Positions 1 to 64,000 of a stretch of 64,000 bases of DNA are shown piece by piece (the first letter of the stretch is position 1; every line of letters starts with the position of its first letter). The DNA lies in contig JADGBR010000014.1 in the NCBI GenBank assembly GCA_015231405.1, positions 3,555 to 67,554 of the forward strand, given 5' to 3'. The notes under the pieces are model-generated. The model was not told where the DNA came from, made no database searches, and was given only the letters and a program-made list of their open reading frames with translations. Both the position numbers and the translations under genes were made by a program. The stretch comes from Candidatus Omnitrophota bacterium (GTDB lineage Bacteria > Omnitrophota > Gorgyraeia > Tantalellales > Tantalellaceae).

Positions 1-76
1 CGTCGACCTCGACCGTCGGGTTACCCCTTGAATCCATTATCTCCCTTCCGATAACTTTAGTGATCTTCGTAGACAT
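1..76 (-). CDS. eno: Enolase (phosphopyruvate hydratase), 5' end only; the gene continues past the window start
   Basis: Minus-strand translation from the ATG at 76..74 reads MSTKITKVIGREIMDSRGNPTVEVD, the canonical enolase N-terminus. An AGGAGA RBS sits upstream. Confidence 0.8.
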   Translation of the reverse strand, partial: MSTKITKVIGREIMDSRGNPTVEVD

Positions 77-112
77 TTTTTCTCCTTTTTTTAGCTATCA
101 GCCTTGTCCTTC

Positions 113-739
113 TTAATCCCTTATCCTGACCTTATTTTCCTCGACAACGATCCTCCCCTCGCAAAACAGCCTTACAGCCTCCGGATACAACCGATGCTCG
201 ACCTTATGTATCTTTTCCTCCAACGTCTCGAGCGTATCTCCCTTCTCGATACTGACCTCTTCCTGCAGTATCACCGGGCCCGAATCAAGTTCCTCCGTCA
301 CGAAATGAACGGTCACCCCGGTGACGCTTGTCCCGGAAACGAACGCGTCACGGATCCCGCAAGCGCCTTTAAATGACGGCAACAGCGAGGGATGTATGTT
401 CATTATCCTACCCTCGAGCGATCTGACAAACCAACCGCTCAATATCCTCATGAACCCGGCCAGGACGACAAGACCTATCCCGGCCTCCTTAAGCCGGCCG
501 GAAATGACCTTGTCGTATGCCTCACGCGTCGCATAGCCTTTCTTCTCAAGAACGAATACGGGTATCCCGGCTTTTTCCGCGCGTTTAACGGCAAAAGCCC
601 CGGGGTTATCCGAAACTACTAGCTCTATCCGCCCTCCTGAAAGGCCTTTTCCCGCCTCGCAGTCAATGAGCGCCTGAAGGTTCGACCCGTTACCCGAAAC
701 GAACACGGCGATATTCGTGGTTTTCATTATGCCGCTCAT
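113..739 (-). CDS. purN: Phosphoribosylglycinamide formyltransferase (GAR transformylase)
   Basis: 208 aa, starting MKTTNIAVFVSGNGSNLQALID with NIHPSLLPSF and the folate-binding core. Length and motifs match PurN. Confidence 0.9.
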   Translation of the reverse strand: MSGIMKTTNIAVFVSGNGSNLQALIDCEAGKGLSGGRIELVVSDNPGAFAVKRAEKAGIPVFVLEKKGYATREAYDKVISGRLKEAGIGLVVLAGFMRILSGWFVRSLEGRIMNIHPSLLPSFKGACGIRDAFVSGTSVTGVTVHFVTEELDSGPVILQEEVSIEKGDTLETLEEKIHKVEHRLYPEAVRLFCEGRIVVEENKVRIRD

Positions 740-781
740 TATACCCCGTGGAGAGGCCCGAACGCAATCGCTACCCGCTCA

Positions 782-1825
782 TTAATGTAAAATAACGAGC
801 AGAAAAAAGTACACCGCCATTACTATCAGCCCGACCGGCACTCCGAATCGCGCCCATTCCGAACTTTTGATCTTCAGCTTCCCCGCAGAAATTATATTAG
901 GGATATTGCCGGGAATGAGCATACCCCCCGCTATCAAAAGACCTATAATAGCCGCTTTTAACTGCAAAAGCCCCATGTTTGGGCCTATCTCAGCCGCCGC
1001 TAGAGTAGCGTTGTCGAGGATCGCTGAGACACTGTTCAGCCAATACAGGCCCTGGTAAGGGATCCTGGATATATAAACATCGATGATCGGCTTGAACCCC
1101 TTTCCCAGGAATATCAACGCCATCACAAAAAAATAAACCTTAACGGCCCTGATAATTACCTCCTTTGGGGTCTCACCACGCGAACTCACCATTCCTTTAT
1201 CGCCCTCGCGCCTTAGAGGCACCATTGCCGCGCCCAAGAAACCGAACAAGAGAACACCCGAAACGATATAGAGCCAAAGATTCTTCAGTAAAAAAAAGAA
1301 ATCCGCGTAATACGGCGCCGGCCTCAGCTTAGCGATAACTATCGTCGAAAGCGGCTCCCCGATAGGCGTGAGCGCAGCGCCCAATCCTATCGAGTAACAG
1401 GCAAGGATCACGATCTTTATCTCATGCTTTCTTTCGAGGGTCAAACAGCCGATCACCGCCACCAGGACAAGAGCGGCGATAATAGCGGTTATGACGCTGG
1501 ACACTAGCCCCAGGAGCACGATGACAAGGAATGAAAATGTCCTGAGGCCGATAGCGTCGGCTATCTTATTGACATTCTGGGTGATCTCGTCCCGGAAGGA
1601 CCTGAATATAAAACCCGCCGCGAGGACCGCGAGGGCTATCTTTACCGGCTCAACTAAGGCTTCTTTTATCAAACCGAGCTCCCACTGCGAGGTGATCGTC
1701 ACCGCGATGGAGCCCATGATGAAAAGAAAGATCTCAAGCTCTTCCTCGATCTTCCTGACCAAAAAAGGTCCCAAGAGAACGACCGCCAGAATAAGGAATA
1801 AGCCGGGAAAGGAAAATGATGTCAT
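782..1825 (-). CDS. Polytopic inner-membrane protein, putative transporter; family not confidently recognised
   Basis: 347 aa, almost entirely hydrophobic helices (10 or more predicted TM segments), with a coding-like codon pattern. No soluble domain. Confidence 0.5.
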   Translation of the reverse strand: MTSFSFPGLFLILAVVLLGPFLVRKIEEELEIFLFIMGSIAVTITSQWELGLIKEALVEPVKIALAVLAAGFIFRSFRDEITQNVNKIADAIGLRTFSFLVIVLLGLVSSVITAIIAALVLVAVIGCLTLERKHEIKIVILACYSIGLGAALTPIGEPLSTIVIAKLRPAPYYADFFFLLKNLWLYIVSGVLLFGFLGAAMVPLRREGDKGMVSSRGETPKEVIIRAVKVYFFVMALIFLGKGFKPIIDVYISRIPYQGLYWLNSVSAILDNATLAAAEIGPNMGLLQLKAAIIGLLIAGGMLIPGNIPNIISAGKLKIKSSEWARFGVPVGLIVMAVYFFLLVILH

Positions 1826-1838
1826 AACGAGATGGAAC

Positions 1839-1914
1839 TGGAGCCCGCGAGTGGAGTCGAACCACCGACCTAAGCATTACGAATGCTTTGCTCTACCAAC
1901 TGAGCTACACGGGC
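1839..1914 (-). tRNA. tRNA-Thr (anticodon CGU), CCA encoded
   Basis: The reverse complement folds as a cloverleaf: acceptor GCCCGUG/CGCGGGC, D-arm GCUC..GAGC, anticodon stem AAGCA/UGCUU with loop UUCGUAA (anticodon CGU), T-arm GGUGG-UUCGACU-CCACU, then discriminator U and CCA. Confidence 0.85.
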
Positions 1915-2364
1915 GCTAGTGATTTCCCATAAGATTCTATAATTAAACGAACGGTTTTTCAAGGATAATCAACATAGGGTCAAGGGGCAAGGGGTATGGG
2001 TATTGTGTGTTTCTATATCGTACTCGTACAGCCTTCCACTTTCCCTGCCCCTTGCCCCCTGCCCCTTTATTTTTATTGACCGTGATATGCTTTTGTTATA
2101 TCATTGTCGTGAACTCAACCTTACTTCATACAATGCTTGGAAAAAAAGTAAAAAAATTATATTGCTGCGAAAAGTGCAAGAATTACTGGACCTGCGAACA
2201 GAAATGGTATCGCGGGGAAAGAGGGGAGGAGAACATATGCTGTTCCCTCTGCATATTCTTCGAAGCCCACTGGCGCAATATCCCGAAACCCCCGATAACG
2301 AGTAAAAAACCCCGCAGATAAATCTTTTTCCCCCGGGGCGACATAGGGTATAATAGCTACCGTT

Positions 2365-3504
2365 ATGGCATTCGGATTTCTTAAGACCAGATTCATCCTT
2401 TATTTCATGCTCCTCGTAGCGCTTGGCGTGTTCCTCTTCAACTCGCTCCTCACTCGGCAAAGCGCTATCATGTACAGGTATTTCATCGAAAAGCCTTCGG
2501 CTTACAACCTCGAAAGGGCCGAGAGGCTCTCGACGTCGATATACAACAGCTTCAAGAAAGAGGTCCTCATCCCCTCTATCGAGAACATCGAAGCCTTTAT
2601 TAAAAAATATAACGATATACCTTTTCTCAGCGTCAATTTCATATACTCGGACGCCTCGGGGAACATGAAAAGCGTAGTAGGCGACGTCAAGGACATTGAC
2701 ATCCTGAACGCGGAATACGTTTACCAGATAAGGTCAGGGACGGAGAACATCGGGACGCTTCTCGTGTACGACATAAACAAGGAATACAAGAAAGGTCTGG
2801 GCGAGTACGACCATATCCTCAACGTAACGCGCGTTTCGTTCAGTTTTCTCCTCATTTTTCTTCTCTCGATCTTCATATACAGGGAATACAGCGTGAGCAT
2901 GGAGCACAGGAAACGCATAGCCGAGTACCAGGCGGTGCACGACGGCCTGACGGGGATGTACACCAACAAATATTTCAAGGAACACCTCGCGCAGGAGATG
3001 AAAAAATCAAGAAGGTCGGGCCTGCCCCTCTGCCTATTGATGTGCGATGTCGACCATTTCAAGCGGTTCAACGATACTTACGGCCATCTCGCCGGGGACG
3101 TGGTCCTCCAGCATGTCGCCAGGATAATCGCCGAGAACGTCAGGGAATCCGACATAGTCGCCCGTTACGGCGGCGAGGAATTCGCGGTCATACTTCTGGA
3201 CACGGGCGCGAAAAAAGGCCATGACGCCGCGAAGCGGACCACTCCCCCTTTCACCGAGGAATCCCTCATGATCGCCCAGAGGATAAAAAAGAAGATCGAG
3301 ACCGCCCGCGTGCGCCTCGATTCCGACACCGAGGTCGGAGTGACAATGAGCGTGGGCCTCTCTTTCTACACCGACGAGACCGAACATACGCAGTCTTCAC
3401 TGGTCCACGAGGCGGACCAGGCGTTATACCAGTCTAAGAACAACGGAAGGAACAGGATCACGGTGTCTTATCCGGGGAAAGACGAGACGGTAGAGTATGT
3501 ATAG
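2365..3504 (+). CDS. Membrane-anchored diguanylate cyclase (GGDEF domain) with an N-terminal two-TM sensor region
   Basis: C-terminal GGDEF domain with LTGMYTNKYF, DVDHFKRFNDTYGH and RYGGEEFAVIL (GGEEF active site). TM helices at the N-terminus and around aa 165-185. Confidence 0.9.
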   Translation: MAFGFLKTRFILYFMLLVALGVFLFNSLLTRQSAIMYRYFIEKPSAYNLERAERLSTSIYNSFKKEVLIPSIENIEAFIKKYNDIPFLSVNFIYSDASGNMKSVVGDVKDIDILNAEYVYQIRSGTENIGTLLVYDINKEYKKGLGEYDHILNVTRVSFSFLLIFLLSIFIYREYSVSMEHRKRIAEYQAVHDGLTGMYTNKYFKEHLAQEMKKSRRSGLPLCLLMCDVDHFKRFNDTYGHLAGDVVLQHVARIIAENVRESDIVARYGGEEFAVILLDTGAKKGHDAAKRTTPPFTEESLMIAQRIKKKIETARVRLDSDTEVGVTMSVGLSFYTDETEHTQSSLVHEADQALYQSKNNGRNRITVSYPGKDETVEYV

Positions 3505-3538
3505 TTAACGTAGGACGTCATAAATTAATTAAGTGAAC

Positions 3539-4504
3539 TCACAGATAAGCTTTTTCAGAGAGATAATTAACTATATAATCCCCGACCGAATCCTCCAGGG
3601 ACTTGAACTTGACCGAGCATCCGGTCCGAACGAGTTTAGACATATCGGCCTGGGTAAAATACTGGTATTTAGGCCTTAAGTGTTCCGGCATATCCATATA
3701 CTCTATTTTTTCCTTTTTTCCCGCCGCCTTGAACATCGCTTTAGCCAGGTCGTTCCAGCTCCGGGCTTTACCTGTCCCCAGGTTAAAGATGCCCGAACGT
3801 CCCGGTTCCGAAAATAACTTGAACATGACGTCGACCACGTCTTTGACATAGATAAAATCCCTTTTCTGTTCGCCGTCGGCGATACCCTTGCGATAGGACT
3901 TGAAAAGCTTGATACACCCATTCGACGCCACTTCATCGTACTTTTTACAGACGACGCTCATCATGTCGCCTTTATGGTACTCGTTCGGGCCGAACACATT
4001 GAAAAATTTAAGCCCGGTGACCTTGTTCGCTAATTTGTTCTCGAGGACCCACATATCGAAAAGCTGTTTTGAATAGCCGTACATATTGAGCGGCTTAAGA
4101 CCGCAGGTCATATCGTCGGAATCCGAGTAACCGAGCTCGCCGTCGCCGTAAGTCGCGGCCGATGAGGCGTACATGAACGGCGTCTTGTTCTTTAAAGCCC
4201 ATGAAGCCAGGGCTTTTGAATACCCGAAATTATTCCTTATGAAATGGTCCGCGTCGGTACAAGTCGTGGAGCTCGTCGCGCCTATGTGGACCACGTGATC
4301 CGCCTTCCCTAGTTTACCGGACTCGACGAGTGAGAGGAGATCATCTTTCTGGATATAATCCGCGAAGAGTTTCCCCGACAGGTTCTTCCATTTCTCCGAG
4401 GAATCAAGATGGTCGACAACTATTATGTCGCTTATCCCTTCCTGGTTAAGCTTCCAGAGAAAAACGCTCCCGATGAACCCCGCGCCGCCTGTCAAGATTA
4501 TCAT
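3539..4504 (-). CDS. hldD: ADP-L-glycero-D-manno-heptose 6-epimerase (NAD-dependent epimerase family)
   Basis: 321 aa starting MIILTGGAGFIGS (Rossmann GxxGxxG) with epimerase YxxxK. Overall length and N-terminus match HldD/RfaD. Confidence 0.8.
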   Translation of the reverse strand: MIILTGGAGFIGSVFLWKLNQEGISDIIVVDHLDSSEKWKNLSGKLFADYIQKDDLLSLVESGKLGKADHVVHIGATSSTTCTDADHFIRNNFGYSKALASWALKNKTPFMYASSAATYGDGELGYSDSDDMTCGLKPLNMYGYSKQLFDMWVLENKLANKVTGLKFFNVFGPNEYHKGDMMSVVCKKYDEVASNGCIKLFKSYRKGIADGEQKRDFIYVKDVVDVMFKLFSEPGRSGIFNLGTGKARSWNDLAKAMFKAAGKKEKIEYMDMPEHLRPKYQYFTQADMSKLVRTGCSVKFKSLEDSVGDYIVNYLSEKAYL

Positions 4505-4554
4505 GGTTGCCTCCTTCGACGATCGATCCCCGACCGTCGATCATCGTTCATGCC

Positions 4555-5616
4555 TTACGATCCGCCGCCGGAGGCGTCATCCTTCTCATCCCCGCCATCC
4601 GAACCCGTCACACCCTTGATGAGTTTCATTATCTCGCGCTTTTTCTTCGCCAGCAAAATAAGGAAGGCGGTCTCTTTGAGGAACAATTTAACGTCCCTGG
4701 CGGGATAACCCCATAGTACCGAACCGTCCTTGACATTATGTTTTATGACGGCGGACTTCGCGCCTATCTGGACGTTATTGCCTATCTTCACATGGTCCGA
4801 TACCCCGGACTGCCCGCCCATCATCACATTGTCCCCGACTGTCGAGGATCCCGCGATGCCTGACTGAGCCGCGACAAATACGTTCTTACCCATTTTTACA
4901 TTATGGGCTATCTGCACGAGATTATCAAGTTTGACGTTATCCCCTACCACGGTATTGTCGAAAGTGCCCCTGTCCACGCAGCTATTTGCGCCTATCTCGA
5001 CATTATCACCGATAACCGCCACTCCCATCTGCGGGACTTTGTATATCCCGTCGGGCCTCGTAATAAAGCCGAACCCGTCGGCCCCGATAACGGCGCCTGA
5101 ATGAATTATCGTATTCCTGCCTATCACCGAACCGTAGTATACCGTGACGTTATCGTAGATCCGCGTACCTTCGCCGATCCGCACGTCGTCGCCGATGACC
5201 GTATTGTTCCCTATCGACACGTCTTTCCCGATATCGGCTCTCTCGCCGATAACCGCGTTCGCTCCTATCCCGGAATTTGCTCCGATCTTCGCGGTCCCGC
5301 TTATGATCGCCCTGGGATGTATCTCGCCCTTAGGCTGGGGCATTATCTTGAGAAAAGTGTTATAGATGACCGTAAGAGAAAGCTTGATATCCCTGACCTT
5401 GATCACCGGCTTTGGGTACCCGGCGGACACGTCCATATTGGTCATAACACAGGATGCCGGGCCGTTCTTCGCGGCCTCAAGCTGTTCGGGGACGACCGCG
5501 AACGTCAAACATCCCGGACCTGAGTGATACGGCGAGGCAAGGCCCGTGATCTTCACACCCGCTTCTCCGGAAATTTCACCGCTAACCAGCTTAGCCGCTT
5601 CCTGGACCGTTATCAT
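4555..5616 (-). CDS. lpxD: UDP-3-O-acylglucosamine N-acyltransferase
   Basis: 353 aa with a long left-handed beta-helix of hexapeptide repeats and the LpxD core GADGFGF...PQMGVAVIGDNVEIGANSCVDRG...IAHNV. N-terminal domain as in LpxD. Confidence 0.85.
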   Translation of the reverse strand: MITVQEAAKLVSGEISGEAGVKITGLASPYHSGPGCLTFAVVPEQLEAAKNGPASCVMTNMDVSAGYPKPVIKVRDIKLSLTVIYNTFLKIMPQPKGEIHPRAIISGTAKIGANSGIGANAVIGERADIGKDVSIGNNTVIGDDVRIGEGTRIYDNVTVYYGSVIGRNTIIHSGAVIGADGFGFITRPDGIYKVPQMGVAVIGDNVEIGANSCVDRGTFDNTVVGDNVKLDNLVQIAHNVKMGKNVFVAAQSGIAGSSTVGDNVMMGGQSGVSDHVKIGNNVQIGAKSAVIKHNVKDGSVLWGYPARDVKLFLKETAFLILLAKKKREIMKLIKGVTGSDGGDEKDDASGGGS

Positions 5617-5690
5617 GACACCGCCCTTTTTAAATGGAAAGGGACAGCTTCCGTTCTTTCCGGAAGCTGTCCCCTTTTTTTACAAAAAAC

Positions 5691-5975
5691 TTACAGGCTA
5701 TCCTTGAGGCTTTTCCCCGCCCTGAAAGTCACGGTCTTCTTCGCGGAGATCTTTATCGATTTTCCGGTCTGGGGATTACGGCCGGTCCTGGCTTTCCTGA
5801 TCTTCATCTGGAAAGTTCCGAGTTCCGGTAAACGGATAACTCTTTCCTTATCCTTGCCTTTCGAGAGGCGGTCCACAAGAGCGGCTGCCACGTAATCATA
5901 CGCCCTCGAAGCGTCCGCTTTCGTGCCGTACTTGCCCAGTTTCGCGATGGAATCGATCAATTCTGCTTTGTTCAT
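5691..5975 (-). CDS. hup: HU/IHF-family nucleoid DNA-binding protein
   Basis: 94 aa, MNKAELIDSIA...GTFQMKIRKARTGRNPQTGKSIKI, the typical HU arm motif RNPQTG. Confidence 0.9.
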   Translation of the reverse strand: MNKAELIDSIAKLGKYGTKADASRAYDYVAAALVDRLSKGKDKERVIRLPELGTFQMKIRKARTGRNPQTGKSIKISAKKTVTFRAGKSLKDSL

Positions 5976-6158
5976 TAACGACCTCCTTTTACTGTTTTAT
6001 AAATTTTGTTTTACAAAACAAACACCGGTACTATACAAAATAACGACCTCTTTGTCAATATGAAATAGCTAAATTAAGGGTTTCGGGGGATAGACCTGAA
6101 ATGGGCCTTATTTTATGGGCTTTTCGGAAAGTTGCACCTTCCATCTGAACAACCAATG

Positions 6159-6203
6159 AGTCAGACTGTGTCCCTCTATTAGGCATTATGACACAGTCTG
6201 ACT
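6159..6203. promoter_or_regulatory. Perfect 13-bp inverted repeat (AGTCAGACTGTGT ... ACACAGTCTGACT) with a 19-nt spacer; candidate operator
   Basis: Read directly from the sequence. It lies about 30 bp upstream of a TATAAT box (6233..6238) that precedes the small ORF starting at 6246. Confidence 0.3.
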
Positions 6204-6245
6204 AAAGACTTTAAGTTCATCGGGCGAAGTCGTATAATGCTCAGC

Positions 6246-6629
6246 ATGGAAAAGAAGACCCGTCAATTTCTTTACAGGGCGCGTTTCTACTACTGGCCGA
6301 AATTCGTCGAGCGTTATTTATTGTGGGGGATCCTTCTGATCGCCATTATCACGGCTTTTTCCGAGCATTATCTGAAAAAGAACGCCCCTATGCTATTCAT
6401 GGCGCTTTTATCCTTCACGCTTCTTTTCATGGGATCAACCTCCATCCGCACCGGAAAACTCCCGAACACCCGCGGCGCCGAATACTCATCAGACCTCGCC
6501 AAAGCCTCAGGTTGGATAATGGTAGCCATAGCCGCGATGACGCTCCTAGCGTGCTCCATCGATCTCATCTCTCTTCTTTTTGCCGTAGCGGAAAGGGTGA
6601 ATTTGTCGCGGAGAACGGGAAGATGGTAA
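6246..6629 (+). CDS. Hypothetical small membrane protein
   Basis: ORF with three or four hydrophobic segments. TATAAT sits 7 nt upstream of the ATG at 6246 (possible leaderless transcript). No recognisable family. Confidence 0.35.
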   Translation: MEKKTRQFLYRARFYYWPKFVERYLLWGILLIAIITAFSEHYLKKNAPMLFMALLSFTLLFMGSTSIRTGKLPNTRGAEYSSDLAKASGWIMVAIAAMTLLACSIDLISLLFAVAERVNLSRRTGRW

Positions 6630-6767
6630 ACGCGTTGGTTGTTGGCAGGTATCTGGACATCGGAGCATGGATCAAATCCCAATTCATTCCCGCATGGTCC
6701 TCCTTCGCCTTTCTTGTATGGCGAAGCCAACCGAAGCCAAATAATATAAAAATAGGTTGGCGAAGGT

Positions 6768-6843
6768 TGGCGTCCCCGGGCAGATTCGAACTGCCGCTTC
6801 CGGCTCCGGAGGCCGGTACTCTATCCAGCTGAGCTACGGGGAC
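6768..6843 (-). tRNA. tRNA-Arg (anticodon CCG), CCA encoded
   Basis: The reverse complement is GUCCCCG-UA-GCUC-AGCUGGAUA-GAGU-A-CCGGC-CUCCGGA-GCCGG-AAGC-GGCAG-UUCGAAU-CUGCC-CGGGGAC-G-CCA. All stems pair; anticodon loop CU-CCG-GA. Confidence 0.85.
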
Positions 6844-6909
6844 AATAAGTGATTCTAGCACATTTGGAGGCCTTCCGAAAGGGCTTTTGGCGCTTCTTCT
6901 TCATATATC

Positions 6910-9900
6910 TTACGCCGCGGACATTGCGCCGAGCGTCGAGAGGTATTCTTCGTATTCCGCTTTTATCTCCTTTGTCACAAGCGTTACCGGCGGGAGCGCA
7001 TAGAGCCATCCGCCTGAGGCGCCTGTCTTTCTTATCTCGAGCGCTTTCATGAGAACCGCCTCGAACGAATAAAGGCCTCTTTCTATACCTACTATAATGA
7101 AGGGTATTTTCTCCCTTATCGAAAGGTCCGACATCCTCGCCGGATCGCCGGCGGGCCCTTTCAATACGCCGAGTATCTCTCCGGCGCCCTTGGCCCTGGC
7201 TGTACGGATCACGCTGTTCACTGTCTCCTCTTCAGTGAACTTCCCTTCGCGGCCGTTGGGCGCGAGGAAAACGACCTTTATGTCGGCGCCTGAACCGGCT
7301 ATCATCCTCTCCACAAGTACCGCGTTCTTTTCATCCTTGTAATGTATGAAGAACGTCATGCCTTTTAACAGAGTCGCCTCTTCGGTAAGACGCTTCACCG
7401 ACCGCCCGATGTCCAGCATCAGGGCGTCATTGATGATCTCGTCGGCGAATATGATGAAACCCCGTTTCGCCATGGGTTCATCCGCGGCAAGCTTGTCGAG
7501 CCCTTCGGTATATTCGTCCGTCGCGTACTCCTTTTTGCCCGCTAGCGCCTCGCCGCGCGACAATAACCCTTCCTCCAGGCTCATGAAACCGGGCTTCCCT
7601 TTGATCCCGTAGTAGGAGTCGAACCTTTCGGCGACATCGTGACCGTTGCCGTTATGCTCTGCCCCCTGCTGGTCACGGGTCTGGACGAACACGAACTTAA
7701 GATCCCCGTCCTCTTCCGAGATGCATCCTTCCATGTCCTGCTCATCTTCGAAAGATCCCCTTATTTTCATCGCCGAATCGAATATTCGTAAAAGTATGTC
7801 CTTGCATTCAGCAAGAGGTCTCGCGAAATGGTCTTTGTCATAACTTACCCTCTCCGTCACAAGCCCGCCGGCGCCGGAGACGAGCCTTTCGCTTTTATTG
7901 GCGAACGATATCCTCTTTATTTCGCGGGTTTTACGGTTTATAAGGAACCTGTGAGGAGAACCGGGATACTCTCCGCTTACAAGCGTCTCCCCCAGACCCT
8001 CGACTATCTCTATCACCATGTCCTCGGGATCCTCACCTACCGGGTCCAGCGTATGCACTACGAACCCGTAATCCGCCTTTTCCATCTTATGCACCAGCAC
8101 CGACATTCCCACTTCATCGTGCGGTATGCCGTTGGCCTCACGATCGAAATACGCCCTTTCGTTCCAGACGCTCATCCAGACCTTCTTTATGAATTCGTCC
8201 ACCATGCCGGGATCGTCCGGGGATATGTTGCCGAAAGAGTCGTATAAGCCCGCTCCGGCGTACCGTGGAAGATCTTCGGCGTTGGTGGACGACCTGAAAA
8301 AATAAAGCCCGCCGCCGAGCTCATCTTTTATCTTAGCGCAAATTGACTTGACCTCATCCTCCGGTATATCCAGGCTTTTGATCTTGAATTTCATGAGGTT
8401 CAGGAGGAACACGAGCTCTTCCCTGTCCGCCGAGCCCATCCTTTTTTCGATATAACTCATCTCCTCTTTTATCTTAGCGTTCTTTTTAAGGTCAAGGATA
8501 TGCTTATAAAAAGCGAATGAGATCGCCATATGCCGCGGCACTTTATCCCCGTAGCGGATGCCGGAGAGCCTGAGAGCCTTATTCCCGGCGTTCTCTAGCT
8601 TATACTCCCCGGGAGAGAGCAGGTATTCGCCGTCCGTCTCGACGGGCGGAACGGTAAAAGCCGACGCGACCTCATGGACCCTGTATGAACCCTCTTTAAT
8701 CTTATCGCCCAGGTCAGTTATGGCAAGGCCGTCATTCCCGGCTCGTATGATAATATCCTTGTCATGATACCCTTTGAGCATCTCTTCGACCGTGTCCGCG
8801 TCCGAGCACATGACGAACGGGATATTGAACTGCCGGGCCCTTATTGCCGGATGCGACAGGAGGCTTTCCTCTTTCATGATTATTATCCCAGCGCAATTCT
8901 CTATCGGCGGGCTTTCGGCGGGAAGCTCTTTAACCACGACGATGTCGGATGGTTGTATATCCTTCTGGTTCCTCACATCGTCGATGAACCTCAGTCTCCC
9001 TCTCATGTCCCCTTTTACAACGACCTGCCAGCCGGATATCCCTCCCTCGGTCATGACATGTTCCTTAACGTCCTTAAGGAACATCGAGAGAAGATAGATA
9101 GTATCCGACCTGAAAAGATTGGATGAGAAATTTTCGACCCATTCCTCGCCGTCGGGGCCCACGTTGAGTGCTCTCGCCGTCCTCTCGGCCATGGACTGGT
9201 ATTGAGCAATAATTTTTCCGGCTGATACGTTTATCAGCCTTTCGGCCCTGTTCATGAGCGAATATAGCCTGAGATATTTTTCTTCCCCGTATTGTTCCGG
9301 ATCAAAAGCCTCGACATCCCTCAACATCGCGTCGATCTCGTTCCTGTCGTAACCGTTGAAAGCGGTGTTCCTAAGAAGGATGGTCATCATCTCTTTCATC
9401 GAGGCTAGGTCCGTGACATCTTTTTCTATCCTGTTATACACGCTGTAAAAAAGCACCTCGAGCGAGTTAAGGAGCTGTATGCCGCTCGTCGCGGCTTCGC
9501 CCCTCGTGAACCTCGTGAGTTCAAAGACGATACCCCTCGCCCTTATGATCTCTCCGAGGTCATCGACACTTCGTCTCTCTCCGGAATAGTTCCTCCTTAC
9601 GATAGAGCCGACGTCGTCCTTTTCCGCGCCATATCCTTCGAAAGATCCCCGCCAGTTATTGAACAGCGTACCGATCCCTTCGAGATTGCCCTCTCCGTAA
9701 ACGGTCTCCAAAGTCGCGAGCGCCGTGTTGCAGGCGTTTATCACCCTTTGCCTTCTCGCAGCGTCAGGGATGGCGTCAGACGCCTCCACCGTGTAACCGC
9801 ACTTGCGTATGCTTTGAGCTACGTTCTCGTCGGAACAATTCGAGACCAGCCAATCCCGAAGTAGCCGGACAACATAAAGATGCTGCGGCGATGGGCGGTT

Positions 9901-12900
9901 ATGTATGTCGTTCCTGATATTGCCCACGAGGCCATTCCGGCCGTCGCGCCCCCCCAGGGCTACCACCATATTTATGGCGTCCTGTCTTAACTTCTCGATG
10001 AGATCGTCATCCCCCACAGACAGCACCTTCAGAAGGTTGCGTTTATTGAGAAGGCTTATCCCTTCTATCTGCAAAAGTTCTGTCATCACTCTGCGTATAC
10101 GAGGCAGCCTCGTTTCGATATCCGCTCCCCTTCCGAACCCCGCGTCGTCGCCTATCCCGCCCCTCACGAATTTCATGGTTATTATTATCTTTGAGATAAG
10201 GACATCGGCCATCACGGGTATCTCGATCGCCCTTCGTAAAAAGCGTTCAACCCCGTCCCATCCCTCAAGTATGCGTCTGTCGACCTGGCCCGCTATGTCG
10301 GTGTCGCCGTCGGGCCCGCCCAAGGCCGCCCCCAGATCTTCGATAAGCTCATTACAGCTCCTCCCTTCCACTTTCCTGATCTTATCCTTGAACTCTTCTA
10401 TCCTGCCTAAACGGTAGTAAAGATATGCCAGGCGTAAAAACTCCCGGAGGCGCGCGTAATCGTCCATTTGGGTCATATAAGAAAGCATCGCCTCCAGCTC
10501 GAATATGTTCCCGTATTTCGCCGATGAAAAAAGCATAGGAAAAACGAATTTCATGTCTTCGTCTTTTATCCCGAACCTTTTAAGGTACATCGCGCAATAA
10601 GTGATATCCCCTTTTTTAGAGCCTTCTATCACCTTATCGAAGAACTTCACGAGGTCTTTCGGGTCTGTCCTGTATCTGCCTCCCCGGTCGCCACTCGCTG
10701 CCGTGTTCAGGTTCCTGAAAAGTTCATCCATCGAAATAAAGATATGTTTTTCCGGGTCAACCTCGGCGACGGTTCGCATGAAATCACCGGCTGCCCTGGA
10801 TATCCCGTTCCACGAGATCTCTAATTTGGACGTGACGATGCGTATCATCTCATCCGTCAGTAGTTCCGGATGTTTCCTTATAAAAACCGCCAGATTGTTC
10901 ATGGTCTTATCGATACTGGAGGTATCAGCCTTAACATACGCCAGTACCGCGTCGAGTATAAATCGCCTGTATGTTTCGTCCGCGCGCCCCGCAGCCATTA
11001 GAAGCGGCTCTGAGATATGCCCCCTCCACCTTTCATGTTCCGGATCGTCAAAAACATCCTTAAGCCATTTCCTGAGAAAATCGAACTGCGGCACTTCCTG
11101 GCAATTCTCGATAACGGCGGCGAGGAACTTCAGCGAAAAAAGCCTGGCGCCGAGCTGTATGTCCTCCCTTTTAACATACTGGCTTTCCAGCTCGGCGGGT
11201 ATATCCTCAAGCTTTCTCGTGAAAAGATCTATGGCGTACTGGACCAATTCGGGCGTGACCGCGCCCGGATCCGCTTTGACCATGGCCGCCGCGATATTTT
11301 CGATATTAGCGAAAATACCGCGAGCGAGTTCTTTTCGTCCTGCCAGAGAATCCGTTTTTGTCAGGTCCAGGATGCCTTTCAGCATCCCGGGCTTTACCAC
11401 CCCGTGATCATGCCTTATAAAGTTCGCGACTTCTTTATCCAGTCCCAAATAGCAGTAGCTCTTGGAATCTTTTACGGCCCGATCCATTAGGATCTCGAAA
11501 AGGCCGTTATCCAGTGACATTAACCGCCTTTCTTCCATGAATTCTTCCAGGATTTTAACCACCGCGTTTGTGGCGTCCGCATCCAGATCACCCGACTCTT
11601 TGAACTCGTTCTCCGGGCCGTCCGCGCCAAGCCCTAACTCGGACGAAACCGCGGCGACCCGGGGCTTATCCTTCATTAGCAAGGCCTTCAACATCCGCCC
11701 GTATGGCTCCTTCTTTTCTGGGAACTCTTCGGTGATCAAAACCATAAGTTTTCCCGCGTTATGGTATTTACGGAATTCCCGTCCGTCCATCCCCGTAAAA
11801 AAGAACCTGTCGAAGTCCGGCCTGAGATCGGGCCTGGCCTTATAAACCCCGAACATGACATCCACCGCCAGGTCCTTCATTTTTCCCGCCAGCACAATGT
11901 CGCTATAGTAGTGCAAATAGCTGAAAACTTCGAACATATCTTCCAATATCTCTTTGGTTATCTCCCCGGGCCTGGCTCCGTAATATACAAGGATGGGGGT
12001 ATCCTTATTTTTCTTTTTGCCGCTTTCCTTTTCTTCCCGGTAACTCTTTTCCAGATCCCTTTTCAGGATATCATTAACGCGCTCATCGGTCGAACCTTGA
12101 AGATACGCGTACTCGGCAAATTCTTTTTGCGAATCCTTGTGAGCTTCGTTCTCCGACAGCTTTTTAACGGCCAACTCTTTAAGCTCTCCCGGGACCAGGT
12201 CGGGCCTATTGATAGAGATGATGAGCAGAAGTTTCGCTATGAACAGAGTTTTCCTCATATTCCTCATGCCCAGAGACCCTACCAGCATATCCACGAATTC
12301 AGGCTCTATGAGGTCCGGCCTCTCATAGAATATCTTCACAAAGAACAGCTCCATATCGTAATTATGGAAGTTGTCGGCGAGATACCGGCTGAATACCTCG
12401 TTGACTATCAGGTACGGGGGAAGGGCTTTCGCGTTCTTAAAAAGATCTTCCTTTATTTCGTCCTTTTCCTCGCCGAGTTGGCCGAAAAATTCTTCCCGAC
12501 GTTTACCGGTATCTTCCGGCGCCGCCGAAAGAAGATGTTTGATGAACTTAACCCTCTTATCCCAGTCCCAGAAGATGCCGGTAAAGAAATTGTTCCCGTA
12601 ATGGCCGAATACTTTTTCCATAGCTTCGACGAATCGCATCTCGTTTTCGCTAAGTTCTTTCGTATCCAGTAACCCCCTCCTCATCATCAACACCATAGTG
12701 CTTGCCTTTACCAGGATCTTATTGAGAAGCTGCCGCCCCTTTAATTCCGAGTTTTCGGGTGAGATGTTCAGGTATAGGTCTTTTATCCGCGACTTACGGC
12801 CGTACAAGACTTTTCTCATGATACGCTGATACACTTTTCGTTTTTCGGATGACAGGTATTCGATAAGAAGTGTGTTTTCTTTTTCGATAACGCGGTAGAT

Positions 12901-13173
12901 AAGCTCTTTTTCACTAGTGCCTTTAAGGCGTAGATCTATCTGTACCTTGCCGTCCCTTCGAAACAAGAGGTCTTCTCCTTCCATTTTAGTGCTTTCCACG
13001 AACTCTAAACGTTCTCTGGATAAGGCATTAAAATAAATCGCTCTTCTTTCCAAGAGACTATCCATATGGGTCCATGGGGAAAGGGTATAAGCTTGATCGT
13101 TAAGAACAAGTTGAGTAACGATACAGCATACCGATACAAAGATCTTTATGCATTTGGAGTTGAGTCTCTTCAT
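6910..13173 (-). CDS. Giant (2087 aa) protein with a signal-anchor N-terminus and a long helical region, followed by a PEP-utilising phospho-His (swivel) domain and then a PPDK-type nucleotide-binding domain
   Basis: His-domain motif ENCAGIIIMKEESLLSHPAIRARQFNIPFVMCS. Downstream PPDK_N-like motifs LGGGLYFFRSSTNAEDLPRYAGAGLYDSFGNIS, GMSVLVHKMEKADYGFVVHTLDP and DLKFVFVQTRDQ. The His-then-nucleotide-binding order resembles glucan/phosphoglucan water dikinases rather than PPDK or PEP synthase. Confidence 0.8.
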   Translation of the reverse strand: MKRLNSKCIKIFVSVCCIVTQLVLNDQAYTLSPWTHMDSLLERRAIYFNALSRERLEFVESTKMEGEDLLFRRDGKVQIDLRLKGTSEKELIYRVIEKENTLLIEYLSSEKRKVYQRIMRKVLYGRKSRIKDLYLNISPENSELKGRQLLNKILVKASTMVLMMRRGLLDTKELSENEMRFVEAMEKVFGHYGNNFFTGIFWDWDKRVKFIKHLLSAAPEDTGKRREEFFGQLGEEKDEIKEDLFKNAKALPPYLIVNEVFSRYLADNFHNYDMELFFVKIFYERPDLIEPEFVDMLVGSLGMRNMRKTLFIAKLLLIISINRPDLVPGELKELAVKKLSENEAHKDSQKEFAEYAYLQGSTDERVNDILKRDLEKSYREEKESGKKKNKDTPILVYYGARPGEITKEILEDMFEVFSYLHYYSDIVLAGKMKDLAVDVMFGVYKARPDLRPDFDRFFFTGMDGREFRKYHNAGKLMVLITEEFPEKKEPYGRMLKALLMKDKPRVAAVSSELGLGADGPENEFKESGDLDADATNAVVKILEEFMEERRLMSLDNGLFEILMDRAVKDSKSYCYLGLDKEVANFIRHDHGVVKPGMLKGILDLTKTDSLAGRKELARGIFANIENIAAAMVKADPGAVTPELVQYAIDLFTRKLEDIPAELESQYVKREDIQLGARLFSLKFLAAVIENCQEVPQFDFLRKWLKDVFDDPEHERWRGHISEPLLMAAGRADETYRRFILDAVLAYVKADTSSIDKTMNNLAVFIRKHPELLTDEMIRIVTSKLEISWNGISRAAGDFMRTVAEVDPEKHIFISMDELFRNLNTAASGDRGGRYRTDPKDLVKFFDKVIEGSKKGDITYCAMYLKRFGIKDEDMKFVFPMLFSSAKYGNIFELEAMLSYMTQMDDYARLREFLRLAYLYYRLGRIEEFKDKIRKVEGRSCNELIEDLGAALGGPDGDTDIAGQVDRRILEGWDGVERFLRRAIEIPVMADVLISKIIITMKFVRGGIGDDAGFGRGADIETRLPRIRRVMTELLQIEGISLLNKRNLLKVLSVGDDDLIEKLRQDAINMVVALGGRDGRNGLVGNIRNDIHNRPSPQHLYVVRLLRDWLVSNCSDENVAQSIRKCGYTVEASDAIPDAARRQRVINACNTALATLETVYGEGNLEGIGTLFNNWRGSFEGYGAEKDDVGSIVRRNYSGERRSVDDLGEIIRARGIVFELTRFTRGEAATSGIQLLNSLEVLFYSVYNRIEKDVTDLASMKEMMTILLRNTAFNGYDRNEIDAMLRDVEAFDPEQYGEEKYLRLYSLMNRAERLINVSAGKIIAQYQSMAERTARALNVGPDGEEWVENFSSNLFRSDTIYLLSMFLKDVKEHVMTEGGISGWQVVVKGDMRGRLRFIDDVRNQKDIQPSDIVVVKELPAESPPIENCAGIIIMKEESLLSHPAIRARQFNIPFVMCSDADTVEEMLKGYHDKDIIIRAGNDGLAITDLGDKIKEGSYRVHEVASAFTVPPVETDGEYLLSPGEYKLENAGNKALRLSGIRYGDKVPRHMAISFAFYKHILDLKKNAKIKEEMSYIEKRMGSADREELVFLLNLMKFKIKSLDIPEDEVKSICAKIKDELGGGLYFFRSSTNAEDLPRYAGAGLYDSFGNISPDDPGMVDEFIKKVWMSVWNERAYFDREANGIPHDEVGMSVLVHKMEKADYGFVVHTLDPVGEDPEDMVIEIVEGLGETLVSGEYPGSPHRFLINRKTREIKRISFANKSERLVSGAGGLVTERVSYDKDHFARPLAECKDILLRIFDSAMKIRGSFEDEQDMEGCISEEDGDLKFVFVQTRDQQGAEHNGNGHDVAERFDSYYGIKGKPGFMSLEEGLLSRGEALAGKKEYATDEYTEGLDKLAADEPMAKRGFIIFADEIINDALMLDIGRSVKRLTEEATLLKGMTFFIHYKDEKNAVLVERMIAGSGADIKVVFLAPNGREGKFTEEETVNSVIRTARAKGAGEILGVLKGPAGDPARMSDLSIREKIPFIIVGIERGLYSFEAVLMKALEIRKTGASGGWLYALPPVTLVTKEIKAEYEEYLSTLGAMSAA

Positions 13174-13307
13174 TTTATGTGAATAATAGGGTTTCTATTG
13201 GAGACTCATTATAATACGAAAAAGCCAGAATGTCAAATAATACTTTTGGATGTTCTAACTCGGGGTTTATCGAATGAAAGGTTTACAGCTTATGCTTAAT
13301 ACTGCGG

Positions 13308-13341
13308 AAAAAAAAGGGCGCGGATCACCGCGCCCTTTTTT
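13308..13341 (-). terminator. Rho-independent terminator (bidirectional: A-run, GC stem-loop, T-run)
   Basis: AAAAAAAA-GGGCGCGG-atca-CCGCGCCC-TTTTTT, between the lysW-like gene and the giant gene. Confidence 0.6.
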
Positions 13342-13351
13342 CGGCTTGCTC

Positions 13352-13570
13352 TCAATAATTGCTGTCCTCTTCATCATCATCGGACGTATAGTAATCGTCC
13401 TGATCGTCATCTGACCCTTTTAGAACTTTCAGTCTCGGCGGGTCCAAACTCGCTATCTTCAGCTCAGCGTCGCATGAATCGCAGTATATCGTCTCGCCTA
13501 CGGCGAAAAAAGCCTCGAACTCAATATCCTCACCGCATTCGGGACAATGGACGTTGATCTTTCTTGCCAT
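13352..13570 (-). CDS. LysW/ArgW-like zinc-ribbon amino-group carrier protein homolog with an acidic C-terminal tail
   Basis: 72 aa with CPECG...CDSCDAEL...LDPPRLKV and a C-terminal tail DDDQDDYYTSDDDEEDSNY. It closely parallels Thermus LysW (CPECGAEL...CEDCGAELEV..LDPLRL..EDWGE). Confidence 0.55.
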   Translation of the reverse strand: MARKINVHCPECGEDIEFEAFFAVGETIYCDSCDAELKIASLDPPRLKVLKGSDDDQDDYYTSDDDEEDSNY

Positions 13571-13625
13571 CTCTTACCCTCCTAGTATGATAGCGGACGG
13601 CCATATTAACGCCATCCTTGTTTTG

Positions 13626-14087
13626 TTATTCAAGCGATACGTACACCGCGATATTCTTGTCGCCCTCTTTCACATATTCCACGTATACGTCATCGCCTTT
13701 AACGAACTCGGCTAAAGAAGCCTTCCCGTCTATCTCGGTCTTCTCATTGGTCGTGAACACGTACTCAACTGTCTTTTCCTGGTCCGTCTCGGCGTCGTAC
13801 TCTTTCTCGGCTACCGTTACCGCATTCGCCGCGACATTAGTTACCTCGCCAAAAACGTAGATACGGTCATCTTCGGCGGCGCCGGTATAGGCGTCGTCTT
13901 CGGCTGCGACAGGCGCGACGGCTGCAGGTGCGACAGCGGCTGGCGCGACAGCGGCAGGCGCGGCTTTAACTGCGGGAGCGGTTGGCGCGGCCGCGGCTGG
14001 CTGGGTGGCATTATCCGCCGCATAAGCGTTCATCGAAACGGCGAGCACGAGCAACAGGAACACTACCATGATCCATTTACTCTTCAT
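13626..14087 (-). CDS. Secreted protein with an Ala/Pro-rich low-complexity linker
   Basis: Signal peptide MKSKWIMVVFLLLVLAVSMNAYA, AAPTAPAVKAAPAAVAPAAVAPAAV repeats, and an acidic beta-rich C-terminal domain. Confidence 0.6.
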   Translation of the reverse strand: MKSKWIMVVFLLLVLAVSMNAYAADNATQPAAAAPTAPAVKAAPAAVAPAAVAPAAVAPVAAEDDAYTGAAEDDRIYVFGEVTNVAANAVTVAEKEYDAETDQEKTVEYVFTTNEKTEIDGKASLAEFVKGDDVYVEYVKEGDKNIAVYVSLE

Positions 14088-14268
14088 ATTTCTCTCCTTT
14101 TTTTAAATAACATTTTATTTTCTTATTTCTCTATTTTTATCGTCCGGCCCATATAGACATTTTATACGGGCTTATGCGGATATAGTTTACTGCATTTTAT
14201 CCAAAAGTCAAGGGAAGCGCTACTATAGGTAACAACAACACCAGTCGAAAAAGTTCCCGATTTTAAAA

Positions 14269-16401
14269 TTAAATCGCCAACAGCCCGACTACCGAAATAG
14301 GGTTTATCCTGTAAATATCGGAAGAGGACAATTCATCTTCCGGGCCGGGATCAGGTACGACTTCTTTCCCCGGCAAGCTCGTATCAAGTACCCTATACCA
14401 TCTTTTTCCCTTTAACCTGGGGATCTTGACGATACTCTCGATGTTATTGATATTAATTATGAAGAAAAGGCGATAATCCCCTAATTCTGACGGCGCGGCG
14501 CCTCCGTTCAGATAACAGCAAAATGTTTTTATTTTATGACTTTCCCAGTTTATCTTATCGAGTTTTTCGCCGAACCACGCGATATCGCTCAACTTATCAA
14601 AATCCAGCGGTTGCCCGGGCATGAACTTTCTTTTCTGGAGGACAGTGTATTTTTTACGGAATTTTATCAAGTCTTTGGTGAATTCGATGACATCTTTATT
14701 TTTTCCGGCGCGATCCCAGTCGAACCAGCTTATCTCATTGTCCTGGCAATAAGCGTTATTATTTCCTTTCTGGGTGCGCATGAACTCGTCGCCTCCGAGG
14801 AGCATCGGCGTCCCGAGCGGTATAAGCACCGAAACAAGCGCGTTCTTTACCAGCTTCTTCCTTAAAGCCAGCACCATTTCGTCGTGAGTTTCCCCCTCGA
14901 CACCGGCGTTCCATGAGTAATTCTCGTGCGCACCGTCCCTGTTCTCTTCCCCGTTGGCCTCATTGTGTTTGCGCTCATATGAGTAAAGATCGTTCAAAGT
15001 GAACCCGTCATGGCAGGTTATGAAATTAACGCTGTGATACGGAGTCCTCAAATCGTCTCCGTAGAGGTCGGCCGACCCCGTAAGCCTGAACGCGAGCTCT
15101 TTAGCCTGGTGCGGATATCCCTTGAAGAATTTACGCATATTGTCCCTGAACTTGTCGTTCCACTCCGCCCACTCCGGCGGGAAATTGCCTACGGCGTATG
15201 TCGTAAGGTCCCATGGCTCGGCTATAAGCTTGACATTCTTAAGGACAGGGTCGGACGCGACGGCCTTAAAGAAGCCCGAATCCTTGCTGTACTGGCCCTT
15301 CACCCTGGCCAGGACGGACGCCAGGTCGAACCGGAACCCGTCGACGCGCATTTCCTCCGTCCAGTACCTTAGTGAATCCAGGACAAGCCTCATAGCCGCG
15401 GGGTTTTCCAGGTTAAGGGTATTGCCGCATCCCGTATCGTTGATATAGAATCTGTACGGATTGTTCTCGTAGCCTCTAAGGGCGTAATACGACGGATTAT
15501 CGATGCCCCTCAAACATAACGTCGGGCCGAGCTCGCTGCCCTCACCCGTATGGTTGTAGACCACATCCAGGATGACCTCAATCCCAGCCTTGTGGAGCTC
15601 CCTGACAAGTGTCTTGAATTCCGCCACGGCGGCCGCTCCGCCCCGGTCGCGCGCGTAAGATTTTTCGGGTGCGAAATAACCCAGGGAATTATATCCCCAG
15701 TAATCCGAAAGGCCCGTTTTCACAAGCCCGTCCCTTTTATAGAACTGATGAATGGGAAGGAATTCGACCGCGTTCACACCCAGTTCTTTGAGGTATTGTA
15801 TCTTTTCGGTGAACCCCGGATATGTGCCGGGAGATCTGACGCGGCTCGAGGGATGGGCGGTGAATCCCTTGACGTGGACCTCGTAAATAATATATTTTTC
15901 AAGAGGGATATCCGGCTTCGCCACGTTCTGCCAATCGAAAGAATCGTCGACGACCACGGATCTCGGGACGATATGCGTGTTATCGCGCTTATCGAAAGAA
16001 AGGTCCCGGTCGTTCCCTTTGTTCTCATATCCCAGGAGGAGATCGTCCTCGTTCAGGAAATCGCCTTCGAAAGCTTTTGCGTATGGGTCGATGAGTAATT
16101 TGTTCTCGTTGAACCTCATCCCCTCTTTCGGGTCATATTCTCCCCTTACCTTGTATCCGTAAAGCTGGCCGGCTTTGAGACCATAAACAAAAATATGCCA
16201 TATGTTGTGCGCGGATCTCTCAAGCCGCAGTATATCGGAAGGATATTTCTCGCCGGGATCGAAAAGAAGGAGAAATATTTCGGTAGCGTATCCCGAAAAA
16301 ATGGCGAAATTCACGCCTCTATCGGAGACCACGGCTCCAAGGTTTTTCCCGCTCCCCGCTGACGTCCGCTTGTCGGTTCTATGCGCTAGTTTATATCCCA
16401 T
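14269..16401 (-). CDS. glgX: Glycogen debranching enzyme (GH13 isoamylase-type)
   Basis: 710 aa. GH13 catalytic regions DVVYNHT, GFRFDLASVLAR, EPWD, and FITCHDGFTLNDL, which is conserved in GlgX. Confidence 0.9.
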   Translation of the reverse strand: MGYKLAHRTDKRTSAGSGKNLGAVVSDRGVNFAIFSGYATEIFLLLFDPGEKYPSDILRLERSAHNIWHIFVYGLKAGQLYGYKVRGEYDPKEGMRFNENKLLIDPYAKAFEGDFLNEDDLLLGYENKGNDRDLSFDKRDNTHIVPRSVVVDDSFDWQNVAKPDIPLEKYIIYEVHVKGFTAHPSSRVRSPGTYPGFTEKIQYLKELGVNAVEFLPIHQFYKRDGLVKTGLSDYWGYNSLGYFAPEKSYARDRGGAAAVAEFKTLVRELHKAGIEVILDVVYNHTGEGSELGPTLCLRGIDNPSYYALRGYENNPYRFYINDTGCGNTLNLENPAAMRLVLDSLRYWTEEMRVDGFRFDLASVLARVKGQYSKDSGFFKAVASDPVLKNVKLIAEPWDLTTYAVGNFPPEWAEWNDKFRDNMRKFFKGYPHQAKELAFRLTGSADLYGDDLRTPYHSVNFITCHDGFTLNDLYSYERKHNEANGEENRDGAHENYSWNAGVEGETHDEMVLALRKKLVKNALVSVLIPLGTPMLLGGDEFMRTQKGNNNAYCQDNEISWFDWDRAGKNKDVIEFTKDLIKFRKKYTVLQKRKFMPGQPLDFDKLSDIAWFGEKLDKINWESHKIKTFCCYLNGGAAPSELGDYRLFFIININNIESIVKIPRLKGKRWYRVLDTSLPGKEVVPDPGPEDELSSSDIYRINPISVVGLLAI

Positions 16402-16402
16402 A

Positions 16403-16630
16403 TCACAAAAAGAAAGGCGCAGCCGCGACCCCTGCCTTGGCGGCAGGACCTGCGGCGCCGATAGCCGCGGCGCCTACTTTTCCGGCCGTGCTCAATGCCG
16501 TGCCGGTCACGCTGCCCGCCGTTTTTACCACGGTTCCCGCTAGCTGCGCGATAGGGCTGATAGCGGCACAGCCCGTAAGTATCAACATCACGCCCGCCGC
16601 TAGGGACGCGAATATCGCTCTCTTTAACAA
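16403..16630 (-). CDS. Small Gly/Ala-rich lipoprotein
   Basis: 75 aa. Lipobox LILTGC after the signal peptide, then a Gly/Ala-rich stretch. Abuts the glgX start. Confidence 0.45.
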   Translation of the reverse strand: MLKRAIFASLAAGVMLILTGCAAISPIAQLAGTVVKTAGSVTGTALSTAGKVGAAAIGAAGPAAKAGVAAAPFFL

Positions 16631-16734
16631 AATTTACCCCCGATCCGATCTATATAGTATACCCCTTTGGACAGGAAAGACAAGGAATAGGGACGCGCCT
16701 GAGTTTGACCGCAGTTACATTTTCGCGCCGGCGG

Positions 16735-17286
16735 TTAAGCGTTCGCCTCCCGGCCGAAAAAGAACGCCCAGACCCCGGATCCGATAGATGTGCCTTTCGC
16801 GGATTCTCTCTCGAGAAAACCCGCTATCTTCTCTTTTTCCAGGATGAATACCGTGATGTCCTCTTCGGGCTCAAGATCCTGATGTGGAGCGATGTTGCGC
16901 GGATCGGATTCGTCTATCTCAACATAGAAAAGAACTGTCGAGGAGTCCATCACGCCCGACGATGTCGATAGTCTGGGGCTTTCCCCGACTATCTTTCCGA
17001 AATAGCCTGTCTCCTCTCGAAGCTCGTCGAGAGGATCTCCGCCGCCGTCAGCCTTTATCCCCGCCGGAAAACCGATGACGTAGTTATCCAGGGCACACCT
17101 GAATTGTTTAATTAGAACATACCTGTTCGAAGGAACAAGTTTGGGTATGATAACTACCGTATCGGAGGAATGTTTTCTCTCTATATATTCCCAGACGACG
17201 GGCCTGCCGTCGCGGTTCTCGTACACGGCTTCCTTGAAGATAAGCCATTTTCCTTCGCATAAAACCCTGTCGGAGATCTTTTTCAT
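16735..17286 (-). CDS. NUDIX hydrolase (ADP-ribose pyrophosphatase-like)
   Basis: 183 aa. Nudix box GFPAGIKADGGGDPLDELREETGY (Gx5Ex7REUxEExGU pattern). Confidence 0.8.
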   Translation of the reverse strand: MKKISDRVLCEGKWLIFKEAVYENRDGRPVVWEYIERKHSSDTVVIIPKLVPSNRYVLIKQFRCALDNYVIGFPAGIKADGGGDPLDELREETGYFGKIVGESPRLSTSSGVMDSSTVLFYVEIDESDPRNIAPHQDLEPEEDITVFILEKEKIAGFLERESAKGTSIGSGVWAFFFGREANA

Positions 17287-17370
17287 GGGGGCATTGAAGG
17301 GGAAGCTCCCATTTATCCCACATTCCCTGTTGACATTGATAAATGGGAGCTTTCCCTGTATCGGTTACCG

Positions 17371-17823
17371 TTATTGTTTTATCCCGGTTGTCGTGCTGAC
17401 AGCGCTCTTCAGGGCTTTGTCAGCTGTCTTGGTCTCAGCTTTCTGTATCTTTTTCGCCTCTTTGGTTTCCGCCTTCGCTTTTTCTTTTGATTCTTTTTCA
17501 GCTTCTTTTCCGGTTTTTTTGAGGTCCTTGACGGCTTCCTTGTTTTTATCCTTAGCCTCTTTCTCAGCGTCTTTACCGGCCTTTTTCATGTTTTTTGACG
17601 CTTCTTTGGTTTTATCCTTTTGCTCTTTTTCGGCCTTTTTCAGTTTTTCTTCCGCTTCCTTTTTGGCTTTCTTAGCGTCCGCTTCTCTTTTGAAATTGGC
17701 GTTATCGTTAGCCTGTTGAACAGCCATAGCTGATGGTCCTTTCCCCCCGCCTGCGGCGGCGAAAGCCGGAACGCATGACAATCCGAACAACAACATTACC
17801 GCCCATGCAACATACCTTCTCAT
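17371..17823 (-). CDS. Secreted Lys/Glu-rich low-complexity protein
   Basis: Signal peptide MRRYVAWAVMLLFGLSCVPAFA, then KKAEKEQKDKTKEASK-type charged repeats throughout. Confidence 0.55.
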   Translation of the reverse strand: MRRYVAWAVMLLFGLSCVPAFAAAGGGKGPSAMAVQQANDNANFKREADAKKAKKEAEEKLKKAEKEQKDKTKEASKNMKKAGKDAEKEAKDKNKEAVKDLKKTGKEAEKESKEKAKAETKEAKKIQKAETKTADKALKSAVSTTTGIKQ

Positions 17824-17969
17824 ATTTCCTCCTGTTTTAGACTTCTCTTGCCGGGGTTACATTTAACCCCGGAGATATTATAGCACGACCCTCTACTTAT
17901 TAGTCCAGAGTTTTGTCCGGCTCGATAGCGTGTTTTTTCATACCAGCTCATTCAATCGATCGGCGGCCT

Positions 17970-19586
17970 CTATGGATAAAGTCGTTTACGGCGTTCGGCA
18001 ATGGCAGGGTTCGTAAGATATTCGTCATAGGTCGTATCGGCGCGGTCTATGAATCCTTTCGGGGTGATCTCTATGATACGGTTCGCGACCGTCTGTATAA
18101 GCTCGTGGTCATGCGAGGAAAAGATCAGCGGGCCTTTGAACTTGACAAGGCCTTCGTTAAGCGATGTTATGGACTCGAGGTCGAGGTGGTTGGTCGGCTC
18201 GTCAAGGAGAAGAACATTCCCTTTCGCGAGCATCATCCTCGAGAGCATGCACCTCACCTTTTCGCCGCCCGAGAGAACATTAACTTTTTTCAGGGCCTCA
18301 TCGCCGGAAAAAAGCATACGGCCGAGGAATCCCCGTAAATAGGTCTCAAGGTTATTGTCAGAATACTGGCTGAGCCAGTCGATAAGGTTCATGTCGGAAT
18401 CGAAGAAACCGGTATTGTCTTTCGGGTAATACGATACTTTCGTGGAAATGCCCCAGATAAAACTCCCTTTTTCCGGCTGTATCTCTTTCATGAGTATCCT
18501 GAAAAGAGCGGTCTTCGCGAGGTCGTTATAGCCTACCAGCGCGACCTTGTCGTTCCTGTTAATGGTAAGGGTAACATCCTTGAAAAGTTCCTCGCCCCCC
18601 TGGGAAGCGGACAAAGCGTTAAGGCTGAGGATGTTATTGCCCGTCTCTTTTTCGTATTCGAAATTTATGTACGGATATTTCCGGGATGAAGGTTTTATAT
18701 CCTCGAGGACCAGCTTCTCGAGACTTTTCTTGCGGCTTGTCGCCTGCCTGGCCTTCGAGGCGTTAGCGCTGAACCGGGCTATGAACTCCATGAGCTCCTT
18801 GCGCTTATCCATCATTTTTTTATTGGTCTCGGTCTTCTGCCTCAAAGCGAGCTGGCTGGACTGCATCCAGAAGCTGTAATTTCCGGGGAACAACTGTACC
18901 GCCCCGAAATCAATATCCACGATATGCGTACATACCTTATCAAGAAAATGGCGGTCATGGGATACGACTATGGAAATATTCGGAAAATCGATGAGAAAAT
19001 CCTCCAGCCACATGGCGCTCTCAACGTCAAGGTTGTTGGTCGGCTCATCCAAAAGAAGAATGTCGGGGTTCCCGAAAAGCGCCTGGGCGAGAAGTACGCG
19101 GAATTTCTGTCCGCCTTCAAGATGCCTCATCTCGACGTCCCGCAGCTCTTCGGGTATGCCGAGATTGTCCAGGAGTTTAACCGCGTCCGAATCGGCGTTC
19201 CAGCCCCCCAGGGAGTCGAACTCCCCCTCGAGCTCGGAGGCGTGTATCCCGTCGGCTTCGGTGAAATCCGGCTTCGCGTAAACGGCCTCTTTCTCCTTGA
19301 TGAGATCGTAAAGCCTTTTATGCCCCAGGATCACCGTCGTCAATACCGTGTATTCGTCGAAAGCGAACTGGTCCTGTTTAAGCACCGATATCCTTTCACC
19401 GGGAGTCACAAAAACCTCGCCGCGCGTCGACTCTATCTCGCCGGAAAGTATCTTAAGAAAAGTGGATTTTCCGGAACCGTTCGCGCCGATGACGCCGTAA
19501 CAGTTCCCCTGGGTGAAAGTTATATTCACACCGGAAAAAAGGACCCGTTTGCCGTACTGAAGAGCTAAGCCGCTCGTAGTTATCAT
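17970..19586 (-). CDS. ABC-F family ATPase (tandem ABC domains, no TMD)
   Basis: 538 aa. Two Walker A sites (GANGSGKST; second NBD), two LSGG signatures (LSGGEKVRCML) and an inter-domain linker. Typical EttA/Uup-like architecture. Confidence 0.9.
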   Translation of the reverse strand: MITTSGLALQYGKRVLFSGVNITFTQGNCYGVIGANGSGKSTFLKILSGEIESTRGEVFVTPGERISVLKQDQFAFDEYTVLTTVILGHKRLYDLIKEKEAVYAKPDFTEADGIHASELEGEFDSLGGWNADSDAVKLLDNLGIPEELRDVEMRHLEGGQKFRVLLAQALFGNPDILLLDEPTNNLDVESAMWLEDFLIDFPNISIVVSHDRHFLDKVCTHIVDIDFGAVQLFPGNYSFWMQSSQLALRQKTETNKKMMDKRKELMEFIARFSANASKARQATSRKKSLEKLVLEDIKPSSRKYPYINFEYEKETGNNILSLNALSASQGGEELFKDVTLTINRNDKVALVGYNDLAKTALFRILMKEIQPEKGSFIWGISTKVSYYPKDNTGFFDSDMNLIDWLSQYSDNNLETYLRGFLGRMLFSGDEALKKVNVLSGGEKVRCMLSRMMLAKGNVLLLDEPTNHLDLESITSLNEGLVKFKGPLIFSSHDHELIQTVANRIIEITPKGFIDRADTTYDEYLTNPAIAERRKRLYP

Positions 19587-19690
19587 TATTATCGCCTTAC
19601 TTCAACCCGTTCAGATTTATACTCAACTTAAGAGGTTGAGCTTACACAATTTCACGCCATTTGTAAAGCACAAATACCCCCGATAAAGAC

Positions 19691-19730
19691 CATGGACCAT
19701 GGACCATGGACTAAGGACTATGGACCATAG
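19691..19730. repeat. Tandem heptamer array CATGGAC x3, TAAGGAC, TATGGAC in the promoter region of the methyltransferase gene
   Basis: Read directly: catggaccatggaccatggactaaggactatggaccatag, 60-95 bp upstream of the ATG at 19789. Confidence 0.6.
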
Positions 19731-19788
19731 TACAATTTTATTTTTCTCTTATAAATCCACCCTGCCTGGTATATACTCTTATGTACAC

Positions 19789-20928
19789 ATGAATATCAAC
19801 GAACAGAGTAATATCCTTATAACCTGCTCGCGCGGGGTTTCGCCTTTTCTGGAAAAAGAGGCGGCGGCTCTCGGGTTCACCCCCGTATCAACCCACGAAA
19901 CCGGAGTTGTCGTCCGGGGGACGATCAAGGATACCTACAGGCTCAACCTTGAGCTTAGGACGGCGCTAAACGTGCTTTTTCTTCTTAAGGAATTCAGGTG
20001 TACCTCTCCCGAGGTGCTTTACAAAGAGGCCGGGACAGTTAAGTGGGAGGATATCATCCCCCCGGCGGAATACATCTCCGTAGTATCGCAGGTGAATAAC
20101 CCGACCGTGAACAACACTATGTTCGCGAACCAGAAGTTCAAGGACGCCGTTGTCGACCGCATGACAAATAAGACCGGAAAACGCCCTGATTCGGGCCCCG
20201 AAAGGTCCAATATCGTTATTAACTTTTACTGGAACGACCAGAAGGCGTGGATATACCTTAACACTTCCGGGACGAAACTTGCCGACAGAGGTTATAGAAA
20301 AATACCGTTATTGGCCCCCATGCGCGAAACTCTGGCAAGCGCCGTCGTCCAGGCTACCGGGTACAACGGTACATGCCATTTCGTTAACCCGATGACGGGA
20401 AGCGGAACGCTCGCCATCGAGGCGGCTCTTATCGCCCTCGGAAAAGCGCCGGGGCTCTTAAGGAGCAACTTCGGATTGAAACATATTAAGGGATTCGACG
20501 AAACCTATTGGCAGGAACTCCGTAAGGCAACGCTGCAGAAAGCCTCCAAGAAACCGGAATTCAAGATAATAGCCACGGATATCCGCCCCGAGCACGTAGA
20601 CGCCGCCCAAAAGAACGCTAAAACCTGCGGGGTAGACCATTTAATAGAGTTCGGCGTCTCTGATTTCTCTAAAACCGCGGTCCCTCCCGGAAAAGGGATA
20701 GTCCTTCTCAACCCCGAATACGGGGAACGCATGGGCGATAAAATAAACCTTATTTCCGTTTATAAAGGCATCGGAGATTTCTTTAAAAAGGAATGCTCAG
20801 GGTATACCGGATTTGTTTTCACGGGCAACATGGACCTGGCCAAAAAAGTCGGGCTTCGCGCGAGCCAGCGCCTCCCGTTCTTCACGGCGGAGATCGAGTG
20901 CCGGCTGTTGCGGTACGATATATACTAG
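19789..20928 (+). CDS. THUMP-domain RNA (guanine-N2) methyltransferase, RlmL/COG0116-like
   Basis: N-terminal THUMP-like region, then an SAM-MTase core with (D/N)PPY-type motif LLNPEYGERMG. The start is set at ATG 19789 (MNINEQ...), because the upstream in-frame ORF extension runs through the repeat array. Confidence 0.75.
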   Translation: MNINEQSNILITCSRGVSPFLEKEAAALGFTPVSTHETGVVVRGTIKDTYRLNLELRTALNVLFLLKEFRCTSPEVLYKEAGTVKWEDIIPPAEYISVVSQVNNPTVNNTMFANQKFKDAVVDRMTNKTGKRPDSGPERSNIVINFYWNDQKAWIYLNTSGTKLADRGYRKIPLLAPMRETLASAVVQATGYNGTCHFVNPMTGSGTLAIEAALIALGKAPGLLRSNFGLKHIKGFDETYWQELRKATLQKASKKPEFKIIATDIRPEHVDAAQKNAKTCGVDHLIEFGVSDFSKTAVPPGKGIVLLNPEYGERMGDKINLISVYKGIGDFFKKECSGYTGFVFTGNMDLAKKVGLRASQRLPFFTAEIECRLLRYDIY

Positions 20929-20965
20929 TTAGTGCACGGGTTTGGAAAAGTGCACGGTGCACTAA
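20929..20965. promoter_or_regulatory. GTGCAC-containing inverted repeat TTAGTGCAC...GTGCACG GTGCACTAA between convergent/tandem genes
   Basis: A 9-bp perfect inverted repeat with a third GTGCAC copy, in the 56-bp gap between the methyltransferase stop and the kinase start. Confidence 0.3.
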
Positions 20966-20984
20966 TATTTGGTGCCTGTTTATT

Positions 20985-21983
20985 ATGAACACGCTCGACC
21001 CCGAAACAAAGTCACAATTCTCGGCGCTGACGCCCGAGGTGATCATCAAGATCGCCGAAGACGAACTAATGACTCCCCTGACCGGACTATGCAGGTCCTA
21101 TAACAGCTACATAAACCGTGTATACGAGCTGTCACGCGGGGATAAGACCGGCGTCGTGGCGAAGTTCTACCGTCCGGGAAGATGGTCTAAAGAGGCGTTA
21201 CAGGACGAACACGACTTTCTTACGGAGCTCGCCTCCGGGGATATCCCGGTCATCGCACCCCTGAAACTCCGGGATAATAAGACATTGGGGGAATTCGAGG
21301 GGATATATTTCGCTCTTTTCCCGAAAAAAGGTGGGAGGAACACCGACGAATTCCTAGAGGAAGAATGGCTGGAAATAGGCCGGCTCATCGGACGCGTCCA
21401 CGCCATAGGCGAGAAGCGCCTACCCCGAGATCGCGTAACGCTGACACCTCACCTGGCGACAAGGGACCATATTGATTTCATTTCAAGGGGGGGATTTATA
21501 CCCAAAGAGCTCCTGGCTAAATTCCGGGATACAGCGGCCGCGCTTATAGAACTGACAGGGCCGCTATTTAAGAATAAATCGCTCATAAGGATACACGGCG
21601 ACTGTCATTTCGCTAACATAATTTACAGGCCCGGAGAATCGTTCTACCTCATAGACTTCGACGACATGGCCGTGGGGACTCCCGTCCAGGATGTATGGAT
21701 GCTGCTCCCGGGATACGTTAAGAACTCAAGACATGAGCTCGCGCTTTTTATCGAAGGGTACGAAACATTCAGGGATCTCAACCGTTCTGACCTTGTTTTG
21801 ATAGAGCCCCTCAGGGCTATGAGGTATATCCATTTCACCGCCTGGTGCGCCCGCCAGGTAGCCGACGGCGGCTTTACGAATCTCGCTCCTGGATGGGGGA
21901 CTAAGACCTACTGGCAAACGGAAATATCCGACCTCGAAAAACAGATATCCCTAATAAAACAAGACCTCCCCCCAATAACCTAA
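20985..21983 (+). CDS. Aminoglycoside-phosphotransferase-fold Ser/Thr kinase, SrkA/YihE-like
   Basis: 333 aa from MNTLDPET. APH/kinase motifs HGDCHFANIIY and LIDFDD. The upstream part of the longer ORF overlaps the previous gene, so it is rejected. Confidence 0.75.
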   Translation: MNTLDPETKSQFSALTPEVIIKIAEDELMTPLTGLCRSYNSYINRVYELSRGDKTGVVAKFYRPGRWSKEALQDEHDFLTELASGDIPVIAPLKLRDNKTLGEFEGIYFALFPKKGGRNTDEFLEEEWLEIGRLIGRVHAIGEKRLPRDRVTLTPHLATRDHIDFISRGGFIPKELLAKFRDTAAALIELTGPLFKNKSLIRIHGDCHFANIIYRPGESFYLIDFDDMAVGTPVQDVWMLLPGYVKNSRHELALFIEGYETFRDLNRSDLVLIEPLRAMRYIHFTAWCARQVADGGFTNLAPGWGTKTYWQTEISDLEKQISLIKQDLPPIT

Positions 21984-22005
21984 TAACTTAATAACCAATA
22001 ACCAA

Positions 22006-22551
22006 CTAACTCTTCTTCCCCCAACTGCCGTTCTCGGCCTGAATGGGCGTTCCAGCCGGGGCGCCTTGCTGCAGGCGCGCGGCGTAGACTTTCTGGACTT
22101 CCTGAACCGAAGTTCCATTCTTGGCGGCTATCCCCTTATAGATGACCATGCGGTCGGCGTTCTCCTCGTTCACTAGGCTTGAGTCGGCATTACCTTTAAC
22201 AACGACCATGCCCTTATTATCCTCTCCGACCGCGCCGGAGCTTTCGAGCGAGACTAGCGTGCTATAACGGGCTTTACGCCGAAGCGCCGCGCTCTCCACC
22301 TCGGGGTCGAGCGACTGGGCATAAGCGGTGGTCTCGAGTATCTCCAACAGGCTTAGAAGCCCCTTGGACGAACCCGCGCCTCCCGTAACTATGCTTTCAA
22401 TATCGTCTATATCTTTCTGCACGTGCTGATAAACGTCAAGCCTCATGGTCACGTCGACCTTGATGGGCTCCTTCGGGGCCTGCACCTTGACCGTGGCGCA
22501 GCCTATCAGAAGAAATAATCCTATTACAGCCAGCGATCTCAGATCCTTCAT
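22006..22551 (-). CDS. Lipoprotein with a C-terminal YdbL-like (DUF1318) domain
   Basis: Lipobox LLIGC. The C-terminal region NEENADRMVIYKGIAAKNGTSVQEVQKVYAARLQ...GSWGKK matches the DUF1318/YdbL signature. Confidence 0.6.
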   Translation of the reverse strand: MKDLRSLAVIGLFLLIGCATVKVQAPKEPIKVDVTMRLDVYQHVQKDIDDIESIVTGGAGSSKGLLSLLEILETTAYAQSLDPEVESAALRRKARYSTLVSLESSGAVGEDNKGMVVVKGNADSSLVNEENADRMVIYKGIAAKNGTSVQEVQKVYAARLQQGAPAGTPIQAENGSWGKKS

Positions 22552-23702
22552 ATGCCCTCCTCTCCTTTTTTAAAGATATCGTGAAGAACAACGTTAAACG
22601 TCCGCTTGCCGGCTTCGCCTTCCATTTCTATATCAAGCGACATATCCCGGCCGTTAAAACCGACCTTCATCCCGCCTTTATTATACACGTAACGGCTGAA
22701 ATTCTCCATTAGCATATCAATGCTCTGGCCCGTCCTTTTGGCCATATTCGCTAGAAAGGTCGTGTCTTTTATAACAAGGACCCCTCCGGGGATATCCGTC
22801 GAAAATTCACCGGTTATGCCGGTAAGCGCCGTCATCGATCCGGCCAGACGAAGCCCGCCCCCTATCGTGCCCGTGACCTCGACCTTTTCCGCGAGCTTAA
22901 AATCCCTGATGAACGTACCCAGGTCTAGTCCGGTAAGATCGATCGACGCCGTAAATCTCCCGTCTTTCCGGAGATCCATTTCGGCTTTGCCTCTGATCAT
23001 CCCGTTAAAAACTGTCCCGGCAAGTTGATCAAGGACGATCGAGTCGTTCTCCACTTTAACGATCCCGCCCACTCCGCTTATGACCGCGTCACCGCAAGTT
23101 ATCTTTCTAGCCGTAAGGACCGCGCCTCCGGCATATGGCGCGCCGGATATTTCAGCCTCCTCTACGGAGATCCCGAAAGCTTTTATCGTTCGTATCACGG
23201 CATCTATCCTGTCCTCGTTCCGGTCGTCGGGATGGAAGTCGATAGCGAGCGTCCCGGAGAGGCTTATACCCTGCGTTTTCAGATCAACCCCCGTCTCCTG
23301 GACCACGACTTTCCCAACGCTGAAAAAGCCCGGACCCGTGCCGGTATTCAACAGTTTTCCGGACTCTCCAGGCTTAAGGCGCCTTAAGTCCATGGATATG
23401 TTCCCGCCGCCGGAGCGGATCTCGGATATATGACCGGCCAAAAGCCCTTTTATGCCGTATGATACGTTTATCCCGTTCAACCGGATATCGTAAACGCCTT
23501 CTTTATTTATTTGAACGTACGTAATATCGATGGATCTTAAGGGATGGAATACACATTTGCCAATAGATACCGAACTTCCGACGAAAGTCTTTTCGATCCC
23601 GGCCTTAGCGATATAGATAATGATATCCGGGGCACAAAAAAGAAATACGACAGGAAAAGCGAAGGTCAAAAGACCTAAGACTATTGCTACAGCTTTTTTC
23701 AT
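22548..23702 (-). CDS. AsmA/YdbH-like envelope protein (N-terminal TM anchor, beta-rich periplasmic region)
   Basis: 384 aa, TM helix at the N-terminus, Gly-rich beta-strand repeats. Translationally coupled (4-bp overlap) to the YdbL-like gene, echoing the ydbH-ynbE-ydbL arrangement. Confidence 0.45.
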   Translation of the reverse strand: MKKAVAIVLGLLTFAFPVVFLFCAPDIIIYIAKAGIEKTFVGSSVSIGKCVFHPLRSIDITYVQINKEGVYDIRLNGINVSYGIKGLLAGHISEIRSGGGNISMDLRRLKPGESGKLLNTGTGPGFFSVGKVVVQETGVDLKTQGISLSGTLAIDFHPDDRNEDRIDAVIRTIKAFGISVEEAEISGAPYAGGAVLTARKITCGDAVISGVGGIVKVENDSIVLDQLAGTVFNGMIRGKAEMDLRKDGRFTASIDLTGLDLGTFIRDFKLAEKVEVTGTIGGGLRLAGSMTALTGITGEFSTDIPGGVLVIKDTTFLANMAKRTGQSIDMLMENFSRYVYNKGGMKVGFNGRDMSLDIEMEGEAGKRTFNVVLHDIFKKGEEGI

Positions 23703-23746
23703 ATCCCCATTTTAAACTTAAACGGTCGCGGTGGAAATGAATTTAA

Positions 23747-23938
23747 TCATATTTTCGAGGGCTTGCACAGATTCTCTTTGGAACGAGCGGCCCTTCCGCA
23801 GTTCAGGCAGTAATACTCCGCGCCCTTAACTATTTCCTTCACCCTTCCCATATCCCCGGAGACCACTATTTTGCATAAATGGTTCGCCTCATGGCAATTA
23901 TCTCCGCCCTTACATAGTTTTACGGTACTGTCGCTCAT
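23747..23938 (-). CDS. Small Cys-rich (7 Cys, 2 His) putative metal-binding protein
   Basis: 63 aa, MSDSTVKLCKGGDNCHEANHLCK...YYCLNCGRAARSKENLCK. No recognised family. Confidence 0.4.
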   Translation of the reverse strand: MSDSTVKLCKGGDNCHEANHLCKIVVSGDMGRVKEIVKGAEYYCLNCGRAARSKENLCKPSKI

Positions 23939-24184
23939 GTATAACCTCCCGCGTTTAGTATTATGATACCATTTTTATATCCTTATAGCAATATTAATGA
24001 TTTTCCCGCCGTAAAAACAGTAAGGCTTAGGAATCGGCCGTTTTGGATGGATCCACGGTATTTGCTTATCGCTTGTTACGGTCTTGTGACCCGGTACATT
24101 CCACGATCCGCCTTCCCGGCTCTTTGCCTTTGCCGATAGCCACACTGCCTCGACCGGCCTTATACCGCATGTGTGCAAAAGCCC

Positions 24185-24240
24185 TCTGCAATGACGTGTA
24201 AAGAACCTCGGCGGCGCTTTGGCCGAGGTGGTTTGGCCGA
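24185..24240. repeat. Intergenic copy (3' half) of the short repeat element also found inside the giant toxin gene
   Basis: ctgcaatgacgtgtaaagaacctcggcggcgctttggccgaggtggtt aligns with 31742..31790 (ttgcaatgacgcgtataacgcctcggcggcgctttggccgaagtggtt) at roughly 85% identity. Confidence 0.6.
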
Positions 24241-24253
24241 AGGGAGAGGGGAT

Positions 24254-24290
24254 GAAAAAAAAAGGCGCCGGAGTGCGCCTCTTTTCTATT
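24254..24290 (-). terminator. Rho-independent terminator for the minus-strand toxin-antitoxin operon
   Basis: On the minus strand: GAGGCGC-actccg-GCGCCTT followed by TTTTTTTTT, immediately downstream of the antitoxin stop. Confidence 0.55.
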
Positions 24291-24307
24291 TAACGACGAT
24301 AATTACA

Positions 24308-24637
24308 TTATGCAGATGCGAGCCGGGTTTTAACTTTTGCAGGTTGTTGCTTGAAAGTTATCTCTAATTTCGCATTACATGCCTGCGCTATCTTATTCAA
24401 TAAAGTTACCGTATAGCCTTTATATGCCCCGCTTTCATACCTGGATATGGCGGATTTTGTCGTATGTATCCTTTTGGCCAGTTTCTCCTGCGACAAGTTA
24501 GATTCTTTCCGTAACTTGGCTATTTTCTCAGAGATCAACAGTTTCTGATACTCAGCCTCAAATCGGATACGGAATTTTTCGTCCTGCAATAATTCGTCAA
24601 GATATGTCATCACTTTTTTCTTATCCATAATAAACAC
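24308..24637 (-). CDS. XRE-family HTH antitoxin (HigA-like)
   Basis: 109 aa with the HTH QEKLAKRIHTTKSAISRYESG. Overlaps the upstream toxin gene by 17 nt. Confidence 0.8.
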   Translation of the reverse strand: MFIMDKKKVMTYLDELLQDEKFRIRFEAEYQKLLISEKIAKLRKESNLSQEKLAKRIHTTKSAISRYESGAYKGYTVTLLNKIAQACNAKLEITFKQQPAKVKTRLASA

Positions 24638-25010
24638 CTCGCTTGTTTCTTTCTAAATATCTGTATCTCATTTTAATCGATTTAGCCAATTCCTTCTTAT
24701 CAGACTTCTGTGTTTTCTTTCTATAACCATTGGTAATAATTATTTTTCCGCCCTCAAAATAGAAATTAAAGAACCTGTAATGCATCGGCTTGAATTCATA
24801 GATCTTCTCGTTTTTGTCCACTATCCTAAATTTATTCTCGTCATGGATCTGGCCCTCTTCCGCCATTAATTTTACCAAAGCGCCCAATTTTAATTTTATA
24901 TTTATCGGCAACGCTTTAATAAGTTCAAGCGCGGGAATATTCCCATATTCATCATAATAGAATTCAACCTGGAATCTCTCCCCCTGATAATAAATATAAT
25001 TACCTGCCAT
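24621..25010 (-). CDS. RelE/ParE-superfamily toxin, phage Gp49/HigB-like (DUF891-type)
   Basis: 129 aa. Toxin-first gene order with an XRE antitoxin. Core IYEFKPMHYRFFNFYFEGGKIIITNGYRKKTQK typical of Gp49-like toxins. Confidence 0.7.
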   Translation of the reverse strand: MAGNYIYYQGERFQVEFYYDEYGNIPALELIKALPINIKLKLGALVKLMAEEGQIHDENKFRIVDKNEKIYEFKPMHYRFFNFYFEGGKIIITNGYRKKTQKSDKKELAKSIKMRYRYLERNKRGVYYG

Positions 25011-25092
25011 TTCCTCGCCTCATAAAGGTTAGCATATTTGCTAACTATAAACAACTTTTTTTATATATCGTCTTTCAACCTGCTAACTATCT

Positions 25093-25749
25093 TCATCTTG
25101 TTTCATGCTCTTTCAAGAGAACTTCTTTTATCATCTCCACCTTTTTATTCCCGACTCCTGGTACTCCCATTAATTTCCGGGATGGCGCATTGACTACTTT
25201 TTCTATGCTTCCGAAATGGTTCAATAGTTTTAGTCCCGTCTTTTCTCCCACATAGGATACATAGGATAATCCTGTCAGGAAGTATAAGGGACGCTTTCCC
25301 GGTTTTTTGGTTTTTTTACCGTGCCTTTTTCTTACTTCCCCGGCCAAGTATTCGTTCTGCGCGGAGATCAGGCTAAGAAAGGTAGCTGTTTCTTCCGGAT
25401 CTTTTGAGAAGATAACCGGGATCTTCCATTTTACTGATATACTCACAAGTGCTCCTTTTATCGCGTTAGGATGCATGCTATTTGAAATATCCTGGAATAA
25501 CGGGTCGCCTTCGATCAATACTAGCGGCCTTTCGTAATATTTTTTTAATCCCAGGGCTTGCCTGAACAATCTCCCGTCTATAATAGAATTCACGAATTCT
25601 GTCGTTGTCTTCCTTTCGATCACTACATTGTTGTTTATAATGTAATCTCCGAAGTTCAGGTTTTCTACCGTAATATTCGCACCGATCTTATCTTTTAAGA
25701 TCTTATAAACCCCGGATTACAGTTCTCTGATATCGACTTTAATTTTCAT
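25093..25749 (-). pseudogene. ERCC4/XPF(Hef)-type nuclease with HhH2, interrupted by an in-frame TAA at codon 11
   Basis: In-frame minus-strand reading from ATG 25749..25747 gives MKIKVDIREL*SGVYKILKDKIGANITVENLNFGDYIINNNV, continuing into VIERKTTTEFVNSIIDGRLFRQ ... GVPGVGNKKVEMIKEVL. This has the ERCC4 motifs GDY, ERK and DGRL, plus a C-terminal HhH. The stop TAA sits at 25719..25717. The listed ORF 25093..25623 begins at an internal GTG and lacks the GDY motif. Confidence 0.65.
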
Positions 25750-26392
25750 AACGTTATTTTCCCCTTCATTATTATAGACACTTTTTTATTCGATAATGTT
25801 TCAAACAATTTCTACCTTTTGGCCTAACACCCAGTTGGAATGCGGCACAACACATTCACCAAGAGCGCACTTACTGACGAACCGTTCCAGAAAAACAGAC
25901 GGCTGCGTTTACTTGTATTGGCGCGGCCGTTCAGGCTGCGCCCGGCTCCGGACGCGGCGTAGACCAAACGGCTTCGCCGGGGCTCAAAACAGCCTGCCAT
26001 ATAGCGGGCTGTTTTGAGCGGGATTAAGCACAGAACAACCTTTGAGGATAACCGAACTATAAGCTATGTTCAACGATTACCCGCCAGCGAAGTTAGCATA
26101 ATGCTCGTTAGCGGATGGCCCTCCGTAGCCGAATAATATCAAAATAGTTTGGCGAAGGAGGGACGTCGGATAACGCGCATTATGTTAAAGTTTGGTGTTC
26201 GGGGCTAGCTAAGGAGCCGGGGGAACCACTCACGAAAGTATCGCAGACACTGACTCACGAACCACCCATGAGCGACACGGCGGAACCATTATAGGAATAC
26301 CCGGATTTGTTACATATCTTATTTCTTCGTATTGAGTTCAATACTGTGTTTGCATGCAGTGTGTTCTCGTAAGAAGCGACAACAAACCCTGA

Positions 26393-26674
26393 TCAGGCTA
26401 TACGTATCTCAAGTCGCCTGCCTAACGCTTCAGCGGTTTTCTCAAGAGTCGACAATTTGATATCTTCGGCGTGGTTCTCCAGGCGGGAAATAGCTCCCTT
26501 GTATGTGTTCATCTTCTCGGCAAGCTCCTTCTGAGTAAGGCCTTCCTTCTCCCGGGCCATCCTCAACATGACACCGATCTTGAATTCTTTATACCCACGG
26601 TCGAAGGTCTTAGCGAACCTTTTGCTCCTCTTCTTCCTCTTGTCTATATATCTCTGCAGGTCGCTGTTCCTCAT
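26393..26674 (-). CDS. XRE-family HTH antitoxin (HigA-like)
   Basis: 93 aa with the [24 protein letters not shown], downstream of a RelE-like toxin gene. Confidence 0.8.
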
Positions 26675-26703
26675 TATAATTTACTCCCGTTTTGTATTAA
26701 TGT

Positions 26704-27045
26704 TTATCTGCTAAAATATTCTTCTATCATTTTCTCAGCTCTCTCGATCTCTTCCCTCGGGATCTTATCCGTCTTCTTTACCATACCGTGCGTAAGAATG
26801 ATATCATTACCCTTAAAAAAGCCGAACAACCGGTAAATATTCGAACCCGACTTTATCCTGCACTCCCAGATGTCCTTATCGAGCTTCTTATAATATTGCC
26901 CGGGGATAGGATGTAACTCCTCCAGTATTTTCAATACCCACAATATCTTCTCTGCCGCTTTATCGCTTAATGTATCTAAAAATGTCTCTACGGGTTTCTC
27001 CCCGGTCTTTTTTATATAAAAGATTACTTTTCTCACCATGAGCAT
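26704..27045 (-). CDS. RelE/ParE-superfamily toxin (HigB/Gp49-like)
   Basis: 113 aa. WECRIKSGSNIYRLFGFFKGNDIILTHGMVKKTDKIPREEIERA, the typical RelE/HigB core. Toxin-first operon with an XRE antitoxin. Confidence 0.7.
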   Translation of the reverse strand: MLMVRKVIFYIKKTGEKPVETFLDTLSDKAAEKILWVLKILEELHPIPGQYYKKLDKDIWECRIKSGSNIYRLFGFFKGNDIILTHGMVKKTDKIPREEIERAEKMIEEYFSR

Positions 27046-27247
27046 AGGTTAACATACAAGTTAACCTTATGCAACTTTCTTATGTGCGTTATTGGTGCGT
27101 TATTGGGGTCAGACCTCATCTTTACACAAAATATTTTAGCATAGTTTATGATGAAAATAATTTGAAACATTTTTTATGGTTTTGGTGTCTCTATAGGTAT
27201 GGGTTGAAAGCATACCTGATCAGCATTTATAACCAAGGAGGGTTTTC

Positions 27248-28198
27248 ATGGCAAGGCCATTACGCATAGAGTACCCGGGGGCTTTATATCATGTCACATC
27301 CCGTGGCAATGAACGAAAGAACATTTTAATTACTGACGATGATAAATCCGTTTTTCTTGATATTCTGACAACTGCGGCCAATCGGTTCAAGATCGTATTA
27401 CATGCTTATTGCTTAATGACCAACCATTATCATTTTCTCATTGAAACAGCAAAAGCCAACTTAAGCAAATGCATGCAGTATATCAATTCTTCATATACAA
27501 CCTATTTCAACCGGGACAGGAAAAGATCAGGGCATCTTTTTCAGGGAAGATATGGAGCATTGCTTGTTGAGGAAGAAAGCTATTTGATAAAATTATCTCA
27601 ATATATACATTTGAACCCAATAAGAGCAAAGTTAGCACGTCATCCCGCTGATTACAAATGGAGCAGTTATAGATTTTATAAGCATTGCGAGCCCGGCAAG
27701 CCTGATTTTCTCGATCTGCAAAAGACCTTAGGGTATTTCAATGATGACCGTGGATTATACGCCGAATATATTGAGGAGGCTATACAGTCTAAAATAGTGG
27801 ATTTTTTACCGGAAGCTTTTGCCGGCTTGATATTGGGCAGCCAGGATTTTATCGACCAAATTAAAAAGAAATATGTGGACAAAAGAAAGAATCCGAGGGA
27901 CCTCCCTTCGCTCCGGAAGATAAACAAGACGGTCATTTGCCCTGATAAAATAATTGAAATAATCAACGCCAACTCGAAGGATATCCAAAATAAATATCGT
28001 ATAAAATTACTGGTTCTTTTCCTGAGGAAATATACAGATTTGACTTTGGCCGAGATCTCTAAAACCATAGGTACCGGAAAAACACCACCGGCTATCAGCA
28101 ATATATTCTATAGATTGGATAATGACCGAAACAAGAATGCCCATCTCAACGAACTGATAAATATTCTAGAAACAGAAATGTGTAAAGATGAGGTCTGA
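27248..28198 (+). CDS. HUH (Y1) transposase of the IS200/RayT (COG1943) family with a long C-terminal extension
   Basis: MARPLRIEYPGALYHVTSRGNERKNIL ... CLMTNHYHFLIET (HuH motif HYH) ... catalytic Tyr region. 316 aa, longer than minimal TnpA. No obvious terminal hairpins identified. Confidence 0.7.
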   Translation: MARPLRIEYPGALYHVTSRGNERKNILITDDDKSVFLDILTTAANRFKIVLHAYCLMTNHYHFLIETAKANLSKCMQYINSSYTTYFNRDRKRSGHLFQGRYGALLVEEESYLIKLSQYIHLNPIRAKLARHPADYKWSSYRFYKHCEPGKPDFLDLQKTLGYFNDDRGLYAEYIEEAIQSKIVDFLPEAFAGLILGSQDFIDQIKKKYVDKRKNPRDLPSLRKINKTVICPDKIIEIINANSKDIQNKYRIKLLVLFLRKYTDLTLAEISKTIGTGKTPPAISNIFYRLDNDRNKNAHLNELINILETEMCKDEV

Positions 28199-28424
28199 CC
28201 CCATTACGGACCCCATTACGACCCATCATTTTTACTCTATCAACTCCAAAAAAAATACTTATCACTCTTTATTATCCTAACAGAATAGGCAAAAAATTTT
28301 TGTTGCTTACTGCTTCAGATGTTTTTGATTCATTTTTGTCTTTCTACTCCTTTGCAATTATTCATCTAGTGCAAAAATGAGGTTTGACCCTCTTACTTCT
28401 ACAGCAGCGTCATGTGCAACTGTT

Positions 28425-28886
28425 CTATAGTCCTTTCAACATTTCTTCGCTTCTCTTTCTTGTGTACTCAACCAGCTTTTCTCTATTCGCAAAATAGTCT
28501 GAAGCTTTAAAAAGACTTAGTATTTTGGGGAAATACTTTGTTGCCAATACGGAATAATTTTCCAACTGCTTACGTTGTCTTTCTCCATAATCCTCAATTC
28601 CTTCATCAAACTCACATCTTTTCAAATCATTTTTATCAATACCCAAATATTCAAATAATAGTTTTAACCCAAATGTACTTGATTTCATCTGAATCGAACT
28701 AATTCCTATTAATATTTCACCTCTATCGGTATTAATATTTACATATATGTTATTATTTTTATAAAGAGTGCAGGAATTCCCAAAATTTTCTTTATCGACT
28801 GCATAAGACACAAATTCAAAATTGTATTTTTTAAATATATCAGAAAAATATTTGTTAATTTCATCTTTTAAAATAAAATCTGACAT
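28425..28886 (-). CDS. Putative immunity protein for the adjacent polymorphic-toxin C-terminal tip
   Basis: 153-aa cytoplasmic ORF beginning 15 bp after the stop of the giant toxin gene, on the same strand. It lies in the same AT-rich segment as the toxin tip. No recognised family. Confidence 0.55.
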   Translation of the reverse strand: MSDFILKDEINKYFSDIFKKYNFEFVSYAVDKENFGNSCTLYKNNNIYVNINTDRGEILIGISSIQMKSSTFGLKLLFEYLGIDKNDLKRCEFDEGIEDYGERQRKQLENYSVLATKYFPKILSLFKASDYFANREKLVEYTRKRSEEMLKGL

Positions 28887-28900
28887 AAATTCCCCTTTTG

Positions 28901-31900
28901 TTACTTAATTAACCAGAAATAATTTTTCCCTTCTCGCATTACAATTTTATATTCTTTACTAAGCAAGTAATCAATTTCTTTTCGCAGATATTTACCAGCT
29001 AAAGCATAAGGTGTAGTGACATAAAACGCACGGGTTTTTAACATCGCTCTATCTAAGAACTTTCTGTTCATCTCCCAAAGTTCATCTTCATTCATTATTT
29101 TAACAAATTTCTTCCATATTTTATCAGGAATACAAAAATAATTTGCATTTATTCTTTTTGCAACTTCTATATATTTATATTTACCACTATTTATCCAAAT
29201 CCCGTAATTACTGCCCAGAACAGTAATATCTTTCCCAATATTTCTATATGATTTTAGCCCATTTCCGGCTGCTTTTATAGCATTTAATGGCACCACTGTT
29301 CCAACTGCTAATAATGATAAAGCTGCTTCATCTCTCTTTCCTCTGGATAAATAAATTAAACCATTTATTGCGTCAATTGTATCACCAACTCCCGGAACAA
29401 CTCCAGCCCAATCTAAATATGACTGCATTACGTCAAATGAACTGTCAAATATTGCTTCATTAATGCCACCGGCGTTAAATGACACATAACCGATTTTATA
29501 ATTAGCAGGCGATAAATACCCTTCCGATGTTAATATGCTTTCGGCTGACTCATAGCTATTATTAAAAACATCTTCCGGCTTAACTGATACTCCGTTTATT
29601 GTTAATTCATAATCCTCCCCTGCCAGCCTGTTGATCTCGGCAATCATTCCATCTTCCGTCAAGATGACCTTATCGTTTATCTTTACTTCAACACCTTTGC
29701 TAATGGCAAGCTTAGCGCTTTCGATGAGCGATACCCTTCCCGTCGCGTCCATCATCGAATCCCAGGACGAACCGAACATTTCGCTGAAGGCGTAGTTGTC
29801 GCCGTCTACTTTCAGGTCGACGATTTTGCCGGTATTCGGATCGTAGACTGTTGTGTAATCGATGAATTGGCCGGCATCGTAGGATAATTCTGATTCCGTT
29901 ATTTCCAGGATTTGATAATTGGCATCATAGAGAGTTACCGTGCCGTCTTCGCTCGTTACTCTTGTGTTGCCGTTATCCAGGCACTCGACTTTCGTGGATG
30001 TATAGCTATTAATGCCTTTCGTTATTTCCGTTTTTGTTATTTTCCCGGCATCTGTCTCTACTATATTCATCGTTGTAGCGTTATACGTAAAAACAGCCTT
30101 GTTGCCGGTATTAATGTCGATTAAGGTTATTTGTTTTGTGCCGTCGGAGAGGGTTTTCTCGCTTTCGACGGCTCCTTGGTATTTATCCCGTAATTTGTTT
30201 AATTCGGCATTTATATTTTCATAGTGTATTTCACGTATTGCTATTTCATTCTGCATGTACTGCCTTGTCCCATCTAAACCGGCGCCTATCACGCTCGATA
30301 CGGTCATCTGGAGCATATTGCTGTACCATTGTTCACCATATTTGTTTTCGAGCGCGTTCATAGTTTCCGTGGATATAACCTGTGAGGCTGTATTAAAGAA
30401 GACTTCAGTCGCGAACATGGCGGTCGAATTCAGAATTTTCATATCAAAAGCTGGGTTGGCGAAGGCGTTTACGGGCATTAGGGTGATGGCGGCGGCTAGG
30501 CCTATGCCTAGTTTACTTAGCCAGTTGTCTGATTTGGAGATCTGTTCCATGGCATAGTTTGAGATTCCGCTGGTTATCATGCCGCCGAGGTAGTTTCTGA
30601 CGGCGTCGCCTAGTAAGGCTTTTGGGGCGAACTCAGTACTGATCCAGGGGTTAAGGGTATTCTTTAACCAGTTTCCGGCGGATTGGAAACCTTCCGCGGC
30701 CTGGCGGCATAGGGTCATTACTCCGCCGATCGCTTTTTGGCCGATTGATATTAAATTGTCCGTAATGCCCAGAGTTATCTGGCCCAGGGTTCTTCCGACT
30801 GCGCTGAGACCAGTCCAAATTCCCTCCATCATCTGGCCTGCCATACCTGCGATCGGCGCGGCGACGAATGCCGTAGCGGCGGATAAGAATATTGACGCTA
30901 CTCCCATTCCCATTATTGTCATCGCCTGGCCGTATTGGCCGTAGCAGATGGCTGTGGCCATGTTTGTTACGGTGTTCATGATCGGGTATGCTAGGGTTCC
31001 GCCCGATATCACCGACATTACTGATCCCACCACCAACGCGCCGATCGCGCCGGCTACTCTTCCCCATTTGCCTTCCTGGGCGGCGTATTTGATGGCGTTG
31101 ATCATTTGGACTACGGGTTGGATGATGTTGGTTACTATTTTTTTGACGGCTTTTACTATGCCTTCGAAGATCTGGGTTACTTTTTTCCAGAGTTTGTCCC
31201 ACCAGCCGGCGGCTTTTATGTCTAGGAGTTGGGTGTCGGTTAGGCGGTTTTTGTAGTCGCTGCGGGCGGTGGAGAGGGTGGTGCCTTCGTAGTTTTTCTT
31301 GAATTCGGTTAGGGGTATTTGTTTGGTTTGTTCGATGTTGTTTATGTAGCTGTTGGTGACTTTGATGTGGGTTATGGTGCCGGTTGTGTCGCGGATTACT
31401 CCGGTTACGGTTAGGAAGTGGGTGCCGTTGTAATGGACTATTATTGGGATTGCTTCGTCGCCTTCGGCTCCTCGCAATGACGGGGCGTCGGCTCCTTGCA
31501 ATGACGAGGCTTGACGGATGAAATCATCAAATGTGTATTTTGAACCGTAAACGTCTAGGCCGTGTTTTTGGGATACTTTTTTTAGGGCGTACATGGTTAG
31601 GAGGAGCTGGCCTTGAGTCTCGGAGGTGATGGCGCCGGTGATTAGGTCGACGAAGATGAGTTGTTGTAACAGGTAGTTCATTATTGACAGAGATTGCTTC
31701 GTCGCTTCGCTCCTCGCAATGACGAGGGCGGCTTCGTTGGCTTGCAATGACGCGTATAACGCCTCGGCGGCGCTTTGGCCGAAGTGGTTGTCCTGGGTTT
31801 TTAGCCGGGTTATGATGATTTGGATGTCTTCTTTTGTTATGTTGACGAGGAGCGACGGGTCGATGTCGTAGCCGCGCTCTTTCAGATATGCCGGCTTATC

Positions 31901-34900
31901 GGAGGCGGCGAGGTAATCGGCGAGGATGCCGGTCGAGGTGCCTGCTTCGGTTTCGGTATAGAGCGAATTTATTATCACGGTGATCTCGGCGCGGCGTTTC
32001 GCGTATTCGCTTGCCGGGTCGGACGCGTTACGGATGTGTTCGCGTTCGGACTCAAGCGTTAAATTGTTCGAACGCATATGCGCGAGGGTTTCGGTCAGTT
32101 CCTCGTCTGTCGCTTCCCTGCCTAACTCTTCGCGGTATATTTCGGAAATGTATTTCTTGTCGTTCCTGCCCTTGGCGGCGGTATAGGCGGATACGGCGTT
32201 ATTGTATCCTTCTTTTATGAGAGATATCCCGGCACTGAGGGCGGCTGTAAGAACCGCTCCGGCGGATAAAGCGACATTGTAACAAGTAAGCATACCGGAT
32301 AAACGGGCGGCACGCTCTAGCGCTAGTGTTTGTCCTCCCGTATCTTTAGGGCCGTTCTTGTACTCGGTGAGGTTCTTTATATAATCCCTTACAAAGTTCG
32401 TGTAACCCGTTTTCCTCCATTCACTCACGCAGAAGGTGAGCTCATCGCTCGCAGGCGCGCGATACAACATAGCGGCAAAATAATCCTTTACGCGCGAAAC
32501 GACGGCTTCTTCGTCCCATGACTTGCCGTTATTCATGAATACCGTGTCGCTCCCGTCCACTTTCACTTTTTCTATGTTATTCCACCTGTCGCGCGTGTAT
32601 TCGTACGAGTAGTTCCTGCCGTCCTCGTTATAAAGAGTAATGTTCCCAAGAGCGTCATACCTCATGTAATAGTCTTTCGTGTCCTTCCCGGAAACATCCA
32701 CATCCATGCCCGCGAGATTGCCGTTCGGGTGGTAAGTATAGCTGTATTTTTTCCTTGTGGCGTCTAGGGCTTTGAATTCGCGCTGGACGACGACCGGCTG
32801 GCCCGTATCGGCAGGGCCTCGCGCGCTTAACTCGAATATCTCGGCATAGGCGTTATTATTATCGCCGTTCCAGGCCCGGGCAGTTGCCCTTACCCTTATA
32901 GCCGTGACATTCGCGAGCGTGCCGTGCCATGTACCGCTAAAACAGACATCGAACGCCCGGCAGCCCGAAGTCCTCGCGACGTCGACCCATACGGATGAAC
33001 CTGCCTGGAGGTATTGTACGTTCATGTCGTACGATTCGCCGCGGCCGCCTGAATCGGCGCTCACCCTCGTATTGTAATATATCTCGCTCAGCGTGACCGG
33101 CTGGGCGAACTCGTGCGTCGAGGTCACATCGGCGTCGGGACTGAAACTTTCGGACGAATATGCCGTGGTATCGTAACCGTCATAATCAAGCGACGGGTTC
33201 ACTCCGCCCGTGGATGTATGTTTCGTACCGTCCAGGAGTATCATGTCATTCAGTGGGTTCTCCCCGGGTACAGGTTTTTTATATACAGAATATGTCTCTT
33301 GGACATAATTCACGATTTTGGATACCGATGCGACAAAACCCGTATCATCCCTGGTATAGGCATATCTGGCTATGTACGGGTCGTCCAGCGCGTTTATGTC
33401 AGAGGAGCCCTTATTGCCGAGGAGGCTGAAATATCCCTGGCCTTTACTCGCTACCCATGTTTTGAACGTCATGCCGTTATACGTGTAGCCCGGAACGAGG
33501 AATAGATCCCTGGCTTCAACTGTTTCTTCCCAGAGCCTGCCGAGGATGTTCCTTTCAGCCAGGATGTCGCCTCCGGCTCCGTATACTTTTTCAAGGCTTG
33601 ATGCGCTCCCTGGATATACGATAGGGGTCACGACAGCTGACGATTCGTTCACGAGGAGCTCTTCCGTTAGGACGCCTTTCGGGTCGTACAGTTTCGCGGC
33701 GGCTCCGGTATAGGTCGATATCTCGTAACGCGACCTCGGGATACCGCTTGAGTCCGTATTTTCGTAAGAGATCATAGTTCCGGAAGGTCTATCCTTATCC
33801 GGATACGTATTATCCGCGTATTTGGCGAGATCAGCGTATAGCCTCGAGCCTGAGCCCTTCGCCCACGCGAGCATCGTATCCGTAGCGTAACCATTCGGCG
33901 GGTAAGTATCCGATGCCGTATCAAGGATCATCAATTCGTCGACGTTCATCTGGCGGTTCACTTTACCGTCCGAAGCGGCGCCGTAGACGGCTTCAAGTTT
34001 CACGAACCTGGCTTTCCGCGGCGATATAAGGTCCTCGACCCAGCCGGAATAGAGCATATCCGTCCTGTCGGTAGCCCCTTCCCAGTTAACGCCGTCCTCC
34101 GAAGTGAAAATCCGGTATTTATACGAGTTGCCGTCGTCCCTGAACTTTATCCTGAACTTGCCGATGTCCGTAAGGCCTCCAAGGTCAAGCCTGAAGTACG
34201 GGAGAACCGTGTCGTTATCCCAGCGGATAGAGGCGCTGCCGGCAGTGACGGAGTAATCCGTAAGATACGAAACGTTATCCGACCAGCTGGCGGAAACCGG
34301 GGTCACGGATGTCACCATATGGCCTTTAGAGCCTTTCTCGAAATATTCCTTTATGAGCGGAGAATTCCTGTTGGCGTAATCGCTGATATATCCGGCTATC
34401 CTGGGGTCCTCAAGGGCGCCCGTGAACCTGGCCCATTCGGAGACATCCTTACCGGAAAAATAGTTGTTCAACTGGCACTGGCTGTTCGGGTTGATGAAGA
34501 GCTTCTTTAGGTCAGGGCGTTCCTCCCATAAAAGCATGAGGGCGTTCTTTTCACTCACGGCCCTCCCGTATTTATCGAGGTCGCTGACCCTGACGGTCCC
34601 TGAAACCTTTTCCGTACGGTACACTTTCACTTCGTTCAGCTGCATCGCCGTCGTCCAGTATTTCTCATTGGCGTTCTCTATTCTGATGTACCTGGCGGCG
34701 ACAGGCGTACCGAAACTGTCTATGAACCAGTCATTATCGGTATTGAGGTCGGTCGTCTTTATCTTGATCCAGTTATCGGGAGCCTCATTCGTAGCGTAAT
34801 AAACGGTATAGGGATAATTGTACGGGCTTCTGAACGATAAGCCGAGCGCGCTCACATTATCCTGATCGGAGCCGTTCCCGGTAAGGTCCAGAATGATGGA

Positions 34901-37900
34901 TGTCCTGTCCGTAGGCATCGAATATTCCCAGCCGAAATTCTGCCAGTTATCGTATTTATCGTCGACAAGCTGCCAGGGATCGACTCCAAAGTAACAATTC
35001 CTGACCGATATGTTCTTAATCTCAACGGGTTTTAGCGCGTCTATTTTTTCGCCGGTTGGCGCTACGGATTCGTAGATTTTTTTCACTTCGCCTCCGGATC
35101 CAAACTGGTAGGCGTAATATGTCACATCTCCCCGCGGGGTAGTCCTCGATATGATCCTTCCTGAAGCGTCATAATCTACCGAAGAGATGTCCATCTTATC
35201 GTTATTCCGGCCGTGGTCTACCGTAACCAGACGAGCCAGATCGCCCTTTCCGTTTTTCTCCGCGATATAAGTATAAACATTCTTCAGACGGTCGACCCGT
35301 TTCACAAGATCGCCTTCGATAGAGTAATATTCCTCTTCGACGTAGTCCTGAACTCCCTGGCCGTCTATTGTTTCCTGCCATGAAAGAAGGCGTTTTGTCA
35401 TGTTGCCGCAAGTATCGAATTCGAGGCTCACGGTAACGGTTTTATCGTAGGTGTCGGTGACTGATATGATCCGCCCGTATTTATCCATTCCGTATACGGT
35501 CGTACCACCAAGCGGAGCGCGTTCGGTTTTTAGGGTTATCCCGCCATGTTCCGGGGAACGGCCGTATTCATAAACCGTTGTCAGCCCCAGACGATCGGTC
35601 ATACTTATGAGATCTGATGTAACTGCGTCAAAGACCCTTAACACGGACCCGTCATAGCCCCCGCCAACTGTTCCGCGCGGATCATATTCCCGGCTGGATG
35701 TTACGGCCCCCCAGGGAGTCACCGAGTATTCATAGGCTGACGGCGTGCCGTTTTTGTCTACTGAAAGCTTGATACGTCCGAAAGAGTCGTATTCGTTAAC
35801 GACGGAGGTGTATAGACCGGACGGACCGGTTCGATATTCCGTGGCCTTTATAAGATCGCTCTTCCCGTCGTATGTATTCAGGTATGTCGCAATATGACCA
35901 TTCGCGTCGGTCAGGGATATCCTGTTCCCTTCAGTATCGAACTCTTCTTTCTCGACGGCGTCCGGAGATAAGGACGTCTTTGTGTACCGTTCGATCGTGC
36001 CCCCCTTATCGTCCTTTTTAACGGCATAGCTCAACGTGACGCCGTTCGGCGACACGACGATTGTCACGTCGCCGGAATTGTCATACCGGTATACGGTAAC
36101 ACCCGAGTAACGGATGTCGGTTTCGGTCTTTTCCGAAAGAACTCCTGTGATCTGGTCATATTTATAGGAATATGTCCTTGTGATATCGTCTTCGGAGCTT
36201 GCCGGGTCGTTCATCTCGGTAACGCGGGATTCCGTGCCGTCGGGGTTATAATCGGTGACGGTTATTTTTCCGGAAGTGCCGGAGACGAATATCACTTCAG
36301 TTATAGTTTTCGCCTCGTTGCCGTAACGGTCGTAGATATATCGGGTGGTCCTCTTTATGCCGTTCTTGTCGGTGAAGCCGGTAATGTCGCCGTTCGCGTC
36401 ATATTCGGATGTTTCGGTATAATTCATGAGGATACCGGATCCCGAGAGGGCCGCGGATGACGTCGTATCTTCTTTTCTGGCAGTGATCTTGCCTGAGGCG
36501 TCACGGATAAATGTATATGTCTTCCTGATGCCGTTTGAGCCGGTCACCGAGATCACGTCGCCGCGCGTATCGTATCCGGTGGTTTGGCTGAAACCGGGAT
36601 AAAGAACGTTCCCGGCGACCGTCTTTTTTATGTACCCGAGAACGCCATCACGTTCATAAGAGTAGGTCACTTTCATGCCGTTACGGTCGGTCTCGGATAC
36701 GAGATCCCCTTTTTCGTCGTATTCGGAGACCTTAACGCCGGCCCTGCCGTTCACTGTCTCGTATCCTGCCTTTACGCGGCCGAGTTCGTCTTTCACGTAT
36801 GTGTATCGCGTAACGATATCGTCCGATACGTTCGCCGGGTCATTGGCTTCGGTAAGGCTCACGAGGTCGTTATCGAAATCGTAAACGCGGACGGTACGGC
36901 TTTCCGAAAGGCCCTCGGGGAGAGACCCGTCAAATGAAGACCGCCTGTAACGCGTATATCCTTTAGACGGATCTTTCGCGTCAATAAGCCCGTAATAGCT
37001 TTTCTCGGTCTGGACCTTACCGCCCATGGCGTTCTCGGCGTCGGTCGAGTATTCGTATTCTGAATAGACACCTTCGGTGTCTATCGAGGCGATAATATCG
37101 CCTTTCGTGTCTGATTTCTTCAATGAAACGGCGGTGTAACGGCTAGCGCCTTCGTCCCATGAGACGGTTTCTTTAGTTATCGTGAGCACGCCTTCGGCGT
37201 CATAGGTATACTCATATGAATATGTCTTCCCGCCGCTTGTCATTGTCTTAACCGCTCCGGAAGCTGTGGCTTCGGGGTAGATCGCCTTATCGCTATCCTC
37301 GCTGCCGTAATATGTATAGCTCTTCACGGCGAGGATCGTATCCGTATTTCCCCCGGCAAGGTTATATGGCCTGTATCTCACCGTCTCGGTCTTACCCGTG
37401 ATATTCCCGATCGCATTCCTGACATAAGTGATATCAGTAACGGTATCCCCGTCCATTCCTTTCATGGTCACATTGATGACATCTCCGTTCGCGGCGTACC
37501 TTTTCTCCGTCCTCGCGGAATAAAGGCCGCTAGTAAAAACACTGTCGGTCAGGTTACCGTCGCCGTCGTAATTGAAGTCTTCCCTGCCTTCGCCGGTGGT
37601 CCTCGTCTTCACAAGGACCTTACCGTTATATACCGCGTAGAACGACTCTATATCGGTCTTATACGTTGTCCCCGAAAGGCCCATTGTTTCAACCCTGTCT
37701 AGAGCGCCTGACGTTTTATAATGGTATATCTCCCTGACCTGGGCTTTCCCATCGGGGGAATAAACGCCCGGGGCATAAACTGAAGTCTCCTTTATATTCT
37801 TACCGGTATTTGAAATATCGTATGAGGTGACCTTGACGATATCGTCCGAAACATTGTCGGTACCGCGGGTATCCGTCGCGATCGACTCTTTAATCCGGCC

Positions 37901-40900
37901 GGTCGTATCATCGTACCGGTACGTCACCTCTTTTAGGAGTATGCCGCCGCCGCCTCCCGGCCGGAGGATCCTTTCGCCCGTTAGGACCAACGGGTCGGCG
38001 CCGGTATGGTCGTAATATGTGACTGTCCCGTCGGGCCTATCGGTCTCGATGAGCGTTTTTCCGTCAGGTGAATATTTCATGACGACGGTCGACGAAACGG
38101 CGTTACCGTCCTTATCGGTATATGATACGGTTTCAGTTGTTACGGTTGACGGTTCGACGTCTAAAGGCTCGTAAGTATACGTCCGCTTTACGCCGTATTT
38201 ATCAGTCTCGAGCGTCACGCGGCCAAGGATATCATAACCGTGATCGAGCGCGTAATTCACGCGATATACGCCGGTACTATCCTTCTCGGAATAAACCGAC
38301 TTTTTGGAAATTATATGACCGCCAGTGGTATCATAGGTGTATGTATAATCGATCCTGATCCCCGCGGGATCTATCTGGGCGGCGAGATCGCCAATATGTC
38401 CCGAAGACGAATCCGCGCCGTAATAAGAATAGCCCATACCGGGACGAGCCCCGTCACCGATCTCTATCAGCTGGCCGCGGTCGTTGAACTTTTTTGAGGT
38501 GGTTATCATTACCGGAGGAGCGCCTTCGGCACGCTGGGTGAGAATACTCCTCTCTTCCCGCAGGTATTCCAGCGGCGTCCCTTGGTTCTCATATGACGGG
38601 ACCATCTCTTTAATAAGCCCTTTTTCGGTATCTTCGTCATAGACAAGATAGCCCTTCGCGTCGTATTTTTTCACGGTAACGGTCTTTGTGCCATCAACGG
38701 TCTTTGTTTTTTCCGTAACGGTCTTAAGGGTGATAGCGCCTGTTTTATCCTTCAGATATGAGTATTCGGTCATAACGCCGGAAGGTTCCGTTACCATTGC
38801 CAAAAGTCCATCGGCTCCATATGACTCGCTCGTGACTTCCTCCTTCCCGCCGGCATCTAGCCGGGTAATAGCGCGCGAGATCATCGCGCCGTCGGAATCG
38901 TATGAAAAATCGGTTCTTTCCTCATCGGCCATGCCCTTATTGACGGTTATACTGATCTCGCGTCCGTCTTTGTCGTAAATAGTTTCCTTAGAGCCAAGGA
39001 ACGTTCCGTTCGAGCCTGTAACAGTTTCCTTCTCGGATAAAAGGCCGCCTTTCGCGTCGCGCGAATATGAGTAAGCGGTCACGTTGCCTGAGCTATCCGT
39101 ATACGACAGGGTATCACCCGTGGCCGGGTCGAAAACGGTAGTAACCGATGTCGTATACACTGAACCGACGATATCCGCCTCGGATGTTATTACCGTTTCG
39201 CTTCTGAGCCTGCCGATATTATCCCGCACGTAAAGATACGCATCCTTCTTCCCGGAAGGATAGTCTATTTCCGACACGCCGCCGCGGCCGTTATATTTGT
39301 ATGATGTCACAGATCCCGGACCTGAAGCCGTACGCTCGTTCTCTTCCGTAACATTGCCGTCAATGGCATAGAGAGTTTCATAGAACGTTATGGGATCCTC
39401 ACTGCCCGCTATTTCGGTATATTTGATCTCTTTCGTCACGCGGAGATATTCATCCCGCGTTATCCGGTCGTGCTCTATGACGGCCTTTACAGGGTTCCCG
39501 GCCGACTTATCCGCTCCCGTGGCGTAGACATTCGTCGTTTTGATAATCTCATCAACGTTACCGGACGTCGAATACGCGTAAGTTATAAGCGTAGTCACTT
39601 CACTCCCGGAATAAGTATCCGACTCGGACGACAAACTCCCGTCGCTATTATAAACATAATTCACCGTATTTCCGTACGGGTCCGTATGGCTTATGACTCT
39701 CTTCTTCGCGTCATATTCGGTTATTTCCGTAAAGTCCACGTCATTACCTGAAGCGTCCTTATCCTTTACCCTCTTTTCCGCGATGAACCCGCCGGGAAGG
39801 GTCGAGGTGGAGTAGGCGCAAGTGATGATCGGCGTTTCCGGCGACCCGTCACGAACTATAACGGGTCCGGTCGGGCCGTCGAGATAATGAGAAGGGACAT
39901 TGAAGCTTTCCGTGAGACGTCCTGAGCTGTCATACCGCTCGAGAGTCATCCTGCTTTTCTTTATGTCCAGGAAACGCTTTTCCATTACGGCTCCGTCGGC
40001 ATTTTTGTCATATTCATAGACGAACGGTTCTTCGGCGCCAGGGCCTAATTCACTTAGAATGTCACCGTTACTATCATATGTGTATGCCGCGGTTGAGCCG
40101 GCGACCGTTTCGGCATTATCTGCCTCACCACTCAGCAGTTTTCCAGTGCGGCTGACCACCTGTCCGTTCTTGTTATAACGGCTGATAACATAGTACTCTA
40201 CCGCTCCAGGACCCGTGACATGTTCTGTCCCGACAATAATATCCTCTTCGGTTGTGTAAGAGGCTGTTATGTACGGGGAAGAGAGATCCTCCAGGAGGTA
40301 TGATATACCACCGTCAACGATCGCCCCCGGGGCGTACCGGTAACTTTTAACAAGGCCGAGAGCTTCGTTATAGTGATCCGTTACTGTAACGACACCGCTC
40401 ACGGCATCCAGATATACTGATGAGATCATAGCGCCGTTATCATACGTATATTCATATAGACCCTGCAACCGGTTCGATACGGTATCCGAAACGATATTGC
40501 CGTACAGATCAAATTCACATACCCTGCCGAGAGAATAATCGGTATATCCCGACATTTTCCCGGAAGCGTTATACTCAGTATCAGAATACAGTTTGCCGTT
40601 CCGGAGATATAACTTCTCCAGGGATACCTTATCCGTACCGTCATGGTAGGAATAGATGACATATGACCCGTCGGACATAGTTTTTTGCGTCAGATAAGTG
40701 GCCGCGTCGTTGTAATAAGTTTCTATCGTGCCTGACGCAGCGTCGGATACGGACTGTATCCTCCCGTCCATGTCGTTGTAATAAGAGTATGTTTTAACCA
40801 GTACCGTACAATCCCCGTCGGAGTAGACCTGTTTGGTAAGTACCCTGCCGAATGTGTCGGCATTGTAGGTGTATTGGGAAGACAACTCGCCGCCCCGAGC

Positions 40901-43405
40901 CGCGGCGCGTTTCTCCTTCTCAACTCTCCCCATTCCCTGGCCGAGCCAGTTCTCGTTCAGGTAGCGGTAATAGATATTACCGGAAGCGTCCGGCAAGGCG
41001 AGGGCCATGGATTCGCGGTAATTGGCCGCGTCGTCGTAATAAGTATTCGTGAGTTTAAACTGTGTCATAGCGGTGTCCGCGTAGTCCTCCAGCTTGATCA
41101 TCCTCGACGGCGCTAAGGACGAATAATAAAACCTGGTCGCTATACACCCCGAGGTATCCGGGGCTGATCTTATGACAATATCCAAAGAACTCGCGGAATT
41201 ATTAAGATAGTGGTAATACACATACCCTCTTGTGTCAGCCGGGATATATGTCCTTGACGCTATCCGGCTGGCTGTATCATCGTAATAAGCCGCCGTCTCC
41301 TTGAGCATGGTCATCGCGGCATCCAAATAGAACTCCCGGCGTATGACCCTTGTCGGCGTCGTTCCCGAATAAAAGTATTTGTACGCCATATACCCGTCCG
41401 TATCCGCGGCCTGTCTCATGGCGTAATCGCACCGCGCATTGGCGTCGTTCATATAATGATAGAATACTGCCCCTCCTGCGTCCGGAGCGGCAAGGGCCAT
41501 TGATTCCCGGTAATTGGTGGCGTCATCGTAATAAGTGTTCGTAAGAGTAAGCTGCGTCATCGCGGCGTCCGCGTAGCTCTCCAGTTTTATCATCCTTGAG
41601 GGCGTGACGGACGAAAAATGATATTTCGTGGCTATGCATCCCGAGCTATCCGAAGCCGATCTTTTGGCAATATCCAGTGAACTCGCGGAATTATTAAGAT
41701 AGTGGTAATACAAATACCCTCTTGTGTCAGCGGAAGTATAGCTCCTTGATTCGATCCGGTTGGCCGTATCATCGTAATAGTTCGCTGTCTGCTTGAGTTG
41801 GGTTAACGCGGTGTCCGAATAGAACTCCAGGCGTATGACCCTTGCCGGAGTCGCAGCGGAATAAAAGTATTTGTACGCCATGTAACCGTCTATATCCGCA
41901 GACTGGCGCTTTGTCATATCCACTCTCCCGTACCCTTCGGAGTTCCAGTTCTCATTTATATAGTGATAATAAATATTCCCGGAGGCATCAGGCGACACTA
42001 AAGTTTTTGACTCCATCCAGTTACTGGCGTCGTTATAATAAGTCACCGCGGAAACGCTATCGGCTATCGAGCTGACTCGCCCCGCCGTGTCGTTGAAATA
42101 GATATATGTCCTTAGTAATCCCGTCCCTGCGGCACCTCTATAGGCCTTTATCGACTCTACTCGCCCGGCCGTATCGCCATAATAAGTGTATATATACGAT
42201 AGCGCGCCGTTCGCGGTCGCGGTCAGCCGTTGAGCCTTGTCTACCCTGCCGCCGCCTTGAGAATTCCAGTTCTCGTTCATCAAATGGTAATAAATGTACC
42301 CGGACGTATCAGGAGAAACAGATGTGATGAACTCGGTATATCCTGTAACGTCGTTATAATAGGTATATGTCCTTATCAGTGTCGTCCACGAGGTGTTAAT
42401 GTATGCCATCCTCGTCTTGAGCCTACCGGTGGCATCGGCATAATACGTGTAAGAATACGACAGTTCACCGTTATCGGCTGTGGAACGTTTCGCCTTGTCG
42501 ACCCTGCCAAAACCCTGTCCCAGCCAGTTCTCGTTGATATAGTGGTAATAAATATTCCCGTAAATGTCGGCAGCGGCCGACGTCTTGGATTCCACATAGC
42601 TCCCGGCATTATTGTAATACGTGTAAGTGGCGACCAGCGATCTCCAGCCCGCGTCCGAGTACGACTTTACCGTCGAGAGATACGCGGTCGAGGCGCTATA
42701 ATAGGTATATGTGTACGATAGTTCCCCGTTAATGCCCGTACGCCGGATACCTTTATCGAGCCTGTTCATTGTGTTGTTCGCGAAATGGCAGTAGTATAGC
42801 CCTGTCAAAGGGTCGAACTGGCTCCCGATGTATATTTTTGTGTCCTTCCGGTTATATGAATTGTTATAGTACGCGGTGTCGGCAAGCGCGTTCGTCCAGT
42901 TCTTATCGGTATACGATCTTTTTGTCTTGAGGCGGCCGCTCGCGTCGCTGAAGTATATATAGGTATCGGAAAGCTCGCCGTCAGGTGCCGCCGTATCCCT
43001 GTAAGATTTATCTACCCTGCCATACCCTCGATAGAGCCAGTTCTCATCCAAGAAATGGTAATATAAGTTGCCGTCAGTATCGGAGGCCGCAAGAAGTATG
43101 GATTGAACACGGCCGCTCGAGTAATAGGTTTTCGTTCCGGGAAGGTCCGTAAGTTTCTGCGTCTGGGGACTCTTCGGCACGGAAAAACTTTCGATAGCCT
43201 TTTTGGAATCCACCGCTGACTGTGCGGCGGACTCACTTGCCGTGATATTGTCCGTTGTAACCGACGGCGCAAGCTGATTTCCTGAGCCGGTGGGCACACC
43301 GTATGGATCTATCGCCGCCCATGCGACCTCGTGGAAAAAAAAGATCCCGGCAACTATCGCCGAGATCATCTTCAGTATCATTTCTTTTCTCTGCAAGGAA
43401 AACAT
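28901..43405 (-). CDS. Giant (4834 aa) Sec-signal RHS/YD-repeat polymorphic toxin with teneurin-like domain content and an unclassified C-terminal toxin tip
   Basis: Signal peptide MFSLQRKEMILKMISAIVAGIFFFHEVAWAA. About 14 long YYHY.NENW...GRVDK...YTYY repeats (about 38.3-43.1 kb). Dense RHS/YD repeats (YDAKKRVISHTDPYGNTVNYVYNSDGSL, YEYDKNADG, FSYDSDGAMIS; about 35.1-38.3 kb). Three discoidin/F5-8C-like domains (about 32.8-35.0 kb). Two DUF4214-like units (about 32.0-32.5 kb). A Gly/Ala/Met-rich hydrophobic module (about 30.4-31.2 kb). A PT-TG-like motif WAGVVPGVGDTIDAINGLIYLSRGKRDEA (about 29.29-29.41 kb). An AT-rich roughly 130-aa C-terminal tip (28904..29290). Confidence 0.9.
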   Translation of the reverse strand: MFSLQRKEMILKMISAIVAGIFFFHEVAWAAIDPYGVPTGSGNQLAPSVTTDNITASESAAQSAVDSKKAIESFSVPKSPQTQKLTDLPGTKTYYSSGRVQSILLAASDTDGNLYYHFLDENWLYRGYGRVDKSYRDTAAPDGELSDTYIYFSDASGRLKTKRSYTDKNWTNALADTAYYNNSYNRKDTKIYIGSQFDPLTGLYYCHFANNTMNRLDKGIRRTGINGELSYTYTYYSASTAYLSTVKSYSDAGWRSLVATYTYYNNAGSYVESKTSAAADIYGNIYYHYINENWLGQGFGRVDKAKRSTADNGELSYSYTYYADATGRLKTRMAYINTSWTTLIRTYTYYNDVTGYTEFITSVSPDTSGYIYYHLMNENWNSQGGGRVDKAQRLTATANGALSYIYTYYGDTAGRVESIKAYRGAAGTGLLRTYIYFNDTAGRVSSIADSVSAVTYYNDASNWMESKTLVSPDASGNIYYHYINENWNSEGYGRVDMTKRQSADIDGYMAYKYFYSAATPARVIRLEFYSDTALTQLKQTANYYDDTANRIESRSYTSADTRGYLYYHYLNNSASSLDIAKRSASDSSGCIATKYHFSSVTPSRMIKLESYADAAMTQLTLTNTYYDDATNYRESMALAAPDAGGAVFYHYMNDANARCDYAMRQAADTDGYMAYKYFYSGTTPTRVIRREFYLDAAMTMLKETAAYYDDTASRIASRTYIPADTRGYVYYHYLNNSASSLDIVIRSAPDTSGCIATRFYYSSLAPSRMIKLEDYADTAMTQFKLTNTYYDDAANYRESMALALPDASGNIYYRYLNENWLGQGMGRVEKEKRAAARGGELSSQYTYNADTFGRVLTKQVYSDGDCTVLVKTYSYYNDMDGRIQSVSDAASGTIETYYNDAATYLTQKTMSDGSYVIYSYHDGTDKVSLEKLYLRNGKLYSDTEYNASGKMSGYTDYSLGRVCEFDLYGNIVSDTVSNRLQGLYEYTYDNGAMISSVYLDAVSGVVTVTDHYNEALGLVKSYRYAPGAIVDGGISYLLEDLSSPYITASYTTEEDIIVGTEHVTGPGAVEYYVISRYNKNGQVVSRTGKLLSGEADNAETVAGSTAAYTYDSNGDILSELGPGAEEPFVYEYDKNADGAVMEKRFLDIKKSRMTLERYDSSGRLTESFNVPSHYLDGPTGPVIVRDGSPETPIITCAYSTSTLPGGFIAEKRVKDKDASGNDVDFTEITEYDAKKRVISHTDPYGNTVNYVYNSDGSLSSESDTYSGSEVTTLITYAYSTSGNVDEIIKTTNVYATGADKSAGNPVKAVIEHDRITRDEYLRVTKEIKYTEIAGSEDPITFYETLYAIDGNVTEENERTASGPGSVTSYKYNGRGGVSEIDYPSGKKDAYLYVRDNIGRLRSETVITSEADIVGSVYTTSVTTVFDPATGDTLSYTDSSGNVTAYSYSRDAKGGLLSEKETVTGSNGTFLGSKETIYDKDGREISITVNKGMADEERTDFSYDSDGAMISRAITRLDAGGKEEVTSESYGADGLLAMVTEPSGVMTEYSYLKDKTGAITLKTVTEKTKTVDGTKTVTVKKYDAKGYLVYDEDTEKGLIKEMVPSYENQGTPLEYLREERSILTQRAEGAPPVMITTSKKFNDRGQLIEIGDGARPGMGYSYYGADSSSGHIGDLAAQIDPAGIRIDYTYTYDTTGGHIISKKSVYSEKDSTGVYRVNYALDHGYDILGRVTLETDKYGVKRTYTYEPLDVEPSTVTTETVSYTDKDGNAVSSTVVMKYSPDGKTLIETDRPDGTVTYYDHTGADPLVLTGERILRPGGGGGILLKEVTYRYDDTTGRIKESIATDTRGTDNVSDDIVKVTSYDISNTGKNIKETSVYAPGVYSPDGKAQVREIYHYKTSGALDRVETMGLSGTTYKTDIESFYAVYNGKVLVKTRTTGEGREDFNYDGDGNLTDSVFTSGLYSARTEKRYAANGDVINVTMKGMDGDTVTDITYVRNAIGNITGKTETVRYRPYNLAGGNTDTILAVKSYTYYGSEDSDKAIYPEATASGAVKTMTSGGKTYSYEYTYDAEGVLTITKETVSWDEGASRYTAVSLKKSDTKGDIIASIDTEGVYSEYEYSTDAENAMGGKVQTEKSYYGLIDAKDPSKGYTRYRRSSFDGSLPEGLSESRTVRVYDFDNDLVSLTEANDPANVSDDIVTRYTYVKDELGRVKAGYETVNGRAGVKVSEYDEKGDLVSETDRNGMKVTYSYERDGVLGYIKKTVAGNVLYPGFSQTTGYDTRGDVISVTGSNGIRKTYTFIRDASGKITARKEDTTSSAALSGSGILMNYTETSEYDANGDITGFTDKNGIKRTTRYIYDRYGNEAKTITEVIFVSGTSGKITVTDYNPDGTESRVTEMNDPASSEDDITRTYSYKYDQITGVLSEKTETDIRYSGVTVYRYDNSGDVTIVVSPNGVTLSYAVKKDDKGGTIERYTKTSLSPDAVEKEEFDTEGNRISLTDANGHIATYLNTYDGKSDLIKATEYRTGPSGLYTSVVNEYDSFGRIKLSVDKNGTPSAYEYSVTPWGAVTSSREYDPRGTVGGGYDGSVLRVFDAVTSDLISMTDRLGLTTVYEYGRSPEHGGITLKTERAPLGGTTVYGMDKYGRIISVTDTYDKTVTVSLEFDTCGNMTKRLLSWQETIDGQGVQDYVEEEYYSIEGDLVKRVDRLKNVYTYIAEKNGKGDLARLVTVDHGRNNDKMDISSVDYDASGRIISRTTPRGDVTYYAYQFGSGGEVKKIYESVAPTGEKIDALKPVEIKNISVRNCYFGVDPWQLVDDKYDNWQNFGWEYSMPTDRTSIILDLTGNGSDQDNVSALGLSFRSPYNYPYTVYYATNEAPDNWIKIKTTDLNTDNDWFIDSFGTPVAARYIRIENANEKYWTTAMQLNEVKVYRTEKVSGTVRVSDLDKYGRAVSEKNALMLLWEERPDLKKLFINPNSQCQLNNYFSGKDVSEWARFTGALEDPRIAGYISDYANRNSPLIKEYFEKGSKGHMVTSVTPVSASWSDNVSYLTDYSVTAGSASIRWDNDTVLPYFRLDLGGLTDIGKFRIKFRDDGNSYKYRIFTSEDGVNWEGATDRTDMLYSGWVEDLISPRKARFVKLEAVYGAASDGKVNRQMNVDELMILDTASDTYPPNGYATDTMLAWAKGSGSRLYADLAKYADNTYPDKDRPSGTMISYENTDSSGIPRSRYEISTYTGAAAKLYDPKGVLTEELLVNESSAVVTPIVYPGSASSLEKVYGAGGDILAERNILGRLWEETVEARDLFLVPGYTYNGMTFKTWVASKGQGYFSLLGNKGSSDINALDDPYIARYAYTRDDTGFVASVSKIVNYVQETYSVYKKPVPGENPLNDMILLDGTKHTSTGGVNPSLDYDGYDTTAYSSESFSPDADVTSTHEFAQPVTLSEIYYNTRVSADSGGRGESYDMNVQYLQAGSSVWVDVARTSGCRAFDVCFSGTWHGTLANVTAIRVRATARAWNGDNNNAYAEIFELSARGPADTGQPVVVQREFKALDATRKKYSYTYHPNGNLAGMDVDVSGKDTKDYYMRYDALGNITLYNEDGRNYSYEYTRDRWNNIEKVKVDGSDTVFMNNGKSWDEEAVVSRVKDYFAAMLYRAPASDELTFCVSEWRKTGYTNFVRDYIKNLTEYKNGPKDTGGQTLALERAARLSGMLTCYNVALSAGAVLTAALSAGISLIKEGYNNAVSAYTAAKGRNDKKYISEIYREELGREATDEELTETLAHMRSNNLTLESEREHIRNASDPASEYAKRRAEITVIINSLYTETEAGTSTGILADYLAASDKPAYLKERGYDIDPSLLVNITKEDIQIIITRLKTQDNHFGQSAAEALYASLQANEAALVIARSEATKQSLSIMNYLLQQLIFVDLITGAITSETQGQLLLTMYALKKVSQKHGLDVYGSKYTFDDFIRQASSLQGADAPSLRGAEGDEAIPIIVHYNGTHFLTVTGVIRDTTGTITHIKVTNSYINNIEQTKQIPLTEFKKNYEGTTLSTARSDYKNRLTDTQLLDIKAAGWWDKLWKKVTQIFEGIVKAVKKIVTNIIQPVVQMINAIKYAAQEGKWGRVAGAIGALVVGSVMSVISGGTLAYPIMNTVTNMATAICYGQYGQAMTIMGMGVASIFLSAATAFVAAPIAGMAGQMMEGIWTGLSAVGRTLGQITLGITDNLISIGQKAIGGVMTLCRQAAEGFQSAGNWLKNTLNPWISTEFAPKALLGDAVRNYLGGMITSGISNYAMEQISKSDNWLSKLGIGLAAAITLMPVNAFANPAFDMKILNSTAMFATEVFFNTASQVISTETMNALENKYGEQWYSNMLQMTVSSVIGAGLDGTRQYMQNEIAIREIHYENINAELNKLRDKYQGAVESEKTLSDGTKQITLIDINTGNKAVFTYNATTMNIVETDAGKITKTEITKGINSYTSTKVECLDNGNTRVTSEDGTVTLYDANYQILEITESELSYDAGQFIDYTTVYDPNTGKIVDLKVDGDNYAFSEMFGSSWDSMMDATGRVSLIESAKLAISKGVEVKINDKVILTEDGMIAEINRLAGEDYELTINGVSVKPEDVFNNSYESAESILTSEGYLSPANYKIGYVSFNAGGINEAIFDSSFDVMQSYLDWAGVVPGVGDTIDAINGLIYLSRGKRDEAALSLLAVGTVVPLNAIKAAGNGLKSYRNIGKDITVLGSNYGIWINSGKYKYIEVAKRINANYFCIPDKIWKKFVKIMNEDELWEMNRKFLDRAMLKTRAFYVTTPYALAGKYLRKEIDYLLSKEYKIVMREGKNYFWLIK
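31441..31510. repeat. Short repeat element copy 1, in-frame inside the giant toxin ORF
   Basis: ttattgggattgcttcgtcgccttcggctcctcgcaatgacggggcgtcggctccttgcaatgacgagg. It shares gattgcttcgtcgc(c)ttcg(g)ctcctcgcaatgacg with 31691..31725 and 52269..52300. Confidence 0.65.
31681..31795. repeat. Short repeat element copy 2 (longest copy, about 110 bp), in-frame inside the giant toxin ORF
   Basis: ttattgacagagattgcttcgtcgcttcgctcctcgcaatgacgagggcggcttcgttggcttgcaatgacgcgtataacgcctcggcggcgctttggccgaagtggtt. Its halves match the intergenic copies at 52266..52302 and 24185..24240 respectively. Confidence 0.65.
41040..42000. repeat. Intragenic tandem duplication of about 480 bp x2 within the N-terminal repeat domain of the giant toxin gene
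   Basis: 41040..41520 and 41520..42000 align along their length. They share identical stretches such as actcgcggaattattaagatagtggtaataca and ggcaagggccat.gattc.cggtaattgg. Confidence 0.7.
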
Positions 43406-43640
43406 GGCTCCCCCCTTTATTTATTTTTTAATTATTCACAGATCTTCTAAATTCTCCTTTTTGTATTTTCAACAGGGTTATTTTATCACTTATTGTGCAT
43501 GCTTGTAAATAGCAAAAAAACCTGGTATTTTATCTCTAACTGTGATATACGCTGACCTACTAGTTCTTTCCTATGCAGCGGCGAGAGACTATTTTCCGAC
43601 AAACACTCGAGTGTTCCTTCTTGAAGCTGTCACGCATACG

Positions 43641-43674
43641 AAAAAAAAGCCCCGTCGGGTGACGGGGCTTTTTT
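43641..43674 (-). terminator. Rho-independent terminator (bidirectional) after the 2850-aa gene
   Basis: AAAAAAAA-GCCCCGTC-gggt-GACGGGGC-TTTTTT, 20 bp downstream of the stop at 43695. Confidence 0.7.
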
Positions 43675-43694
43675 GATTTCTTTGTAACTTCCTA

Positions 43695-46600
43695 CTACAC
43701 CGGCTGCTCGACCGTTGTTCCGGCTCCGGCTCCCTGGAATTGGCCTTCGCCGTAAGTGCCCGCGGCGGTTCCCTGTATCTCGTTACCCTGGAACTGGCCG
43801 GTTACACCCGCGGACCACTGGTTATCGGCCCACTGTAAACCTGTAAGGTTGACATTATAGTTCTCCGACTGGAACGCCGCTCCCCAGGTGCTCGTATCCG
43901 TCACGCCCTGATCATATGTGCCGTTTATGATCGCCGCCCATATGTTGGTCGCGTCGAACGAATACAAGTTCATGTCCATTGTAGCCGTCTGTATCTGGCC
44001 GTATACGGAAGTCGCCTGCATGGCCTCGGTTATCGGTATCATCACGTCGTTGAAATTGTTGATAATATCCTGCATCTCCGTCACGATATTGGCAAGGTCG
44101 AGAAGCTCTTCGGCTTCCACCCATTCGCCGGCTACCGCTCCGCCAAACTGGGCGCTGATCTCAGCTCCGTCTTCGGCCTCGATATATTCGCCCTTCGTCG
44201 CCAGGACAGCGTCGCCTTTAATGCTCCCGAATCCCTCAGGTGATACCCAGAGACCGGTAAATTTCCCGTCCATGTGGCCTTTAACCGCCCAGCTGTCACC
44301 CGAAAGAGTGGCAAGATATGTGACATAATCCCCTATTTCTCCCGTCATCGGCATTTTCCACGCCGAAAGGTCTCCCTGGTATTCTCCTTCGATATTCGCC
44401 CCCCATATGCCCCAATTCGCACCGGAAAGGGATAATACAGGTCCGCCTTCGGTAAATTCCCCGGCCATATTATCGTTATAACCATACCCATGTATCCAAT
44501 CCGTTTCAACCATGTCATAAAGGTCTTCAGGCATTATGCTGCCGGCATAGGGCATTTCCCTGTAAATATCCACGGCTCCGTTTAGCTCCAGCATATCGAT
44601 GGATTGGTATGTCGTCCCGAGGAATTTCCCACCTATATATCCTACCTTGCTCTCTCCCGTTCCCTGGTCGGGCGGAGTGACAAAGAACGCTCTCATGAGA
44701 CTAGCGGCAGTACCACCCATAACGTAACCTCCCATAAGGCCGTAATAAGCGCCGCCGTCATAAGTCGTATAAGATTCCTCGTCATAATTCTCGCTGGTAA
44801 GGCCCGTACCCCAAACGAAAATACTGTTAGGATCGACCTCTCCGAGTTCATATTCGCCGATAAATAAAGCCGGGGTCGTTGCCCCGCCCCACAGGCTCTC
44901 CGTGCCGCCGAATATACCCCTTATACCGCCGCAGGCGTATCCTTCATTTGAAAGTTCGGTTTCCACCGAACTCGCGAAAGAAAGATGTTCATCCTCGTAT
45001 ACTCCCAGCACCGAAGCTATGAAGGTACCGGACTCGACTGTTGGATCGGAGGTATTCTCCCCAAAAAGGTCACCCTCGATGGTCGTAAGGTCCGTCATCG
45101 ATAACCCTTTACCCGTAAGCTTTCCGAATATCAGGTTATCGGCTTCCGGACCGTTGTATTCCCATCCGCCGTTAAGCCACCTTATCTGGTAGTAGTTGTC
45201 GATGGCATCGCCCGAAACAGCCTGCCAGGTAGTTTCCCCGGCCGGCCTATTCTCATAATAATTGGAGTCCCCGAACTTCATCTCGAAAGCGCCCCATTTC
45301 CTCCCATCGATGGAATAACTGTACCCTTCGGAAAGATTAGCTCTGATATAGCTGTCATTGCCGCTGCCGAACGACCCCACAAAAGTCATAGGGTCGATGT
45401 TCTCCTCCTGGATCATTCCGCTTAGATCCGCCGGGTCTATCCCTGAATCTTCTTCCATTACGGTAGCCGCTATCGTCCCCTCGAGTATCCACATACCCAG
45501 TTCCGTGTAGTACTCGCCGGCGAGAAGCCCGCCGTTCGCCCTCATTTGAGCGATATCGCTCAAAAACGAGCCGGATAACAAGGAACCGTTATAGTTCCTC
45601 AAATACCCTATTTTCCCGTTCGGATCGGCGTATAGAGCCAAAAACCCTCCGGTCATCTTGCCGTCCATCAGAACCCCCGCCGATACGCCTTTAAAAGCGC
45701 CGCCGTCAAAAGTGACATACTCATCGTCAACTACGTTATAGCTTTCCACGGGAGTGTGCCAGAGATAAGCGCCATTCTCATCCCCCTCGACGTAAAAGTC
45801 TCCCATAGCGCGGATAGTCGCCGGGGCGTTCCACGGGCTGGATGTGCCTCCTATAAGGCCCGTATCTTCACCCTCCCATCTGTAATAACCCGCGTCATTG
45901 GAGTATATGCTGCACTCGTTCTCCCCCCACACTCCGCTGAACCAAAGGCGCTCCCCTTCCCAGGAGCCCGCTCCGCCGGCCTGGAAAACTGTAGATCCCT
46001 CATAGTTGAAACAGTTGCCTATTCCCACGCCGGATATATCTCCCATTTTCGTCCCGGTAAGGAACTTACCCGCGGCCGTAAAACTGAGATCGCCGTTGGA
46101 GAGAATGCCGTCCTCTGTTTCCATTATCCAGTAACCGTGATCCTGGCTATAATCATACCCCATATTCCCGCCCATCCATTGCGACTGAGCTGTTTCTGTT
46201 CCCGGAGCCGGAGGAGTACCGAGGATATCTTCCAGAGAATCGACTCCCGGGGTCCATGTGCCCGTGATAGTTTCATATGAACCTTCTTCGTTCTGGAAAT
46301 ATTTTTCCCATGTCCCGTCGGCCTTATAGCTGAGCTGATAATATTCACTTCCATTCTGGCGGTAATACCTGGCATACCCCTGGGTGTTATCCAGCGAATA
46401 GGAATAAAAATAGTCGCCGTCATATCCGTAGTATCCCCCGTTCCAGTCGTAGTAATAGTACTGCCCGTCATGTTCCGTAGTCGTAAGGTAAGCGCCTATC
46501 GGGTCATTGCCGCCAAGAACCGCCGAAAATCCGGAGTTCTCCCCCTGCTGATAGATATATCCCCATATTTTCTGGTCGTATATACCCCAGTCGTAGGTCT

Positions 46601-49600
46601 TGCCCTCGTCCCAATTTATGAGCGACGACGTATAAAAGTTATCGCTGCCCTCTATGGACCCTTCTTCGCCGATATGCCCAAAAAGGGATCCTTCACCCTG
46701 TTCCGTATTGTATATGTACTCGCTGATATCCGATGCCGGGATGTCGGTATACTCCGCTTTCTCTCTTGCGTCCGTCATACCTGTCATTTTCCACATCTCG
46801 AGGCCCGGATATGCCTCTCCTTCGAGATAGCTTGAAAGAACGCCGGCCTTATGGTCCGGAGATATGTATATCGCGGATAAATATCCGTTAAGCCGGGTAC
46901 CTTTCCAGGATCCCACGGTCGTCCCGTAAAAAGCGCCGCCGTCAAGTGTGCTGTCATCGTCGGCTAAAACGTTATAGCTCGACACCGGCGTATGCCATAT
47001 GCTCTCTACAGGTTCTTCGTCGTTGAAGTAATACTCACCCATGGCCGTGATCTCAGTGCTGGCTGTCCAGGGAGAAAGTATTGTTCCAATAAGTCCCGAA
47101 TCCTCTCCTACCTGTTCCATATAACCATAATCGGAATTATAGCGGTATAGGCTGCTTATGTCTTGCCCTCTTCTCTCATTTGCTCCCCATGTTCCGCTTA
47201 GTTTAAGCTGATCCCCTACCCATACTCCGAGACCCACTCCCTGCCAAAGCCCGGTCGAGTCGAAAGCCTGGCCCCAGATATCACCCACCATATGCGACAA
47301 TCTCGTATAACCGAGGAAATAGCCGTCTAGAGTCGCGTTCAACGCTCCTTCCACATTAGTTCCGTCGATAGGAGCTATCCAGTATCCCCGGTCGCCTTGT
47401 AAACTTTCGTAGCTTGAATTACTGGTATATACTGTGATCGCGCCCTCGACCTCGATATTCTCCGCTATTACATCCGCAAGCGATCTGGATGTATCCCAAT
47501 TGCCGGACAAATAATTCCCGTTGCTATAATCATAACCGGAATATGTCCCATCGCCGTCATAACTCAGGTAATACTCACGATATCCAAGGTCACTATAGGT
47601 GTACACATACTGATACCCTGAGTTGTTATTCGAGTCGTAATTGTAGTTAAAACTACCTGAATTATAGCCTTCCGACGAGGCGAAATAACCGCTAGCCTCA
47701 AAATGTTCGTACGCGCTGGCTACGCCTATACTGTCGTATCCGCCCATAACGGCCGAGAAAGCGGTATCCCCGTTCGGATTTGAGAAGTTTCCCCATAAAG
47801 TCTGGCTGTATATGCCCCAATCCGCTGAAACCCCGGTTTTCGTATTGACAAGCGAAAATTCCTGAAAATTATCCTGGCCGGTAATGCATCCTCCGGTCTC
47901 GAAACCTCCGTCAAGATACCCGGCGTCATTGTTGCCATAGTGGTAAAGATTTTCCGGCGCCACGGTGTTCTCGGCGTCCATTACTTCAGGCGTCAAAGTT
48001 CCGTCAGCCTTCCACATGTTTATCTCATCGAGAACGGTACCCGACATATCGCCCTTTAAAATACCGGCTTTACCGGAAGGGTCGATATAGACAAGAAGCG
48101 TTTTCCCCTCCAAGGCCAGGCCGTCTACAAGTCCGGCCGACCATCCGTAGAAAGCTCCGCCGTCGGGAGTCGTGTTGTTACCCAGATTCGCGTTATAGCT
48201 CAGTATCGGTGAAAGGAAAATATACGGGTCCGTCGAGATCTTATTGTCGCCGGATAATTCCCCCATCGCCCGATAGGACTCTGTGGAATCCCAGGGAGAG
48301 ACCGCCGCGCCTATGATCCCGTATTCGTGCGTTACCCACCTGAGCTCTCCGTTGTCGTTATAGTAGACGCTGTCATTGTCAGAACCCCATCTCCCCGCGA
48401 AAGTCAGATCTTCACGGGCCTGCCATACCCCGGTGCCGACGCCCATCCAGCTCGACCCCTCGGTATCGTATATGCCGAACACGTCTCCGGACATCGTCCC
48501 GTGCCAGAGGTATGTCAGTATCTCTCCGTCAAGCTTGCCGGAATATTCGCCGTTAGCGTAGGAGCCGTTGTTTATATCGGCTATCCAGTAACCATAGTTC
48601 ATATCGCCTTCGCCGCGTTTACTTTCATCCGTCAGGACGGCGTTGTCCGCGTCAGGGGGCGTCGAGACTATCTCCTCAAGCGTTTTTGTCGTATCCCATG
48701 TCCCTACGAGCTCCCTTCCCGCGTTGTAATCATATCCCTCATAATGCCCGTCTTTGTAATAGGTGATGTAGTAACTCTCGCTATCGCCTCCGTCGTAGTA
48801 GTCCCCGTTATCCCTGTAATAATTCACGCTGGCAGAATGGTTGTCCGTGTAATAAGAGACCTGGTAATAACCGGTACTGTCGCCGTTCTCGTCACGATAT
48901 TCATAGCCCTTTTCTACGTACAGATACGGATCGATCGTCCCAAAAGGATCGGTCCCGCCCCCTATCACCGCCGAAAAACTTCCTTCGTTATCCGGGTTGT
49001 TATATGTCCCGGCCATCCTCTGGTAATATATACCCCAATCCTGCGATACCCCCGCATTGAAATTGACTATATTCATGGTCTCAAGATTCTCGTCCCCGGT
49101 AATACTGCCTGTCCCTTCGCCGAAACTTCCGGATATCGCCGCTCCTCCCTGCCCGGTTTGCGCGGAAAGATACAGGTCTTCCGGATCTACGCCCAGATCA
49201 CCGGAAGCAACCATCTGGGTGGGAGTTATTGTCCCTCCTGCCGTCGCGAAACCGGTTTCAGGATAAGTTTTACCGGAAAGGTGTCCTTTAAGATATCCAC
49301 CGTTACCGCTCGGGTCTATGTACAGCCCTATAAAATATCCTTCCAACGCGCCGGCTTCAGTACCAAGGATACGTCCTACATAAGCTCCACCGTCATAAGT
49401 GGTGTAGGTGTCATCATTATAATTATAGCTAAAAAGGTCCGATCCCCAGACATGCCCGTAGCTATTATCCCCGCACGAATATTCCATCAAGAGATACGCC
49501 ATCGCGCCGTCTCCCCACATAGACCCAGTCCCTCCCAAAAGACCGTTTAGATTCCCTGAATAGTCCCAGTTGACGTAACTGTTCTCATACTCGACGGAAT

Positions 49601-52247
49601 ATCCATATGGCGCAAAACCCTCGTACGGAGACTTAGATATTTCCTCCAGAGACATTTCGGTATCCCACGTTCCATACCTACTCCCATAGTAATACGAGTA
49701 CCCATCTGTAGAGGCGTTCCCATAGTAATTATCGTACTCGTAATGATACGGGTCCGAGCGATACCAGTATCTTTGCGCGTAGCTGTCATCTCCCCTATAC
49801 GAGTACTGGTAGTACTCGTAGCCGGAAATACCCCAGTACCTTCCATCTGTTTGGGTATAACCGCGTTGTATCGATCCTTCCAGCGGGCTCACGAATTTGA
49901 GCGCTTCCTCGCTCCATGTTCCGGCGCCGACGCCCTCGTAAGAGTAGTAGCCTTCTTCCTCCGAATACTTCCCGACTATGGTCCCCAAAGATCCGCCGAG
50001 ATTGAAATGATCGATATAGGTCGTCATAACATCCAGTTTAAGATAGCCCTCCAAATTGTCCTGGCCTTCAATGGTAGTGAGAGAATAAGTTTCATTTTCG
50101 GTGTTCACGTCGCCATCCCCGCCGTCGCTCACGAGCGCGCTCAATGTCTCCGTGCTGCCGCCATCGCCTCGCTGATCGCCGGAAAAGCCTACCCACTCAG
50201 TGGCGTTATCCAGGCGGTCATATTCCCCGCCGTAGATGCCTTCCCATATGCCCCAGCTCTCGCCGGTTATATTTGTCCCATTCTCGGTACCATCGAGCCA
50301 AAGCGCGGTGCCGTCGTCATTCGTATCGAACCCTAAAAAGGTATCAATGGTCGTTATGGGCTCGAGCGCAGCGTTAAGCCCGGCCGGAGTTATATCCGTG
50401 TAAACGGTAGGCACAAAGAACATATCCCCGATAGCCGAAAAGGTGCCAAGCTCATTATCCATAGTTCCCTCAAGATACCCTATCATAGTCCCGGCGACGC
50501 CCGACGGATCGATATATATAGCCGATATCATGTTCGCTATATTGCTTTCCCCGTGAGAAGCTCCCACCGCCCAGCCTTTGAAAGCGCCGGTATCGTCGCC
50601 CGTTCCTGATATATCGCCGAACATAAGGTCTCTCCCGTTCGGATTCGTGAAAGTCCCGTCGAAAGTGACGGGCGAATAAGTACCGCCTGTGCCTGTCGAC
50701 GCTGTTCCTTCCCAGGGCGCGACCGTCGCGGTAGTCTGCACCGCACCTTCGAACGCGCTCGCCTCGTCAACCCCAAAAGAGCCTCTGTAACCCATTTTCG
50801 CCTCGACCTCACCGGTCACCTGCACAACGGGAGCCTCCTCTTCCTCGACCGGAAGCTCCGGCGTAAAAGGTATGAATATGCCTATGTCGCCTACATTGTT
50901 CTCTCCTTCGCTCGCGTCATTCCCTCCGGTATCCGGAAGGCCCGCGGGATCGCCCTGGCCGCCGGTATTGTCAGCCGGTCCGGCCTCGCCGCCGGGGATA
51001 CCTTCTCCGTCCGGATCTCCTTCGGAATAACCGTATACACCGTCGCCCTCGTTGCCGAATTCGCTGCCGAGGCCGCTCCTATCTTCGTCCGTCGTAGGGT
51101 TCATCTCAAGTTTTCCGTCCAACCCCACGGTCGTCGTCAACCCCTGGTCGACCACCTTCTCGGTGCCGTCTATGAGATTTCTTACAAACCCGCTGCCGCC
51201 CTCGAAAAAAGACCTTGTCATGGTGGGCAGAACGTTCAGATACATTATTGTTCCCCTTATGCCGCATGCCGCGTGCGGTGTCTTTACCGTGAATACCGAA
51301 CCCTCGGGCTTATTCTGGAGTTTGGAGATGATACTGCCGTATTTCGCCTCGAACTCGTTCCTGTAGTTGCCCGAAAGAGGGTCTTTGGAAAGCGTGACGA
51401 TGATGATCTGCGTATCGGGCTTAAGCTCCATGGTAAGGCCGTTGTCGAAGCTGAGGAGTATGCTCCCGTTCTTTCCGGTCTCGATGGTGTCGCCGGGTTT
51501 CAGAGCTTCGTTGTTTTCCGGAGTATGCCATTTTTCGGAGCCGGCGGGTTTTACCCTGACGGCGCCGGCTATCCGGCTGACCATGGCTTTAGTAAAAAGG
51601 GAGTTCGCTTCGGTCACGTTATAAACGGCGCTTGTCACCTTCTGGAACTTATCGAATTCTTCCTGCTGATACGCCCTCGGGGTCGCCGGCGGGGCGTTAT
51701 ATGGCACCATCGTCGTCATTCCCTCTTCCACGTTTATCCGACTGGTCGGGAACTCGGGGTTCAGCATATGGAACGTTCCTTCCGACACCAGAACATTGGT
51801 CGCCGATTGCTGGAAGGATACGAAAATATCCGACCCTTTCACCGTTCCGGCGGCGTTCGGCGTAATAACGTCGAACGGGGCCGAATCCAATGTCTTGGAT
51901 ACCACGGCGCGCATATTACCTCTATCGAGGCCTATCGCGGACATAAGACGCTCGCCGTTGTCTTTAAGCCTGTAATCGTTCACCTTTATCTGCGAACTTT
52001 CACCGACATGTACGACGGAGTTATCGTTGAAGGTGACCACGGCTTTGGACGAGCTCTTCGTCCGGAGCGACTCGCCCACGGATACCGTCTCTCCTATGGC
52101 GGCCGGGAAATAATCTCCGTCCGTCAATTTTTTGTCTACTCGCCCTTCGATGTAAGTAACCTTACCCACAGTGTCCGCCAGTAATGCCGGCGGAAAAGCC
52201 AGCGTGAAAGACAGTATGACCGCCATAAAATTGAATATCTTCTTCAT
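43695..52247 (-). CDS. Giant (2850 aa) secreted protein with N-terminal tandem FecR-like domains, then about seven copies of an approximately 240-aa Gly/Tyr/Trp/Asp-rich repeat
   Basis: Signal peptide MKKIFNFMAVILSFTLAFPPALLA. FecR-like beta modules (VTFNDNSVVHVGESSQIKV...; second copy ILLSFDNGLTMELKPDTQIII). Repeats recurring as DPSGKAGILKGD...SADWGIYSQ...GNWDTS..LWQGVGLGVW...GLIG. GGAGG RBS before the ATG. Confidence 0.85.
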   Translation of the reverse strand: MKKIFNFMAVILSFTLAFPPALLADTVGKVTYIEGRVDKKLTDGDYFPAAIGETVSVGESLRTKSSSKAVVTFNDNSVVHVGESSQIKVNDYRLKDNGERLMSAIGLDRGNMRAVVSKTLDSAPFDVITPNAAGTVKGSDIFVSFQQSATNVLVSEGTFHMLNPEFPTSRINVEEGMTTMVPYNAPPATPRAYQQEEFDKFQKVTSAVYNVTEANSLFTKAMVSRIAGAVRVKPAGSEKWHTPENNEALKPGDTIETGKNGSILLSFDNGLTMELKPDTQIIIVTLSKDPLSGNYRNEFEAKYGSIISKLQNKPEGSVFTVKTPHAACGIRGTIMYLNVLPTMTRSFFEGGSGFVRNLIDGTEKVVDQGLTTTVGLDGKLEMNPTTDEDRSGLGSEFGNEGDGVYGYSEGDPDGEGIPGGEAGPADNTGGQGDPAGLPDTGGNDASEGENNVGDIGIFIPFTPELPVEEEEAPVVQVTGEVEAKMGYRGSFGVDEASAFEGAVQTTATVAPWEGTASTGTGGTYSPVTFDGTFTNPNGRDLMFGDISGTGDDTGAFKGWAVGASHGESNIANMISAIYIDPSGVAGTMIGYLEGTMDNELGTFSAIGDMFFVPTVYTDITPAGLNAALEPITTIDTFLGFDTNDDGTALWLDGTENGTNITGESWGIWEGIYGGEYDRLDNATEWVGFSGDQRGDGGSTETLSALVSDGGDGDVNTENETYSLTTIEGQDNLEGYLKLDVMTTYIDHFNLGGSLGTIVGKYSEEEGYYSYEGVGAGTWSEEALKFVSPLEGSIQRGYTQTDGRYWGISGYEYYQYSYRGDDSYAQRYWYRSDPYHYEYDNYYGNASTDGYSYYYGSRYGTWDTEMSLEEISKSPYEGFAPYGYSVEYENSYVNWDYSGNLNGLLGGTGSMWGDGAMAYLLMEYSCGDNSYGHVWGSDLFSYNYNDDTYTTYDGGAYVGRILGTEAGALEGYFIGLYIDPSGNGGYLKGHLSGKTYPETGFATAGGTITPTQMVASGDLGVDPEDLYLSAQTGQGGAAISGSFGEGTGSITGDENLETMNIVNFNAGVSQDWGIYYQRMAGTYNNPDNEGSFSAVIGGGTDPFGTIDPYLYVEKGYEYRDENGDSTGYYQVSYYTDNHSASVNYYRDNGDYYDGGDSESYYITYYKDGHYEGYDYNAGRELVGTWDTTKTLEEIVSTPPDADNAVLTDESKRGEGDMNYGYWIADINNGSYANGEYSGKLDGEILTYLWHGTMSGDVFGIYDTEGSSWMGVGTGVWQAREDLTFAGRWGSDNDSVYYNDNGELRWVTHEYGIIGAAVSPWDSTESYRAMGELSGDNKISTDPYIFLSPILSYNANLGNNTTPDGGAFYGWSAGLVDGLALEGKTLLVYIDPSGKAGILKGDMSGTVLDEINMWKADGTLTPEVMDAENTVAPENLYHYGNNDAGYLDGGFETGGCITGQDNFQEFSLVNTKTGVSADWGIYSQTLWGNFSNPNGDTAFSAVMGGYDSIGVASAYEHFEASGYFASSEGYNSGSFNYNYDSNNNSGYQYVYTYSDLGYREYYLSYDGDGTYSGYDYSNGNYLSGNWDTSRSLADVIAENIEVEGAITVYTSNSSYESLQGDRGYWIAPIDGTNVEGALNATLDGYFLGYTRLSHMVGDIWGQAFDSTGLWQGVGLGVWVGDQLKLSGTWGANERRGQDISSLYRYNSDYGYMEQVGEDSGLIGTILSPWTASTEITAMGEYYFNDEEPVESIWHTPVSSYNVLADDDSTLDGGAFYGTTVGSWKGTRLNGYLSAIYISPDHKAGVLSSYLEGEAYPGLEMWKMTGMTDAREKAEYTDIPASDISEYIYNTEQGEGSLFGHIGEEGSIEGSDNFYTSSLINWDEGKTYDWGIYDQKIWGYIYQQGENSGFSAVLGGNDPIGAYLTTTEHDGQYYYYDWNGGYYGYDGDYFYSYSLDNTQGYARYYRQNGSEYYQLSYKADGTWEKYFQNEEGSYETITGTWTPGVDSLEDILGTPPAPGTETAQSQWMGGNMGYDYSQDHGYWIMETEDGILSNGDLSFTAAGKFLTGTKMGDISGVGIGNCFNYEGSTVFQAGGAGSWEGERLWFSGVWGENECSIYSNDAGYYRWEGEDTGLIGGTSSPWNAPATIRAMGDFYVEGDENGAYLWHTPVESYNVVDDEYVTFDGGAFKGVSAGVLMDGKMTGGFLALYADPNGKIGYLRNYNGSLLSGSFLSDIAQMRANGGLLAGEYYTELGMWILEGTIAATVMEEDSGIDPADLSGMIQEENIDPMTFVGSFGSGNDSYIRANLSEGYSYSIDGRKWGAFEMKFGDSNYYENRPAGETTWQAVSGDAIDNYYQIRWLNGGWEYNGPEADNLIFGKLTGKGLSMTDLTTIEGDLFGENTSDPTVESGTFIASVLGVYEDEHLSFASSVETELSNEGYACGGIRGIFGGTESLWGGATTPALFIGEYELGEVDPNSIFVWGTGLTSENYDEESYTTYDGGAYYGLMGGYVMGGTAASLMRAFFVTPPDQGTGESKVGYIGGKFLGTTYQSIDMLELNGAVDIYREMPYAGSIMPEDLYDMVETDWIHGYGYNDNMAGEFTEGGPVLSLSGANWGIWGANIEGEYQGDLSAWKMPMTGEIGDYVTYLATLSGDSWAVKGHMDGKFTGLWVSPEGFGSIKGDAVLATKGEYIEAEDGAEISAQFGGAVAGEWVEAEELLDLANIVTEMQDIINNFNDVMIPITEAMQATSVYGQIQTATMDMNLYSFDATNIWAAIINGTYDQGVTDTSTWGAAFQSENYNVNLTGLQWADNQWSAGVTGQFQGNEIQGTAAGTYGEGQFQGAGAGTTVEQPV

Positions 52248-52265
52248 TATTCCTCCAGTAAAATT

Positions 52266-52302
52266 GTTAGAGATTGCTTCGCTTCGCTCGCAATGACGCG
52301 CT
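52266..52302. repeat. Intergenic copy (5' half) of the short repeat element, in the 5' leader of the 2850-aa gene
   Basis: agagattgcttcgcttcgctcgcaatgacgcg matches 31689..31727 (agagattgcttcgtcgcttcgctcctcgcaatgacgag). Confidence 0.6.
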
Positions 52303-52311
52303 CAGTTCAGA

Positions 52312-53838
52312 TCAATATTTAAACTGTACCCCGGCGCCTACTATGTGCCTCGAGTACTCGTAAACGCTCAGGTTCGATCTCTCGTTAATAAAGGTGTACC
52401 TTATCTGTAATTCGAAGTTTTCCAGGAGTTCGTACATCAGCATAGTCCCGGCGGTATAAGTCTGGTCAAACCGCTTTTTATCATAGATCGTATGCTTGTT
52501 CTCGTAATTCTGGAAATAGACGTCCCCGTTCAAGGTAAGCTTCAGCTTATCGCAGACAGGGTACAATATTATCGAGCCTATTTTATTACCTATATAATCC
52601 CAGTTCTCGCCTCTGGCGAAGTCATCGTCAAAAGTGTAGCGCAGGTTCAGGAATCCCTGATTTTCCTTGAAGAACCAGTACATGCCCCCCAGCGCCGTGA
52701 CCCTATTCGAGTCGCGGTTCTCCGCCTCTATCTGGACAGGCCTTAAATAATCGTTGTTGGCGTATATTACCCCGACCTGGGCCATCTTGGTCTTATCCAG
52801 CATTATGCTGTTAATATTCCCGGCGCTTATCGAGGACAGGTAATTCTTATCGTCGACTATAGTATGGCTATAATTCACCGGCACCGTTAGAAGCATCTTA
52901 TCGAGGGAAAGGCCTCCCTGCAGGGACACGTTGTTGCCGATGGTGTCGTATTTACCCAGGTCGTTCTGCTTGGATACCCTTATACCGTAGCCGGGCTTCA
53001 GACTAAGGTTCCCCTCCTCGTTCTTGAAAGTATAGTCTCCCTGGGCGTCGTAGACTTCTCTGGTATCCGATTCGTCCGTAACGCTTGTGATCGAGGTGGA
53101 ATCAGAAGGTTTTAGAAGGACATTCGAATCGTATTCGAAAGCGGTCCTAGCGGTGAAGTGAAAAGGCTGATCCTTAGTGACCTTCCGGTCCATCGCGTCG
53201 AGATATTTATCGGCGTATGTTCCGAGCTCGGAATTCGGGTCTAGCTCCATGACTTCCCTGAAAATATCCTTGGCTTCTTTAAAATCCTTGTTCTTCAGAT
53301 GGCATACCCCGATCTGGTATTTCGCGGACTGCTTGAGACGGTCGTCCAATTCAGCGGCTTCCTCGAACGCTTTTATGGCTTCGGCGTATTCTTCAGTCTT
53401 CTGTAGAGTGAGACCCTTCAGGAACTTCGCCTGCGCCGGCCTTATGCCTTCCTCTTCGGCTACGGCGATCCATTTTTTCGCGGCGTCATAGTCCTGTAAA
53501 CGGTAAAGCAGATCGACAAGCTCGATAAGCGCGCCTTTTATTTTCGGGGTAAGCTCGAGAGATCTCTCGAGGTATTTCCGCGCGTTCACGTAATCTTCCA
53601 TCCTTTTGTAGGTAAGACCCGTGTAGTAAGTTCCAAGCGACGAAGCCGGATCGTTCTTGATCACTTCGGTAAAAACCTTAAGCGCTTCTTCGTAGCTTTC
53701 CTGTCTGAAGTGGTATATACCTTTATTCAGCACCTCGTTCCCTGTCGTCTCGTCCGACTCCTCTGCCATTGCGCGCGAGATCGAAAACGACAAAAACAAC
53801 CCGCATAAAATAAAAGCCCCGAAAAATATTTTCCTCAT
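52312..53838 (-). CDS. Outer-membrane protein: N-terminal TPR repeats plus a C-terminal beta-barrel
   Basis: Signal peptide. About 220 aa of TPR helices (YYTGLTYKRMEDYVNARKYLERSLEL, AKFLKGLTLQKTEEYAEAIKAFEEAAEL). Then about 280 aa of alternating-polarity beta strands ending in an aromatic C-terminus (VGAGVQFKY). Confidence 0.7.
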   Translation of the reverse strand: MRKIFFGAFILCGLFLSFSISRAMAEESDETTGNEVLNKGIYHFRQESYEEALKVFTEVIKNDPASSLGTYYTGLTYKRMEDYVNARKYLERSLELTPKIKGALIELVDLLYRLQDYDAAKKWIAVAEEEGIRPAQAKFLKGLTLQKTEEYAEAIKAFEEAAELDDRLKQSAKYQIGVCHLKNKDFKEAKDIFREVMELDPNSELGTYADKYLDAMDRKVTKDQPFHFTARTAFEYDSNVLLKPSDSTSITSVTDESDTREVYDAQGDYTFKNEEGNLSLKPGYGIRVSKQNDLGKYDTIGNNVSLQGGLSLDKMLLTVPVNYSHTIVDDKNYLSSISAGNINSIMLDKTKMAQVGVIYANNDYLRPVQIEAENRDSNRVTALGGMYWFFKENQGFLNLRYTFDDDFARGENWDYIGNKIGSIILYPVCDKLKLTLNGDVYFQNYENKHTIYDKKRFDQTYTAGTMLMYELLENFELQIRYTFINERSNLSVYEYSRHIVGAGVQFKY

Positions 53839-54070
53839 TCATCGCTCCTTAATTATTGTGATTTTTGACAGGAGAAAAACAATTAAAGGATTTATAAATG
53901 TTTGTAATTTGTTCTTGTGTATGAAGCGCGGTATCTCTACCGCCGGAAGACACGAAGACAGAAAAACTGTTACAAAAGATTTTTCCCAACCCTTATTTCC
54001 TGTGATTATATCGGAAGGCTTTCTAAACTTTTACAATTTTACGACAAGTACGGCGTTTTGTCAAGCAGTT

Positions 54071-57000
54071 TTACGCGAAACTGAGAACTTTCAGCATCAT
54101 CTGGTTGAGCCTTACCCGCTCCCTATAATTGTGTATAACCGCTTTATCGAGAATGATCTGATACTTGCGGGGATCACTCCTAAGCTCTTCAACTGAGATC
54201 GGTATGTTCTCATCCTCGGCAGTAAGAAGTTCGTATAGTCCCCTGAGTGCTTTATCGTCATGGTTAAGATAAGCAATACCGGCAAACACCATTGCTCCGT
54301 ACTGCACCAAGTCTTCGTCCGAATATGCTTCGCTATCTTTTAGATCGGCGTAAATAACCCTGGCATTATGGTTTTCCAGTCGTTTTTTCATGAATTGACG
54401 GAGTTCATCGAACGGCATTATGTGGACCACGTTATCTTTTTCCGCGCTTTCCGCCGTAGTAGCGGCTTCCTGGGCCAATTTGGCAATATCATCCACTATC
54501 TCGACCGAATATCGTCCGCTCATTAAAAGCCCCGCGAATCTCGATAATAAAAGCCGCTGAGTGCTTCCACCGGCGTACCCTCCCCATATCTTTATCACCT
54601 TAAGCGGCTCGCCGTCTCCCGGGATTTTCATCCCCCGGGCGATCCTCGCCGTTTCATTCATTTTGAACGTCTCTCTTCCGGAGGCTAACCTGTCCTCATA
54701 CTGCTCATTTCCCTCGACAGCCTCAAGAACAGCATCATAGTGAAGAGGTTTCTCGATCATAGCCCGGATATTCTTAGACCTATCAGGATGGAACTCGATG
54801 CTCTGTAAAAGAGACACCCCAAGAGCGGACACGACCTCTTTAAGCCCTTCGATGCCGTCTTTCTCCATCTTCTTGATCTCTTCCTTAATGTAAAAGACCG
54901 CGTTAACGGCACGACCCGGAGAGAACATCATCCGGTAGGTCTGTGCTATTTCCCTGTCGGTAAACTTTTCCATTTCCAGGGGATTGACGATCATCGTCCC
55001 TTCCGTTAACATCTCCCCCAGGATCGCTTTTTTCAGGAAAATAATGGCTTTTCTGGTATCGTTTTTCACCAAATAATGCCTCGCCATGGCAACGTCTTTT
55101 ATGCCCTGAATATCAACTGAATTGATACCCCTGCCGCTCATCTTCTTCTTTTCAAGCGCGGAAGTCATGATCCCCGTGATATCGTCGAACTCTTTATCCG
55201 TCGCGGGATATCCCGGTGCCGGAAGCCCGGAACGTTCGGTTATCCATCTCGCCGACTCGTTTATCATTGTGCGCCTGGCGCTCGAATACTCCTCGAGAAT
55301 AATTTCTTCCATACTCCCGGTCAGGCTTAGCCTGCCTTGTTCCATTTTCGTTTTCTTTTCCTGAACGATATTCCCGGGATCGTCCCAGAGGATGTTATCG
55401 TCCGACAATGCGACCGCGGCGAATCCCGCCACCTCTTTTCGCATGTTATTGGTAATGGCTTTGAACACTATCCGCATTAACAAACGCCTCAGCTTTTCTT
55501 TAGACCCCATCTCACCGGCATCGGACGAAAAATGCAGGACCTCGCGCATCATCTTGAGATATTTTTCGGAATGGACTGTGGGGTCATCCGGCGAAAGGAA
55601 AGAGACCAGCTCGAAAAACACTTTAGGCGTCAGGCTCTCGCCCCACGCGACACCATCCGGGAACCTTAACGCGTACTGGGCTTCCGCGGAAAGCGCGTGC
55701 CAGCCGTTTTCCCTGATCTCCTTCAGCCTTTTCAGATCCGATATATACTCATCCTCGATAGCACGCCTCTGGGCATCCTTTTCGCCTGTCCTCGGCGAAC
55801 GCAAAGCCGCTTCCTTATCGGCTATTATGATCCGAACTTCGGGATTATACCGCGTAGCAAGGTCCATTATCTCTTTCGAGGCGTCCCGGTTTTTAAAGAT
55901 AACGTCGGTGACTATCGTGTCCGGCGGCACTGTTTTCCAGTACGCAATGGCTTCGGCTTCTGATCTTACGTAATAAACGTTATACGCGTCGCTGGTCCTC
56001 CGCCTCACATAAATGCCGAGATCTTTCGCGCCGCTCGCTTCCTCCCCTATGACATACACGCTTGGCAGTCCTTCTTTATGCCCCGAAAAATCGGCTTTGT
56101 ATTGTATTTCACCGATCGAGACAAAATGATCGATCTTCTGCCCAAGCCATTGGGCGAGACACGCGAATAAAAGAACGGGGCCCTCGTCCTTGGACTTTGG
56201 GATATTGATAAGACGGCCCTCCCCGCAAGCCGGCAAATTTTTCACCCTGACCGCGCCGGATGAAACAGGCTCCGTCTCGAGTTTTGTTACGACTCTAGTC
56301 TCTCCTGCCGCCGTATGGCCGAATTTCTCGGCAAGAAGTACCAGACTCATCGGATCAAGCCCGGAACATATCGCCTTTAAGGGGATGCGCTCGAACGCCT
56401 CGACCCCGGCCATATCCTCAAGATTCCCTTTCCCGGTAAGCGCGTCGCACAAAACGGCGTCGAACCTTTCCGCTGGGTCGTCCATACCTTTACTCATTAA
56501 AGTTAAACCTTCTTCGTAATCAGAGACCGCAGTTACAGCGATGTTCTGGAAATTTTTTTCTATCAGGCGTTTGACTAATTGCCGGTCGATCAATGAATCA
56601 TCCACAAGCAATACCCGCAGCCTGTCGGGCGCTTTCTCGTTAAAATATATCCCCGTATCCATCTTCTTCCCTTCTTTCTTCCCGTAATCCTCGATGAACC
56701 CGGTAACTCTCCTCAACTTTTTCATCCATTCAACCTCCCAGCTGGAAGGCAAGAGCGGAAAGCTCAGCACTGAACCAAGCTCTTTCAGCGTGTCTATTAC
56801 ATACTTCTCGTTCCTTTCGTCGTTCACCTCGGTCTCGGAAGACCCGGTCGGGTTAGCCTTATGGATCTCCGTTAAAGCTCTTTTCACGAGCACACGTACG
56901 TCCTCTTTTTCCTCCTTCGTCCTTTTCTCAGGATCGATATAGCTGTACAGGAACGGCATTTTCGCAAGGCCCATGATGCTGAACACTTGCTCGGCCACTT

Positions 57001-58951
57001 TCATGACAGGCGCTTTCTCCACATCTCCGTTCCTCTCGACCAGCGTCCTTATCACATGAAAAAAATAATTGCTCTGGCCGTCGCCTATCTCGTCAAACTC
57101 GGCCTCGATCTCCGCCGATCTCTTAGCCATCCCCTCCTCTAGGCTGATCGGCTCCGGCTCAGCTCTAGCATAAAACGTTCCCTCCAGCCCGTCGCTGAAA
57201 TATGTAACGTCTTCCCGGGATATCCAGACGCCGGGTATTACCTTCCCTTTTTTATCCAGAGGCCCCTCAAAATATCTGTAAGGCGCATAATCGATATTCT
57301 TGAGCAGTCCGTTCTTGAGCGCCGGGGAATTGCAATAACAGAATTCCCCGGAGGCTACCCTTTTCTCGATCAAAGTTATGTTGTGCGCCTGCCTCGAGCC
57401 CTGTTCGGGGTCCACCAGGACCTTCGCTTTTGTCTCTTTTTTATCGGCCATATAGCTCGCCACATCGTGTTTTACCATGATGTAATCCTCAAGCGTACAA
57501 GTCTCGTCAAATTTTCCCATTTCATCTTTTGATATGTTCCCGCTAAAGAGGATGACCTTCCCCGAATATCCGCTGGACTTGTTCGTCCCCGGGGCTTTTT
57601 CCGTCGCCCCCAGAGCCACGTGAGTGCTGGCGATCTCAACCTTCTTCTTTTCCAAGATCTCCTCGAGAAGTTTGTCGCTTTTATCGACCGGTTCTTTCTT
57701 GAAATCACCGACTATCGGCCTTATCTGTATTACGTAGAGCTTGCCCCCGTGAAAGCCCCACTCTATGTCGAGCGGCACACCTATCTCATTCTCGAGGGCC
57801 TCCGCGACGGCGAAAACTTTGTTCGCCTGGCCTTCGTTTATAGGGCTTATCTTATCCCCTACTCTTATCTTTCCGATGACGGCTCTCATCTCTTCAGGGT
57901 TGTCCTCGGCGCTGATCTCTTTACCGTTCAGCCTTACGGAGTGAGGCATGGAGAGAAAAGAAGGCGCGTACCTTTTCAAACGGCCCGTGGATTTATTGTA
58001 AAGGAAATGGCATGTATTGGCATGGGAGCCCCTTACGGCCATGTCGGCGTCCCCGAAAACGCATTCTATCGAGTTGTACCCGTAATAATTCGTTTTAGTC
58101 GTCCCGGACGCCTCAAAATGCATGAAAGGCTGGACGATCATTGCTATGCCTTTCTTTTTATCGAGCTTGTTCGGTACCCCGGCTATCTTATTCTTCGACT
58201 GATTCTGCTTTATCCACATCATCTCTATTGCCTGGTCCAATATCTCCCTTACCCCCTCAACCACCGATCTTTCGTCCTTTTTTCTGGGCGAGATGAACAC
58301 CCCGGCAAGGTTCTGTTCATACCCGTCCTCGTCGGCCCCGCTGGATCTTACGATTATGTCCCCCCTTAAACTTTTCGTCTTCCTCCTGATAAGTTCAGCC
58401 AGCTCCTCCGATACCGTCATCTTCTTTTTTATATATTCCAGCATTAGCAACGACATGCCTTGAATTCCCGTTTCTGTATCTTCTTCCGAAATATCACCTG
58501 TCCCCTGCAAAAGCTCCGCCGACATGATCTCATCGACGTAACGATTTCCATCTTTGACCAGGTCTTCATTATCTTCAAGATACTTTTCCCAGATATCCTC
58601 CATGGTGAACCTCACCGAGCCCGGATGCCGGAAATGAAGTAATTTTTTAAGTTTAGAATATTTTTTCGATAAGAACTCCAACAGAATATCCCATGCGCCT
58701 TTACCGCCGTATTTCGGAGCATTTGTCTTTTCAAATTCGTCCCGTATCTTCTTGTGCCCCTTTTTCAGGTATTCCTCGGCGAATTGATCGGGTATACCCC
58801 GTTCAGCCGCGTTCCATATGGCAAGAGTATCTTTGTTCGTATCGGAAAATAATAAGTCCGAGTTGAGGCCTACCGTATCCTGAAATGAGAAATTCCAGAA
58901 CAAAATAGTAGTAATTATTGTTGAAATAACCTTGCTATTTTTCTTTTTCAT
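54071..58951 (-). CDS. Giant (1626 aa) multidomain protein: a signal-anchor, a PPDK-type nucleotide-binding domain, a PEP-utilising phospho-His domain, two degenerate receiver-like domains and a large helical C-terminal region
   Basis: PPDK_N motifs IIVRSSGADEDGYEQNLAGVF, GIAMIVQPFMHFEASG and LDIEWGFHGGKLYVIQIRPIVG. Swivel-domain-like GKVILFSGNISKDE...VLVDPEQGSRQAHNITLIEKRVASG. Receiver-like RVLLVDDSLIDRQLVKRLIE...DAVLCDALTG. Confidence 0.8.
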   Translation of the reverse strand: MKKKNSKVISTIITTILFWNFSFQDTVGLNSDLLFSDTNKDTLAIWNAAERGIPDQFAEEYLKKGHKKIRDEFEKTNAPKYGGKGAWDILLEFLSKKYSKLKKLLHFRHPGSVRFTMEDIWEKYLEDNEDLVKDGNRYVDEIMSAELLQGTGDISEEDTETGIQGMSLLMLEYIKKKMTVSEELAELIRRKTKSLRGDIIVRSSGADEDGYEQNLAGVFISPRKKDERSVVEGVREILDQAIEMMWIKQNQSKNKIAGVPNKLDKKKGIAMIVQPFMHFEASGTTKTNYYGYNSIECVFGDADMAVRGSHANTCHFLYNKSTGRLKRYAPSFLSMPHSVRLNGKEISAEDNPEEMRAVIGKIRVGDKISPINEGQANKVFAVAEALENEIGVPLDIEWGFHGGKLYVIQIRPIVGDFKKEPVDKSDKLLEEILEKKKVEIASTHVALGATEKAPGTNKSSGYSGKVILFSGNISKDEMGKFDETCTLEDYIMVKHDVASYMADKKETKAKVLVDPEQGSRQAHNITLIEKRVASGEFCYCNSPALKNGLLKNIDYAPYRYFEGPLDKKGKVIPGVWISREDVTYFSDGLEGTFYARAEPEPISLEEGMAKRSAEIEAEFDEIGDGQSNYFFHVIRTLVERNGDVEKAPVMKVAEQVFSIMGLAKMPFLYSYIDPEKRTKEEKEDVRVLVKRALTEIHKANPTGSSETEVNDERNEKYVIDTLKELGSVLSFPLLPSSWEVEWMKKLRRVTGFIEDYGKKEGKKMDTGIYFNEKAPDRLRVLLVDDSLIDRQLVKRLIEKNFQNIAVTAVSDYEEGLTLMSKGMDDPAERFDAVLCDALTGKGNLEDMAGVEAFERIPLKAICSGLDPMSLVLLAEKFGHTAAGETRVVTKLETEPVSSGAVRVKNLPACGEGRLINIPKSKDEGPVLLFACLAQWLGQKIDHFVSIGEIQYKADFSGHKEGLPSVYVIGEEASGAKDLGIYVRRRTSDAYNVYYVRSEAEAIAYWKTVPPDTIVTDVIFKNRDASKEIMDLATRYNPEVRIIIADKEAALRSPRTGEKDAQRRAIEDEYISDLKRLKEIRENGWHALSAEAQYALRFPDGVAWGESLTPKVFFELVSFLSPDDPTVHSEKYLKMMREVLHFSSDAGEMGSKEKLRRLLMRIVFKAITNNMRKEVAGFAAVALSDDNILWDDPGNIVQEKKTKMEQGRLSLTGSMEEIILEEYSSARRTMINESARWITERSGLPAPGYPATDKEFDDITGIMTSALEKKKMSGRGINSVDIQGIKDVAMARHYLVKNDTRKAIIFLKKAILGEMLTEGTMIVNPLEMEKFTDREIAQTYRMMFSPGRAVNAVFYIKEEIKKMEKDGIEGLKEVVSALGVSLLQSIEFHPDRSKNIRAMIEKPLHYDAVLEAVEGNEQYEDRLASGRETFKMNETARIARGMKIPGDGEPLKVIKIWGGYAGGSTQRLLLSRFAGLLMSGRYSVEIVDDIAKLAQEAATTAESAEKDNVVHIMPFDELRQFMKKRLENHNARVIYADLKDSEAYSDEDLVQYGAMVFAGIAYLNHDDKALRGLYELLTAEDENIPISVEELRSDPRKYQIILDKAVIHNYRERVRLNQMMLKVLSFA

Positions 58952-59163
58952 ATTTTACAGTTTTTGTTTTCACCAGATTGACATTATAGCACAAAAAAGT
59001 AAGAAATGCCAAGGAAATTTGCTCATTCTGGAATACACTATGTTAACTTGCTTTTTAATAGTTGACTGGATTGCTTTTTTGGGAATACCGAGCTTATACG
59101 CAGCAATGTCGGGTTTTTTGCTCCGCTATATTGAATGTGCAAAAAACACTTTTTCTTTTTTGA

Positions 59164-59664
59164 CTATTCGATCCCGAGGACTTTGCGTTTTATCTGCTCG
59201 ACATTGTCGCATATCTCGGTAAATCCCTGGATAAGGGCAAGATATTCAGAGATCTTGGAAGTGAGTTCATGCCAGAAAAGTTTATCGATATCCCGCATCG
59301 AGACGATCCCTTTCAGTTTCCCTCCTTCAACGACGGGCACATGGCGAAAATTGCCTTTTTCCATCATGCAGTAAGCGTCGTTTATGAAAGTGTTCTGGTC
59401 CAGCGTCTCGGGATCCGGGGTCATAACGCTTGACACGTGAGTAGTCTCAAGATCAAGCTTTTCGGGTATTACCTTGTTTATAATATCCCTTTCCGTAAAG
59501 ATCCCCAGGCATTTCATGCTCTGGTCGACCACGATGATCGCGCCTATATTATTCGCGCGCATTTTCATAACAACATCAAAAACAGTTTCATCCGGTCCTG
59601 AGGTCAAAACTTCGCTCGTCATTATATCGGCGAGCCTTAGTTCGGAAATATTAGATTTCCCCAT
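59164..59664 (-). CDS. CBS-pair domain protein
   Basis: 166 aa. Two CBS motifs (LADIMTSEVLTSGPDETVFDVVMKMRANNIGAIIVVD; DAYCMMEKGNFRHVPVVEGGKLKGIVSMRDI). Confidence 0.8.
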   Translation of the reverse strand: MGKSNISELRLADIMTSEVLTSGPDETVFDVVMKMRANNIGAIIVVDQSMKCLGIFTERDIINKVIPEKLDLETTHVSSVMTPDPETLDQNTFINDAYCMMEKGNFRHVPVVEGGKLKGIVSMRDIDKLFWHELTSKISEYLALIQGFTEICDNVEQIKRKVLGIE

Positions 59665-59685
59665 TGTTCTCCTTTTTATCTCATG

Positions 59686-59871
59686 CTACCGCTTCGGGGA
59701 GGGATCGAAAAGGTCCTCTTGTTTCAGATTCCTCAAATACTCCGAGTACTGAAAAGCGTCCTTTAGCTCTTTTTTCTGTCGATCGCTCCCCAAAGACATG
59801 AAACGAGAGGCTTTATCCGGATCGTCCATCATCGCTTTCCAGTAAGCGTAATTCTTGGGTTCTTTTTTCAT
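59686..59871 (-). CDS. Small hypothetical protein
   Basis: 61-aa ORF. It overlaps the upstream gene by 4 bp, which suggests translational coupling. No family recognised. Confidence 0.35.
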   Translation of the reverse strand: MKKEPKNYAYWKAMMDDPDKASRFMSLGSDRQKKELKDAFQYSEYLRNLKQEDLFDPSPKR

Positions 59872-60293
59872 CTTACCTCTTTCGGGGTCGGGCCCTTTAT
59901 CTCGTTCACCATGAAAGCCTTCTGGCCTATTATCTCGCTATTCGCGAAAAGCTGGAACTCGTATCTTCCGGGATGTAGGAACTTAAGCCCCCTGAGATCG
60001 AATATAAGCTCATGTATATCCAGCGGGTCGCGTATTGCGACTTCATCCGGTATCTCGCCCCTCCCTATCACTGTGTCGTTCTCAAGATCAGAAAGGTTCA
60101 TGTGGAACCTGTACGGCCCCATGGCGTTCGTAAGTTTTATATAGACGGAGAGCGAAGAGTGTACGCACGGGAAAATCCCCGCGTTTATGCTCTCAAATAT
60201 CCCGATAAGGCTTTTCTTCCCGGTCCCGGCCTCTGTGATGACTTTGTCGCACGTGAGCATAGCGTTCATGACGGGTTTGTGGGAATGCTTCAT
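59868..60293 (-). CDS. Hypothetical protein
   Basis: 141-aa ORF with a coding-like codon pattern. No family recognised. Confidence 0.5.
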   Translation of the reverse strand: MKHSHKPVMNAMLTCDKVITEAGTGKKSLIGIFESINAGIFPCVHSSLSVYIKLTNAMGPYRFHMNLSDLENDTVIGRGEIPDEVAIRDPLDIHELIFDLRGLKFLHPGRYEFQLFANSEIIGQKAFMVNEIKGPTPKEVR

Positions 60294-60348
60294 GGGGGTA
60301 TTATACTACTTATCACACGTGAGCAAAAGGAATATCACCCTTTGTTCC

Positions 60349-60404
60349 GTAGGACGTAGGACGTGGGACGTAGGACGTCCCACGTCCTACGTCCCACGTC
60401 CTAC
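60349..60404. repeat. Heptamer array GTAGGAC GTAGGAC GTGGGAC GTAGGAC immediately followed by its inverse complement GTCCCAC GTCCTAC GTCCCAC GTCCTAC
   Basis: Read directly. A long imperfect hairpin with 7-nt periodicity. The second half encodes the last five codons and the stop of plsC. Confidence 0.7.
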
Positions 60405-61013
60405 GTTTAATGGCAGTACGTCTCTCAGCTCGGCAATACTCCTCATCACCTTCTCGCTTATACCTTCGTACGCATCTTTTCCGGTATTCGGCAAGCTAGA
60501 GCTCAAGGGTTTGCCTATGATAACACGGATGGGACGCAGTTTTACGGTCCTTACGCCGCGGGGCATCGCGTCGAAGGTCCCTTCAATATAGACGGGGACT
60601 ACGGGAACTTTCGCCTTTGCGGCGAACATGCCTATTCCGGGCCGGGCCCTTTTCAGTTCCCGGGTCTTGGAACGCGTTCCTTCGGGGAAGAGCCCAAGGG
60701 CGCCGCCTTTATGAAGAAGTTTTAAGGCCGCTTTTACGGCCCCCTTGTCCCTGCCGCCTCTTTTTAATGATATGGTCTCGATGTGACGAACGACCCATCC
60801 GAGCAATGTGGCGCTAAAAAGGGTTTCCCTCGCGATAAAATGGAGCCTTCTCGGGGATACCGCTATCAAAACCAGGGGATCCAGATAGCTAGCGTGATTG
60901 GCAGCCAGTATAAAAGCCCCTTCACTCGGGATATTCTCCACACCCGAAACACGTAGCCCCAGGCCCAGCCTGAAAAGGACGAACGATATCCGTCTAATTA
61001 AAAGGTATATCAT
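60387..61013 (-). CDS. plsC: 1-acyl-sn-glycerol-3-phosphate acyltransferase
   Basis: 208 aa. Acyltransferase motifs NHASYLD (HxxxxD) and FPEGTRS, plus a hydrophobic N-terminus. Confidence 0.85.
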   Translation of the reverse strand: MIYLLIRRISFVLFRLGLGLRVSGVENIPSEGAFILAANHASYLDPLVLIAVSPRRLHFIARETLFSATLLGWVVRHIETISLKRGGRDKGAVKAALKLLHKGGALGLFPEGTRSKTRELKRARPGIGMFAAKAKVPVVPVYIEGTFDAMPRGVRTVKLRPIRVIIGKPLSSSLPNTGKDAYEGISEKVMRSIAELRDVLPLNVGRGT

Positions 61014-61016
61014 CTA

Positions 61017-62846
61017 TCACTTTTTCGCGCCGAACCCGCCCAAAAGGTCTTTTATGGCCTTTTCAGTGTTCGCAACCGTATCCGCCTGACCGGTATAGGC
61101 TCCCGTCGTCTGAGCGGTTCCGCCGGACGTATACTGCCCCGAACCCTTTGAAAGCGAACTTAGAAGGCCGGTAACCAGCTCTTTCCCTTTTTCCAGAGTG
61201 AATTTTTTAGCTATGAAATCCAGGTCGGGAAGAAGCGTAAATATCCCGTTCTTCATCGTATATTTCACGGGGAACTCTATCATCCCTCTGCTGTTCTTCA
61301 AAATAGCGAGCTGGGACTGAGGCTGAAGGATGGCTTCCGTGAGCGCGGGCATGAACCCCAGAATGCCCTTTCCTTCGGCTGAACCGTCGAGCGACACTCT
61401 TATGTCCGTATCGATCGACAAAAAGTCGGTCGTGATCTTCAGCCCTTTCATCTCTACGATGCCGTTATTGATAATAAAATCTTTCTGGATCGGCTTCAAG
61501 AGCGTGTAATTCTCGTTCAGTTTTGCCTTGATAGCCTCCGGAAGGTTCGCCTGTATCGCCGCACCGATGCCGGGTATAGCCTCGAGCTTCTCTATAGCCT
61601 GTTTAAGGATGTTAACATCCAGGAGCACCCCGTTATCCAGCGAGAATTTTCCCTGTCCGGTAAGCGATTTCGATATGGCCGGCCAGTCGAGGCCTTTGGC
61701 TGTACCTTTGAACGAGAGCTCTGTCTTTCCGTCCAGTTTCGTCTTCGTACCGAAACTTTTTTCAAGAAAAGAGCTTATCTCGGGTATCCCGAACGCTACG
61801 TCCATGTCCAGGTCCTTCGCCGCATAGATCCCCTTGACCCCTCCGGAACCCTTTATTTTGGCACCGCCCAGCTCAAGCGAGAACTTATCCGCTTTCACGC
61901 TGTCGTCCAGCGCCGAGGCGGAAAGCTCGATATTCTCGACCGGCGATCTAAGGGACTTAAGAGGGACCCGCCCGCCCGTGAGCTTTAGGCCGGCGTCGAG
62001 CTTCCCTACCTTCCCGTTATCGAGAGAAAGATCCTTTATGTTCAGGTCCAGCTTTCCCTTAAGACCTTCGCCGAGACCTATGGACGCGATCCCAGGAGCC
62101 GCCGCTATCAGCCTTTTAATGTCTATCTTGTCAAGGTCAAGCCCGGCGGTGAAACCTGTAAGTTCAGGTTTATTGTCAAATACGCCGTCAACACTGCCTT
62201 TAAGACTTATATTCTTCTCCTCGCCAAATACCGCCATCGAAGAGTCTATTTTCATCGGGCCGTCCTTGGACACGTCAGTGATATTTATGTCGAGCTTTTT
62301 CACGCTCAGCGACATCGGGGGTTTAGCGGAACTATCAGTAAAATTTATCTCGGCGTCGCTCAGAGAAAAACTTTTAACGTTGAGGTCCACCGGCGGGACT
62401 TCAGCCGCTGGCTTCCCAGTTTCGCCGGATGTTTTCCCCGCCTCTTTGGCCGAAGCCGGAGGGTTATACCCTTTTATGGCTATTTTCTGGTCAGGCGTCC
62501 GGACGATATTCAGCCTGGAGCCGTCCAGGGAAAAAGAATTGATCTTTATCTTTTTCCCGAGAAGCGGCAGGAGTTCGACCGACAAAGAGCCTTTCCTAAG
62601 AGACAGGTCCGCCACACCCCCAGCGGTCGCTTTCTCGGCCAGCTCGAAACCGTCTATTGTCAGGGCCAGGTTCCCTTTCCATCCGAGAGAAATTTTTTCT
62701 ATTTTCGCCTTGCTTCCCGTCATCTCCTCTATCTTCGATATAATGAGCGGCTTATACTTATTGATATCAAAAGTCACGATAAAAACGCCAAGTGCCGCCG
62801 CCAGCACCACGATCACCACCAGAACCGCTATTAGAATATTTCTCAT
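61017..62846 (-). CDS. AsmA-family envelope protein
   Basis: Start chosen at MRNILIAVLVV, which is preceded by GAGAAGGAGGAAGGC. The N-terminal TM segment is followed by FDINKYKPLIISKIEEMTGSKAKIEKISLGW, typical of AsmA, and by a long beta-rich periplasmic region. Confidence 0.75.
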   Translation of the reverse strand: MRNILIAVLVVIVVLAAALGVFIVTFDINKYKPLIISKIEEMTGSKAKIEKISLGWKGNLALTIDGFELAEKATAGGVADLSLRKGSLSVELLPLLGKKIKINSFSLDGSRLNIVRTPDQKIAIKGYNPPASAKEAGKTSGETGKPAAEVPPVDLNVKSFSLSDAEINFTDSSAKPPMSLSVKKLDINITDVSKDGPMKIDSSMAVFGEEKNISLKGSVDGVFDNKPELTGFTAGLDLDKIDIKRLIAAAPGIASIGLGEGLKGKLDLNIKDLSLDNGKVGKLDAGLKLTGGRVPLKSLRSPVENIELSASALDDSVKADKFSLELGGAKIKGSGGVKGIYAAKDLDMDVAFGIPEISSFLEKSFGTKTKLDGKTELSFKGTAKGLDWPAISKSLTGQGKFSLDNGVLLDVNILKQAIEKLEAIPGIGAAIQANLPEAIKAKLNENYTLLKPIQKDFIINNGIVEMKGLKITTDFLSIDTDIRVSLDGSAEGKGILGFMPALTEAILQPQSQLAILKNSRGMIEFPVKYTMKNGIFTLLPDLDFIAKKFTLEKGKELVTGLLSSLSKGSGQYTSGGTAQTTGAYTGQADTVANTEKAIKDLLGGFGAKK

Positions 62847-62971
62847 GCCTTCCTCCTTCTCTTTTTCTAATATTCTCACTCTGAAAGAAACGCTAGTCAA
62901 TGAAAATCAGAAGGATATAGATCATTATACGGAAAACGGGTTTTTTGCGCTCCAAGGTGTCACCTAAATCA

Positions 62972-64000
62972 TTAAGCGAATTGCATGAGAAGAGCGGTGT
63001 TATAGGCGAATTCGGTGAGTTTTTTTATGGATAGTTTGATAGCGGGAGGAAGCGTAAGCTGCGAAAACAGGTTTATCCTCAGGGTGAGATCCGGATCGGC
63101 CATGTACGCTACAGTCTCCTTCGTTATGATGAGGGCAGGGAGATGTCTTTCATACATTTCCTTCATGAGGGGGAAGATCTCCTCGACGGCTTTCTGAAAG
63201 CCTTCCAGCCTCGCGGGATCGTTCAGTCCGGCCTCTAAAAGCGTGCTCTGGAGTAAGCCGATATTGATCGCCGACATCATCGGATAAAGCACACCGTCGC
63301 CCTGTTTGTATCCTGCTTTATCCAGTAGTACCAGCGCCGCGCCGTCGAACCTTGAGGGGTCTTGCCGTGCCCCTTTGATGTCAGTGACATAAATATCCGC
63401 CGTCATGCTCTCTCTGTCAGGGTCTGGCCCTCTGCCGAAGCTGCTTAATATCCGGGCGGGATCGGTTTTGGAGCCGAGAGAGAGCTTTCCGACGACCGCG
63501 GCGAATAAAGCGTTAGCCTTTTCTTCCTTAGTGCCGTCGCCCGAATAAAGTATATACCTCACGTCCATCCCGTTTTTCACTTCGGCGATGAGCATGTTCG
63601 CGCACATCACAAGGTTGGGTTCTAGGCTGTCAGGCGGTATGGCATCGACATCTACGTAAATGTTATACGGCTTATCCTCCGTTACTCCGTTCACCCTGTT
63701 GAAAATATTGACATAGCCGGATACCCTGGCGACCTCACTTTCCGAGACAGACGCTTCCAGATCCGCAGCGTCACTCTCTTCTTCCTTTCCCTTATGCGGC
63801 AGGACGGACTTTCGCTTCGACGTGCTCGTGATCTCCGCCTCGATCGTCTCTTCCGTAAAAGCGGCTTTGTTTATGGCAATAACGGCTTGTTTTAAAATAC
63901 CGGCTATTTCGACCATCGCATCTTCTTTGAATCCCGCCCATTTCGATAAATGCCTCAGCAAATCCCCGTCTATTACCTCGCCGGTCGGGTTAGTAATTAC
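62972..64000 (-). CDS. Hypothetical protein, 5' partial (reading frame stays open to the window end)
   Basis: The ORF-track Met is actually a TTG codon. The minus-strand frame continues without a stop through 64000 (...VITNPTGEVIDGDLLRHLSKW...). No family recognised. Confidence 0.55.
   Translation of the reverse strand, partial: VITNPTGEVIDGDLLRHLSKWAGFKEDAMVEIAGILKQAVIAINKAAFTEETIEAEITSTSKRKSVLPHKGKEEESDAADLEASVSESEVARVSGYVNIFNRVNGVTEDKPYNIYVDVDAIPPDSLEPNLVMCANMLIAEVKNGMDVRYILYSGDGTKEEKANALFAAVVGKLSLGSKTDPARILSSFGRGPDPDRESMTADIYVTDIKGARQDPSRFDGAALVLLDKAGYKQGDGVLYPMMSAINIGLLQSTLLEAGLNDPARLEGFQKAVEEIFPLMKEMYERHLPALIITKETVAYMADPDLTLRINLFSQLTLPPAIKLSIKKLTEFAYNTALLMQFA

What the first reader, a model, noticed from the sequence alone, without database searches (positions are those of the whole stretch)
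28425..43405. Giant Sec-dependent RHS/YD polymorphic toxin with teneurin-like domain content, plus a cognate immunity gene
A single 14.5-kb ORF (4834 aa) carries, in order:
- a cleavable-looking signal peptide;
- about 14 long YYHY/YTYY repeats;
- a dense RHS/YD-repeat shell region;
- three discoidin (F5/8-C)-like carbohydrate-binding domains;
- two DUF4214-like units;
- a Gly/Ala/Met-rich hydrophobic module;
- a PT-TG-like pre-toxin motif;
- a short C-terminal tip.

A 153-aa cytoplasmic ORF starts 15 bp after the stop, in the canonical immunity position. The YD-shell plus discoidin plus C-terminal toxin arrangement, with a Sec signal and no obvious T6SS/T7SS/CDI markers, resembles WapA/teneurin-type toxins. 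It is unusually large and elaborated.
Basis: partly seen in the sequence, partly recalled or inferred. Interest (0 to 1): 0.8.

Follow-up and report, generated by a model that had tools for sequence, protein, structure and literature searches.

The report
Core-less RHS toxin with immunity gene
A 4834-residue secreted RHS/YD-repeat protein of an uncultured Omnitrophota bacterium ends in a swapped-in ~100-residue toxin domain from a widespread but uncurated family, with its matching immunity gene right behind it, yet it lacks the self-cleaving "RHS core" that normally releases such toxins.

Summary
The two ORFs are real: 28901..43405(-) encodes 4834 aa and 28425..28886(-) encodes 153 aa. This is a polymorphic toxin with a cognate immunity gene.

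The last ~100 aa belong to a conserved domain family with 458 relatives. The domain sits at the extreme C-terminus of RHS, PAAR-like, CDI, HINT, Tc and eCIS scaffolds. In 45-47 of 65 loci from at least 12 phyla, the gene immediately downstream is a homolog of the window's 153-aa ORF. A family HMM built without the window sequence recovers that ORF at E = 2.3e-19.

Tip and immunity gene lie in a 23-31% GC patch within a ~50% GC genome.

Several details fail:
- There are nine long N-terminal repeats, not about 14.
- Two discoidin domains have profile support, not three.
- DUF4214 and Pfam PT-TG get no hit.
- No teneurin- or WapA-specific feature is present.
- There is no RHS core or PxxxxDPxGL autoprotease site, although most carriers of this tip have one ~211 aa from their end.

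About 1200 orphan residues separate the last YD repeat from the end. They include a cysteine-free C39-like region and three marginal membrane helices. The tip's enzymatic activity is unassigned. Verdict: a new variant of a known kind, of moderate interest.

The parts
43480..43509 (-). Best promoter-like site upstream of the giant ORF (TTTACA-18-TAAAAT with an extended TG)
   Evidence: This is a consensus match only. A 14-bp terminator hairpin at 43643-43674 separates the gene from the upstream FecR-domain gene.
43316..43405 (-). Start codon and signal-peptide-like N-terminus (aa 1-30, AWA|A)
   Evidence: Shine-Dalgarno AAAGGGGGGAG lies just upstream. Assessed by inspection and hydropathy; no dedicated predictor was run.
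40715..43063 (-). Nine long repeat units of 82-107 aa (aa 115-897), each built of YD-like hairpin motifs (YYHY...GRVDK...GELSYxYTYY...GR...TYYND)
   Evidence: unit HMM: 9 full hits at E 1e-28 to 1e-40, plus 2 fragments. Pfam RHS_repeat does not hit this region. A 492-nt tandem duplication at 40986-41899 is 81% identical.
35036..40714 (-). Central RHS/YD-repeat region (aa 898-2790)
   Evidence: Pfam RHS_repeat and NCBIfam YD_repeat_2x hits at about aa 1231, 1672, 2229 and 2745. Tyr/Asp/Gly/Thr-rich throughout.
34658..34933 (-). F5/8 type C (discoidin)-like domain, copy 1 (aa ~2825-2916), weak
   Evidence: E = 1.1e-5, 26 bits, below the curated cutoff of 28.2.
33983..34294 (-). F5/8 type C (discoidin) domain, copy 2 (aa 3038-3141)
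   Evidence: F5_F8_type_C E = 1.5e-12 and F5_F8_type_C_2 E = 7e-8, both above cutoff.
32756..33208 (-).
   Evidence: No Pfam hit. No similarity to copies 1 or 2.
32486..32746 (-). Last YD repeats (aa 3554-3640). No RHS core follows them.
   Evidence: RHS_repeat E = 1.1e-4 and YD_repeat_2x E = 0.002. TIGR03696 absent at E <= 10. A local core HMM scores -23.9 bits.
31826..32485 (-).
   Evidence: No DUF4214 hit. Summed insertion free energy +1.5 kcal/mol. No homologs found.
31226..31825 (-). C39-like region (aa 3861-4060), cysteine-free and so probably a pseudo-peptidase
   Evidence: Peptidase_C39 E = 0.001, 19.3 bits, below the cutoff of 22, covering profile positions 46-131 only. No Cys in aa 3840-4070. 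Single-sequence AF2 model unusable, pLDDT 40.9.
30416..31225 (-). Gly/Ala/Met-rich hydrophobic module (aa 4061-4330) with marginal membrane helices at aa 4117-4135 and 4164-4182
   Evidence: +2.4 and +1.0 kcal/mol, against +3.2 for the signal-peptide core. Nothing in aa 40-3690 is below +6.6.
29486..30208 (-). Beta-rich, weakly YD-like segment (aa 4400-4640)
   Evidence: RHS_repeat E = 0.7 only. By inspection.
29249..29449 (-). Pre-toxin module (aa 4653-4719; LDWAGVVPGVGDTIDAINGLIYLSRGK...). PT-TG-like in position, but a separate family. The GC drop and the similarity to other cassettes begin here.
   Evidence: found in 41 of the 150 best representatives, in front of varied C-terminal domains. 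Not Pfam PT-TG. GC profile.
28904..29248 (-). C-terminal toxin domain (aa 4720-4834) of an uncurated family. Invariant residues G4731, Y4745, W4764, N4780, F4783 and E4810 are all present.
   Evidence: AF2 model pLDDT 88.6, pTM 0.80. No Pfam, NCBIfam or PDB sequence match.
28425..28886 (-). Cognate immunity gene (153 aa, no signal peptide; conserved D..FGN...R(F).RDRG...W core)
   Evidence: Homologs lie immediately downstream of the tip in 45-47 of 65 loci. HMM built without the window: E = 2.3e-19. No Pfam family.

Best explanation
WHAT IT IS
The locus is a polymorphic toxin-immunity system of a Candidatus Omnitrophota bacterium, built on an atypical RHS/YD scaffold.

HOW IT PROBABLY WORKS (shown versus inferred)
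- Export (inferred). The 4834-aa protein leaves the cytoplasm through Sec, using an N-terminal signal-peptide-like sequence.
- Surface and contact part (domains shown, function inferred). The first ~3600 aa comprise nine long YD-like units, a ~1900-aa RHS/YD region and one or two discoidin lectin domains. They form the extracellular part that contacts glycans on a target cell.
- Swapped cassette (shown). The last ~180 aa are a horizontally exchanged cassette: a pre-toxin module plus a ~100-aa toxin domain. It is accompanied by the downstream 153-aa cytoplasmic immunity protein.
- Action (inferred). The toxin acts in the target's cytoplasm. The producer is protected because the immunity protein binds the toxin.
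- Release (inferred, non-canonical). There is no RHS core or aspartyl autoprotease, and the C39-like region has no cysteine. The ~1000 orphan residues with Gly/Ala-rich marginal membrane helices, which lie between the last YD repeat and the cassette, are the best candidate for a membrane-insertion or translocation module.
- Activity (not assigned). The leading guesses are an N-glycosidase of NAD+ or nucleotides, or a nuclease-like activity. Both rest on weak evidence.

The confidence of 0.8 refers to the identity as a polymorphic toxin with a cognate immunity gene on a core-less RHS/YD scaffold. The delivery and release steps are much less certain.
For: - The tip is a discrete domain with 458 relatives at E <= 1e-3 in an exhaustive search.
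- In 112 of the best 150 hits it ends a median of 9 residues from the C-terminus, in proteins of 81-2458 aa.
- Its carriers include RHS_repeat proteins (15 of 60), DUF4280 (PAAR-like), DUF637 + PT-VENN (CDI), PT-HINT, SpvB/TcdB, eCIS_core and PT-TG.
- All six invariant residues of the family are kept in the window.
- The AF2 model is confident: pLDDT 88.6, pTM 0.80.
- In 65 loci from at least 12 phyla, nearly every tip is followed within about -26 to +27 nt by a 106-170-aa ORF.
- 45 of these ORFs, plus 2 found by the control, fall in one family with the window's 153-aa ORF. Direct phmmer gives E = 9.5e-11 and 1e-6. An HMM built without the window gives E = 2.3e-19. Among 528 control ORFs, the only hits were two more toxin-downstream ORFs.
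- Tip subtypes co-vary with the downstream family: 54 of 57 nearest neighbours agree, against a permutation maximum of 47.
- GC falls to 0.23-0.31 over the tip and immunity gene, against ~0.50 elsewhere. The drop begins where similarity to other cassettes begins, near nt 29450.
- The immunity gene has its own RBS and starts 15 nt after the stop codon.
- RHS/YD and discoidin profiles are significant.
- Discoidin domains embedded among RHS repeats are a documented theme of polymorphic toxins (PMC3482391).
Against: - No toxicity or protection data exist.
- No release mechanism is identifiable.
- No route across the outer membrane is evident in the window.
- The window's tip is divergent, and its single nearest neighbour pairs with the other downstream family.
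- The signal peptide and membrane segments were judged by simple scales only.
- The hydrophobic segments could instead act as stop-transfer anchors, which would leave the tip in the producer's cytoplasm.
Confidence: 0.8

Rival explanations
1. Canonical Rhs/TcC-type cocoon. The YD repeats form a closed shell that encapsulates the C-terminal toxin, and the toxin is released by the RHS-core aspartyl autoprotease at PxxxxDPxGL.
For: - Significant RHS/YD repeats are present.
- The same tip is carried by canonical RHS-core proteins in most other genomes: 34 of 57 locus ORFs, and 37 representatives with the motif.
Against: - NCBIfam TIGR03696 is absent even at E <= 10 on the isolated segment.
- No PxxxxDPxG motif occurs anywhere in the protein.
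- A core HMM built from this tip's own carriers gives 95 domain hits among the homologs but scores -23.9 bits on the giant with filters off.
- There is no N-terminal PVxxxxGE motif.
- About 1200 aa follow the last YD repeat, whereas in canonical carriers the motif lies 120-418 aa (median 211) from the C-terminus.
Confidence: 0.04
2. Membrane-anchored variant. The three marginal hydrophobic segments (aa 3712-3730, 4117-4135, 4164-4182) act as stop-transfer anchors. The ~3700-aa N-terminal part is displayed outside the cell. The C39-like region and the C-terminal ~650 aa, including the toxin, stay on the cytoplasmic side bound to the immunity protein until a contact-triggered step exports or releases them.
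For: - The insertion free energies of the three segments (+1.0 to +2.4 kcal/mol) are more favourable than that of the signal-peptide core (+3.2). They are also unique in the protein.
- C39 and C39-like domains of ABC exporters are cytoplasmic (established knowledge).
- The immunity protein has no signal peptide.
- Omnitrophota long proteins are reported to have mostly extracellular bodies with C-terminal transmembrane and intracellular parts (10.1101/2023.11.21.568195).
Against: - The segments are Gly/Ala-rich and only marginally hydrophobic.
- No dedicated topology predictor was run.
- No mechanism is known that would move a cytoplasmic C-terminal toxin outwards afterwards.
- The same pre-toxin + tip cassette is ordinary cargo of canonical RHS proteins elsewhere: P0005 and P0007 have core motifs at positions 187 and 82, followed by the pre-toxin module and the tip.
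Confidence: 0.15
3. The protein is primarily an adhesin or predation-related 'long protein' of Omnitrophota. The tip and the small ORF are a decaying or non-functional remnant acquired with a mobile island.
For: - Omnitrophota are rich in very long extracellular proteins with discoidin and beta-helical repeats.
- The cassette lies in a low-GC island next to an IS200-like transposase and a TA pair.
- The RHS core is missing.
- NCBI annotates the protein only as a discoidin domain-containing protein.
Against: - The tip is in frame and full length, and it keeps every invariant residue of its family.
- The immunity ORF is intact, has an RBS and scores 64.6 bits against its family HMM.
- No frameshifts or orphan fragments were found nearby.
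Confidence: 0.08
4. Assembly chimera. The low-GC 3' end, from another organism, was joined to an Omnitrophota RHS gene during metagenome assembly.
For: - The source is a MAG contig of 69,968 bp.
- GC shifts sharply near the 3' end of the ORF.
- No second copy of the protein exists in the databases; it is a singleton cluster.
Against: - The low-GC stretch is an internal island (~24000-29500) with ~50% GC DNA on both sides, so two chimeric joins would be needed.
- The frame stays open and reads straight into a bona fide pre-toxin module, tip and immunity gene in the canonical order.
- A GC or codon discontinuity at the toxin end is the normal signature of Rhs C-terminal regions (PMC8636562).
- Internal DNA repeats are only 81% identical.
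Confidence: 0.03

Closest known systems
Rhs / TcC-type YD-repeat polymorphic toxins (e.g. T6SS Rhs effectors, Photorhabdus Rhs1, Tse15)
   Same: - YD/RHS repeats are present.
- The variable C-terminal toxin shows a GC discontinuity.
- The immunity gene lies immediately downstream.
- The very same tip family is usually carried by canonical RHS-core proteins.
   Different: - No RHS core or PxxxxDPxGL aspartyl autoprotease.
- No N-terminal cleavage motif.
- No PAAR, VgrG or Eag partners.
- A Sec-type signal instead.
- A YD region 2-3 times longer than a single cocoon.
- About 1200 aa after the last YD repeat, against about 200 aa of cargo.
WapA (Sec-dependent wall-associated RHS toxins of Bacillota)
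   Same: - N-terminal Sec signal.
- RHS repeats.
- C-terminal toxin plus downstream immunity gene.
- No dedicated secretion-system marker.
   Different: - No wall-binding repeats were detected.
- No RHS core.
- The host is apparently diderm (outer-membrane beta-barrel and AsmA-like genes in the window), so Sec alone does not reach the cell surface.
Teneurins (metazoan YD-shell proteins)
   Same: - YD repeats.
- The C-terminal domain is probably not enclosed by, or cleaved off by, an RHS aspartyl protease.
   Different: - No TEN_YD-shell, NHL, TTR, FN-plug, EGF, ABD or Tox-GHH hit.
- To my knowledge discoidin is not a teneurin domain (not tested here).
- This protein carries an apparently active, immunity-paired bacterial toxin tip.
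Polymorphic toxins with PT-TG pre-toxin modules (Zhang et al. 2012 classification)
   Same: - A short Gly-rich conserved module lies directly in front of varied C-terminal toxin domains.
- A few carriers of this tip have a genuine Pfam PT-TG in the same position (P0023).
   Different: - The window's module and its 41-member family (LDWAG.PG.GD.IDAIN...Y.RGK) are not recognised by Pfam PT-TG.
- The family HMM does not hit P0023's PT-TG.
Very long extracellular proteins of Omnitrophota (West-Roberts et al. 2023 preprint; 2026 complete-genome preprint)
   Same: - Same phylum.
- Very long secreted protein with discoidin domains and RHS-like beta-rich repeats.
- Hydrophobic segments near the C-terminus.
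- Mobile elements nearby.
   Different: - Those papers mention RHS only as a structural analogy, or not at all. A term search found no mention of an immunity gene.
- Here genuine RHS_repeat profile hits are combined with a polymorphic toxin cassette.
- At 4834 aa this protein is much shorter than the giants they describe.

Membership tests
Polymorphic toxin system (Zhang/Aravind sense) | C-terminal toxin domain that recurs at the C-terminus of proteins with unrelated N-terminal delivery scaffolds | tested here: met
   There are 458 relatives. The domain ends a median of 9 aa from the C-terminus. Carriers include RHS, PAAR-like, CDI, HINT, Tc and eCIS scaffolds.
Polymorphic toxin system (Zhang/Aravind sense) | Immunity gene immediately downstream that co-occurs with the toxin domain across genomes | tested here: met
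   In 45-47 of 65 loci the downstream ORF is in the window ORF's family. HMM built without the window: E = 2.3e-19. The control of 528 ORFs was clean.
Polymorphic toxin system (Zhang/Aravind sense) | Compositional discontinuity marking a recombined toxin-immunity cassette | tested here: met
   GC is 0.23-0.31 over the tip and immunity gene, against ~0.50 elsewhere. The drop begins at the pre-toxin module.
Polymorphic toxin system (Zhang/Aravind sense) | N-terminal secretion or trafficking determinant | tested here: inconclusive
   The N-terminus looks like a signal peptide by inspection and hydropathy. No SignalP was run, and no outer-membrane export route was identified.
Polymorphic toxin system (Zhang/Aravind sense) | The tip is toxic and the downstream protein neutralises it | not testable with these tools
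   This needs a co-expression assay.
Rhs / TcC cocoon toxins | YD repeats (YDxxGRL(I/T)) | tested here: met
   Pfam RHS_repeat E = 8.6e-13 and NCBIfam YD_repeat_2x E = 9.7e-6.
Rhs / TcC cocoon toxins | RHS-associated core domain with the PxxxxDPxGL aspartyl autoprotease motif, which demarcates the toxin | tested here: not met
   - TIGR03696 is absent at E <= 10.
- No such motif occurs in the protein.
- A local core HMM scores -23.9 bits on the giant, against 95 positive-control domain hits.
Rhs / TcC cocoon toxins | N-terminal plug or autocleavage motif (PVxxxxGE) | tested here: not met
   The regex search is negative. No DUF6531 or similar domain was found. A regex is a weak test.
Rhs / TcC cocoon toxins | Cargo short enough to be encapsulated (about 150-400 aa after the core) | tested here: not met
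   About 1200 aa follow the last YD repeat. In other carriers of this tip the PxxxxDPxG motif lies 120-418 aa from the C-terminus, median 211 aa.
Rhs / TcC cocoon toxins | Closed beta-cocoon three-dimensional structure | not tested
   No usable alignment was available for structure prediction of the YD region.
WapA-type toxins | Monoderm host and cell-wall-binding N-terminal domains | tested here: not met
   No wall-binding domains were detected. The window encodes an outer-membrane-type beta-barrel protein (BBP2_2, ending ...QFKY) and an AsmA-like protein.
Teneurin-type YD proteins | TEN_YD-shell, NHL propeller, TTR/FN-plug, ABD and Tox-GHH domains | tested here: not met
   None of these families was hit in whole-protein or segment scans.
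Pfam PT-TG (PF14449) | Match to the family profile | tested here: not met
   No hit at E <= 10 on the isolated 86-aa segment. None of its 37 closest relatives hits PT-TG.
Pfam DUF4214 (PF13946) | Match to the family profile | tested here: not met
   No hit at E <= 10 on aa 3640-3830. The resemblance is by eye only.
F5/8 type C (discoidin) | Match to the family profile above the curated cutoff | tested here: met
   - Copy at aa 3038-3141: met.
- Copy at aa 2825-2916: sub-threshold, 26 bits.
- Proposed third copy: not met.
Peptidase C39 | Papain-like fold with a catalytic Cys-His pair | tested here: not met
   The profile hit is sub-threshold (19.3 bits against 22) and lacks the N-terminal catalytic part. 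There is no cysteine anywhere in aa 3840-4070. The fold could not be tested (pLDDT 40.9).
TIR / nucleoside 2-deoxyribosyltransferase / ADP-ribosyl-cyclase assemblage (candidate fold of the tip) | Significant structural or profile similarity, and a catalytic Glu in an equivalent position | tested here: inconclusive
   - Foldseek finds nothing at E <= 0.001.
- Invariant E4810 is a candidate catalytic residue only.

The most novel reading that the evidence does not exclude
The protein could represent a previously undescribed way of delivering a polymorphic toxin. A Sec-exported, extended YD/RHS beta-structure with lectin domains would bring an ultra-small Omnitrophota cell into contact with its host or prey. 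An orphan ~1000-aa C-terminal apparatus would then replace the RHS-core autoprotease as the device that inserts into the target membrane and passes the toxin through. That apparatus comprises a cysteine-free C39-like domain, Gly/Ala-zipper helices and YD-like hairpins. The toxin itself would have a new enzymatic fold with no solved relative.
Probability: 0.2. Interest if true: 0.7.

Novelty: new variant of a known kind. Interest (0 to 1): 0.5.

Why it matters
It matters for three reasons:
- The analysis defines a widespread toxin-immunity gene pair that no curated family covers. It has 458 clusters at 50% identity, spans at least 12 phyla, and comes with two alternative immunity families. The pair is ready for a simple co-expression test.
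- An RHS-repeat scaffold can carry a standard polymorphic cassette without the core autoprotease that is considered the hallmark of Rhs toxins. That raises the question of how such a toxin is released and translocated.
- To my knowledge this is the first explicit toxin-immunity cassette pointed out on one of the long surface proteins of Omnitrophota, a phylum of suspected epibionts and predators. It gives a concrete candidate effector for that lifestyle. In the database the protein is annotated only as 'discoidin domain-containing protein'.

Tried and rejected
- Word-index homolog searches found nothing for the tip or for aa 3640-4640. The giant protein itself appears not to be indexed there. 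The immunity ORF found only itself.
- A metagenome scan with the C39-like plus hydrophobic region found no relative.
- The look-up of encoding contigs for the immunity ORF found nothing on record.
- PDB sequence searches with the tip, the tip profile and the 1007-aa pre-toxin region gave nothing meaningful.
- Foldseek of the tip against PDB and BFVD gave nothing at E <= 0.001. AFDB50 was unavailable.
- The single-sequence AF2 model of the C39-like region was unusable, pLDDT 40.9.
- My self-bootstrapped YD-hairpin HMM was seeded too strictly (2 seeds) and was abandoned.
- No orphan toxin or immunity fragments were found in 23001-28430.
- The signature motif KFLDR(AI) was not found in the one supplementary file held as text for Nachmias et al., nor in the paper library. 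There is no literature on DUF7026.
- The idea that the C39-like domain is the releasing peptidase was rejected because the region has no cysteine.
- The idea that the upstream FecR-domain giant and the TPR/beta-barrel gene form one operon with the toxin was weakened by a strong terminator hairpin between them.
Full report
OBSERVATION

The window contains a continuous ORF at 28901..43405 on the minus strand, encoding 4834 aa. A second ORF at 28425..28886 on the same strand encodes 153 aa. The small ORF's ATG lies 15 nt after the giant's TAA and is preceded by AAGGGGA. The giant's ATG is preceded by AAAGGGGGGAG.

Both proteins are in NCBI, from one 69,968-bp contig of a Candidatus Omnitrophica MAG. 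They are MBF0216749.1, 'discoidin domain-containing protein', and MBF0216748.1, 'hypothetical protein'. Each is a singleton at 90% identity.

An intrinsic-terminator hairpin with a 14-bp stem and T-runs on both strands lies at 43643-43674, between the giant ORF and the upstream 2850-aa gene. The best minus-strand promoter-like site is at 43509-43480. The giant ORF and the small ORF therefore probably form their own transcription unit.

DOMAIN CONTENT OF THE GIANT PROTEIN

Whole-protein and overlapping-segment scans support these features:
- RHS_repeat (E = 8.6e-13) and YD_repeat_2x, with hits from about aa 1231 to 2766 and again at about 3583.
- One solid F5/8 type C domain at aa 3038-3141.
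- One sub-threshold F5/8 type C domain at aa ~2825-2916 (26 bits against a cutoff of 28.2).

DUF4214 and PT-TG give no hit even at E <= 10 on isolated segments.

The N-terminal repeats are nine units of 82-107 aa (aa 115-897) plus two fragments. They contain YD-like motifs, but Pfam RHS_repeat does not recognise them. Their HMM gives only insignificant echoes in the central YD region.

At DNA level the only long tandem repeat, 492 nt at 40986-41899, is 81% identical. That argues against a collapsed-repeat artefact.

THE MISSING RHS CORE

Canonical Rhs proteins separate the shell from the toxin with a PxxxxDPxGL aspartyl-protease core (PMC8636562). Four tests show that it is absent here:
- NCBIfam TIGR03696 is not hit, even at E <= 10 on the relevant segment.
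- The motif occurs nowhere in the protein.
- A core HMM built from the tip family's own RHS carriers gives 95 domain hits among those homologs. With filters off it scores -23.9 bits on the giant.
- The N-terminal PVxxxxGE cleavage motif is also absent.

In the other carriers the motif lies 120-418 aa from the C-terminus, with a median of 211 aa. Here about 1200 aa follow the last YD repeat.

THE ORPHAN ~1000 aa (aa ~3641-4652)

No relatives were found in the word-indexed protein database or in the metagenome collection. The region contains:
- A helical stretch.
- A sub-threshold Peptidase_C39 match (E = 0.001, 19.3 bits against a cutoff of 22) that covers only the C-terminal two-thirds of the profile. 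There is no cysteine between aa 3840 and 4070, so it cannot be an active cysteine peptidase. A single-sequence AF2 model was unusable.
- Three marginal membrane-type segments at aa 3712-3730, 4117-4135 and 4164-4182. Their summed insertion free energies are +1.0 to +2.4 kcal/mol, against +3.2 for the signal-peptide core. No other segment in aa 40-3690 is below +6.6.
- A beta-rich, weakly YD-like stretch at aa 4400-4640.

THE TIP

An exhaustive HMMER search with the last 218 aa found 458 proteins at E <= 1e-3, in two classes.

The first class matches query residues ~35-110. This is a pre-toxin module with consensus LDWAGLIPGxGDxIDAINAIIYFARGK, found in 41 of the best 150 hits. It lies in front of varied C-terminal domains such as Ntox50. 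Pfam PT-TG does not recognise it.

The second class matches query residues ~124-206. This ~100-aa domain always lies at the extreme C-terminus, a median of 9 residues from the end, in proteins of 81-2458 aa.

Carriers of the tip include RHS_repeat (15 of 60), DUF6531, TEN_YD-shell, DUF4280 (PAAR-like), DUF637 + PT-VENN, PT-HINT, SpvB/TcdB, eCIS_core and PT-TG. No Pfam family covers the tip itself.

The family has six invariant residues, and the window keeps all of them: G4731, Y4745, W4764, N4780, F4783 and E4810.

AF2 with a 34-sequence alignment gives a confident alpha/beta model (pLDDT 88.6, pTM 0.80). The evidence on its function is weak:
- Foldseek against PDB and BFVD finds nothing significant.
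- A permissive family-wide Pfam scan gives only a weak recurrent hit to DUF7026 (8 of 34 members, best E = 0.019) and one RAP-domain hit (E = 0.0011).

The biochemical activity is therefore unassigned. An NAD+/nucleotide N-glycosidase and a nuclease-like activity are hypotheses only.

THE IMMUNITY GENE

A degenerate-pattern scan of one genome per species found 65 loci encoding the tip, in at least 12 phyla. Almost every tip ORF is followed within about -26 to +27 nt by an ORF of 106-170 aa.

- 45 of these ORFs form one family with the window's 153-aa ORF. Direct phmmer gives E = 9.5e-11 and 1e-6, and jackhmmer recovers all 45.
- 16 loci carry a second, unrelated family.
- An HMM built without the window sequence recovers the window ORF at E = 2.3e-19.
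- Among 528 other 100-200-aa ORFs from the same loci, that HMM hits only two, and both also lie just downstream of a tip.
- Tip subtypes co-vary with the downstream family: 54 of 57 nearest neighbours agree, against a permutation mean of 33.6 and a maximum of 47.
- The window's own tip is divergent, and its single nearest neighbour pairs with the other family.
- The immunity family has no Pfam match and no signal peptide, which points to a cytoplasmic target.

THE CASSETTE

GC falls to 0.23-0.31 across about 28500-29400. It starts to drop near nt 29450-29700, where the pre-toxin module and the similarity to other cassettes begin.

The low-GC stretch continues to about 24000. It contains an IS200-like transposase, an ERCC4-type nuclease gene and a Gp49/HTH toxin-antitoxin pair, and then GC returns to ~0.50. 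It is therefore an internal island, not a chimeric contig end. No orphan toxin or immunity fragments were found in it.

CONTEXT

No T6SS, T7SS, CDI/TPS or T2SS markers occur in the window. Upstream lie a secreted 2850-aa FecR-domain protein and a TPR plus beta-barrel outer-membrane-type protein. A link between these and export of the toxin is speculative, given the terminator between them.

Zhang et al. (PMC3482391) already note discoidin domains embedded among RHS repeats in polymorphic toxins. The Omnitrophota long-protein papers mention RHS only as a structural analogy, or not at all, and a term search found no mention of an immunity gene.

INTERPRETATION

- Well supported (about 0.8): this is a polymorphic toxin with its cognate immunity gene, carried on an RHS/YD, lectin-bearing, Sec-type scaffold.
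- Tested and not met: membership in the canonical Rhs-core (cocoon plus autoprotease), WapA or teneurin classes.
- Inferred only: the mechanism of surface exposure, release and translocation. The orphan C-terminal region with its Gly/Ala-rich helices is the best candidate for a translocation or anchoring device.
- Unknown: the tip's enzymatic activity.

VERDICT

This is a new variant of a known kind, with interest about 0.5. It is more informative than the database annotation, it defines an uncurated cross-phylum toxin-immunity pair, and it shows an unusual core-less RHS architecture. The biology it implies is within what is expected of polymorphic toxin systems.

Noticed in passing
window 43695-52247 (-) and 52312-53838 (-): A 2850-aa secreted protein with an N-terminal FecR domain (Lsa33/LipL45-like) and a Gly/Tyr/Asp-rich body. 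Upstream of it lies a 508-aa TPR protein whose C-terminus looks like a BBP2_2 outer-membrane beta-barrel (ends ...QFKY). It may be a surface or outer-membrane pair. A terminator hairpin separates it from the toxin gene.
   Followed up: partly
window 6910-13173 (-) and 54071-58951 (-): Two very large proteins (2087 and 1626 aa) with PPDK_N ATP-binding domains. One also has GWD1 phosphohistidine and PEP-utilizer domains, and the other a response-regulator receiver. PPDK_N is listed among the recurrent domains of Omnitrophota giant proteins in the West-Roberts preprint.
   Followed up: no
window ~24000-29500: A low-GC island (0.35-0.42 against ~0.50). Besides the tip and immunity gene it contains an unusually long (316 aa) IS200-like Y1 transposase (27248-28198, +), an ERCC4/HhH nuclease ORF that starts at profile position 51 and may be truncated (25093-25623, -), and a Gp49-like/HTH toxin-antitoxin pair (24308-25010, -).
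   Followed up: partly
window 31464-31510: A 24-nt x 2 in-frame tandem duplication (91% match) inside the C39-like region, producing the repeated peptide ...SLQGADAPSLRGAE...
   Followed up: no
loci L001, L002, L029, L030, L033, L038, L039, L043, L044, L050, L051, L053-L056, L065 (ORF just downstream of the tip): A second family of ~116-145-aa ORFs, unrelated in sequence to the first, occupies the immunity position behind a distinct subclade of the same toxin domain. This suggests two alternative immunity solutions for one toxin fold.
   Followed up: partly
[not shown]
   Followed up: partly
protein P0010 (2693 aa; representative library): This protein contains six tandem copies of the pre-toxin (LDWAG...) module spaced ~111-221 aa apart. 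That is an odd architecture for a module that normally occurs once in front of a toxin.
   Followed up: no
window 43643-43674: A perfect 14-bp GC-rich hairpin flanked by A-runs and T-runs on both sides. It looks like a bidirectional intrinsic terminator.
   Followed up: no

Follow-up and report, generated by a model that had tools for sequence, protein, structure and literature searches.

What is a short sequence that occurs twice inside a giant RHS-type gene and once more between genes, and how did it come to be translated there? The initial annotation of this 64-kb window (the whole stretch of DNA analysed) had placed an element twice within the giant toxin ORF, in different reading frames, with partial copies in intergenic DNA, and had likened it to Rickettsia palindromic elements (RPEs) or MITEs. 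The sequences are probably short non-autonomous REP elements carrying a CGTC tag, two of them translated within the giant gene and the third intergenic.

The core repeat, GATTGCTTCG…CTCGCAATGACG, occurs three times on the + strand of the window, at the units called A, B and C in the table below. GATTGCTTCG is present three times (31448, 31692 and 52272; 0.28 expected), and CTCGCAATGACG, at one mismatch or fewer, five times and on the + strand only (31471, 31495, 31713, 31741 and 52287; 0.24 expected). Neither count was reached in any of 100 shuffles, and loosening the search to two mismatches added no repeat copies in the window. The three full units share a single orientation and include no inverted pair or dimer. 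Both the twofold presence within the giant ORF and the difference in frame were borne out, copy A giving PSLRGAEGDEAIP and copy B LVIARSEATKQSL, the same DNA in two reading frames of one protein. Seven homologues at 45-51% identity lack the inserted residues, with a 14-residue gap at the site of unit A and an 11-residue (33-nt) gap at that of unit B. As precisely these residues are missing in homologues of about 50% identity, the two copies are DNA-level insertions, and the core is a DNA-level repeat, as had been claimed.

Features of the window that bear on the CGTC-tagged repeats
Feature	Coordinates	Strand	Description
REP unit A	31446..31482	-	CGTC-ATTGC-GAGGAGCCGAAGGCGACGAA-GCAAT-CCC (- strand reading)
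Spacer and 3' half-unit A'	31483..31506	-	GGCTCCTTGCAATGACG at 31490-31506; encodes SSLQGADA
REP unit B, long form	31690..31724	-	translated as (L)VIARSEATKQS(L)
Spacer and half-unit B'	31725..31752	-	CTTGCAATGACG at 31741-31752; encodes ASLQANEAA
Conserved motif (Q)DNHFGQSAAEALY, not repeat	31753..31795	-	C39-fold domain coding sequence
REP unit C, short form	52270..52298	-	CGTC-ATTGC-GAGCGAAGCGAA-GCAAT-CTC; intergenic
Host gene, 4834 aa	28901..43405	-	RHS/YD repeats, F5/8 type C domains, C39-fold domain, low-GC C-terminal tip
Peptidase C39-fold domain, about residues 3858-4047	31265..31834	-	carries both intragenic REPs
Direct repeat of 31743-31789, 47 nt	24187..24233	-	87% identity
REP-associated tyrosine transposase unit	27087..28220	+	gene 27248-28198; 42-nt inverted repeats at ends

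Read on the - strand, each unit has a CGTC tag that is unpaired, an outer stem of 5 bp (ATTGC/GCAAT) and a 3-nt tail, and conserved purine-rich GAG and CGAA shoulders surround a variable centre. A unit is only 26-38 nt long, and in the window units the centre is a mini-hairpin of the GCGAAGC or GCCGAAGGC type. The giant ORF reads unit A as (P)SLRGAEGDEAI(P). The 32-nt core of unit B, GATTGCTTCGTCGCTTCGCTCCTCGCAATGAC, is identical in the alphaproteobacterial MAG loci L011, L029, L033 and L045. Each intragenic unit is followed by a spacer and a 3' half-unit, A' agreeing with the end of unit A at 16 of 17 bases, and the same arrangement of full unit then half-unit is seen in 6 of 173 units of other genomes. 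The heptamer CAATAAT follows A and B alike.

The element had initially been drawn too wide: its limits included a coding motif that is conserved and, at 24.2 kb, the duplicate of a gene fragment. Its supposed second half (31753-31795) encodes NHFGQSAAEALY, aligned to QDNHFGRSAVEALY or LHFGQSAF in homologues, and is a conserved protein motif rather than repeat DNA. The sequence reported as a copy at 24185..24240 is a 47-nt duplicate of a giant-gene segment and most likely not an independent REP copy: it holds the coding motif and just the 10-nt TGCAATGACG end of the REP half-unit, would read NHLGQSAAEVLYTSLQ, and falls in no credible ORF. Its 21-nt core is not dispersed elsewhere, all 10 metagenome matches being in unrelated contexts, and it is most likely a relic of the 31743-31789 gene segment. 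Downstream of the giant gene is a low-GC island, whose far edge is marked by the duplicate with its REP half-unit junction.

Both intragenic units lie in a domain of the peptidase C39 fold. Pfam family PF03412 matches 18 of the 19 aligned domain members (best E 5.2e-11), a PDB profile search with the domain finds 7n87 at 4.2e-6, and an AF2 model of the domain (pLDDT 90.5) has Foldseek matches to 6mpz, 3b79 and 5xe8. In the alignment of 19 members H107, F108, S111 and A112 are invariant. The serine, query residue 111, occupies the catalytic Cys position of C39 peptidases in every member; compared with the Cys-His pair of those peptidases, the host domain keeps the invariant His but has Ser in place of Cys. 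Within the model the site of unit A is a loop (query residues 208-214) with pLDDT below 50, and the site of unit B is the helix 124-136, a helical insertion. The composites of full unit and 3' half-unit, in sense orientation inside the giant gene, would simply be translated: the B insert would place about 11 residues directly after the helix bearing the nucleophile position, and the A insert about 14 residues in the loop ahead of the strand with the invariant His. We propose that the inserts have been retained for two reasons: the length of both segments differs among family members, and the frame is kept with no stop codons introduced. The view that in-frame insertion is tolerated was upheld, the 4834-codon frame being intact and the close homologues free of the inserts. 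No orthologue closer than 51% identity was found, so there is no nucleotide-level empty site and the boundaries of the inserts are approximate. One protein-homologue search with the domain gave no match, and a metagenome locus search returned no relatives.

It is possible, but on the whole unlikely, that one insertion or none took place here, units A and B having arisen by ectopic gene conversion, or the C39 segment having arrived with both REPs through exchange of toxin cassettes, a process typical of polymorphic toxins. The composites align over 55 of 73 columns, flank, spacer and half-unit included, and share the flank ATTATTG, the spacer GGGCG and one and the same C-to-T change in the half-unit; two of the three window units are only 244 nt apart, the 47-nt duplicate carries its half-unit junction at the edge of the downstream low-GC island, and 31.0-32.2 kb is the only stretch with positive GC skew. 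However, A and B differ in frame and in centre (GCCGAAGGC vs GCGAAGC), and distant homologues of the domain carry different REP types within the same two segments, which argues for repeated independent insertion.

The REP-coded peptides at these two sites in other homologues include VIASPEGAWQS, VIARSAEGGTKQS, VIASPPAGEARQS, SLRAPEGGEAI and VIPAQAGI, and were verified at the DNA level in loci L121 and L122. Among 110 family representatives, 11 of the 14 clear REP-coded peptides fall inside the domain, which makes up 7.9% of residues, and all peptides of this count are in sense orientation. The query itself held REP peptides, and ascertainment bias was considered for this count; with a REP-free query the six REP-bearing homologues still score 43-53 bits and so would have appeared in any case. 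That the two variable C39-fold segments are true REP hot spots across distant giant RHS-type proteins, with the REPs as portable homology patches, is a speculative reading that we hold to be rather improbable. Target preference or selection for variation could cause such hot spots, and if the reading were true, the homology patches would serve the exchange of toxin tips; the 47-nt duplicate, with its half-unit junction at the edge of the downstream island, is in keeping with this.

A search for the element beyond the window found the pattern GATTGCTTCG-N3-20-CTCGCAATGAC at 120 loci at least in unrelated genomes of at least 12 phyla. The loci listed include Alpha- and Gammaproteobacteria, Chloroflexota, Bacteroidota, Patescibacteria, Planctomycetota, Cyanobacteria, Desulfobacterota, Campylobacterota, Firmicutes, Zixibacteria and Latescibacterota, and among them many units are paired head-to-head, 20-30 nt apart. 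The flanks of these units were set by the search pattern, and their conservation is in part a matter of construction. The centre was free, and elsewhere it is often a perfect hairpin of differing sequence, such as CCGCC-GTT-GGCGG, GCTTCC-CTCCA-GGAAGC or CCGGCGTC-CAAC-GACGCCGG; terminal complementarity of at least 3 bp is seen in 26% of distinct centres vs 4% of shuffles. One Novosphingobium replicon was matched at 40 or more places, and the best plasmid matches lay under no annotated gene in 10 of 10 records. A tally of the units of other genomes that fall in open frames is uninformative, since high-GC genomes commonly have long open stretches on either strand. Nothing relevant came from full-text literature searches with the DNA strings or with the peptides that they encode.

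The class that the units resemble is that of the CGTC REPs, defined by the tag, by a tail of 3 nt and by a stem that opens with AT (Di Nocera, De Gregorio and Rocco 2013, BMC Genomics 14:522; PMC3733652), with tag variants CGTC or TGTC/CCTC and the tail consensus CCA (PMC3733652). All three window units share the unpaired tag (- strand: cCGTCATT in A, tCGTCATT in B, gCGTCATT in C) and a stem, ATTGC...GCAAT, that starts with two A-T pairs. The 3-nt tail reads CCC in A and CTC in B and C; in other genomes the full CGTC tag is present in 108 of 173 units and CCA directly follows GCAAT in 66 of the 173. CGTC REPs have many dispersed copies per genome, mostly as head-to-head dimers just downstream of ORFs (PMC3733652); units of the present type often pair in this way in other genomes, the 64 kb of the window hold three full units in one orientation, and the intergenic site near the 3' end of an upstream ORF is shared by copy C. 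Intragenic copies have been documented, among them RPE-4 and RPE-6, which correspond to CGTC-4 and CGTC-1 (PMC3733652), and such translated copies are common to the known class and the window. The absence of a linked transposase gene is also shared, and the peptides of CGTC-3 (VIAGLDPAIH) have the CGTCATTGCG start in common with the window element.

The families CGTC-1 to CGTC-4 have stems of 8-9 bp and loops of 4-5 nt (Table 1, PMC3733652), whereas the units described here have only five outer pairs, then GAG/CGAA mismatches, and their centre spans 3-20 nt (12-22 nt in the window). When stems of 7-10 bp were looked for in the window, one mismatch or fewer being allowed, copy A alone came up, with a 22-nt loop, beside two chance matches; copies B and C did not, and folding of the window copies gave no stable hairpin. 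The range of phyla also exceeds the five given for CGTC repeats. In the part of the peptides and sequences of that paper's supplements that was available for comparison (PMC3733652), no match to this sub-type was found. Like RPEs, the two intragenic copies are in-frame, translated insertions in an ORF that are absent from homologues. The initial likening to RPEs is thereby supported, the CGTC tag and AT-first stem being those of the superfamily that includes RPE-4 and RPE-6. The host here is not a Rickettsia, and judged by their listed peptides these two RPEs differ from the window element: the RPE-6/CGTC-1 stem yields VIPAKAGI, SFPRKRES or DSRFRGND and RPE-4/CGTC-4 yields WIPWSNHGMT, while the window element yields VIA(S/R)..KQS or SLRG..EAI. 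RPE-1 is a longer element of 100-150 bp, unrelated in sequence.

MITEs are also small, non-autonomous, dispersed and able to land in genes, but their IS-derived terminal inverted repeats are not seen in these units of 26-38 nt; neither such repeats nor a target-site duplication were seen in the flanks of A, B and C, and the initial comparison with MITEs is not supported. GTAG REPs and REPINs are alike in being short imperfect palindromes with an unpaired 4-nt tag, in forming inverted doublets and in their presumed single-strand hairpin mechanism, and differ in the tag itself (GTAG vs CGTC). The window repeats may have been dispersed through a single-strand hairpin mechanism of the kind used by GTAG REPs and RAYTs. 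We know of no transposase for CGTC REPs. The window does hold a RAYT gene (PF01797; NF047646 at 85.2 bits vs a cut-off of 80), which is a candidate for the mobilising enzyme of these repeats. Its 42-nt inverted repeats are unrelated to the CGTC REP, and the 120 or more REP loci listed (0.9 Mb) gave no match when searched by tblastn with two RAYT-like proteins. Neither result links the gene to the repeats.

Copy C, reported initially as a partial copy near 52266..52302 in the leader of the 2850-aa gene, proved to be a complete short-form unit. It occupies the 64-nt spacer between two genes of like direction, 13 nt past the stop codon of a TPR gene (52312-53838) and 22 nt ahead of the start of the 2850-aa FecR-domain gene (43695-52247), a position typical of REPs. 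Lying within the transcript, it could affect, for the upstream gene, the stability of the mRNA 3' end or the termination of translation.

This position past a stop codon, the single orientation of all three copies relative to transcription, the identity over 32 nt between the window and alphaproteobacterial MAGs and the compensatory hairpins of the variable centre are consistent with a functional structured RNA or ssDNA signal under host selection, the intragenic copies having a role in the mRNA rather than being selfish insertions. We nevertheless think this quite improbable. Folding of the copies had been proposed in the initial annotation, and no stable hairpin emerged: nearest-neighbour folding of the window copies was no better than that of shuffled sequence (z -0.9 to +2.3). 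Rfam gave no family match, either at the gathering threshold on the whole window or at the permissive E <=10 on copy C and a full dimer, where only chance miRNA- and snoRNA-like hairpins appeared. The insertions in many unrelated proteins look opportunistic, and the very uneven copy numbers of CGTC REPs among species have been taken to argue against a general function (PMC3733652). A ribozyme or riboswitch reading was also tried and discarded, having no support beyond the hairpin covariation.

It is very hard to credit that the similarity lies in the protein, as a conserved motif or a repeat of the toxin domain: this holds for the part at 31753-31795, where NHFGQSAAEALY is conserved in homologues, and for the 24.2-kb copy, which duplicates the NHFGQSAAEALY-coding motif, but the core is read in two frames of one protein, is missing in the closest homologues, and occurs both in intergenic DNA (52270-52298) and in the unrelated genomes. 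For the core, the frame difference and the gaps in homologues already refute it. Misjoins can arise from short repeats, but that the copies are assembly artefacts, chimeric metagenome joins at a repeat, is scarcely plausible given a 4834-codon frame that passes through both, residues collinear with homologues on either side, and independent assemblies in which in-frame REPs of this kind recur at these sites.

The preferred reading, that of CGTC-tagged REP elements, makes this locus a clear case outside Rickettsia of REP-type repeats translated within a large secreted-toxin gene. The sub-type, with its 5-bp outer stem and variable centre, is common to at least 12 phyla, sometimes base for base; how short non-coding DNA can stay the same from phylum to phylum, when no transposase is known for it, is a question that has been raised before (PMC3733652). 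The finding also carries a warning for annotation: sequences like VIA(S/R)..KQS, SLRG..EAI, LLRFARND and DCFASLAMT, when found in predicted proteins, are encoded by repeats. The recurrence of REPs in two segments of one domain offers a natural data set on insertion preference versus tolerance.

The window holds three full copies of a CGTC-tagged REP (units A, B and C) and two 3' half-units (A' and B'). Its 12-mer CTCGCAATGACG, with at most one mismatch, has five matches, all on the plus strand (31471, 31495, 31713, 31741 and 52287), against 0.24 expected, and GATTGCTTCG has three (31448, 31692 and 52272) against 0.28; none of 100 shuffles reached either count. A two-mismatch search of the window added no copies to these. 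Units A and B lie within a 4834-codon ORF on the minus strand (28901-43405), the giant RHS-type toxin-like gene, in whose frame A is translated as PSLRGAEGDEAIP and B as LVIARSEATKQSL. One stretch of repeat DNA is thus translated in two frames, as the initial annotation had proposed. Each of the two belongs to a composite of full unit, spacer and half-unit, and the composites are alike beyond the unit (55 of 73 columns identical), sharing the flank ATTATTG, the spacer GGGCG and, in the half-unit, one and the same C-to-T change, a likeness that suggests one may be derived from the other.

Positions of the repeat units and their host domain in the window, and REP-coded peptides at the two corresponding segments of related proteins (site 1 holds REP B, site 2 holds REP A)
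Feature	Position or protein	Context or peptide
REP unit A, full	31446-31482	inside giant gene
3' half-unit A'	31490-31506	
REP unit B, full	31690-31724	inside giant gene
3' half-unit B'	31741-31752	
REP unit C, full	52270-52298	13 nt past a stop codon
C39-fold domain	31265-31834	protein residues about 3858-4047
Site 1 REP peptide	P0011	VIASPEGAWQS
Site 1 REP peptide	P0016	VIARSAEGGTKQS
Site 2 REP peptide	P0011	VIASEVKQS
Site 2 REP peptide	P0016, P0018	VIPAQAGI
Site 2 REP peptide	P0039	VIASPPAGEARQS
Site 2 REP peptide	P0044	SLRAPEGGEAI

REPs have been sorted into GTAG-tagged and CGTC-tagged superfamilies (Di Nocera, De Gregorio and Rocco 2013, PMC3733652). In CGTC REPs one end carries an unpaired CGTC, the stem opens with two A-T pairs and the 3-nt tail has consensus CCA; they are mostly head-to-head dimers just downstream of ORFs, with occasional translated copies in genes, have no associated transposase, and include Neisseria dRS3 as well as Rickettsia RPE-6 (CGTC-1) and RPE-4 (CGTC-4) (PMC3733652). 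The window units likewise start with CGTC-ATTGC and finish with GCAAT and a 3-nt tail, and unit C follows a stop codon, so that tag, A-T start and location agree with the class, whereas the geometry of the window units departs from the published one, a stem of 8-9 bp with a loop of 4-5 nt. On these sequence features the element is filed as a member of the CGTC-tagged class, of an apparently undescribed sub-type. The class is documented already; the sub-type was not found described and is absent from the part of PMC3733652 that covers peptides and supplementary sequences. RNA folding, which had been offered as a check, lent no support, the window copies being no more stable than shuffled sequence in nearest-neighbour calculations. 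GCGAAGC-type centres and G/A-rich shoulders are poorly modelled by nearest-neighbour parameters.

One-genome-per-species contigs, scanned with the pattern GATTGCTTCG-N3-20-CTCGCAATGAC, gave at least 120 loci. Among the loci listed are Alpha- and Gammaproteobacteria (many Bradyrhizobium, Sphingomonas and Novosphingobium), Chloroflexota, Bacteroidota (Pedobacter, Mucilaginibacter and Flavobacterium), Patescibacteria, Planctomycetota, Cyanobacteria, Desulfobacterota, Helicobacter rodentium, Sporomusa, Zixibacteria and Latescibacterota. Many units among them are paired in inverted orientation at a distance of 20-30 nt, frequently a 'long' unit of 32 nt with a 'short' one of 26 nt, and the 32-nt core of unit B is identical to units in alphaproteobacterial MAG loci (L011, L029, L033 and L045). 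The conserved flanks are imposed by the search pattern, so only the centre is independent evidence; among the loci listed it is often a perfect hairpin whose sequence changes from genome to genome, and 26% of distinct centres, compared with 4% of shuffles, show terminal complementarity of at least 3 bp. In each of 10 plasmid records no annotated gene covers the best match, and the element occurs in at least 40 places on one Novosphingobium replicon. No Rfam family matches it.

The core unit outlined in the initial annotation stands, but its boundaries were overdrawn. When the 300 residues surrounding the copies were searched exhaustively with HMMER, 110 relatives came up, almost all of them segments of proteins 1000-7000 residues long. 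The seven closest (45-51% identity) are homologues without the inserts, gapped in the alignment by exactly 11 residues at B and 14 at A. They keep QDNHFGRSAVEALY at the position of the window's QDNHFGQSAAEALY, and LHFGxSAF is retained in more distant members, so 31753-31795, formerly taken for a second half of the repeat, simply encodes a family motif. The supposed partial copy near 24.2 kb fares no better: 24187-24233 is a 47-nt match, 87% identical to 31743-31789, that combines a duplicate of the family motif with the 10-nt TGCAATGACG end of half-unit B'. No credible ORF covers it, and it lies at the edge of a low-GC island (24.3-29.6 kb) that comes after the giant gene. Its 21-nt core has matches in 10 metagenome contigs, every one in an unrelated coding context; it is therefore not a dispersed element, and is probably what remained of that gene segment when the toxin-tip region was rearranged. 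As a direct repeat, the 47-nt pair flanks on both sides about 7.5 kb (24187-31789) with the rest of the C39-fold domain, the low-GC toxin tip, the small downstream ORF, a RAYT gene, an ERCC4-type nuclease ORF and a Gp49/HTH toxin-antitoxin-like pair, and may be the trace of an earlier rearrangement or cassette exchange.

The element would spread via single-strand hairpin recognition, a mechanism proposed by analogy with GTAG REPs and RAYTs. A RAYT equivalog is encoded in the window (27248-28198, plus strand, 316 aa; NF047646 at 85.2 bits against a cut-off of 80; PF01797), 0.2 kb beyond the small ORF 28425-28886 that comes after the giant gene. It is bounded (27087-28220) by 42-nt inverted repeats containing AGATGAGGTCTGACCCC, which differ from the CGTC REP and recur in part a third time at 28375-28391; following the terminology of PMC3733652, the gene has long inverted repeats, not REPs, at its flanks. 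The 120 REP loci listed contain no RAYT-like gene. On the contig of homologue P0044 (L122), a Y1 transposase gene that scores 66 bits to the RAYT model, under its cut-off, lies with a 47-codon duplicate of its own 5' end at 12324-13347, about 1 kb downstream of the giant C39-domain gene.

Other repeats in the window are of different kinds. A perfect palindrome of GGACGT-type short repeats (CGTAGGACGTAGGACGTGGGACGTAGGAC / GTCCCACGTCCTACGTCCCACGTCCTACG) at 60348-60406, unlike the REP, lies at the start of the minus-strand ORF 60387-61013, whose 5' end overlaps the right arm by about 20 nt, and GGGGCAAGGGG / CCCCTTGCCCC inverted repeats at 1971-2071 adjoin a tRNA gene (1842-1914). Internal repeats that have diverged occur in the N-terminal part of the giant gene (40946-43084), one kind being 300 nt long at 82% identity and the other consisting of five 48-nt copies that encode NIYYHYxNENW motifs; unlike the REPs, these are true protein-level repeats. 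At its other end, GC drops to 0.25-0.32 at 28425-29400, across the last 500 nt or so and the next ORF of 153 aa, which has no Pfam hit, and this looks like the toxin-tip and immunity-gene pattern of polymorphic toxins.

The domain that hosts A and B is identified, by profile comparisons and a predicted fold, as a peptidase C39 fold. PF03412 matches 18 of 19 aligned members, a PDB profile search matched 7n87 at 4.2e-6, and the AlphaFold model (mean pLDDT 90.5) has Foldseek matches to 6mpz, 3b79 and 5xe8. All 19 members have an invariant His in NGxHF and an invariant Ser at the catalytic Cys position; this could be a Ser-His variant of the domain, or a C39-like domain without activity, carried by giant RHS-type proteins. 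The REP B segment is modelled as a helix (124-136) straight after the Ser-bearing helix, while REP A lies in residues 208-214, the only part of the model whose pLDDT is under 50 and nine residues ahead of the invariant His. Family members differ greatly in the length of both segments.

REP-coded peptides occupy the same two segments in other family representatives, according to the alignment of relatives. The domain makes up 7.9% of the 299,192 residues of the 110 proteins and contains 11 of their 14 clear REP peptides, all of which are in sense orientation. With a REP-free query the REP-bearing proteins still score 43-53 bits, so they are not listed merely through their inserts. The DNA agrees: the giant gene of P0016 (L121, 1-6194) has several (about seven) sense-strand CGTC-type units, among them GGTCATTGCGAGGAGCGCCGAAGGCGGGACGAAGCAATC at site 1 and, at site 2, one of CGTC-1 type, and P0044 has GTCATTGCGAGCCCCCGAAGGGGGCGAAGCAATC at site 2 and a further unit in an unrelated upstream gene. 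Two of the P0016 units, at about 1181-1240, are arranged head to head, and another, at 2564, is a variant whose stem is ATTTC/GAAAT. Insertion points lie a few codons apart. Target preference is a possible cause of the recurrence; the simplest explanation is tolerance of the two length-variable segments. In P0019 and P0072 these segments contain other low-complexity repeat-like peptides, RSTNDDGLTTNDEVRTTNDERR and MPHALCAMP, which suggests that they accept several kinds of short repeat DNA.

The element is a dispersed DNA repeat, translated where intragenic, in segments that vary in length among homologues. The initial annotation was right in its central idea, an RPE-like DNA-level repeat that tolerates in-frame insertion, a phenomenon already documented in the literature. 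What is added here is modest: the sub-type, the range of phyla in which it occurs, and the repeated occupation of the same two segments in one domain.

Follow-up and report, generated by a model that had tools for sequence, protein, structure and literature searches.

A giant gene in a window of 64,000 nucleotides from a Candidatus Omnitrophota bacterium (the window being the whole stretch of DNA analysed) encodes a protein of 2850 aa, and forms with the gene directly upstream, which codes for an outer-membrane protein made of a TPR domain and a beta-barrel, a pair conserved in most related loci. We see about an even chance that this gene, called the fibre gene below, supplies the cargo in an outer-membrane display system made up of two genes, and that the outcome is a surface-anchored adhesive or spacer fibre. 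From N- to C-terminus, the protein begins with a signal peptide and two FecR-type modules, continues with an acidic linker rich in Gly and Pro and with Gly/Tyr/Asp-rich repeats, and ends in a C-terminal domain; the corresponding features are as follows.

43695..52247, minus strand: gene of the protein with FecR head, repeat fibre and conserved tail, 2850 aa, ATG start (ORF list and translation)
52176..52247, minus strand: signal peptide, residues 1-24, probable cleavage between ALLA and D (read from the translation)
51609..52169, minus strand: FecR-type head module 1, residues ~27-213 (PF04773 best stretch 61-158; head profile)
51111..51581, minus strand: FecR-type head module 2, residues ~223-379 (second Pfam stretch; head profile i-E 3e-8)
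50838..51092, minus strand: acidic Gly/Pro/Asp/Glu-rich low-complexity linker, residues ~386-470 (composition)
49545..50837, minus strand: unit r0, residues 471-901 (470-901 by HMM), first and divergent unit, carrying a Tyr-rich patch of its own
48321..49544, minus strand: unit r1, residues 902-1309, 408 aa, canonical (self-BLAST)
48633..48950, minus strand: example of a Tyr-rich insert, residues ~1100-1205 (Tyr counts)
47100..48320, minus strand: unit r2, residues 1310-1716, 407 aa, canonical (self-BLAST, HMM, alignment)
45861..47099, minus strand: unit r3, residues 1717-2129, 413 aa, canonical (self-BLAST, HMM, alignment)
44919..45860, minus strand: unit r4, residues 2130-2443, shortened, without most of the Tyr-rich insert (HMM, alignment)
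43698..44918, minus strand: terminal unit r5, residues 2444-2850, module A and conserved C-terminal domain (HMM, model)
43704..44525, minus strand: conserved C-terminal domain, residues ~2575-2848 (motifs W.AA.AGEWVEV, MD..LY, G.AAGTY..G.F.G.GAG.W)

A first-pass annotation, made from the letters and their open reading frames, had described one secreted-type ORF of 2850 aa, rich in Gly, Tyr, Trp, Asp and Ser, with a signal peptide and two FecR-like modules, and this description stands. There is a single minus-strand ORF, the product of which is identical to an NCBI MAG entry, 'FecR domain-containing protein [Candidatus Omnitrophica bacterium]', and the composition is biased as claimed (G 14.6%, S 7.9%, Y 7.5%, D 7.2%, W 2.4%). 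The N-terminus reads as a Sec-like signal peptide (MKKIFNFMAVILSFTLAFPPALLA, then D) with a positively charged n-region, a hydrophobic core and an A-x-A-like site, and without a lipobox Cys. FecR (PF04773) is matched over two stretches with an E-value of 2.1e-20, and a family head profile places the modules at residues 1-213 and 223-379. The sequence supports a Sec-dependent FecR-domain repeat protein.

The linker that follows contains 21 G, 12 E, 10 D and 8 P per 85 residues, and neither K nor R between residues 401 and 450. Head and G/P-rich linker are kept in every family member, and among 91 full-length relatives the head has two modules in 76 and one in 15; family-wide, the segment after the head has a median G+P content of 37.5% in its richest 40-aa window vs 17.7% overall. 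Charge is also split across the family, with a roughly neutral head and a net charge of about -9 to -11.5 per 100 aa in the remainder. Against the NCBIfam model retention_LapA (NF033682), the scores of 34 bits for the full-length sequence and 25 bits for the isolated head do not reach the cut-off of 50; 15 of 23 family heads match this model at E<=1e-3, each below the same cut-off, and the family head profile hits PDB 5ix9, the N-terminal domain of MpIBP, at a sub-threshold E-value of 0.0022. The head resembles, below threshold, the LapA/MpIBP retention module, and what is shared may be only a common FecR-like beta-sandwich. Models of the Leptospira proteins Lsa33 and LipL45, FecR-domain proteins named as surface adhesins or lipoproteins, match all 23 heads with E-values down to 1e-22, at scores (38-93 bits) far under the cut-offs of 350-420; these Leptospira proteins differ from ours in being lipoproteins of 300-400 aa without repeat units or tail.

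The repeats turned out to be organized differently from what had been proposed, namely about seven copies of a ~240-aa unit: the unit is ~410 aa long and is present in about six copies, three canonical and three divergent. A period of 240 aa is ruled out by the self-comparison offsets of 408, 407 and 413 aa, which were obtained by chunked self-BLAST (whole-protein self-BLAST returned the identity match alone), and the borders of the units were drawn with an HMM made from the repeat copies and by alignment. The conserved motif blocks pointed out earlier are present, one of each per unit. In the self-BLAST, residues 902-1097 and 1310-1503 are 41% identical (E 1e-31). The first unit, r0, has partial matches to the unit HMM only at 549-609 and 714-786, and in r4 residues 2130-2239 correspond to HMM positions 1-106 and are followed by weak matches. 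A canonical unit is composed of a module A (~200 aa), a Tyr-rich insert (~100 aa) and a module C (~100 aa). The inserts contain 8-15 Tyr per 50 residues and recur with a period of ~400 aa, further ones being found at residues ~795-870, 1505-1610 and 1905-2025; they occupy positions ~205-310 of the unit HMM and are absent from most relatives, in which the units are ~300 aa long. By eye alone, the pattern GYDY..G...G.WDT looks RHS/YD-like. Assignment of the Tyr-rich inserts to RHS/YD repeats was rejected, FecR being the only Pfam hit in the whole protein at E<=0.01. The copies are 30-41% identical as protein and no repeat was found among them at the DNA level; the units are old duplications, not an assembly artefact. 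Searches with unit and tail gave nothing in Pfam at E<=10 and no match below E 0.3 in profile searches of PDB sequences, and neither repeat nor tail matched a known adhesin, S-layer or anchor family.

The first-pass annotation had also stated that the protein has no recognisable anchor. This is correct for the known anchor types, but it overlooked a conserved C-terminal domain of ~275 aa that is common to all relatives. The domain was kept in all of the first nine relatives, one of which has other passenger domains, and a profile of it retrieves at least 460 cluster representatives (clusters at 50% identity, E<=1e-3); in nearly all the listed full-length matches it lies at the extreme C-terminus, with exceptions such as P0180. 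No Pfam family and no relative among PDB sequences was found for it. An AlphaFold2 model of residues 2430-2850 (mean pLDDT 83.8, pTM 0.72) is all-beta, with 7 strands, 9 strands, a long helix and then 8 strands, and an all-beta fold is predicted for the unit on this basis. A fold search of PDB and BFVD with the terminal unit yielded no significant match, the hits being non-specific up-and-down beta proteins with TM ~0.1; those to TbpB and LbpB were not significant either (E 7e-3, TM ~0.1).

The neighbourhood of the fibre gene is defined by four further features.

52312..53838, minus strand: partner gene, 508-aa outer-membrane protein (signal peptide, TPR residues 31-222, barrel 226-507)
54036..54064, minus strand: promoter-like site upstream of the TPR-barrel gene, TTGACA-17-TAAAAT, 11/12 (consensus scan)
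43643..43674, minus strand: intrinsic terminator of the TPR-barrel/FecR operon, AAAAAAGCCCCGTC-ACCC-GACGGGGC then T8 (sequence reading)
28901..43405, minus strand: RHS-repeat protein gene, 4834 aa, downstream (ORF list, Pfam)

As had been claimed, the TPR-barrel gene lies directly upstream and the giant RHS gene downstream, all on the minus strand. The tie to the upstream gene is close: the two genes of the pair are separated by 64 nt that include a ribosome-binding site, and they occur together in 65 of 73 informative loci. What lies beyond the pair is another matter. The first-pass annotation grouped four genes into one co-directional block (PPDK-like, TPR-barrel, fibre and RHS), but it had missed a strong intrinsic terminator of canonical type between the fibre and RHS genes; ~20 nt past the fibre stop codon, it consists of a GC-rich stem (14 pairs according to the scan) followed by T8. 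The consensus scan places promoter-like sites both there and between the PPDK-like and TPR-barrel genes, although such sites are pattern matches alone and are no more numerous in the region than in shuffled sequence. One could imagine that the fibre, the RHS toxin and the PPDK-like protein constitute a four-gene module, for instance a fibre for toxin delivery or targeting, given that all four genes are adjacent and on the same strand within the window. We consider this very improbable and largely refuted: besides the terminator and promoter-like site that split the fibre gene from the RHS gene, relatives of the RHS or PPDK-like gene were found within 10 kb in none of 91 related loci, and towards its 3′ end, which adjoins an IS200-type transposase gene and toxin-antitoxin-like genes, the RHS gene falls to 35% GC, which fits a mobile insertion. 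In relatives, the slot taken here by the RHS gene is filled by genes for a chaperone of the PpiD/SurA type, a small protein with a HAMP domain and an unknown protein of ~165 aa. Judged by gene order, the conserved unit is the TPR-barrel gene together with the fibre gene.

The count of 65 loci refers to species-representative genomes in which an ORF with a FecR head lies at most 600 nt downstream of the TPR-barrel gene; the fibre gene is slightly offset in 5 more of the 73. The pair is also present in all the metagenome loci examined, and relatives of the partner (41-56% identity) precede every examined FecR-fibre relative for which upstream DNA is available. The 73 species-level genomes belong to Omnitrophota, Desulfobacterota and Nitrospirota, and at least 406 confirmed matches to the partner gene were obtained in GTDB species-representative genomes. 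The proteins with the same head and tail that follow the partner measure 600 to 3756 aa, and the order of head, linker, n units and tail is kept across the family, n varying from one to about ten or more and the lengths from 696 to 3756 aa. In one relative, the same head and tail flank PKD, HYR and Y_Y_Y passenger domains; such swapping of passengers is expected if head and tail are modules for export and anchoring. In the literature, no description of this gene pair was found, and the two-gene unit appears to be undescribed so far. The proteins of a preprint on giant genes of Omnitrophota are different, since they are far larger and have type II secretion-like neighbours.

Downstream of the pair, the chaperone gene is present in about half of the loci, and so are the genes for the HAMP-domain membrane protein and the conserved ~165-aa protein. 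This brings us to a reading in which the pair is a trans-envelope sensor: the FecR-type head would signal to a partner as FecR does with FecA, the long extracellular part would sense surface or contact, and output would go to the HAMP and ~165-aa proteins. The homology of the head to FecR domains is clear, weak matches to the FecR regulator model were obtained for 8 of 23 heads, and sigma-54 and response-regulator genes lie near the pair in some loci. However, the protein has a cleavable signal peptide where FecR regulators have a cytoplasmic anti-sigma domain and a transmembrane helix, so that of their architecture it shares the FecR domain alone, and units of 300-410 aa in varying number point to a structural fibre more than to a sensor. 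Moreover, the pair is retained in the window and its closest relative although both lack the HAMP and 165-aa genes. Among the neighbours, neither sigma-70_r2/r4 genes nor genes for TonB-dependent receptors were seen. We therefore hold a sensor to be quite unlikely. A search of the window for the chaperone, HAMP and 165-aa genes, by tblastn and profile, found none of them.

The partner, claimed in the first-pass annotation to be a TPR/beta-barrel outer-membrane protein, fits this description. It ends in FKY, i.e. with an aromatic residue, and in its AlphaFold2 model (pLDDT 93.6) residues 31-222 form the TPR helices and residues 226-507 a 14-stranded beta-barrel. The TPR domain, of ~190 aa and ~5-6 repeats, matches Pfam TPR families, and Foldseek matches of the protein are BcsC, PelBC and the 14-stranded barrels CymA and OmpG. 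In a Pfam scan restricted to the barrel, BBP2_2 (23.6 bits for a cut-off of 23.7) and a borderline DUF2860 were all that appeared. Weak matches to the PEP-CTERM-associated models EpsL and PrsT were noted as well. The partner might accordingly be viewed as a porin for exopolysaccharide export like BcsC, PelB and PgaA, with which it shares a periplasmic TPR domain on a barrel, the FecR protein then being not a cargo but a periplasmic or secreted accessory, e.g. a polysaccharide-binding scaffold or a matrix protein. Its top whole-architecture fold matches, BcsC (E 1.7e-12) and PelBC, speak for this, as do the weak BBP2_2, EpsL and PrsT matches and the presence, in several relatives, of polysaccharide or exosortase genes within 10 kb: GT2, GH8 and PilZ near L001, PMT near L004, Polysacc_synt and Wzz/Poly_export near L005, exosortase EpsH/EpsI with PEP-CTERM proteins in L009, and a PEP-CTERM S8 peptidase within the cassette of L010. 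But the match to BcsC, significant as it is, has TM-scores of only 0.34-0.41. The pores of BcsC, PelB and PgaA have 16 strands and that of AlgE 18, and the TPR arrays of such exporters are much longer, whereas the modelled barrel has 14 strands and the array here is short. In addition, the invariant neighbour is the FecR-fibre gene and not a synthase, and no glycosyltransferase gene adjoins the pair within the window. On balance an exopolysaccharide porin seems to us rather unlikely.

One parallel to the two-gene display system that we favour is provided by Slam, the translocon of type 11 secretion (T11SS). There too, a single outer-membrane protein combines an N-terminal periplasmic TPR domain with a 14-stranded barrel, as in our AlphaFold2 model, and an adjacent gene encodes a Sec-dependent cargo (e.g. 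TbpB, fHbp or hemophilin) with a variable N-part and a conserved C-terminal beta-domain. The targeting barrels of these cargos are 8-stranded, and our modelled tail ends, after the long helix, in 8 consecutive strands, a likeness in which only the counts are compared. The Pfam family TPR_Slam is matched weakly by the partner (25.9 bits vs a cut-off of 35.2). There are also differences. The partner's barrel has no DUF560/SlipAM (PF04575) match at E<=1 in the barrel-only scan; among relatives, one barrel in eight gave a borderline SlipAM score (21.8 bits vs a cut-off of 22) and one partner in 120 a precomputed PF04575 match. The tail does not match the T11SS cargo domains TbpBBD and lipoprotein C by sequence. 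These two gaps, in barrel and in tail, count against the display system. Cargos of T11SS have a few hundred residues as compared to 0.7-3.8 thousand here, where a FecR-type head is present and lipidation is not, and their hosts are Proteobacteria, as opposed to Omnitrophota, Desulfobacterota and Nitrospirota.

The other parallel concerns the fibre. Like LapA and MpIBP, it begins with a beta-sandwich head, the sequence similarity of which is detectable though sub-threshold, followed in the same order by a Gly-rich linker, a long repeat array and a conserved C-terminal export region, and the proposed logic is the same, i.e. a bulky head that cannot pass the pore and so retains the fibre. It differs by its Sec signal peptide and by a pore that would be the TPR-barrel protein. 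The 2850-aa protein has no RTX or haemolysin-type Pfam match, no T1SS genes (ABC transporter, membrane-fusion protein, TolC-like) were seen among neighbours in the window or related loci, and LapG/LapD genes and a dialanine site, sought indirectly via Pfam scans of neighbours, were not found. With two-partner secretion (FhaB/FhaC), the pair has in common a dedicated outer-membrane protein gene beside a giant gene for a Sec-dependent beta-rich fibre, and no ATPase. TpsB transporters, however, combine POTRA domains with an Omp85 barrel of 16 strands, as against TPR and 14 strands in our model, and the targeting region of TpsA is N-terminal, while here both ends are conserved. Neither protein of the pair has a POTRA, ShlB, TPS-domain or haemagglutination-activity match in Pfam. 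Two-partner secretion was set aside, as were an autotransporter, an anti-sigma factor and an S-layer.

How might such a display system work? We propose that the upstream gene product is a dedicated translocon and anchor, with its TPR domain in the periplasm. The cargo would be carried by Sec over the inner membrane and, where the cassette encodes a PpiD/SurA-like chaperone, be held by it in an export-competent state. Its conserved C-terminal beta-domain would then engage the TPR-barrel protein, after which the acidic beta-rich units, six in this case, would reach the cell surface and fold into a long fibre, the length of which would be determined by the number of units. The neutral FecR-type head would finally act as a stopper on the periplasmic side, with the Gly/Pro-rich linker in or at the pore, and adhesion could be the function of the exposed part. 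Further observations count against the proposal: there is no evident energy source for some 2400 residues crossing a 14-stranded barrel, and the genes for chaperone, HAMP and 165-aa proteins found downstream in many relatives are missing from the window. Another possibility is that the protein forms a surface layer or coat, or is a matrix protein fully released into the medium, the head being no stopper. It is very acidic, beta-rich and repetitive and lacks a known anchor, and T11SS cargo without lipidation can be released into the medium, as reported in a paper on that system. On the other hand, head and linker are kept in every member, which argues for a function after export, and the widely varying copy number of the units would be unusual for a lattice-forming S-layer protein; we find this possibility unlikely.

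A broader version of the display proposal can be put forward tentatively: the pair, together with the PpiD-like chaperone, HAMP and 165-aa proteins, may represent a distinct, so far undescribed system by which non-proteobacterial diderms export proteins over the outer membrane and anchor them, in which a 14-stranded TPR-barrel would export fibres of several thousand residues from C- to N-terminus and the FecR-type head would tether them. Equally speculative is the idea that this system is a Sec-dependent counterpart of LapA retention and is either deeply related to type 11 secretion or analogous to it by convergence. Since just two genes would be essential, the system can be tested directly by co-expression. 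If the proposal is true, FecR-type domains would gain a role as periplasmic stoppers and a connection to retention modules in type 1 adhesins, and the Slam/T11SS design principle would apply outside Proteobacteria and to cargo ten times as large. The unit, for its part, supplies a new, predicted all-beta repeat fold without a solved relative. If the display reading is right, little-studied diderm phyla would have a widespread route to display very long surface fibres. A study (Nat Microbiol 2023, PMC10066038) proposes that Omnitrophota include ultra-small, host-dependent cells. For such cells attachment structures would be central.

The fibre protein, 2850 aa long, is encoded by a single ORF with an ATG start and is identical to an NCBI MAG protein, 'FecR domain-containing protein [Candidatus Omnitrophica bacterium]'. 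Judging from its sequence, the N-terminus, MKKIFNFMAVILSFTLAFPPALLA|D, would be a Sec signal peptide devoid of a lipobox. The sole Pfam match of the protein is FecR (PF04773, E 2e-20), found in two stretches; together with a family head profile, it bears out the two FecR-like modules proposed in the first-pass annotation. Also correct was the Gly/Tyr/Trp richness noted there: beyond the linker the protein is strongly acidic, with 14.6% G, 7.5% Y and 2.4% W. The proposal of about seven copies of a ~240-aa repeat was wrong, since self-comparison with chunked queries gives offsets of 408, 407 and 413 aa, and an HMM made from the repeat copies delineates six units.

Layout of the fibre protein (ORF at 43695..52247, minus strand; residue numbers)
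1-213 and 223-379, FecR head modules (family head profile)
386-470, acidic Gly/Pro/Asp/Glu-rich linker
471-901, unit 1, divergent (unit HMM, as for all units)
902-1309, unit 2, canonical
1310-1716, unit 3, canonical
1717-2129, unit 4, canonical
2130-2443, unit 5, shortened
2444-2850, unit 6, terminal
~795-870, 1100-1205, 1505-1610 and 1905-2025, Tyr-rich inserts (e.g. nt 48633-48950)

Identity between the repeat copies is 30-41%, and at the DNA level no repeat was found in the gene except for two short stretches of 73% identity, one of them at a spacing of 1236 nt; the duplications are thus old rather than produced by assembly. When relatives are compared, a unit resolves into a module A (~200 aa), a Tyr-rich insert (~100 aa) and a module C (~100 aa). 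The insert is limited to the fibre protein and a few close relatives, the units being of ~300 aa in most relatives. It contains a recurring ...Y.Y..DG.Y.GYDY..G...G.WDT.. pattern, which resembles hairpins of the YD/RHS type; the inserts give no match to Pfam RHS_repeat. A model of the terminal unit (residues 2430-2850, 27 aligned units; pLDDT 83.8, pTM 0.72) predicts an all-beta fold: seven strands lead to a short helix, which is followed by nine strands, several of them spanning 14-18 residues, a long helix and eight final strands. Its search against the PDB returned nothing significant, the best hits being TbpB, LbpB, LptD and porins at E ~1e-2 and TM ~0.1, and there was no real match in BFVD. 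Likewise, the unit and tail profiles found neither a solved relative nor a Pfam family.

The first-pass annotation had seen no recognisable anchor. It is true that the C-terminus belongs to no Pfam family, but a conserved domain, the last ~275 residues (hereafter the tail), had gone unnoticed. The tail is kept in all nine first-round relatives, including one whose passengers are entirely different (PKD, HYR, Y_Y_Y), and the motifs W.AA.AGEWVEV, MD..LY and G.AAGTY..G.F.G.GAG.W are common to the relatives. When its profile was run exhaustively against 1.84 billion cluster representatives, 460 proteins passed E<=1e-3, and 390 of them E<=1e-10. Among the best 150 matches, 91 are full length with an N-terminal FecR head. 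They range from 735 to 3756 aa, the fibre protein being the fourth longest, and carry two head modules (76/91) or one (15/91), followed by a G/P-rich segment; the head is about neutral and the remainder has a net charge of about -9 per 100 residues. In the smallest member examined (696 aa, locus L010), the signal peptide is followed by a lone FecR module, a linker rich in Lys, Gly and Pro, and the terminal unit as the only unit. Given this span from a single-unit protein to members of 3756 aa, the family plan is head, linker, n units and tail, n going from 1 to ~10 or more. In nearly all full-length matches listed, the tail match extends to the extreme C-terminus. One exception is P0180 (2614 aa), whose tail domain lies mid-protein (1076-1354), perhaps because two genes have fused or a stop codon was missed. 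In another member, P0009 (1742 aa), head and tail are kept and PKD, HYR, Y_Y_Y and Big-type domains replace most units.

Upstream of the fibre gene lies the gene for the partner, a protein of 508 aa that has TPR repeats and, at its C-terminus, a weak barrel signature; only 64 nt, containing a GGAGG-type ribosome-binding site, separate the two genes.

Other genes of the window
6910-13173, minus, 2087-aa PPDK_N protein with an alpha-glucan-water-dikinase-type phosphohistidine domain
27248-28198, plus, IS200-type transposase
28425-28886, minus, 153-aa ORF of no family, after the RHS gene
28901-43405, minus, 4834-aa protein with RHS repeats and F5/8-type-C domain, own signal-like N-terminus
52312..53838, minus, partner gene
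54071-58951, minus, 1626-aa PPDK_N protein with a weak receiver domain

The AlphaFold2 model of the partner (pLDDT 93.6, from 115 homologues) starts with a signal helix, continues with TPR helices (residues 31-222) and finishes with a barrel of 14 strands (residues 226-507); the sequence ends in ...FKY, as is typical of outer-membrane barrels. Foldseek against the PDB placed BcsC (E 1.7e-12) and PelBC on top for the whole protein, and the 14-stranded CymA and OmpG for the barrel; no Slam structure is in the PDB match list. The partner could accordingly be viewed as an exopolysaccharide porin, with the fibre protein as an accessory, and polysaccharide or exosortase genes do occur nearby in several loci. 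However, its barrel has 14 strands, its TPR array is short and its invariant neighbour is a protein, the fibre. Barrel-only Pfam scans yielded borderline matches to BBP2_2 and DUF2860, and one of eight relatives gave a near-threshold, nearly full-length SlipAM/DUF560 match (21.8 bits for a cut-off of 22).

A TPR-barrel gene, 41-56% identical, precedes every contig-placed fibre relative for which upstream DNA is present. At least 135 full-length partner relatives exist, mostly in Omnitrophota; a gene for a FecR-head protein (696, 1041 or 1683 aa) comes after each of the three that lie on long contigs. Scanning GTDB with one genome per species confirmed 406 partner matches, the best 80 of which are mainly from Omnitrophota, the others belonging to Desulfobacterota, Nitrospirota/Thermodesulfovibrionia and a few further labels. 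For 73 loci, 800 nt or more of sequence follow the partner gene; 65 of them have a head-profile ORF within 600 nt and 5 more have one slightly offset. Some downstream proteins are FecR-head proteins of ~600 aa without the conserved tail (L057, L062, L063, L070, L073; two in tandem in L063), which may form a separate cargo subfamily. Three MAGs carry two copies of the pair on separate contigs (L012/L059, L014/L017, L025/L058), so that the cassette can be paralogous within a genome.

Most contig-placed fibre relatives, and about half of the loci from the partner-based scan, are followed by a trio of genes (L005 15101-16985; L009 14666-16542; L010 15086-16969; many of L012-L091). They encode a PpiD/SurA-like protein (SurA_N + Rotamase_2), a ~189-aa HAMP membrane protein and a ~165-aa protein of no family. 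In L013 (10001-13000), the trio directly follows the partner gene, with no FecR-fibre gene between. The full cassette might act as a trans-envelope sensor, with the HAMP protein receiving the signal, but the window has none of the trio and its nearest relative lacks the HAMP and 165-aa genes. Genes for polysaccharides or exosortases are recurrent neighbours of the cassette, at distances of up to 10 kb (L001 1-2267; L004 6439-8184; L005 6831-8057 and 21955-24288; L009 1-5144), among them GT2/GH8/PilZ, PMT, Polysacc_synt, Wzz/Poly_export and EpsH/EpsI with PEP-CTERM proteins; L010 has a PEP-CTERM S8 peptidase within the cassette (13611-15086). In the window (61017-62900, minus) and in L005 (5625-6830) alike, a gene of the AsmA/DUF748 family is found a few kb upstream of the pair; this could be chance, or a loose link to further envelope-biogenesis genes.

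The four-gene block of the first-pass annotation did not survive this comparison: partner and fibre genes recur together, but relatives of the RHS or PPDK-like proteins were found in none of the 91 related loci. Moreover, 20 nt past the fibre stop codon there is a canonical, unambiguous intrinsic terminator, GCCCCGTC-ACCC-GACGGGGC followed by eight T. Promoter-like sites between it and the RHS gene, and between the PPDK-like and partner genes, are consensus-pattern matches, no more numerous than in shuffled sequence. Over the last ~1 kb of the RHS gene, GC content is down to ~35%, and beyond the IS200-type transposase are an ERCC4 nuclease fragment and a Gp49-like gene (24000-30000), all of which fits a lineage-specific insertion. 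This 3' region looks like a polymorphic-toxin tip next to mobile DNA, and the 153-aa ORF after it could be an immunity gene; a pattern search did not find a DPxGL core motif. A functional link between fibre and RHS toxin is thus essentially refuted and, with high confidence, the conserved functional unit is the partner gene plus the fibre gene. As to PPDK_N, a preprint lists it among domains of Omnitrophota giant proteins; the gene of the 2087-aa protein has an alpha-amylase/CBM48 gene (14269-16401) ~1.1 kb away, and a 153-aa ORF lies in the interval.

What the data show directly is the pair's architecture, its operon structure, how it is conserved and how its parts fold. Its layout and order of parts recall two known systems. 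In Slam/type 11 secretion, a C-terminal 8-stranded barrel steers the cargo to an outer-membrane protein; the pair similarly has a TPR domain on a 14-stranded barrel and, next to it, the gene of a Sec-dependent protein that has a variable N-terminal part and a conserved C-terminal beta-domain. LapA-type adhesins are exported from the C-terminus; their head does not pass and acts as a stopper, while the linker sits in the pore; the order of parts is alike here, i.e. beta-sandwich head, Gly-rich linker, long repeat array and conserved C-terminus. As for the heads, 23 of 23 matched Lsa33 and LipL45, FecR-domain surface proteins of Leptospira, far under the cut-offs, 15 of 23 matched the LapA-type NCBIfam 'retention module-containing protein' below its cut-off, and the head profile matched PDB 5ix9 (E 0.0022). 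On the defining features tested, the pair cannot be assigned to either system: the partner barrel has no DUF560 match, and the LapA assignment fails on the score cut-off and on the absence of type 1 secretion components. Membership in FecR anti-sigma factors, two-partner secretion and exopolysaccharide exporters fails on the defining features tested. Our literature search found no paper describing the pair. We would class it as a dedicated outer-membrane exporter of a single component, with its cargo encoded alongside.

From the Slam-like layout and the LapA-like order of parts we therefore propose an export-and-tether pathway, in which the localisation, directionality, tethering and adhesion of the fibre are what we infer; confidence in the specific topology is moderate to low. 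The fibre protein would pass the inner membrane via Sec, be held export-competent, in most lineages, by the PpiD/SurA-like chaperone of the cassette, dock through its tail on the TPR-barrel partner and be threaded outward. The acidic beta-units would then fold once outside, forming a fibre with a length set by the number of units, and the FecR head would tether it, unless the protein is a released matrix or S-layer component, as it may be. Under the export-and-tether pathway, this undescribed cargo family, with a repeat fold that has no solved relative, would serve in cell-surface attachment or spacing.
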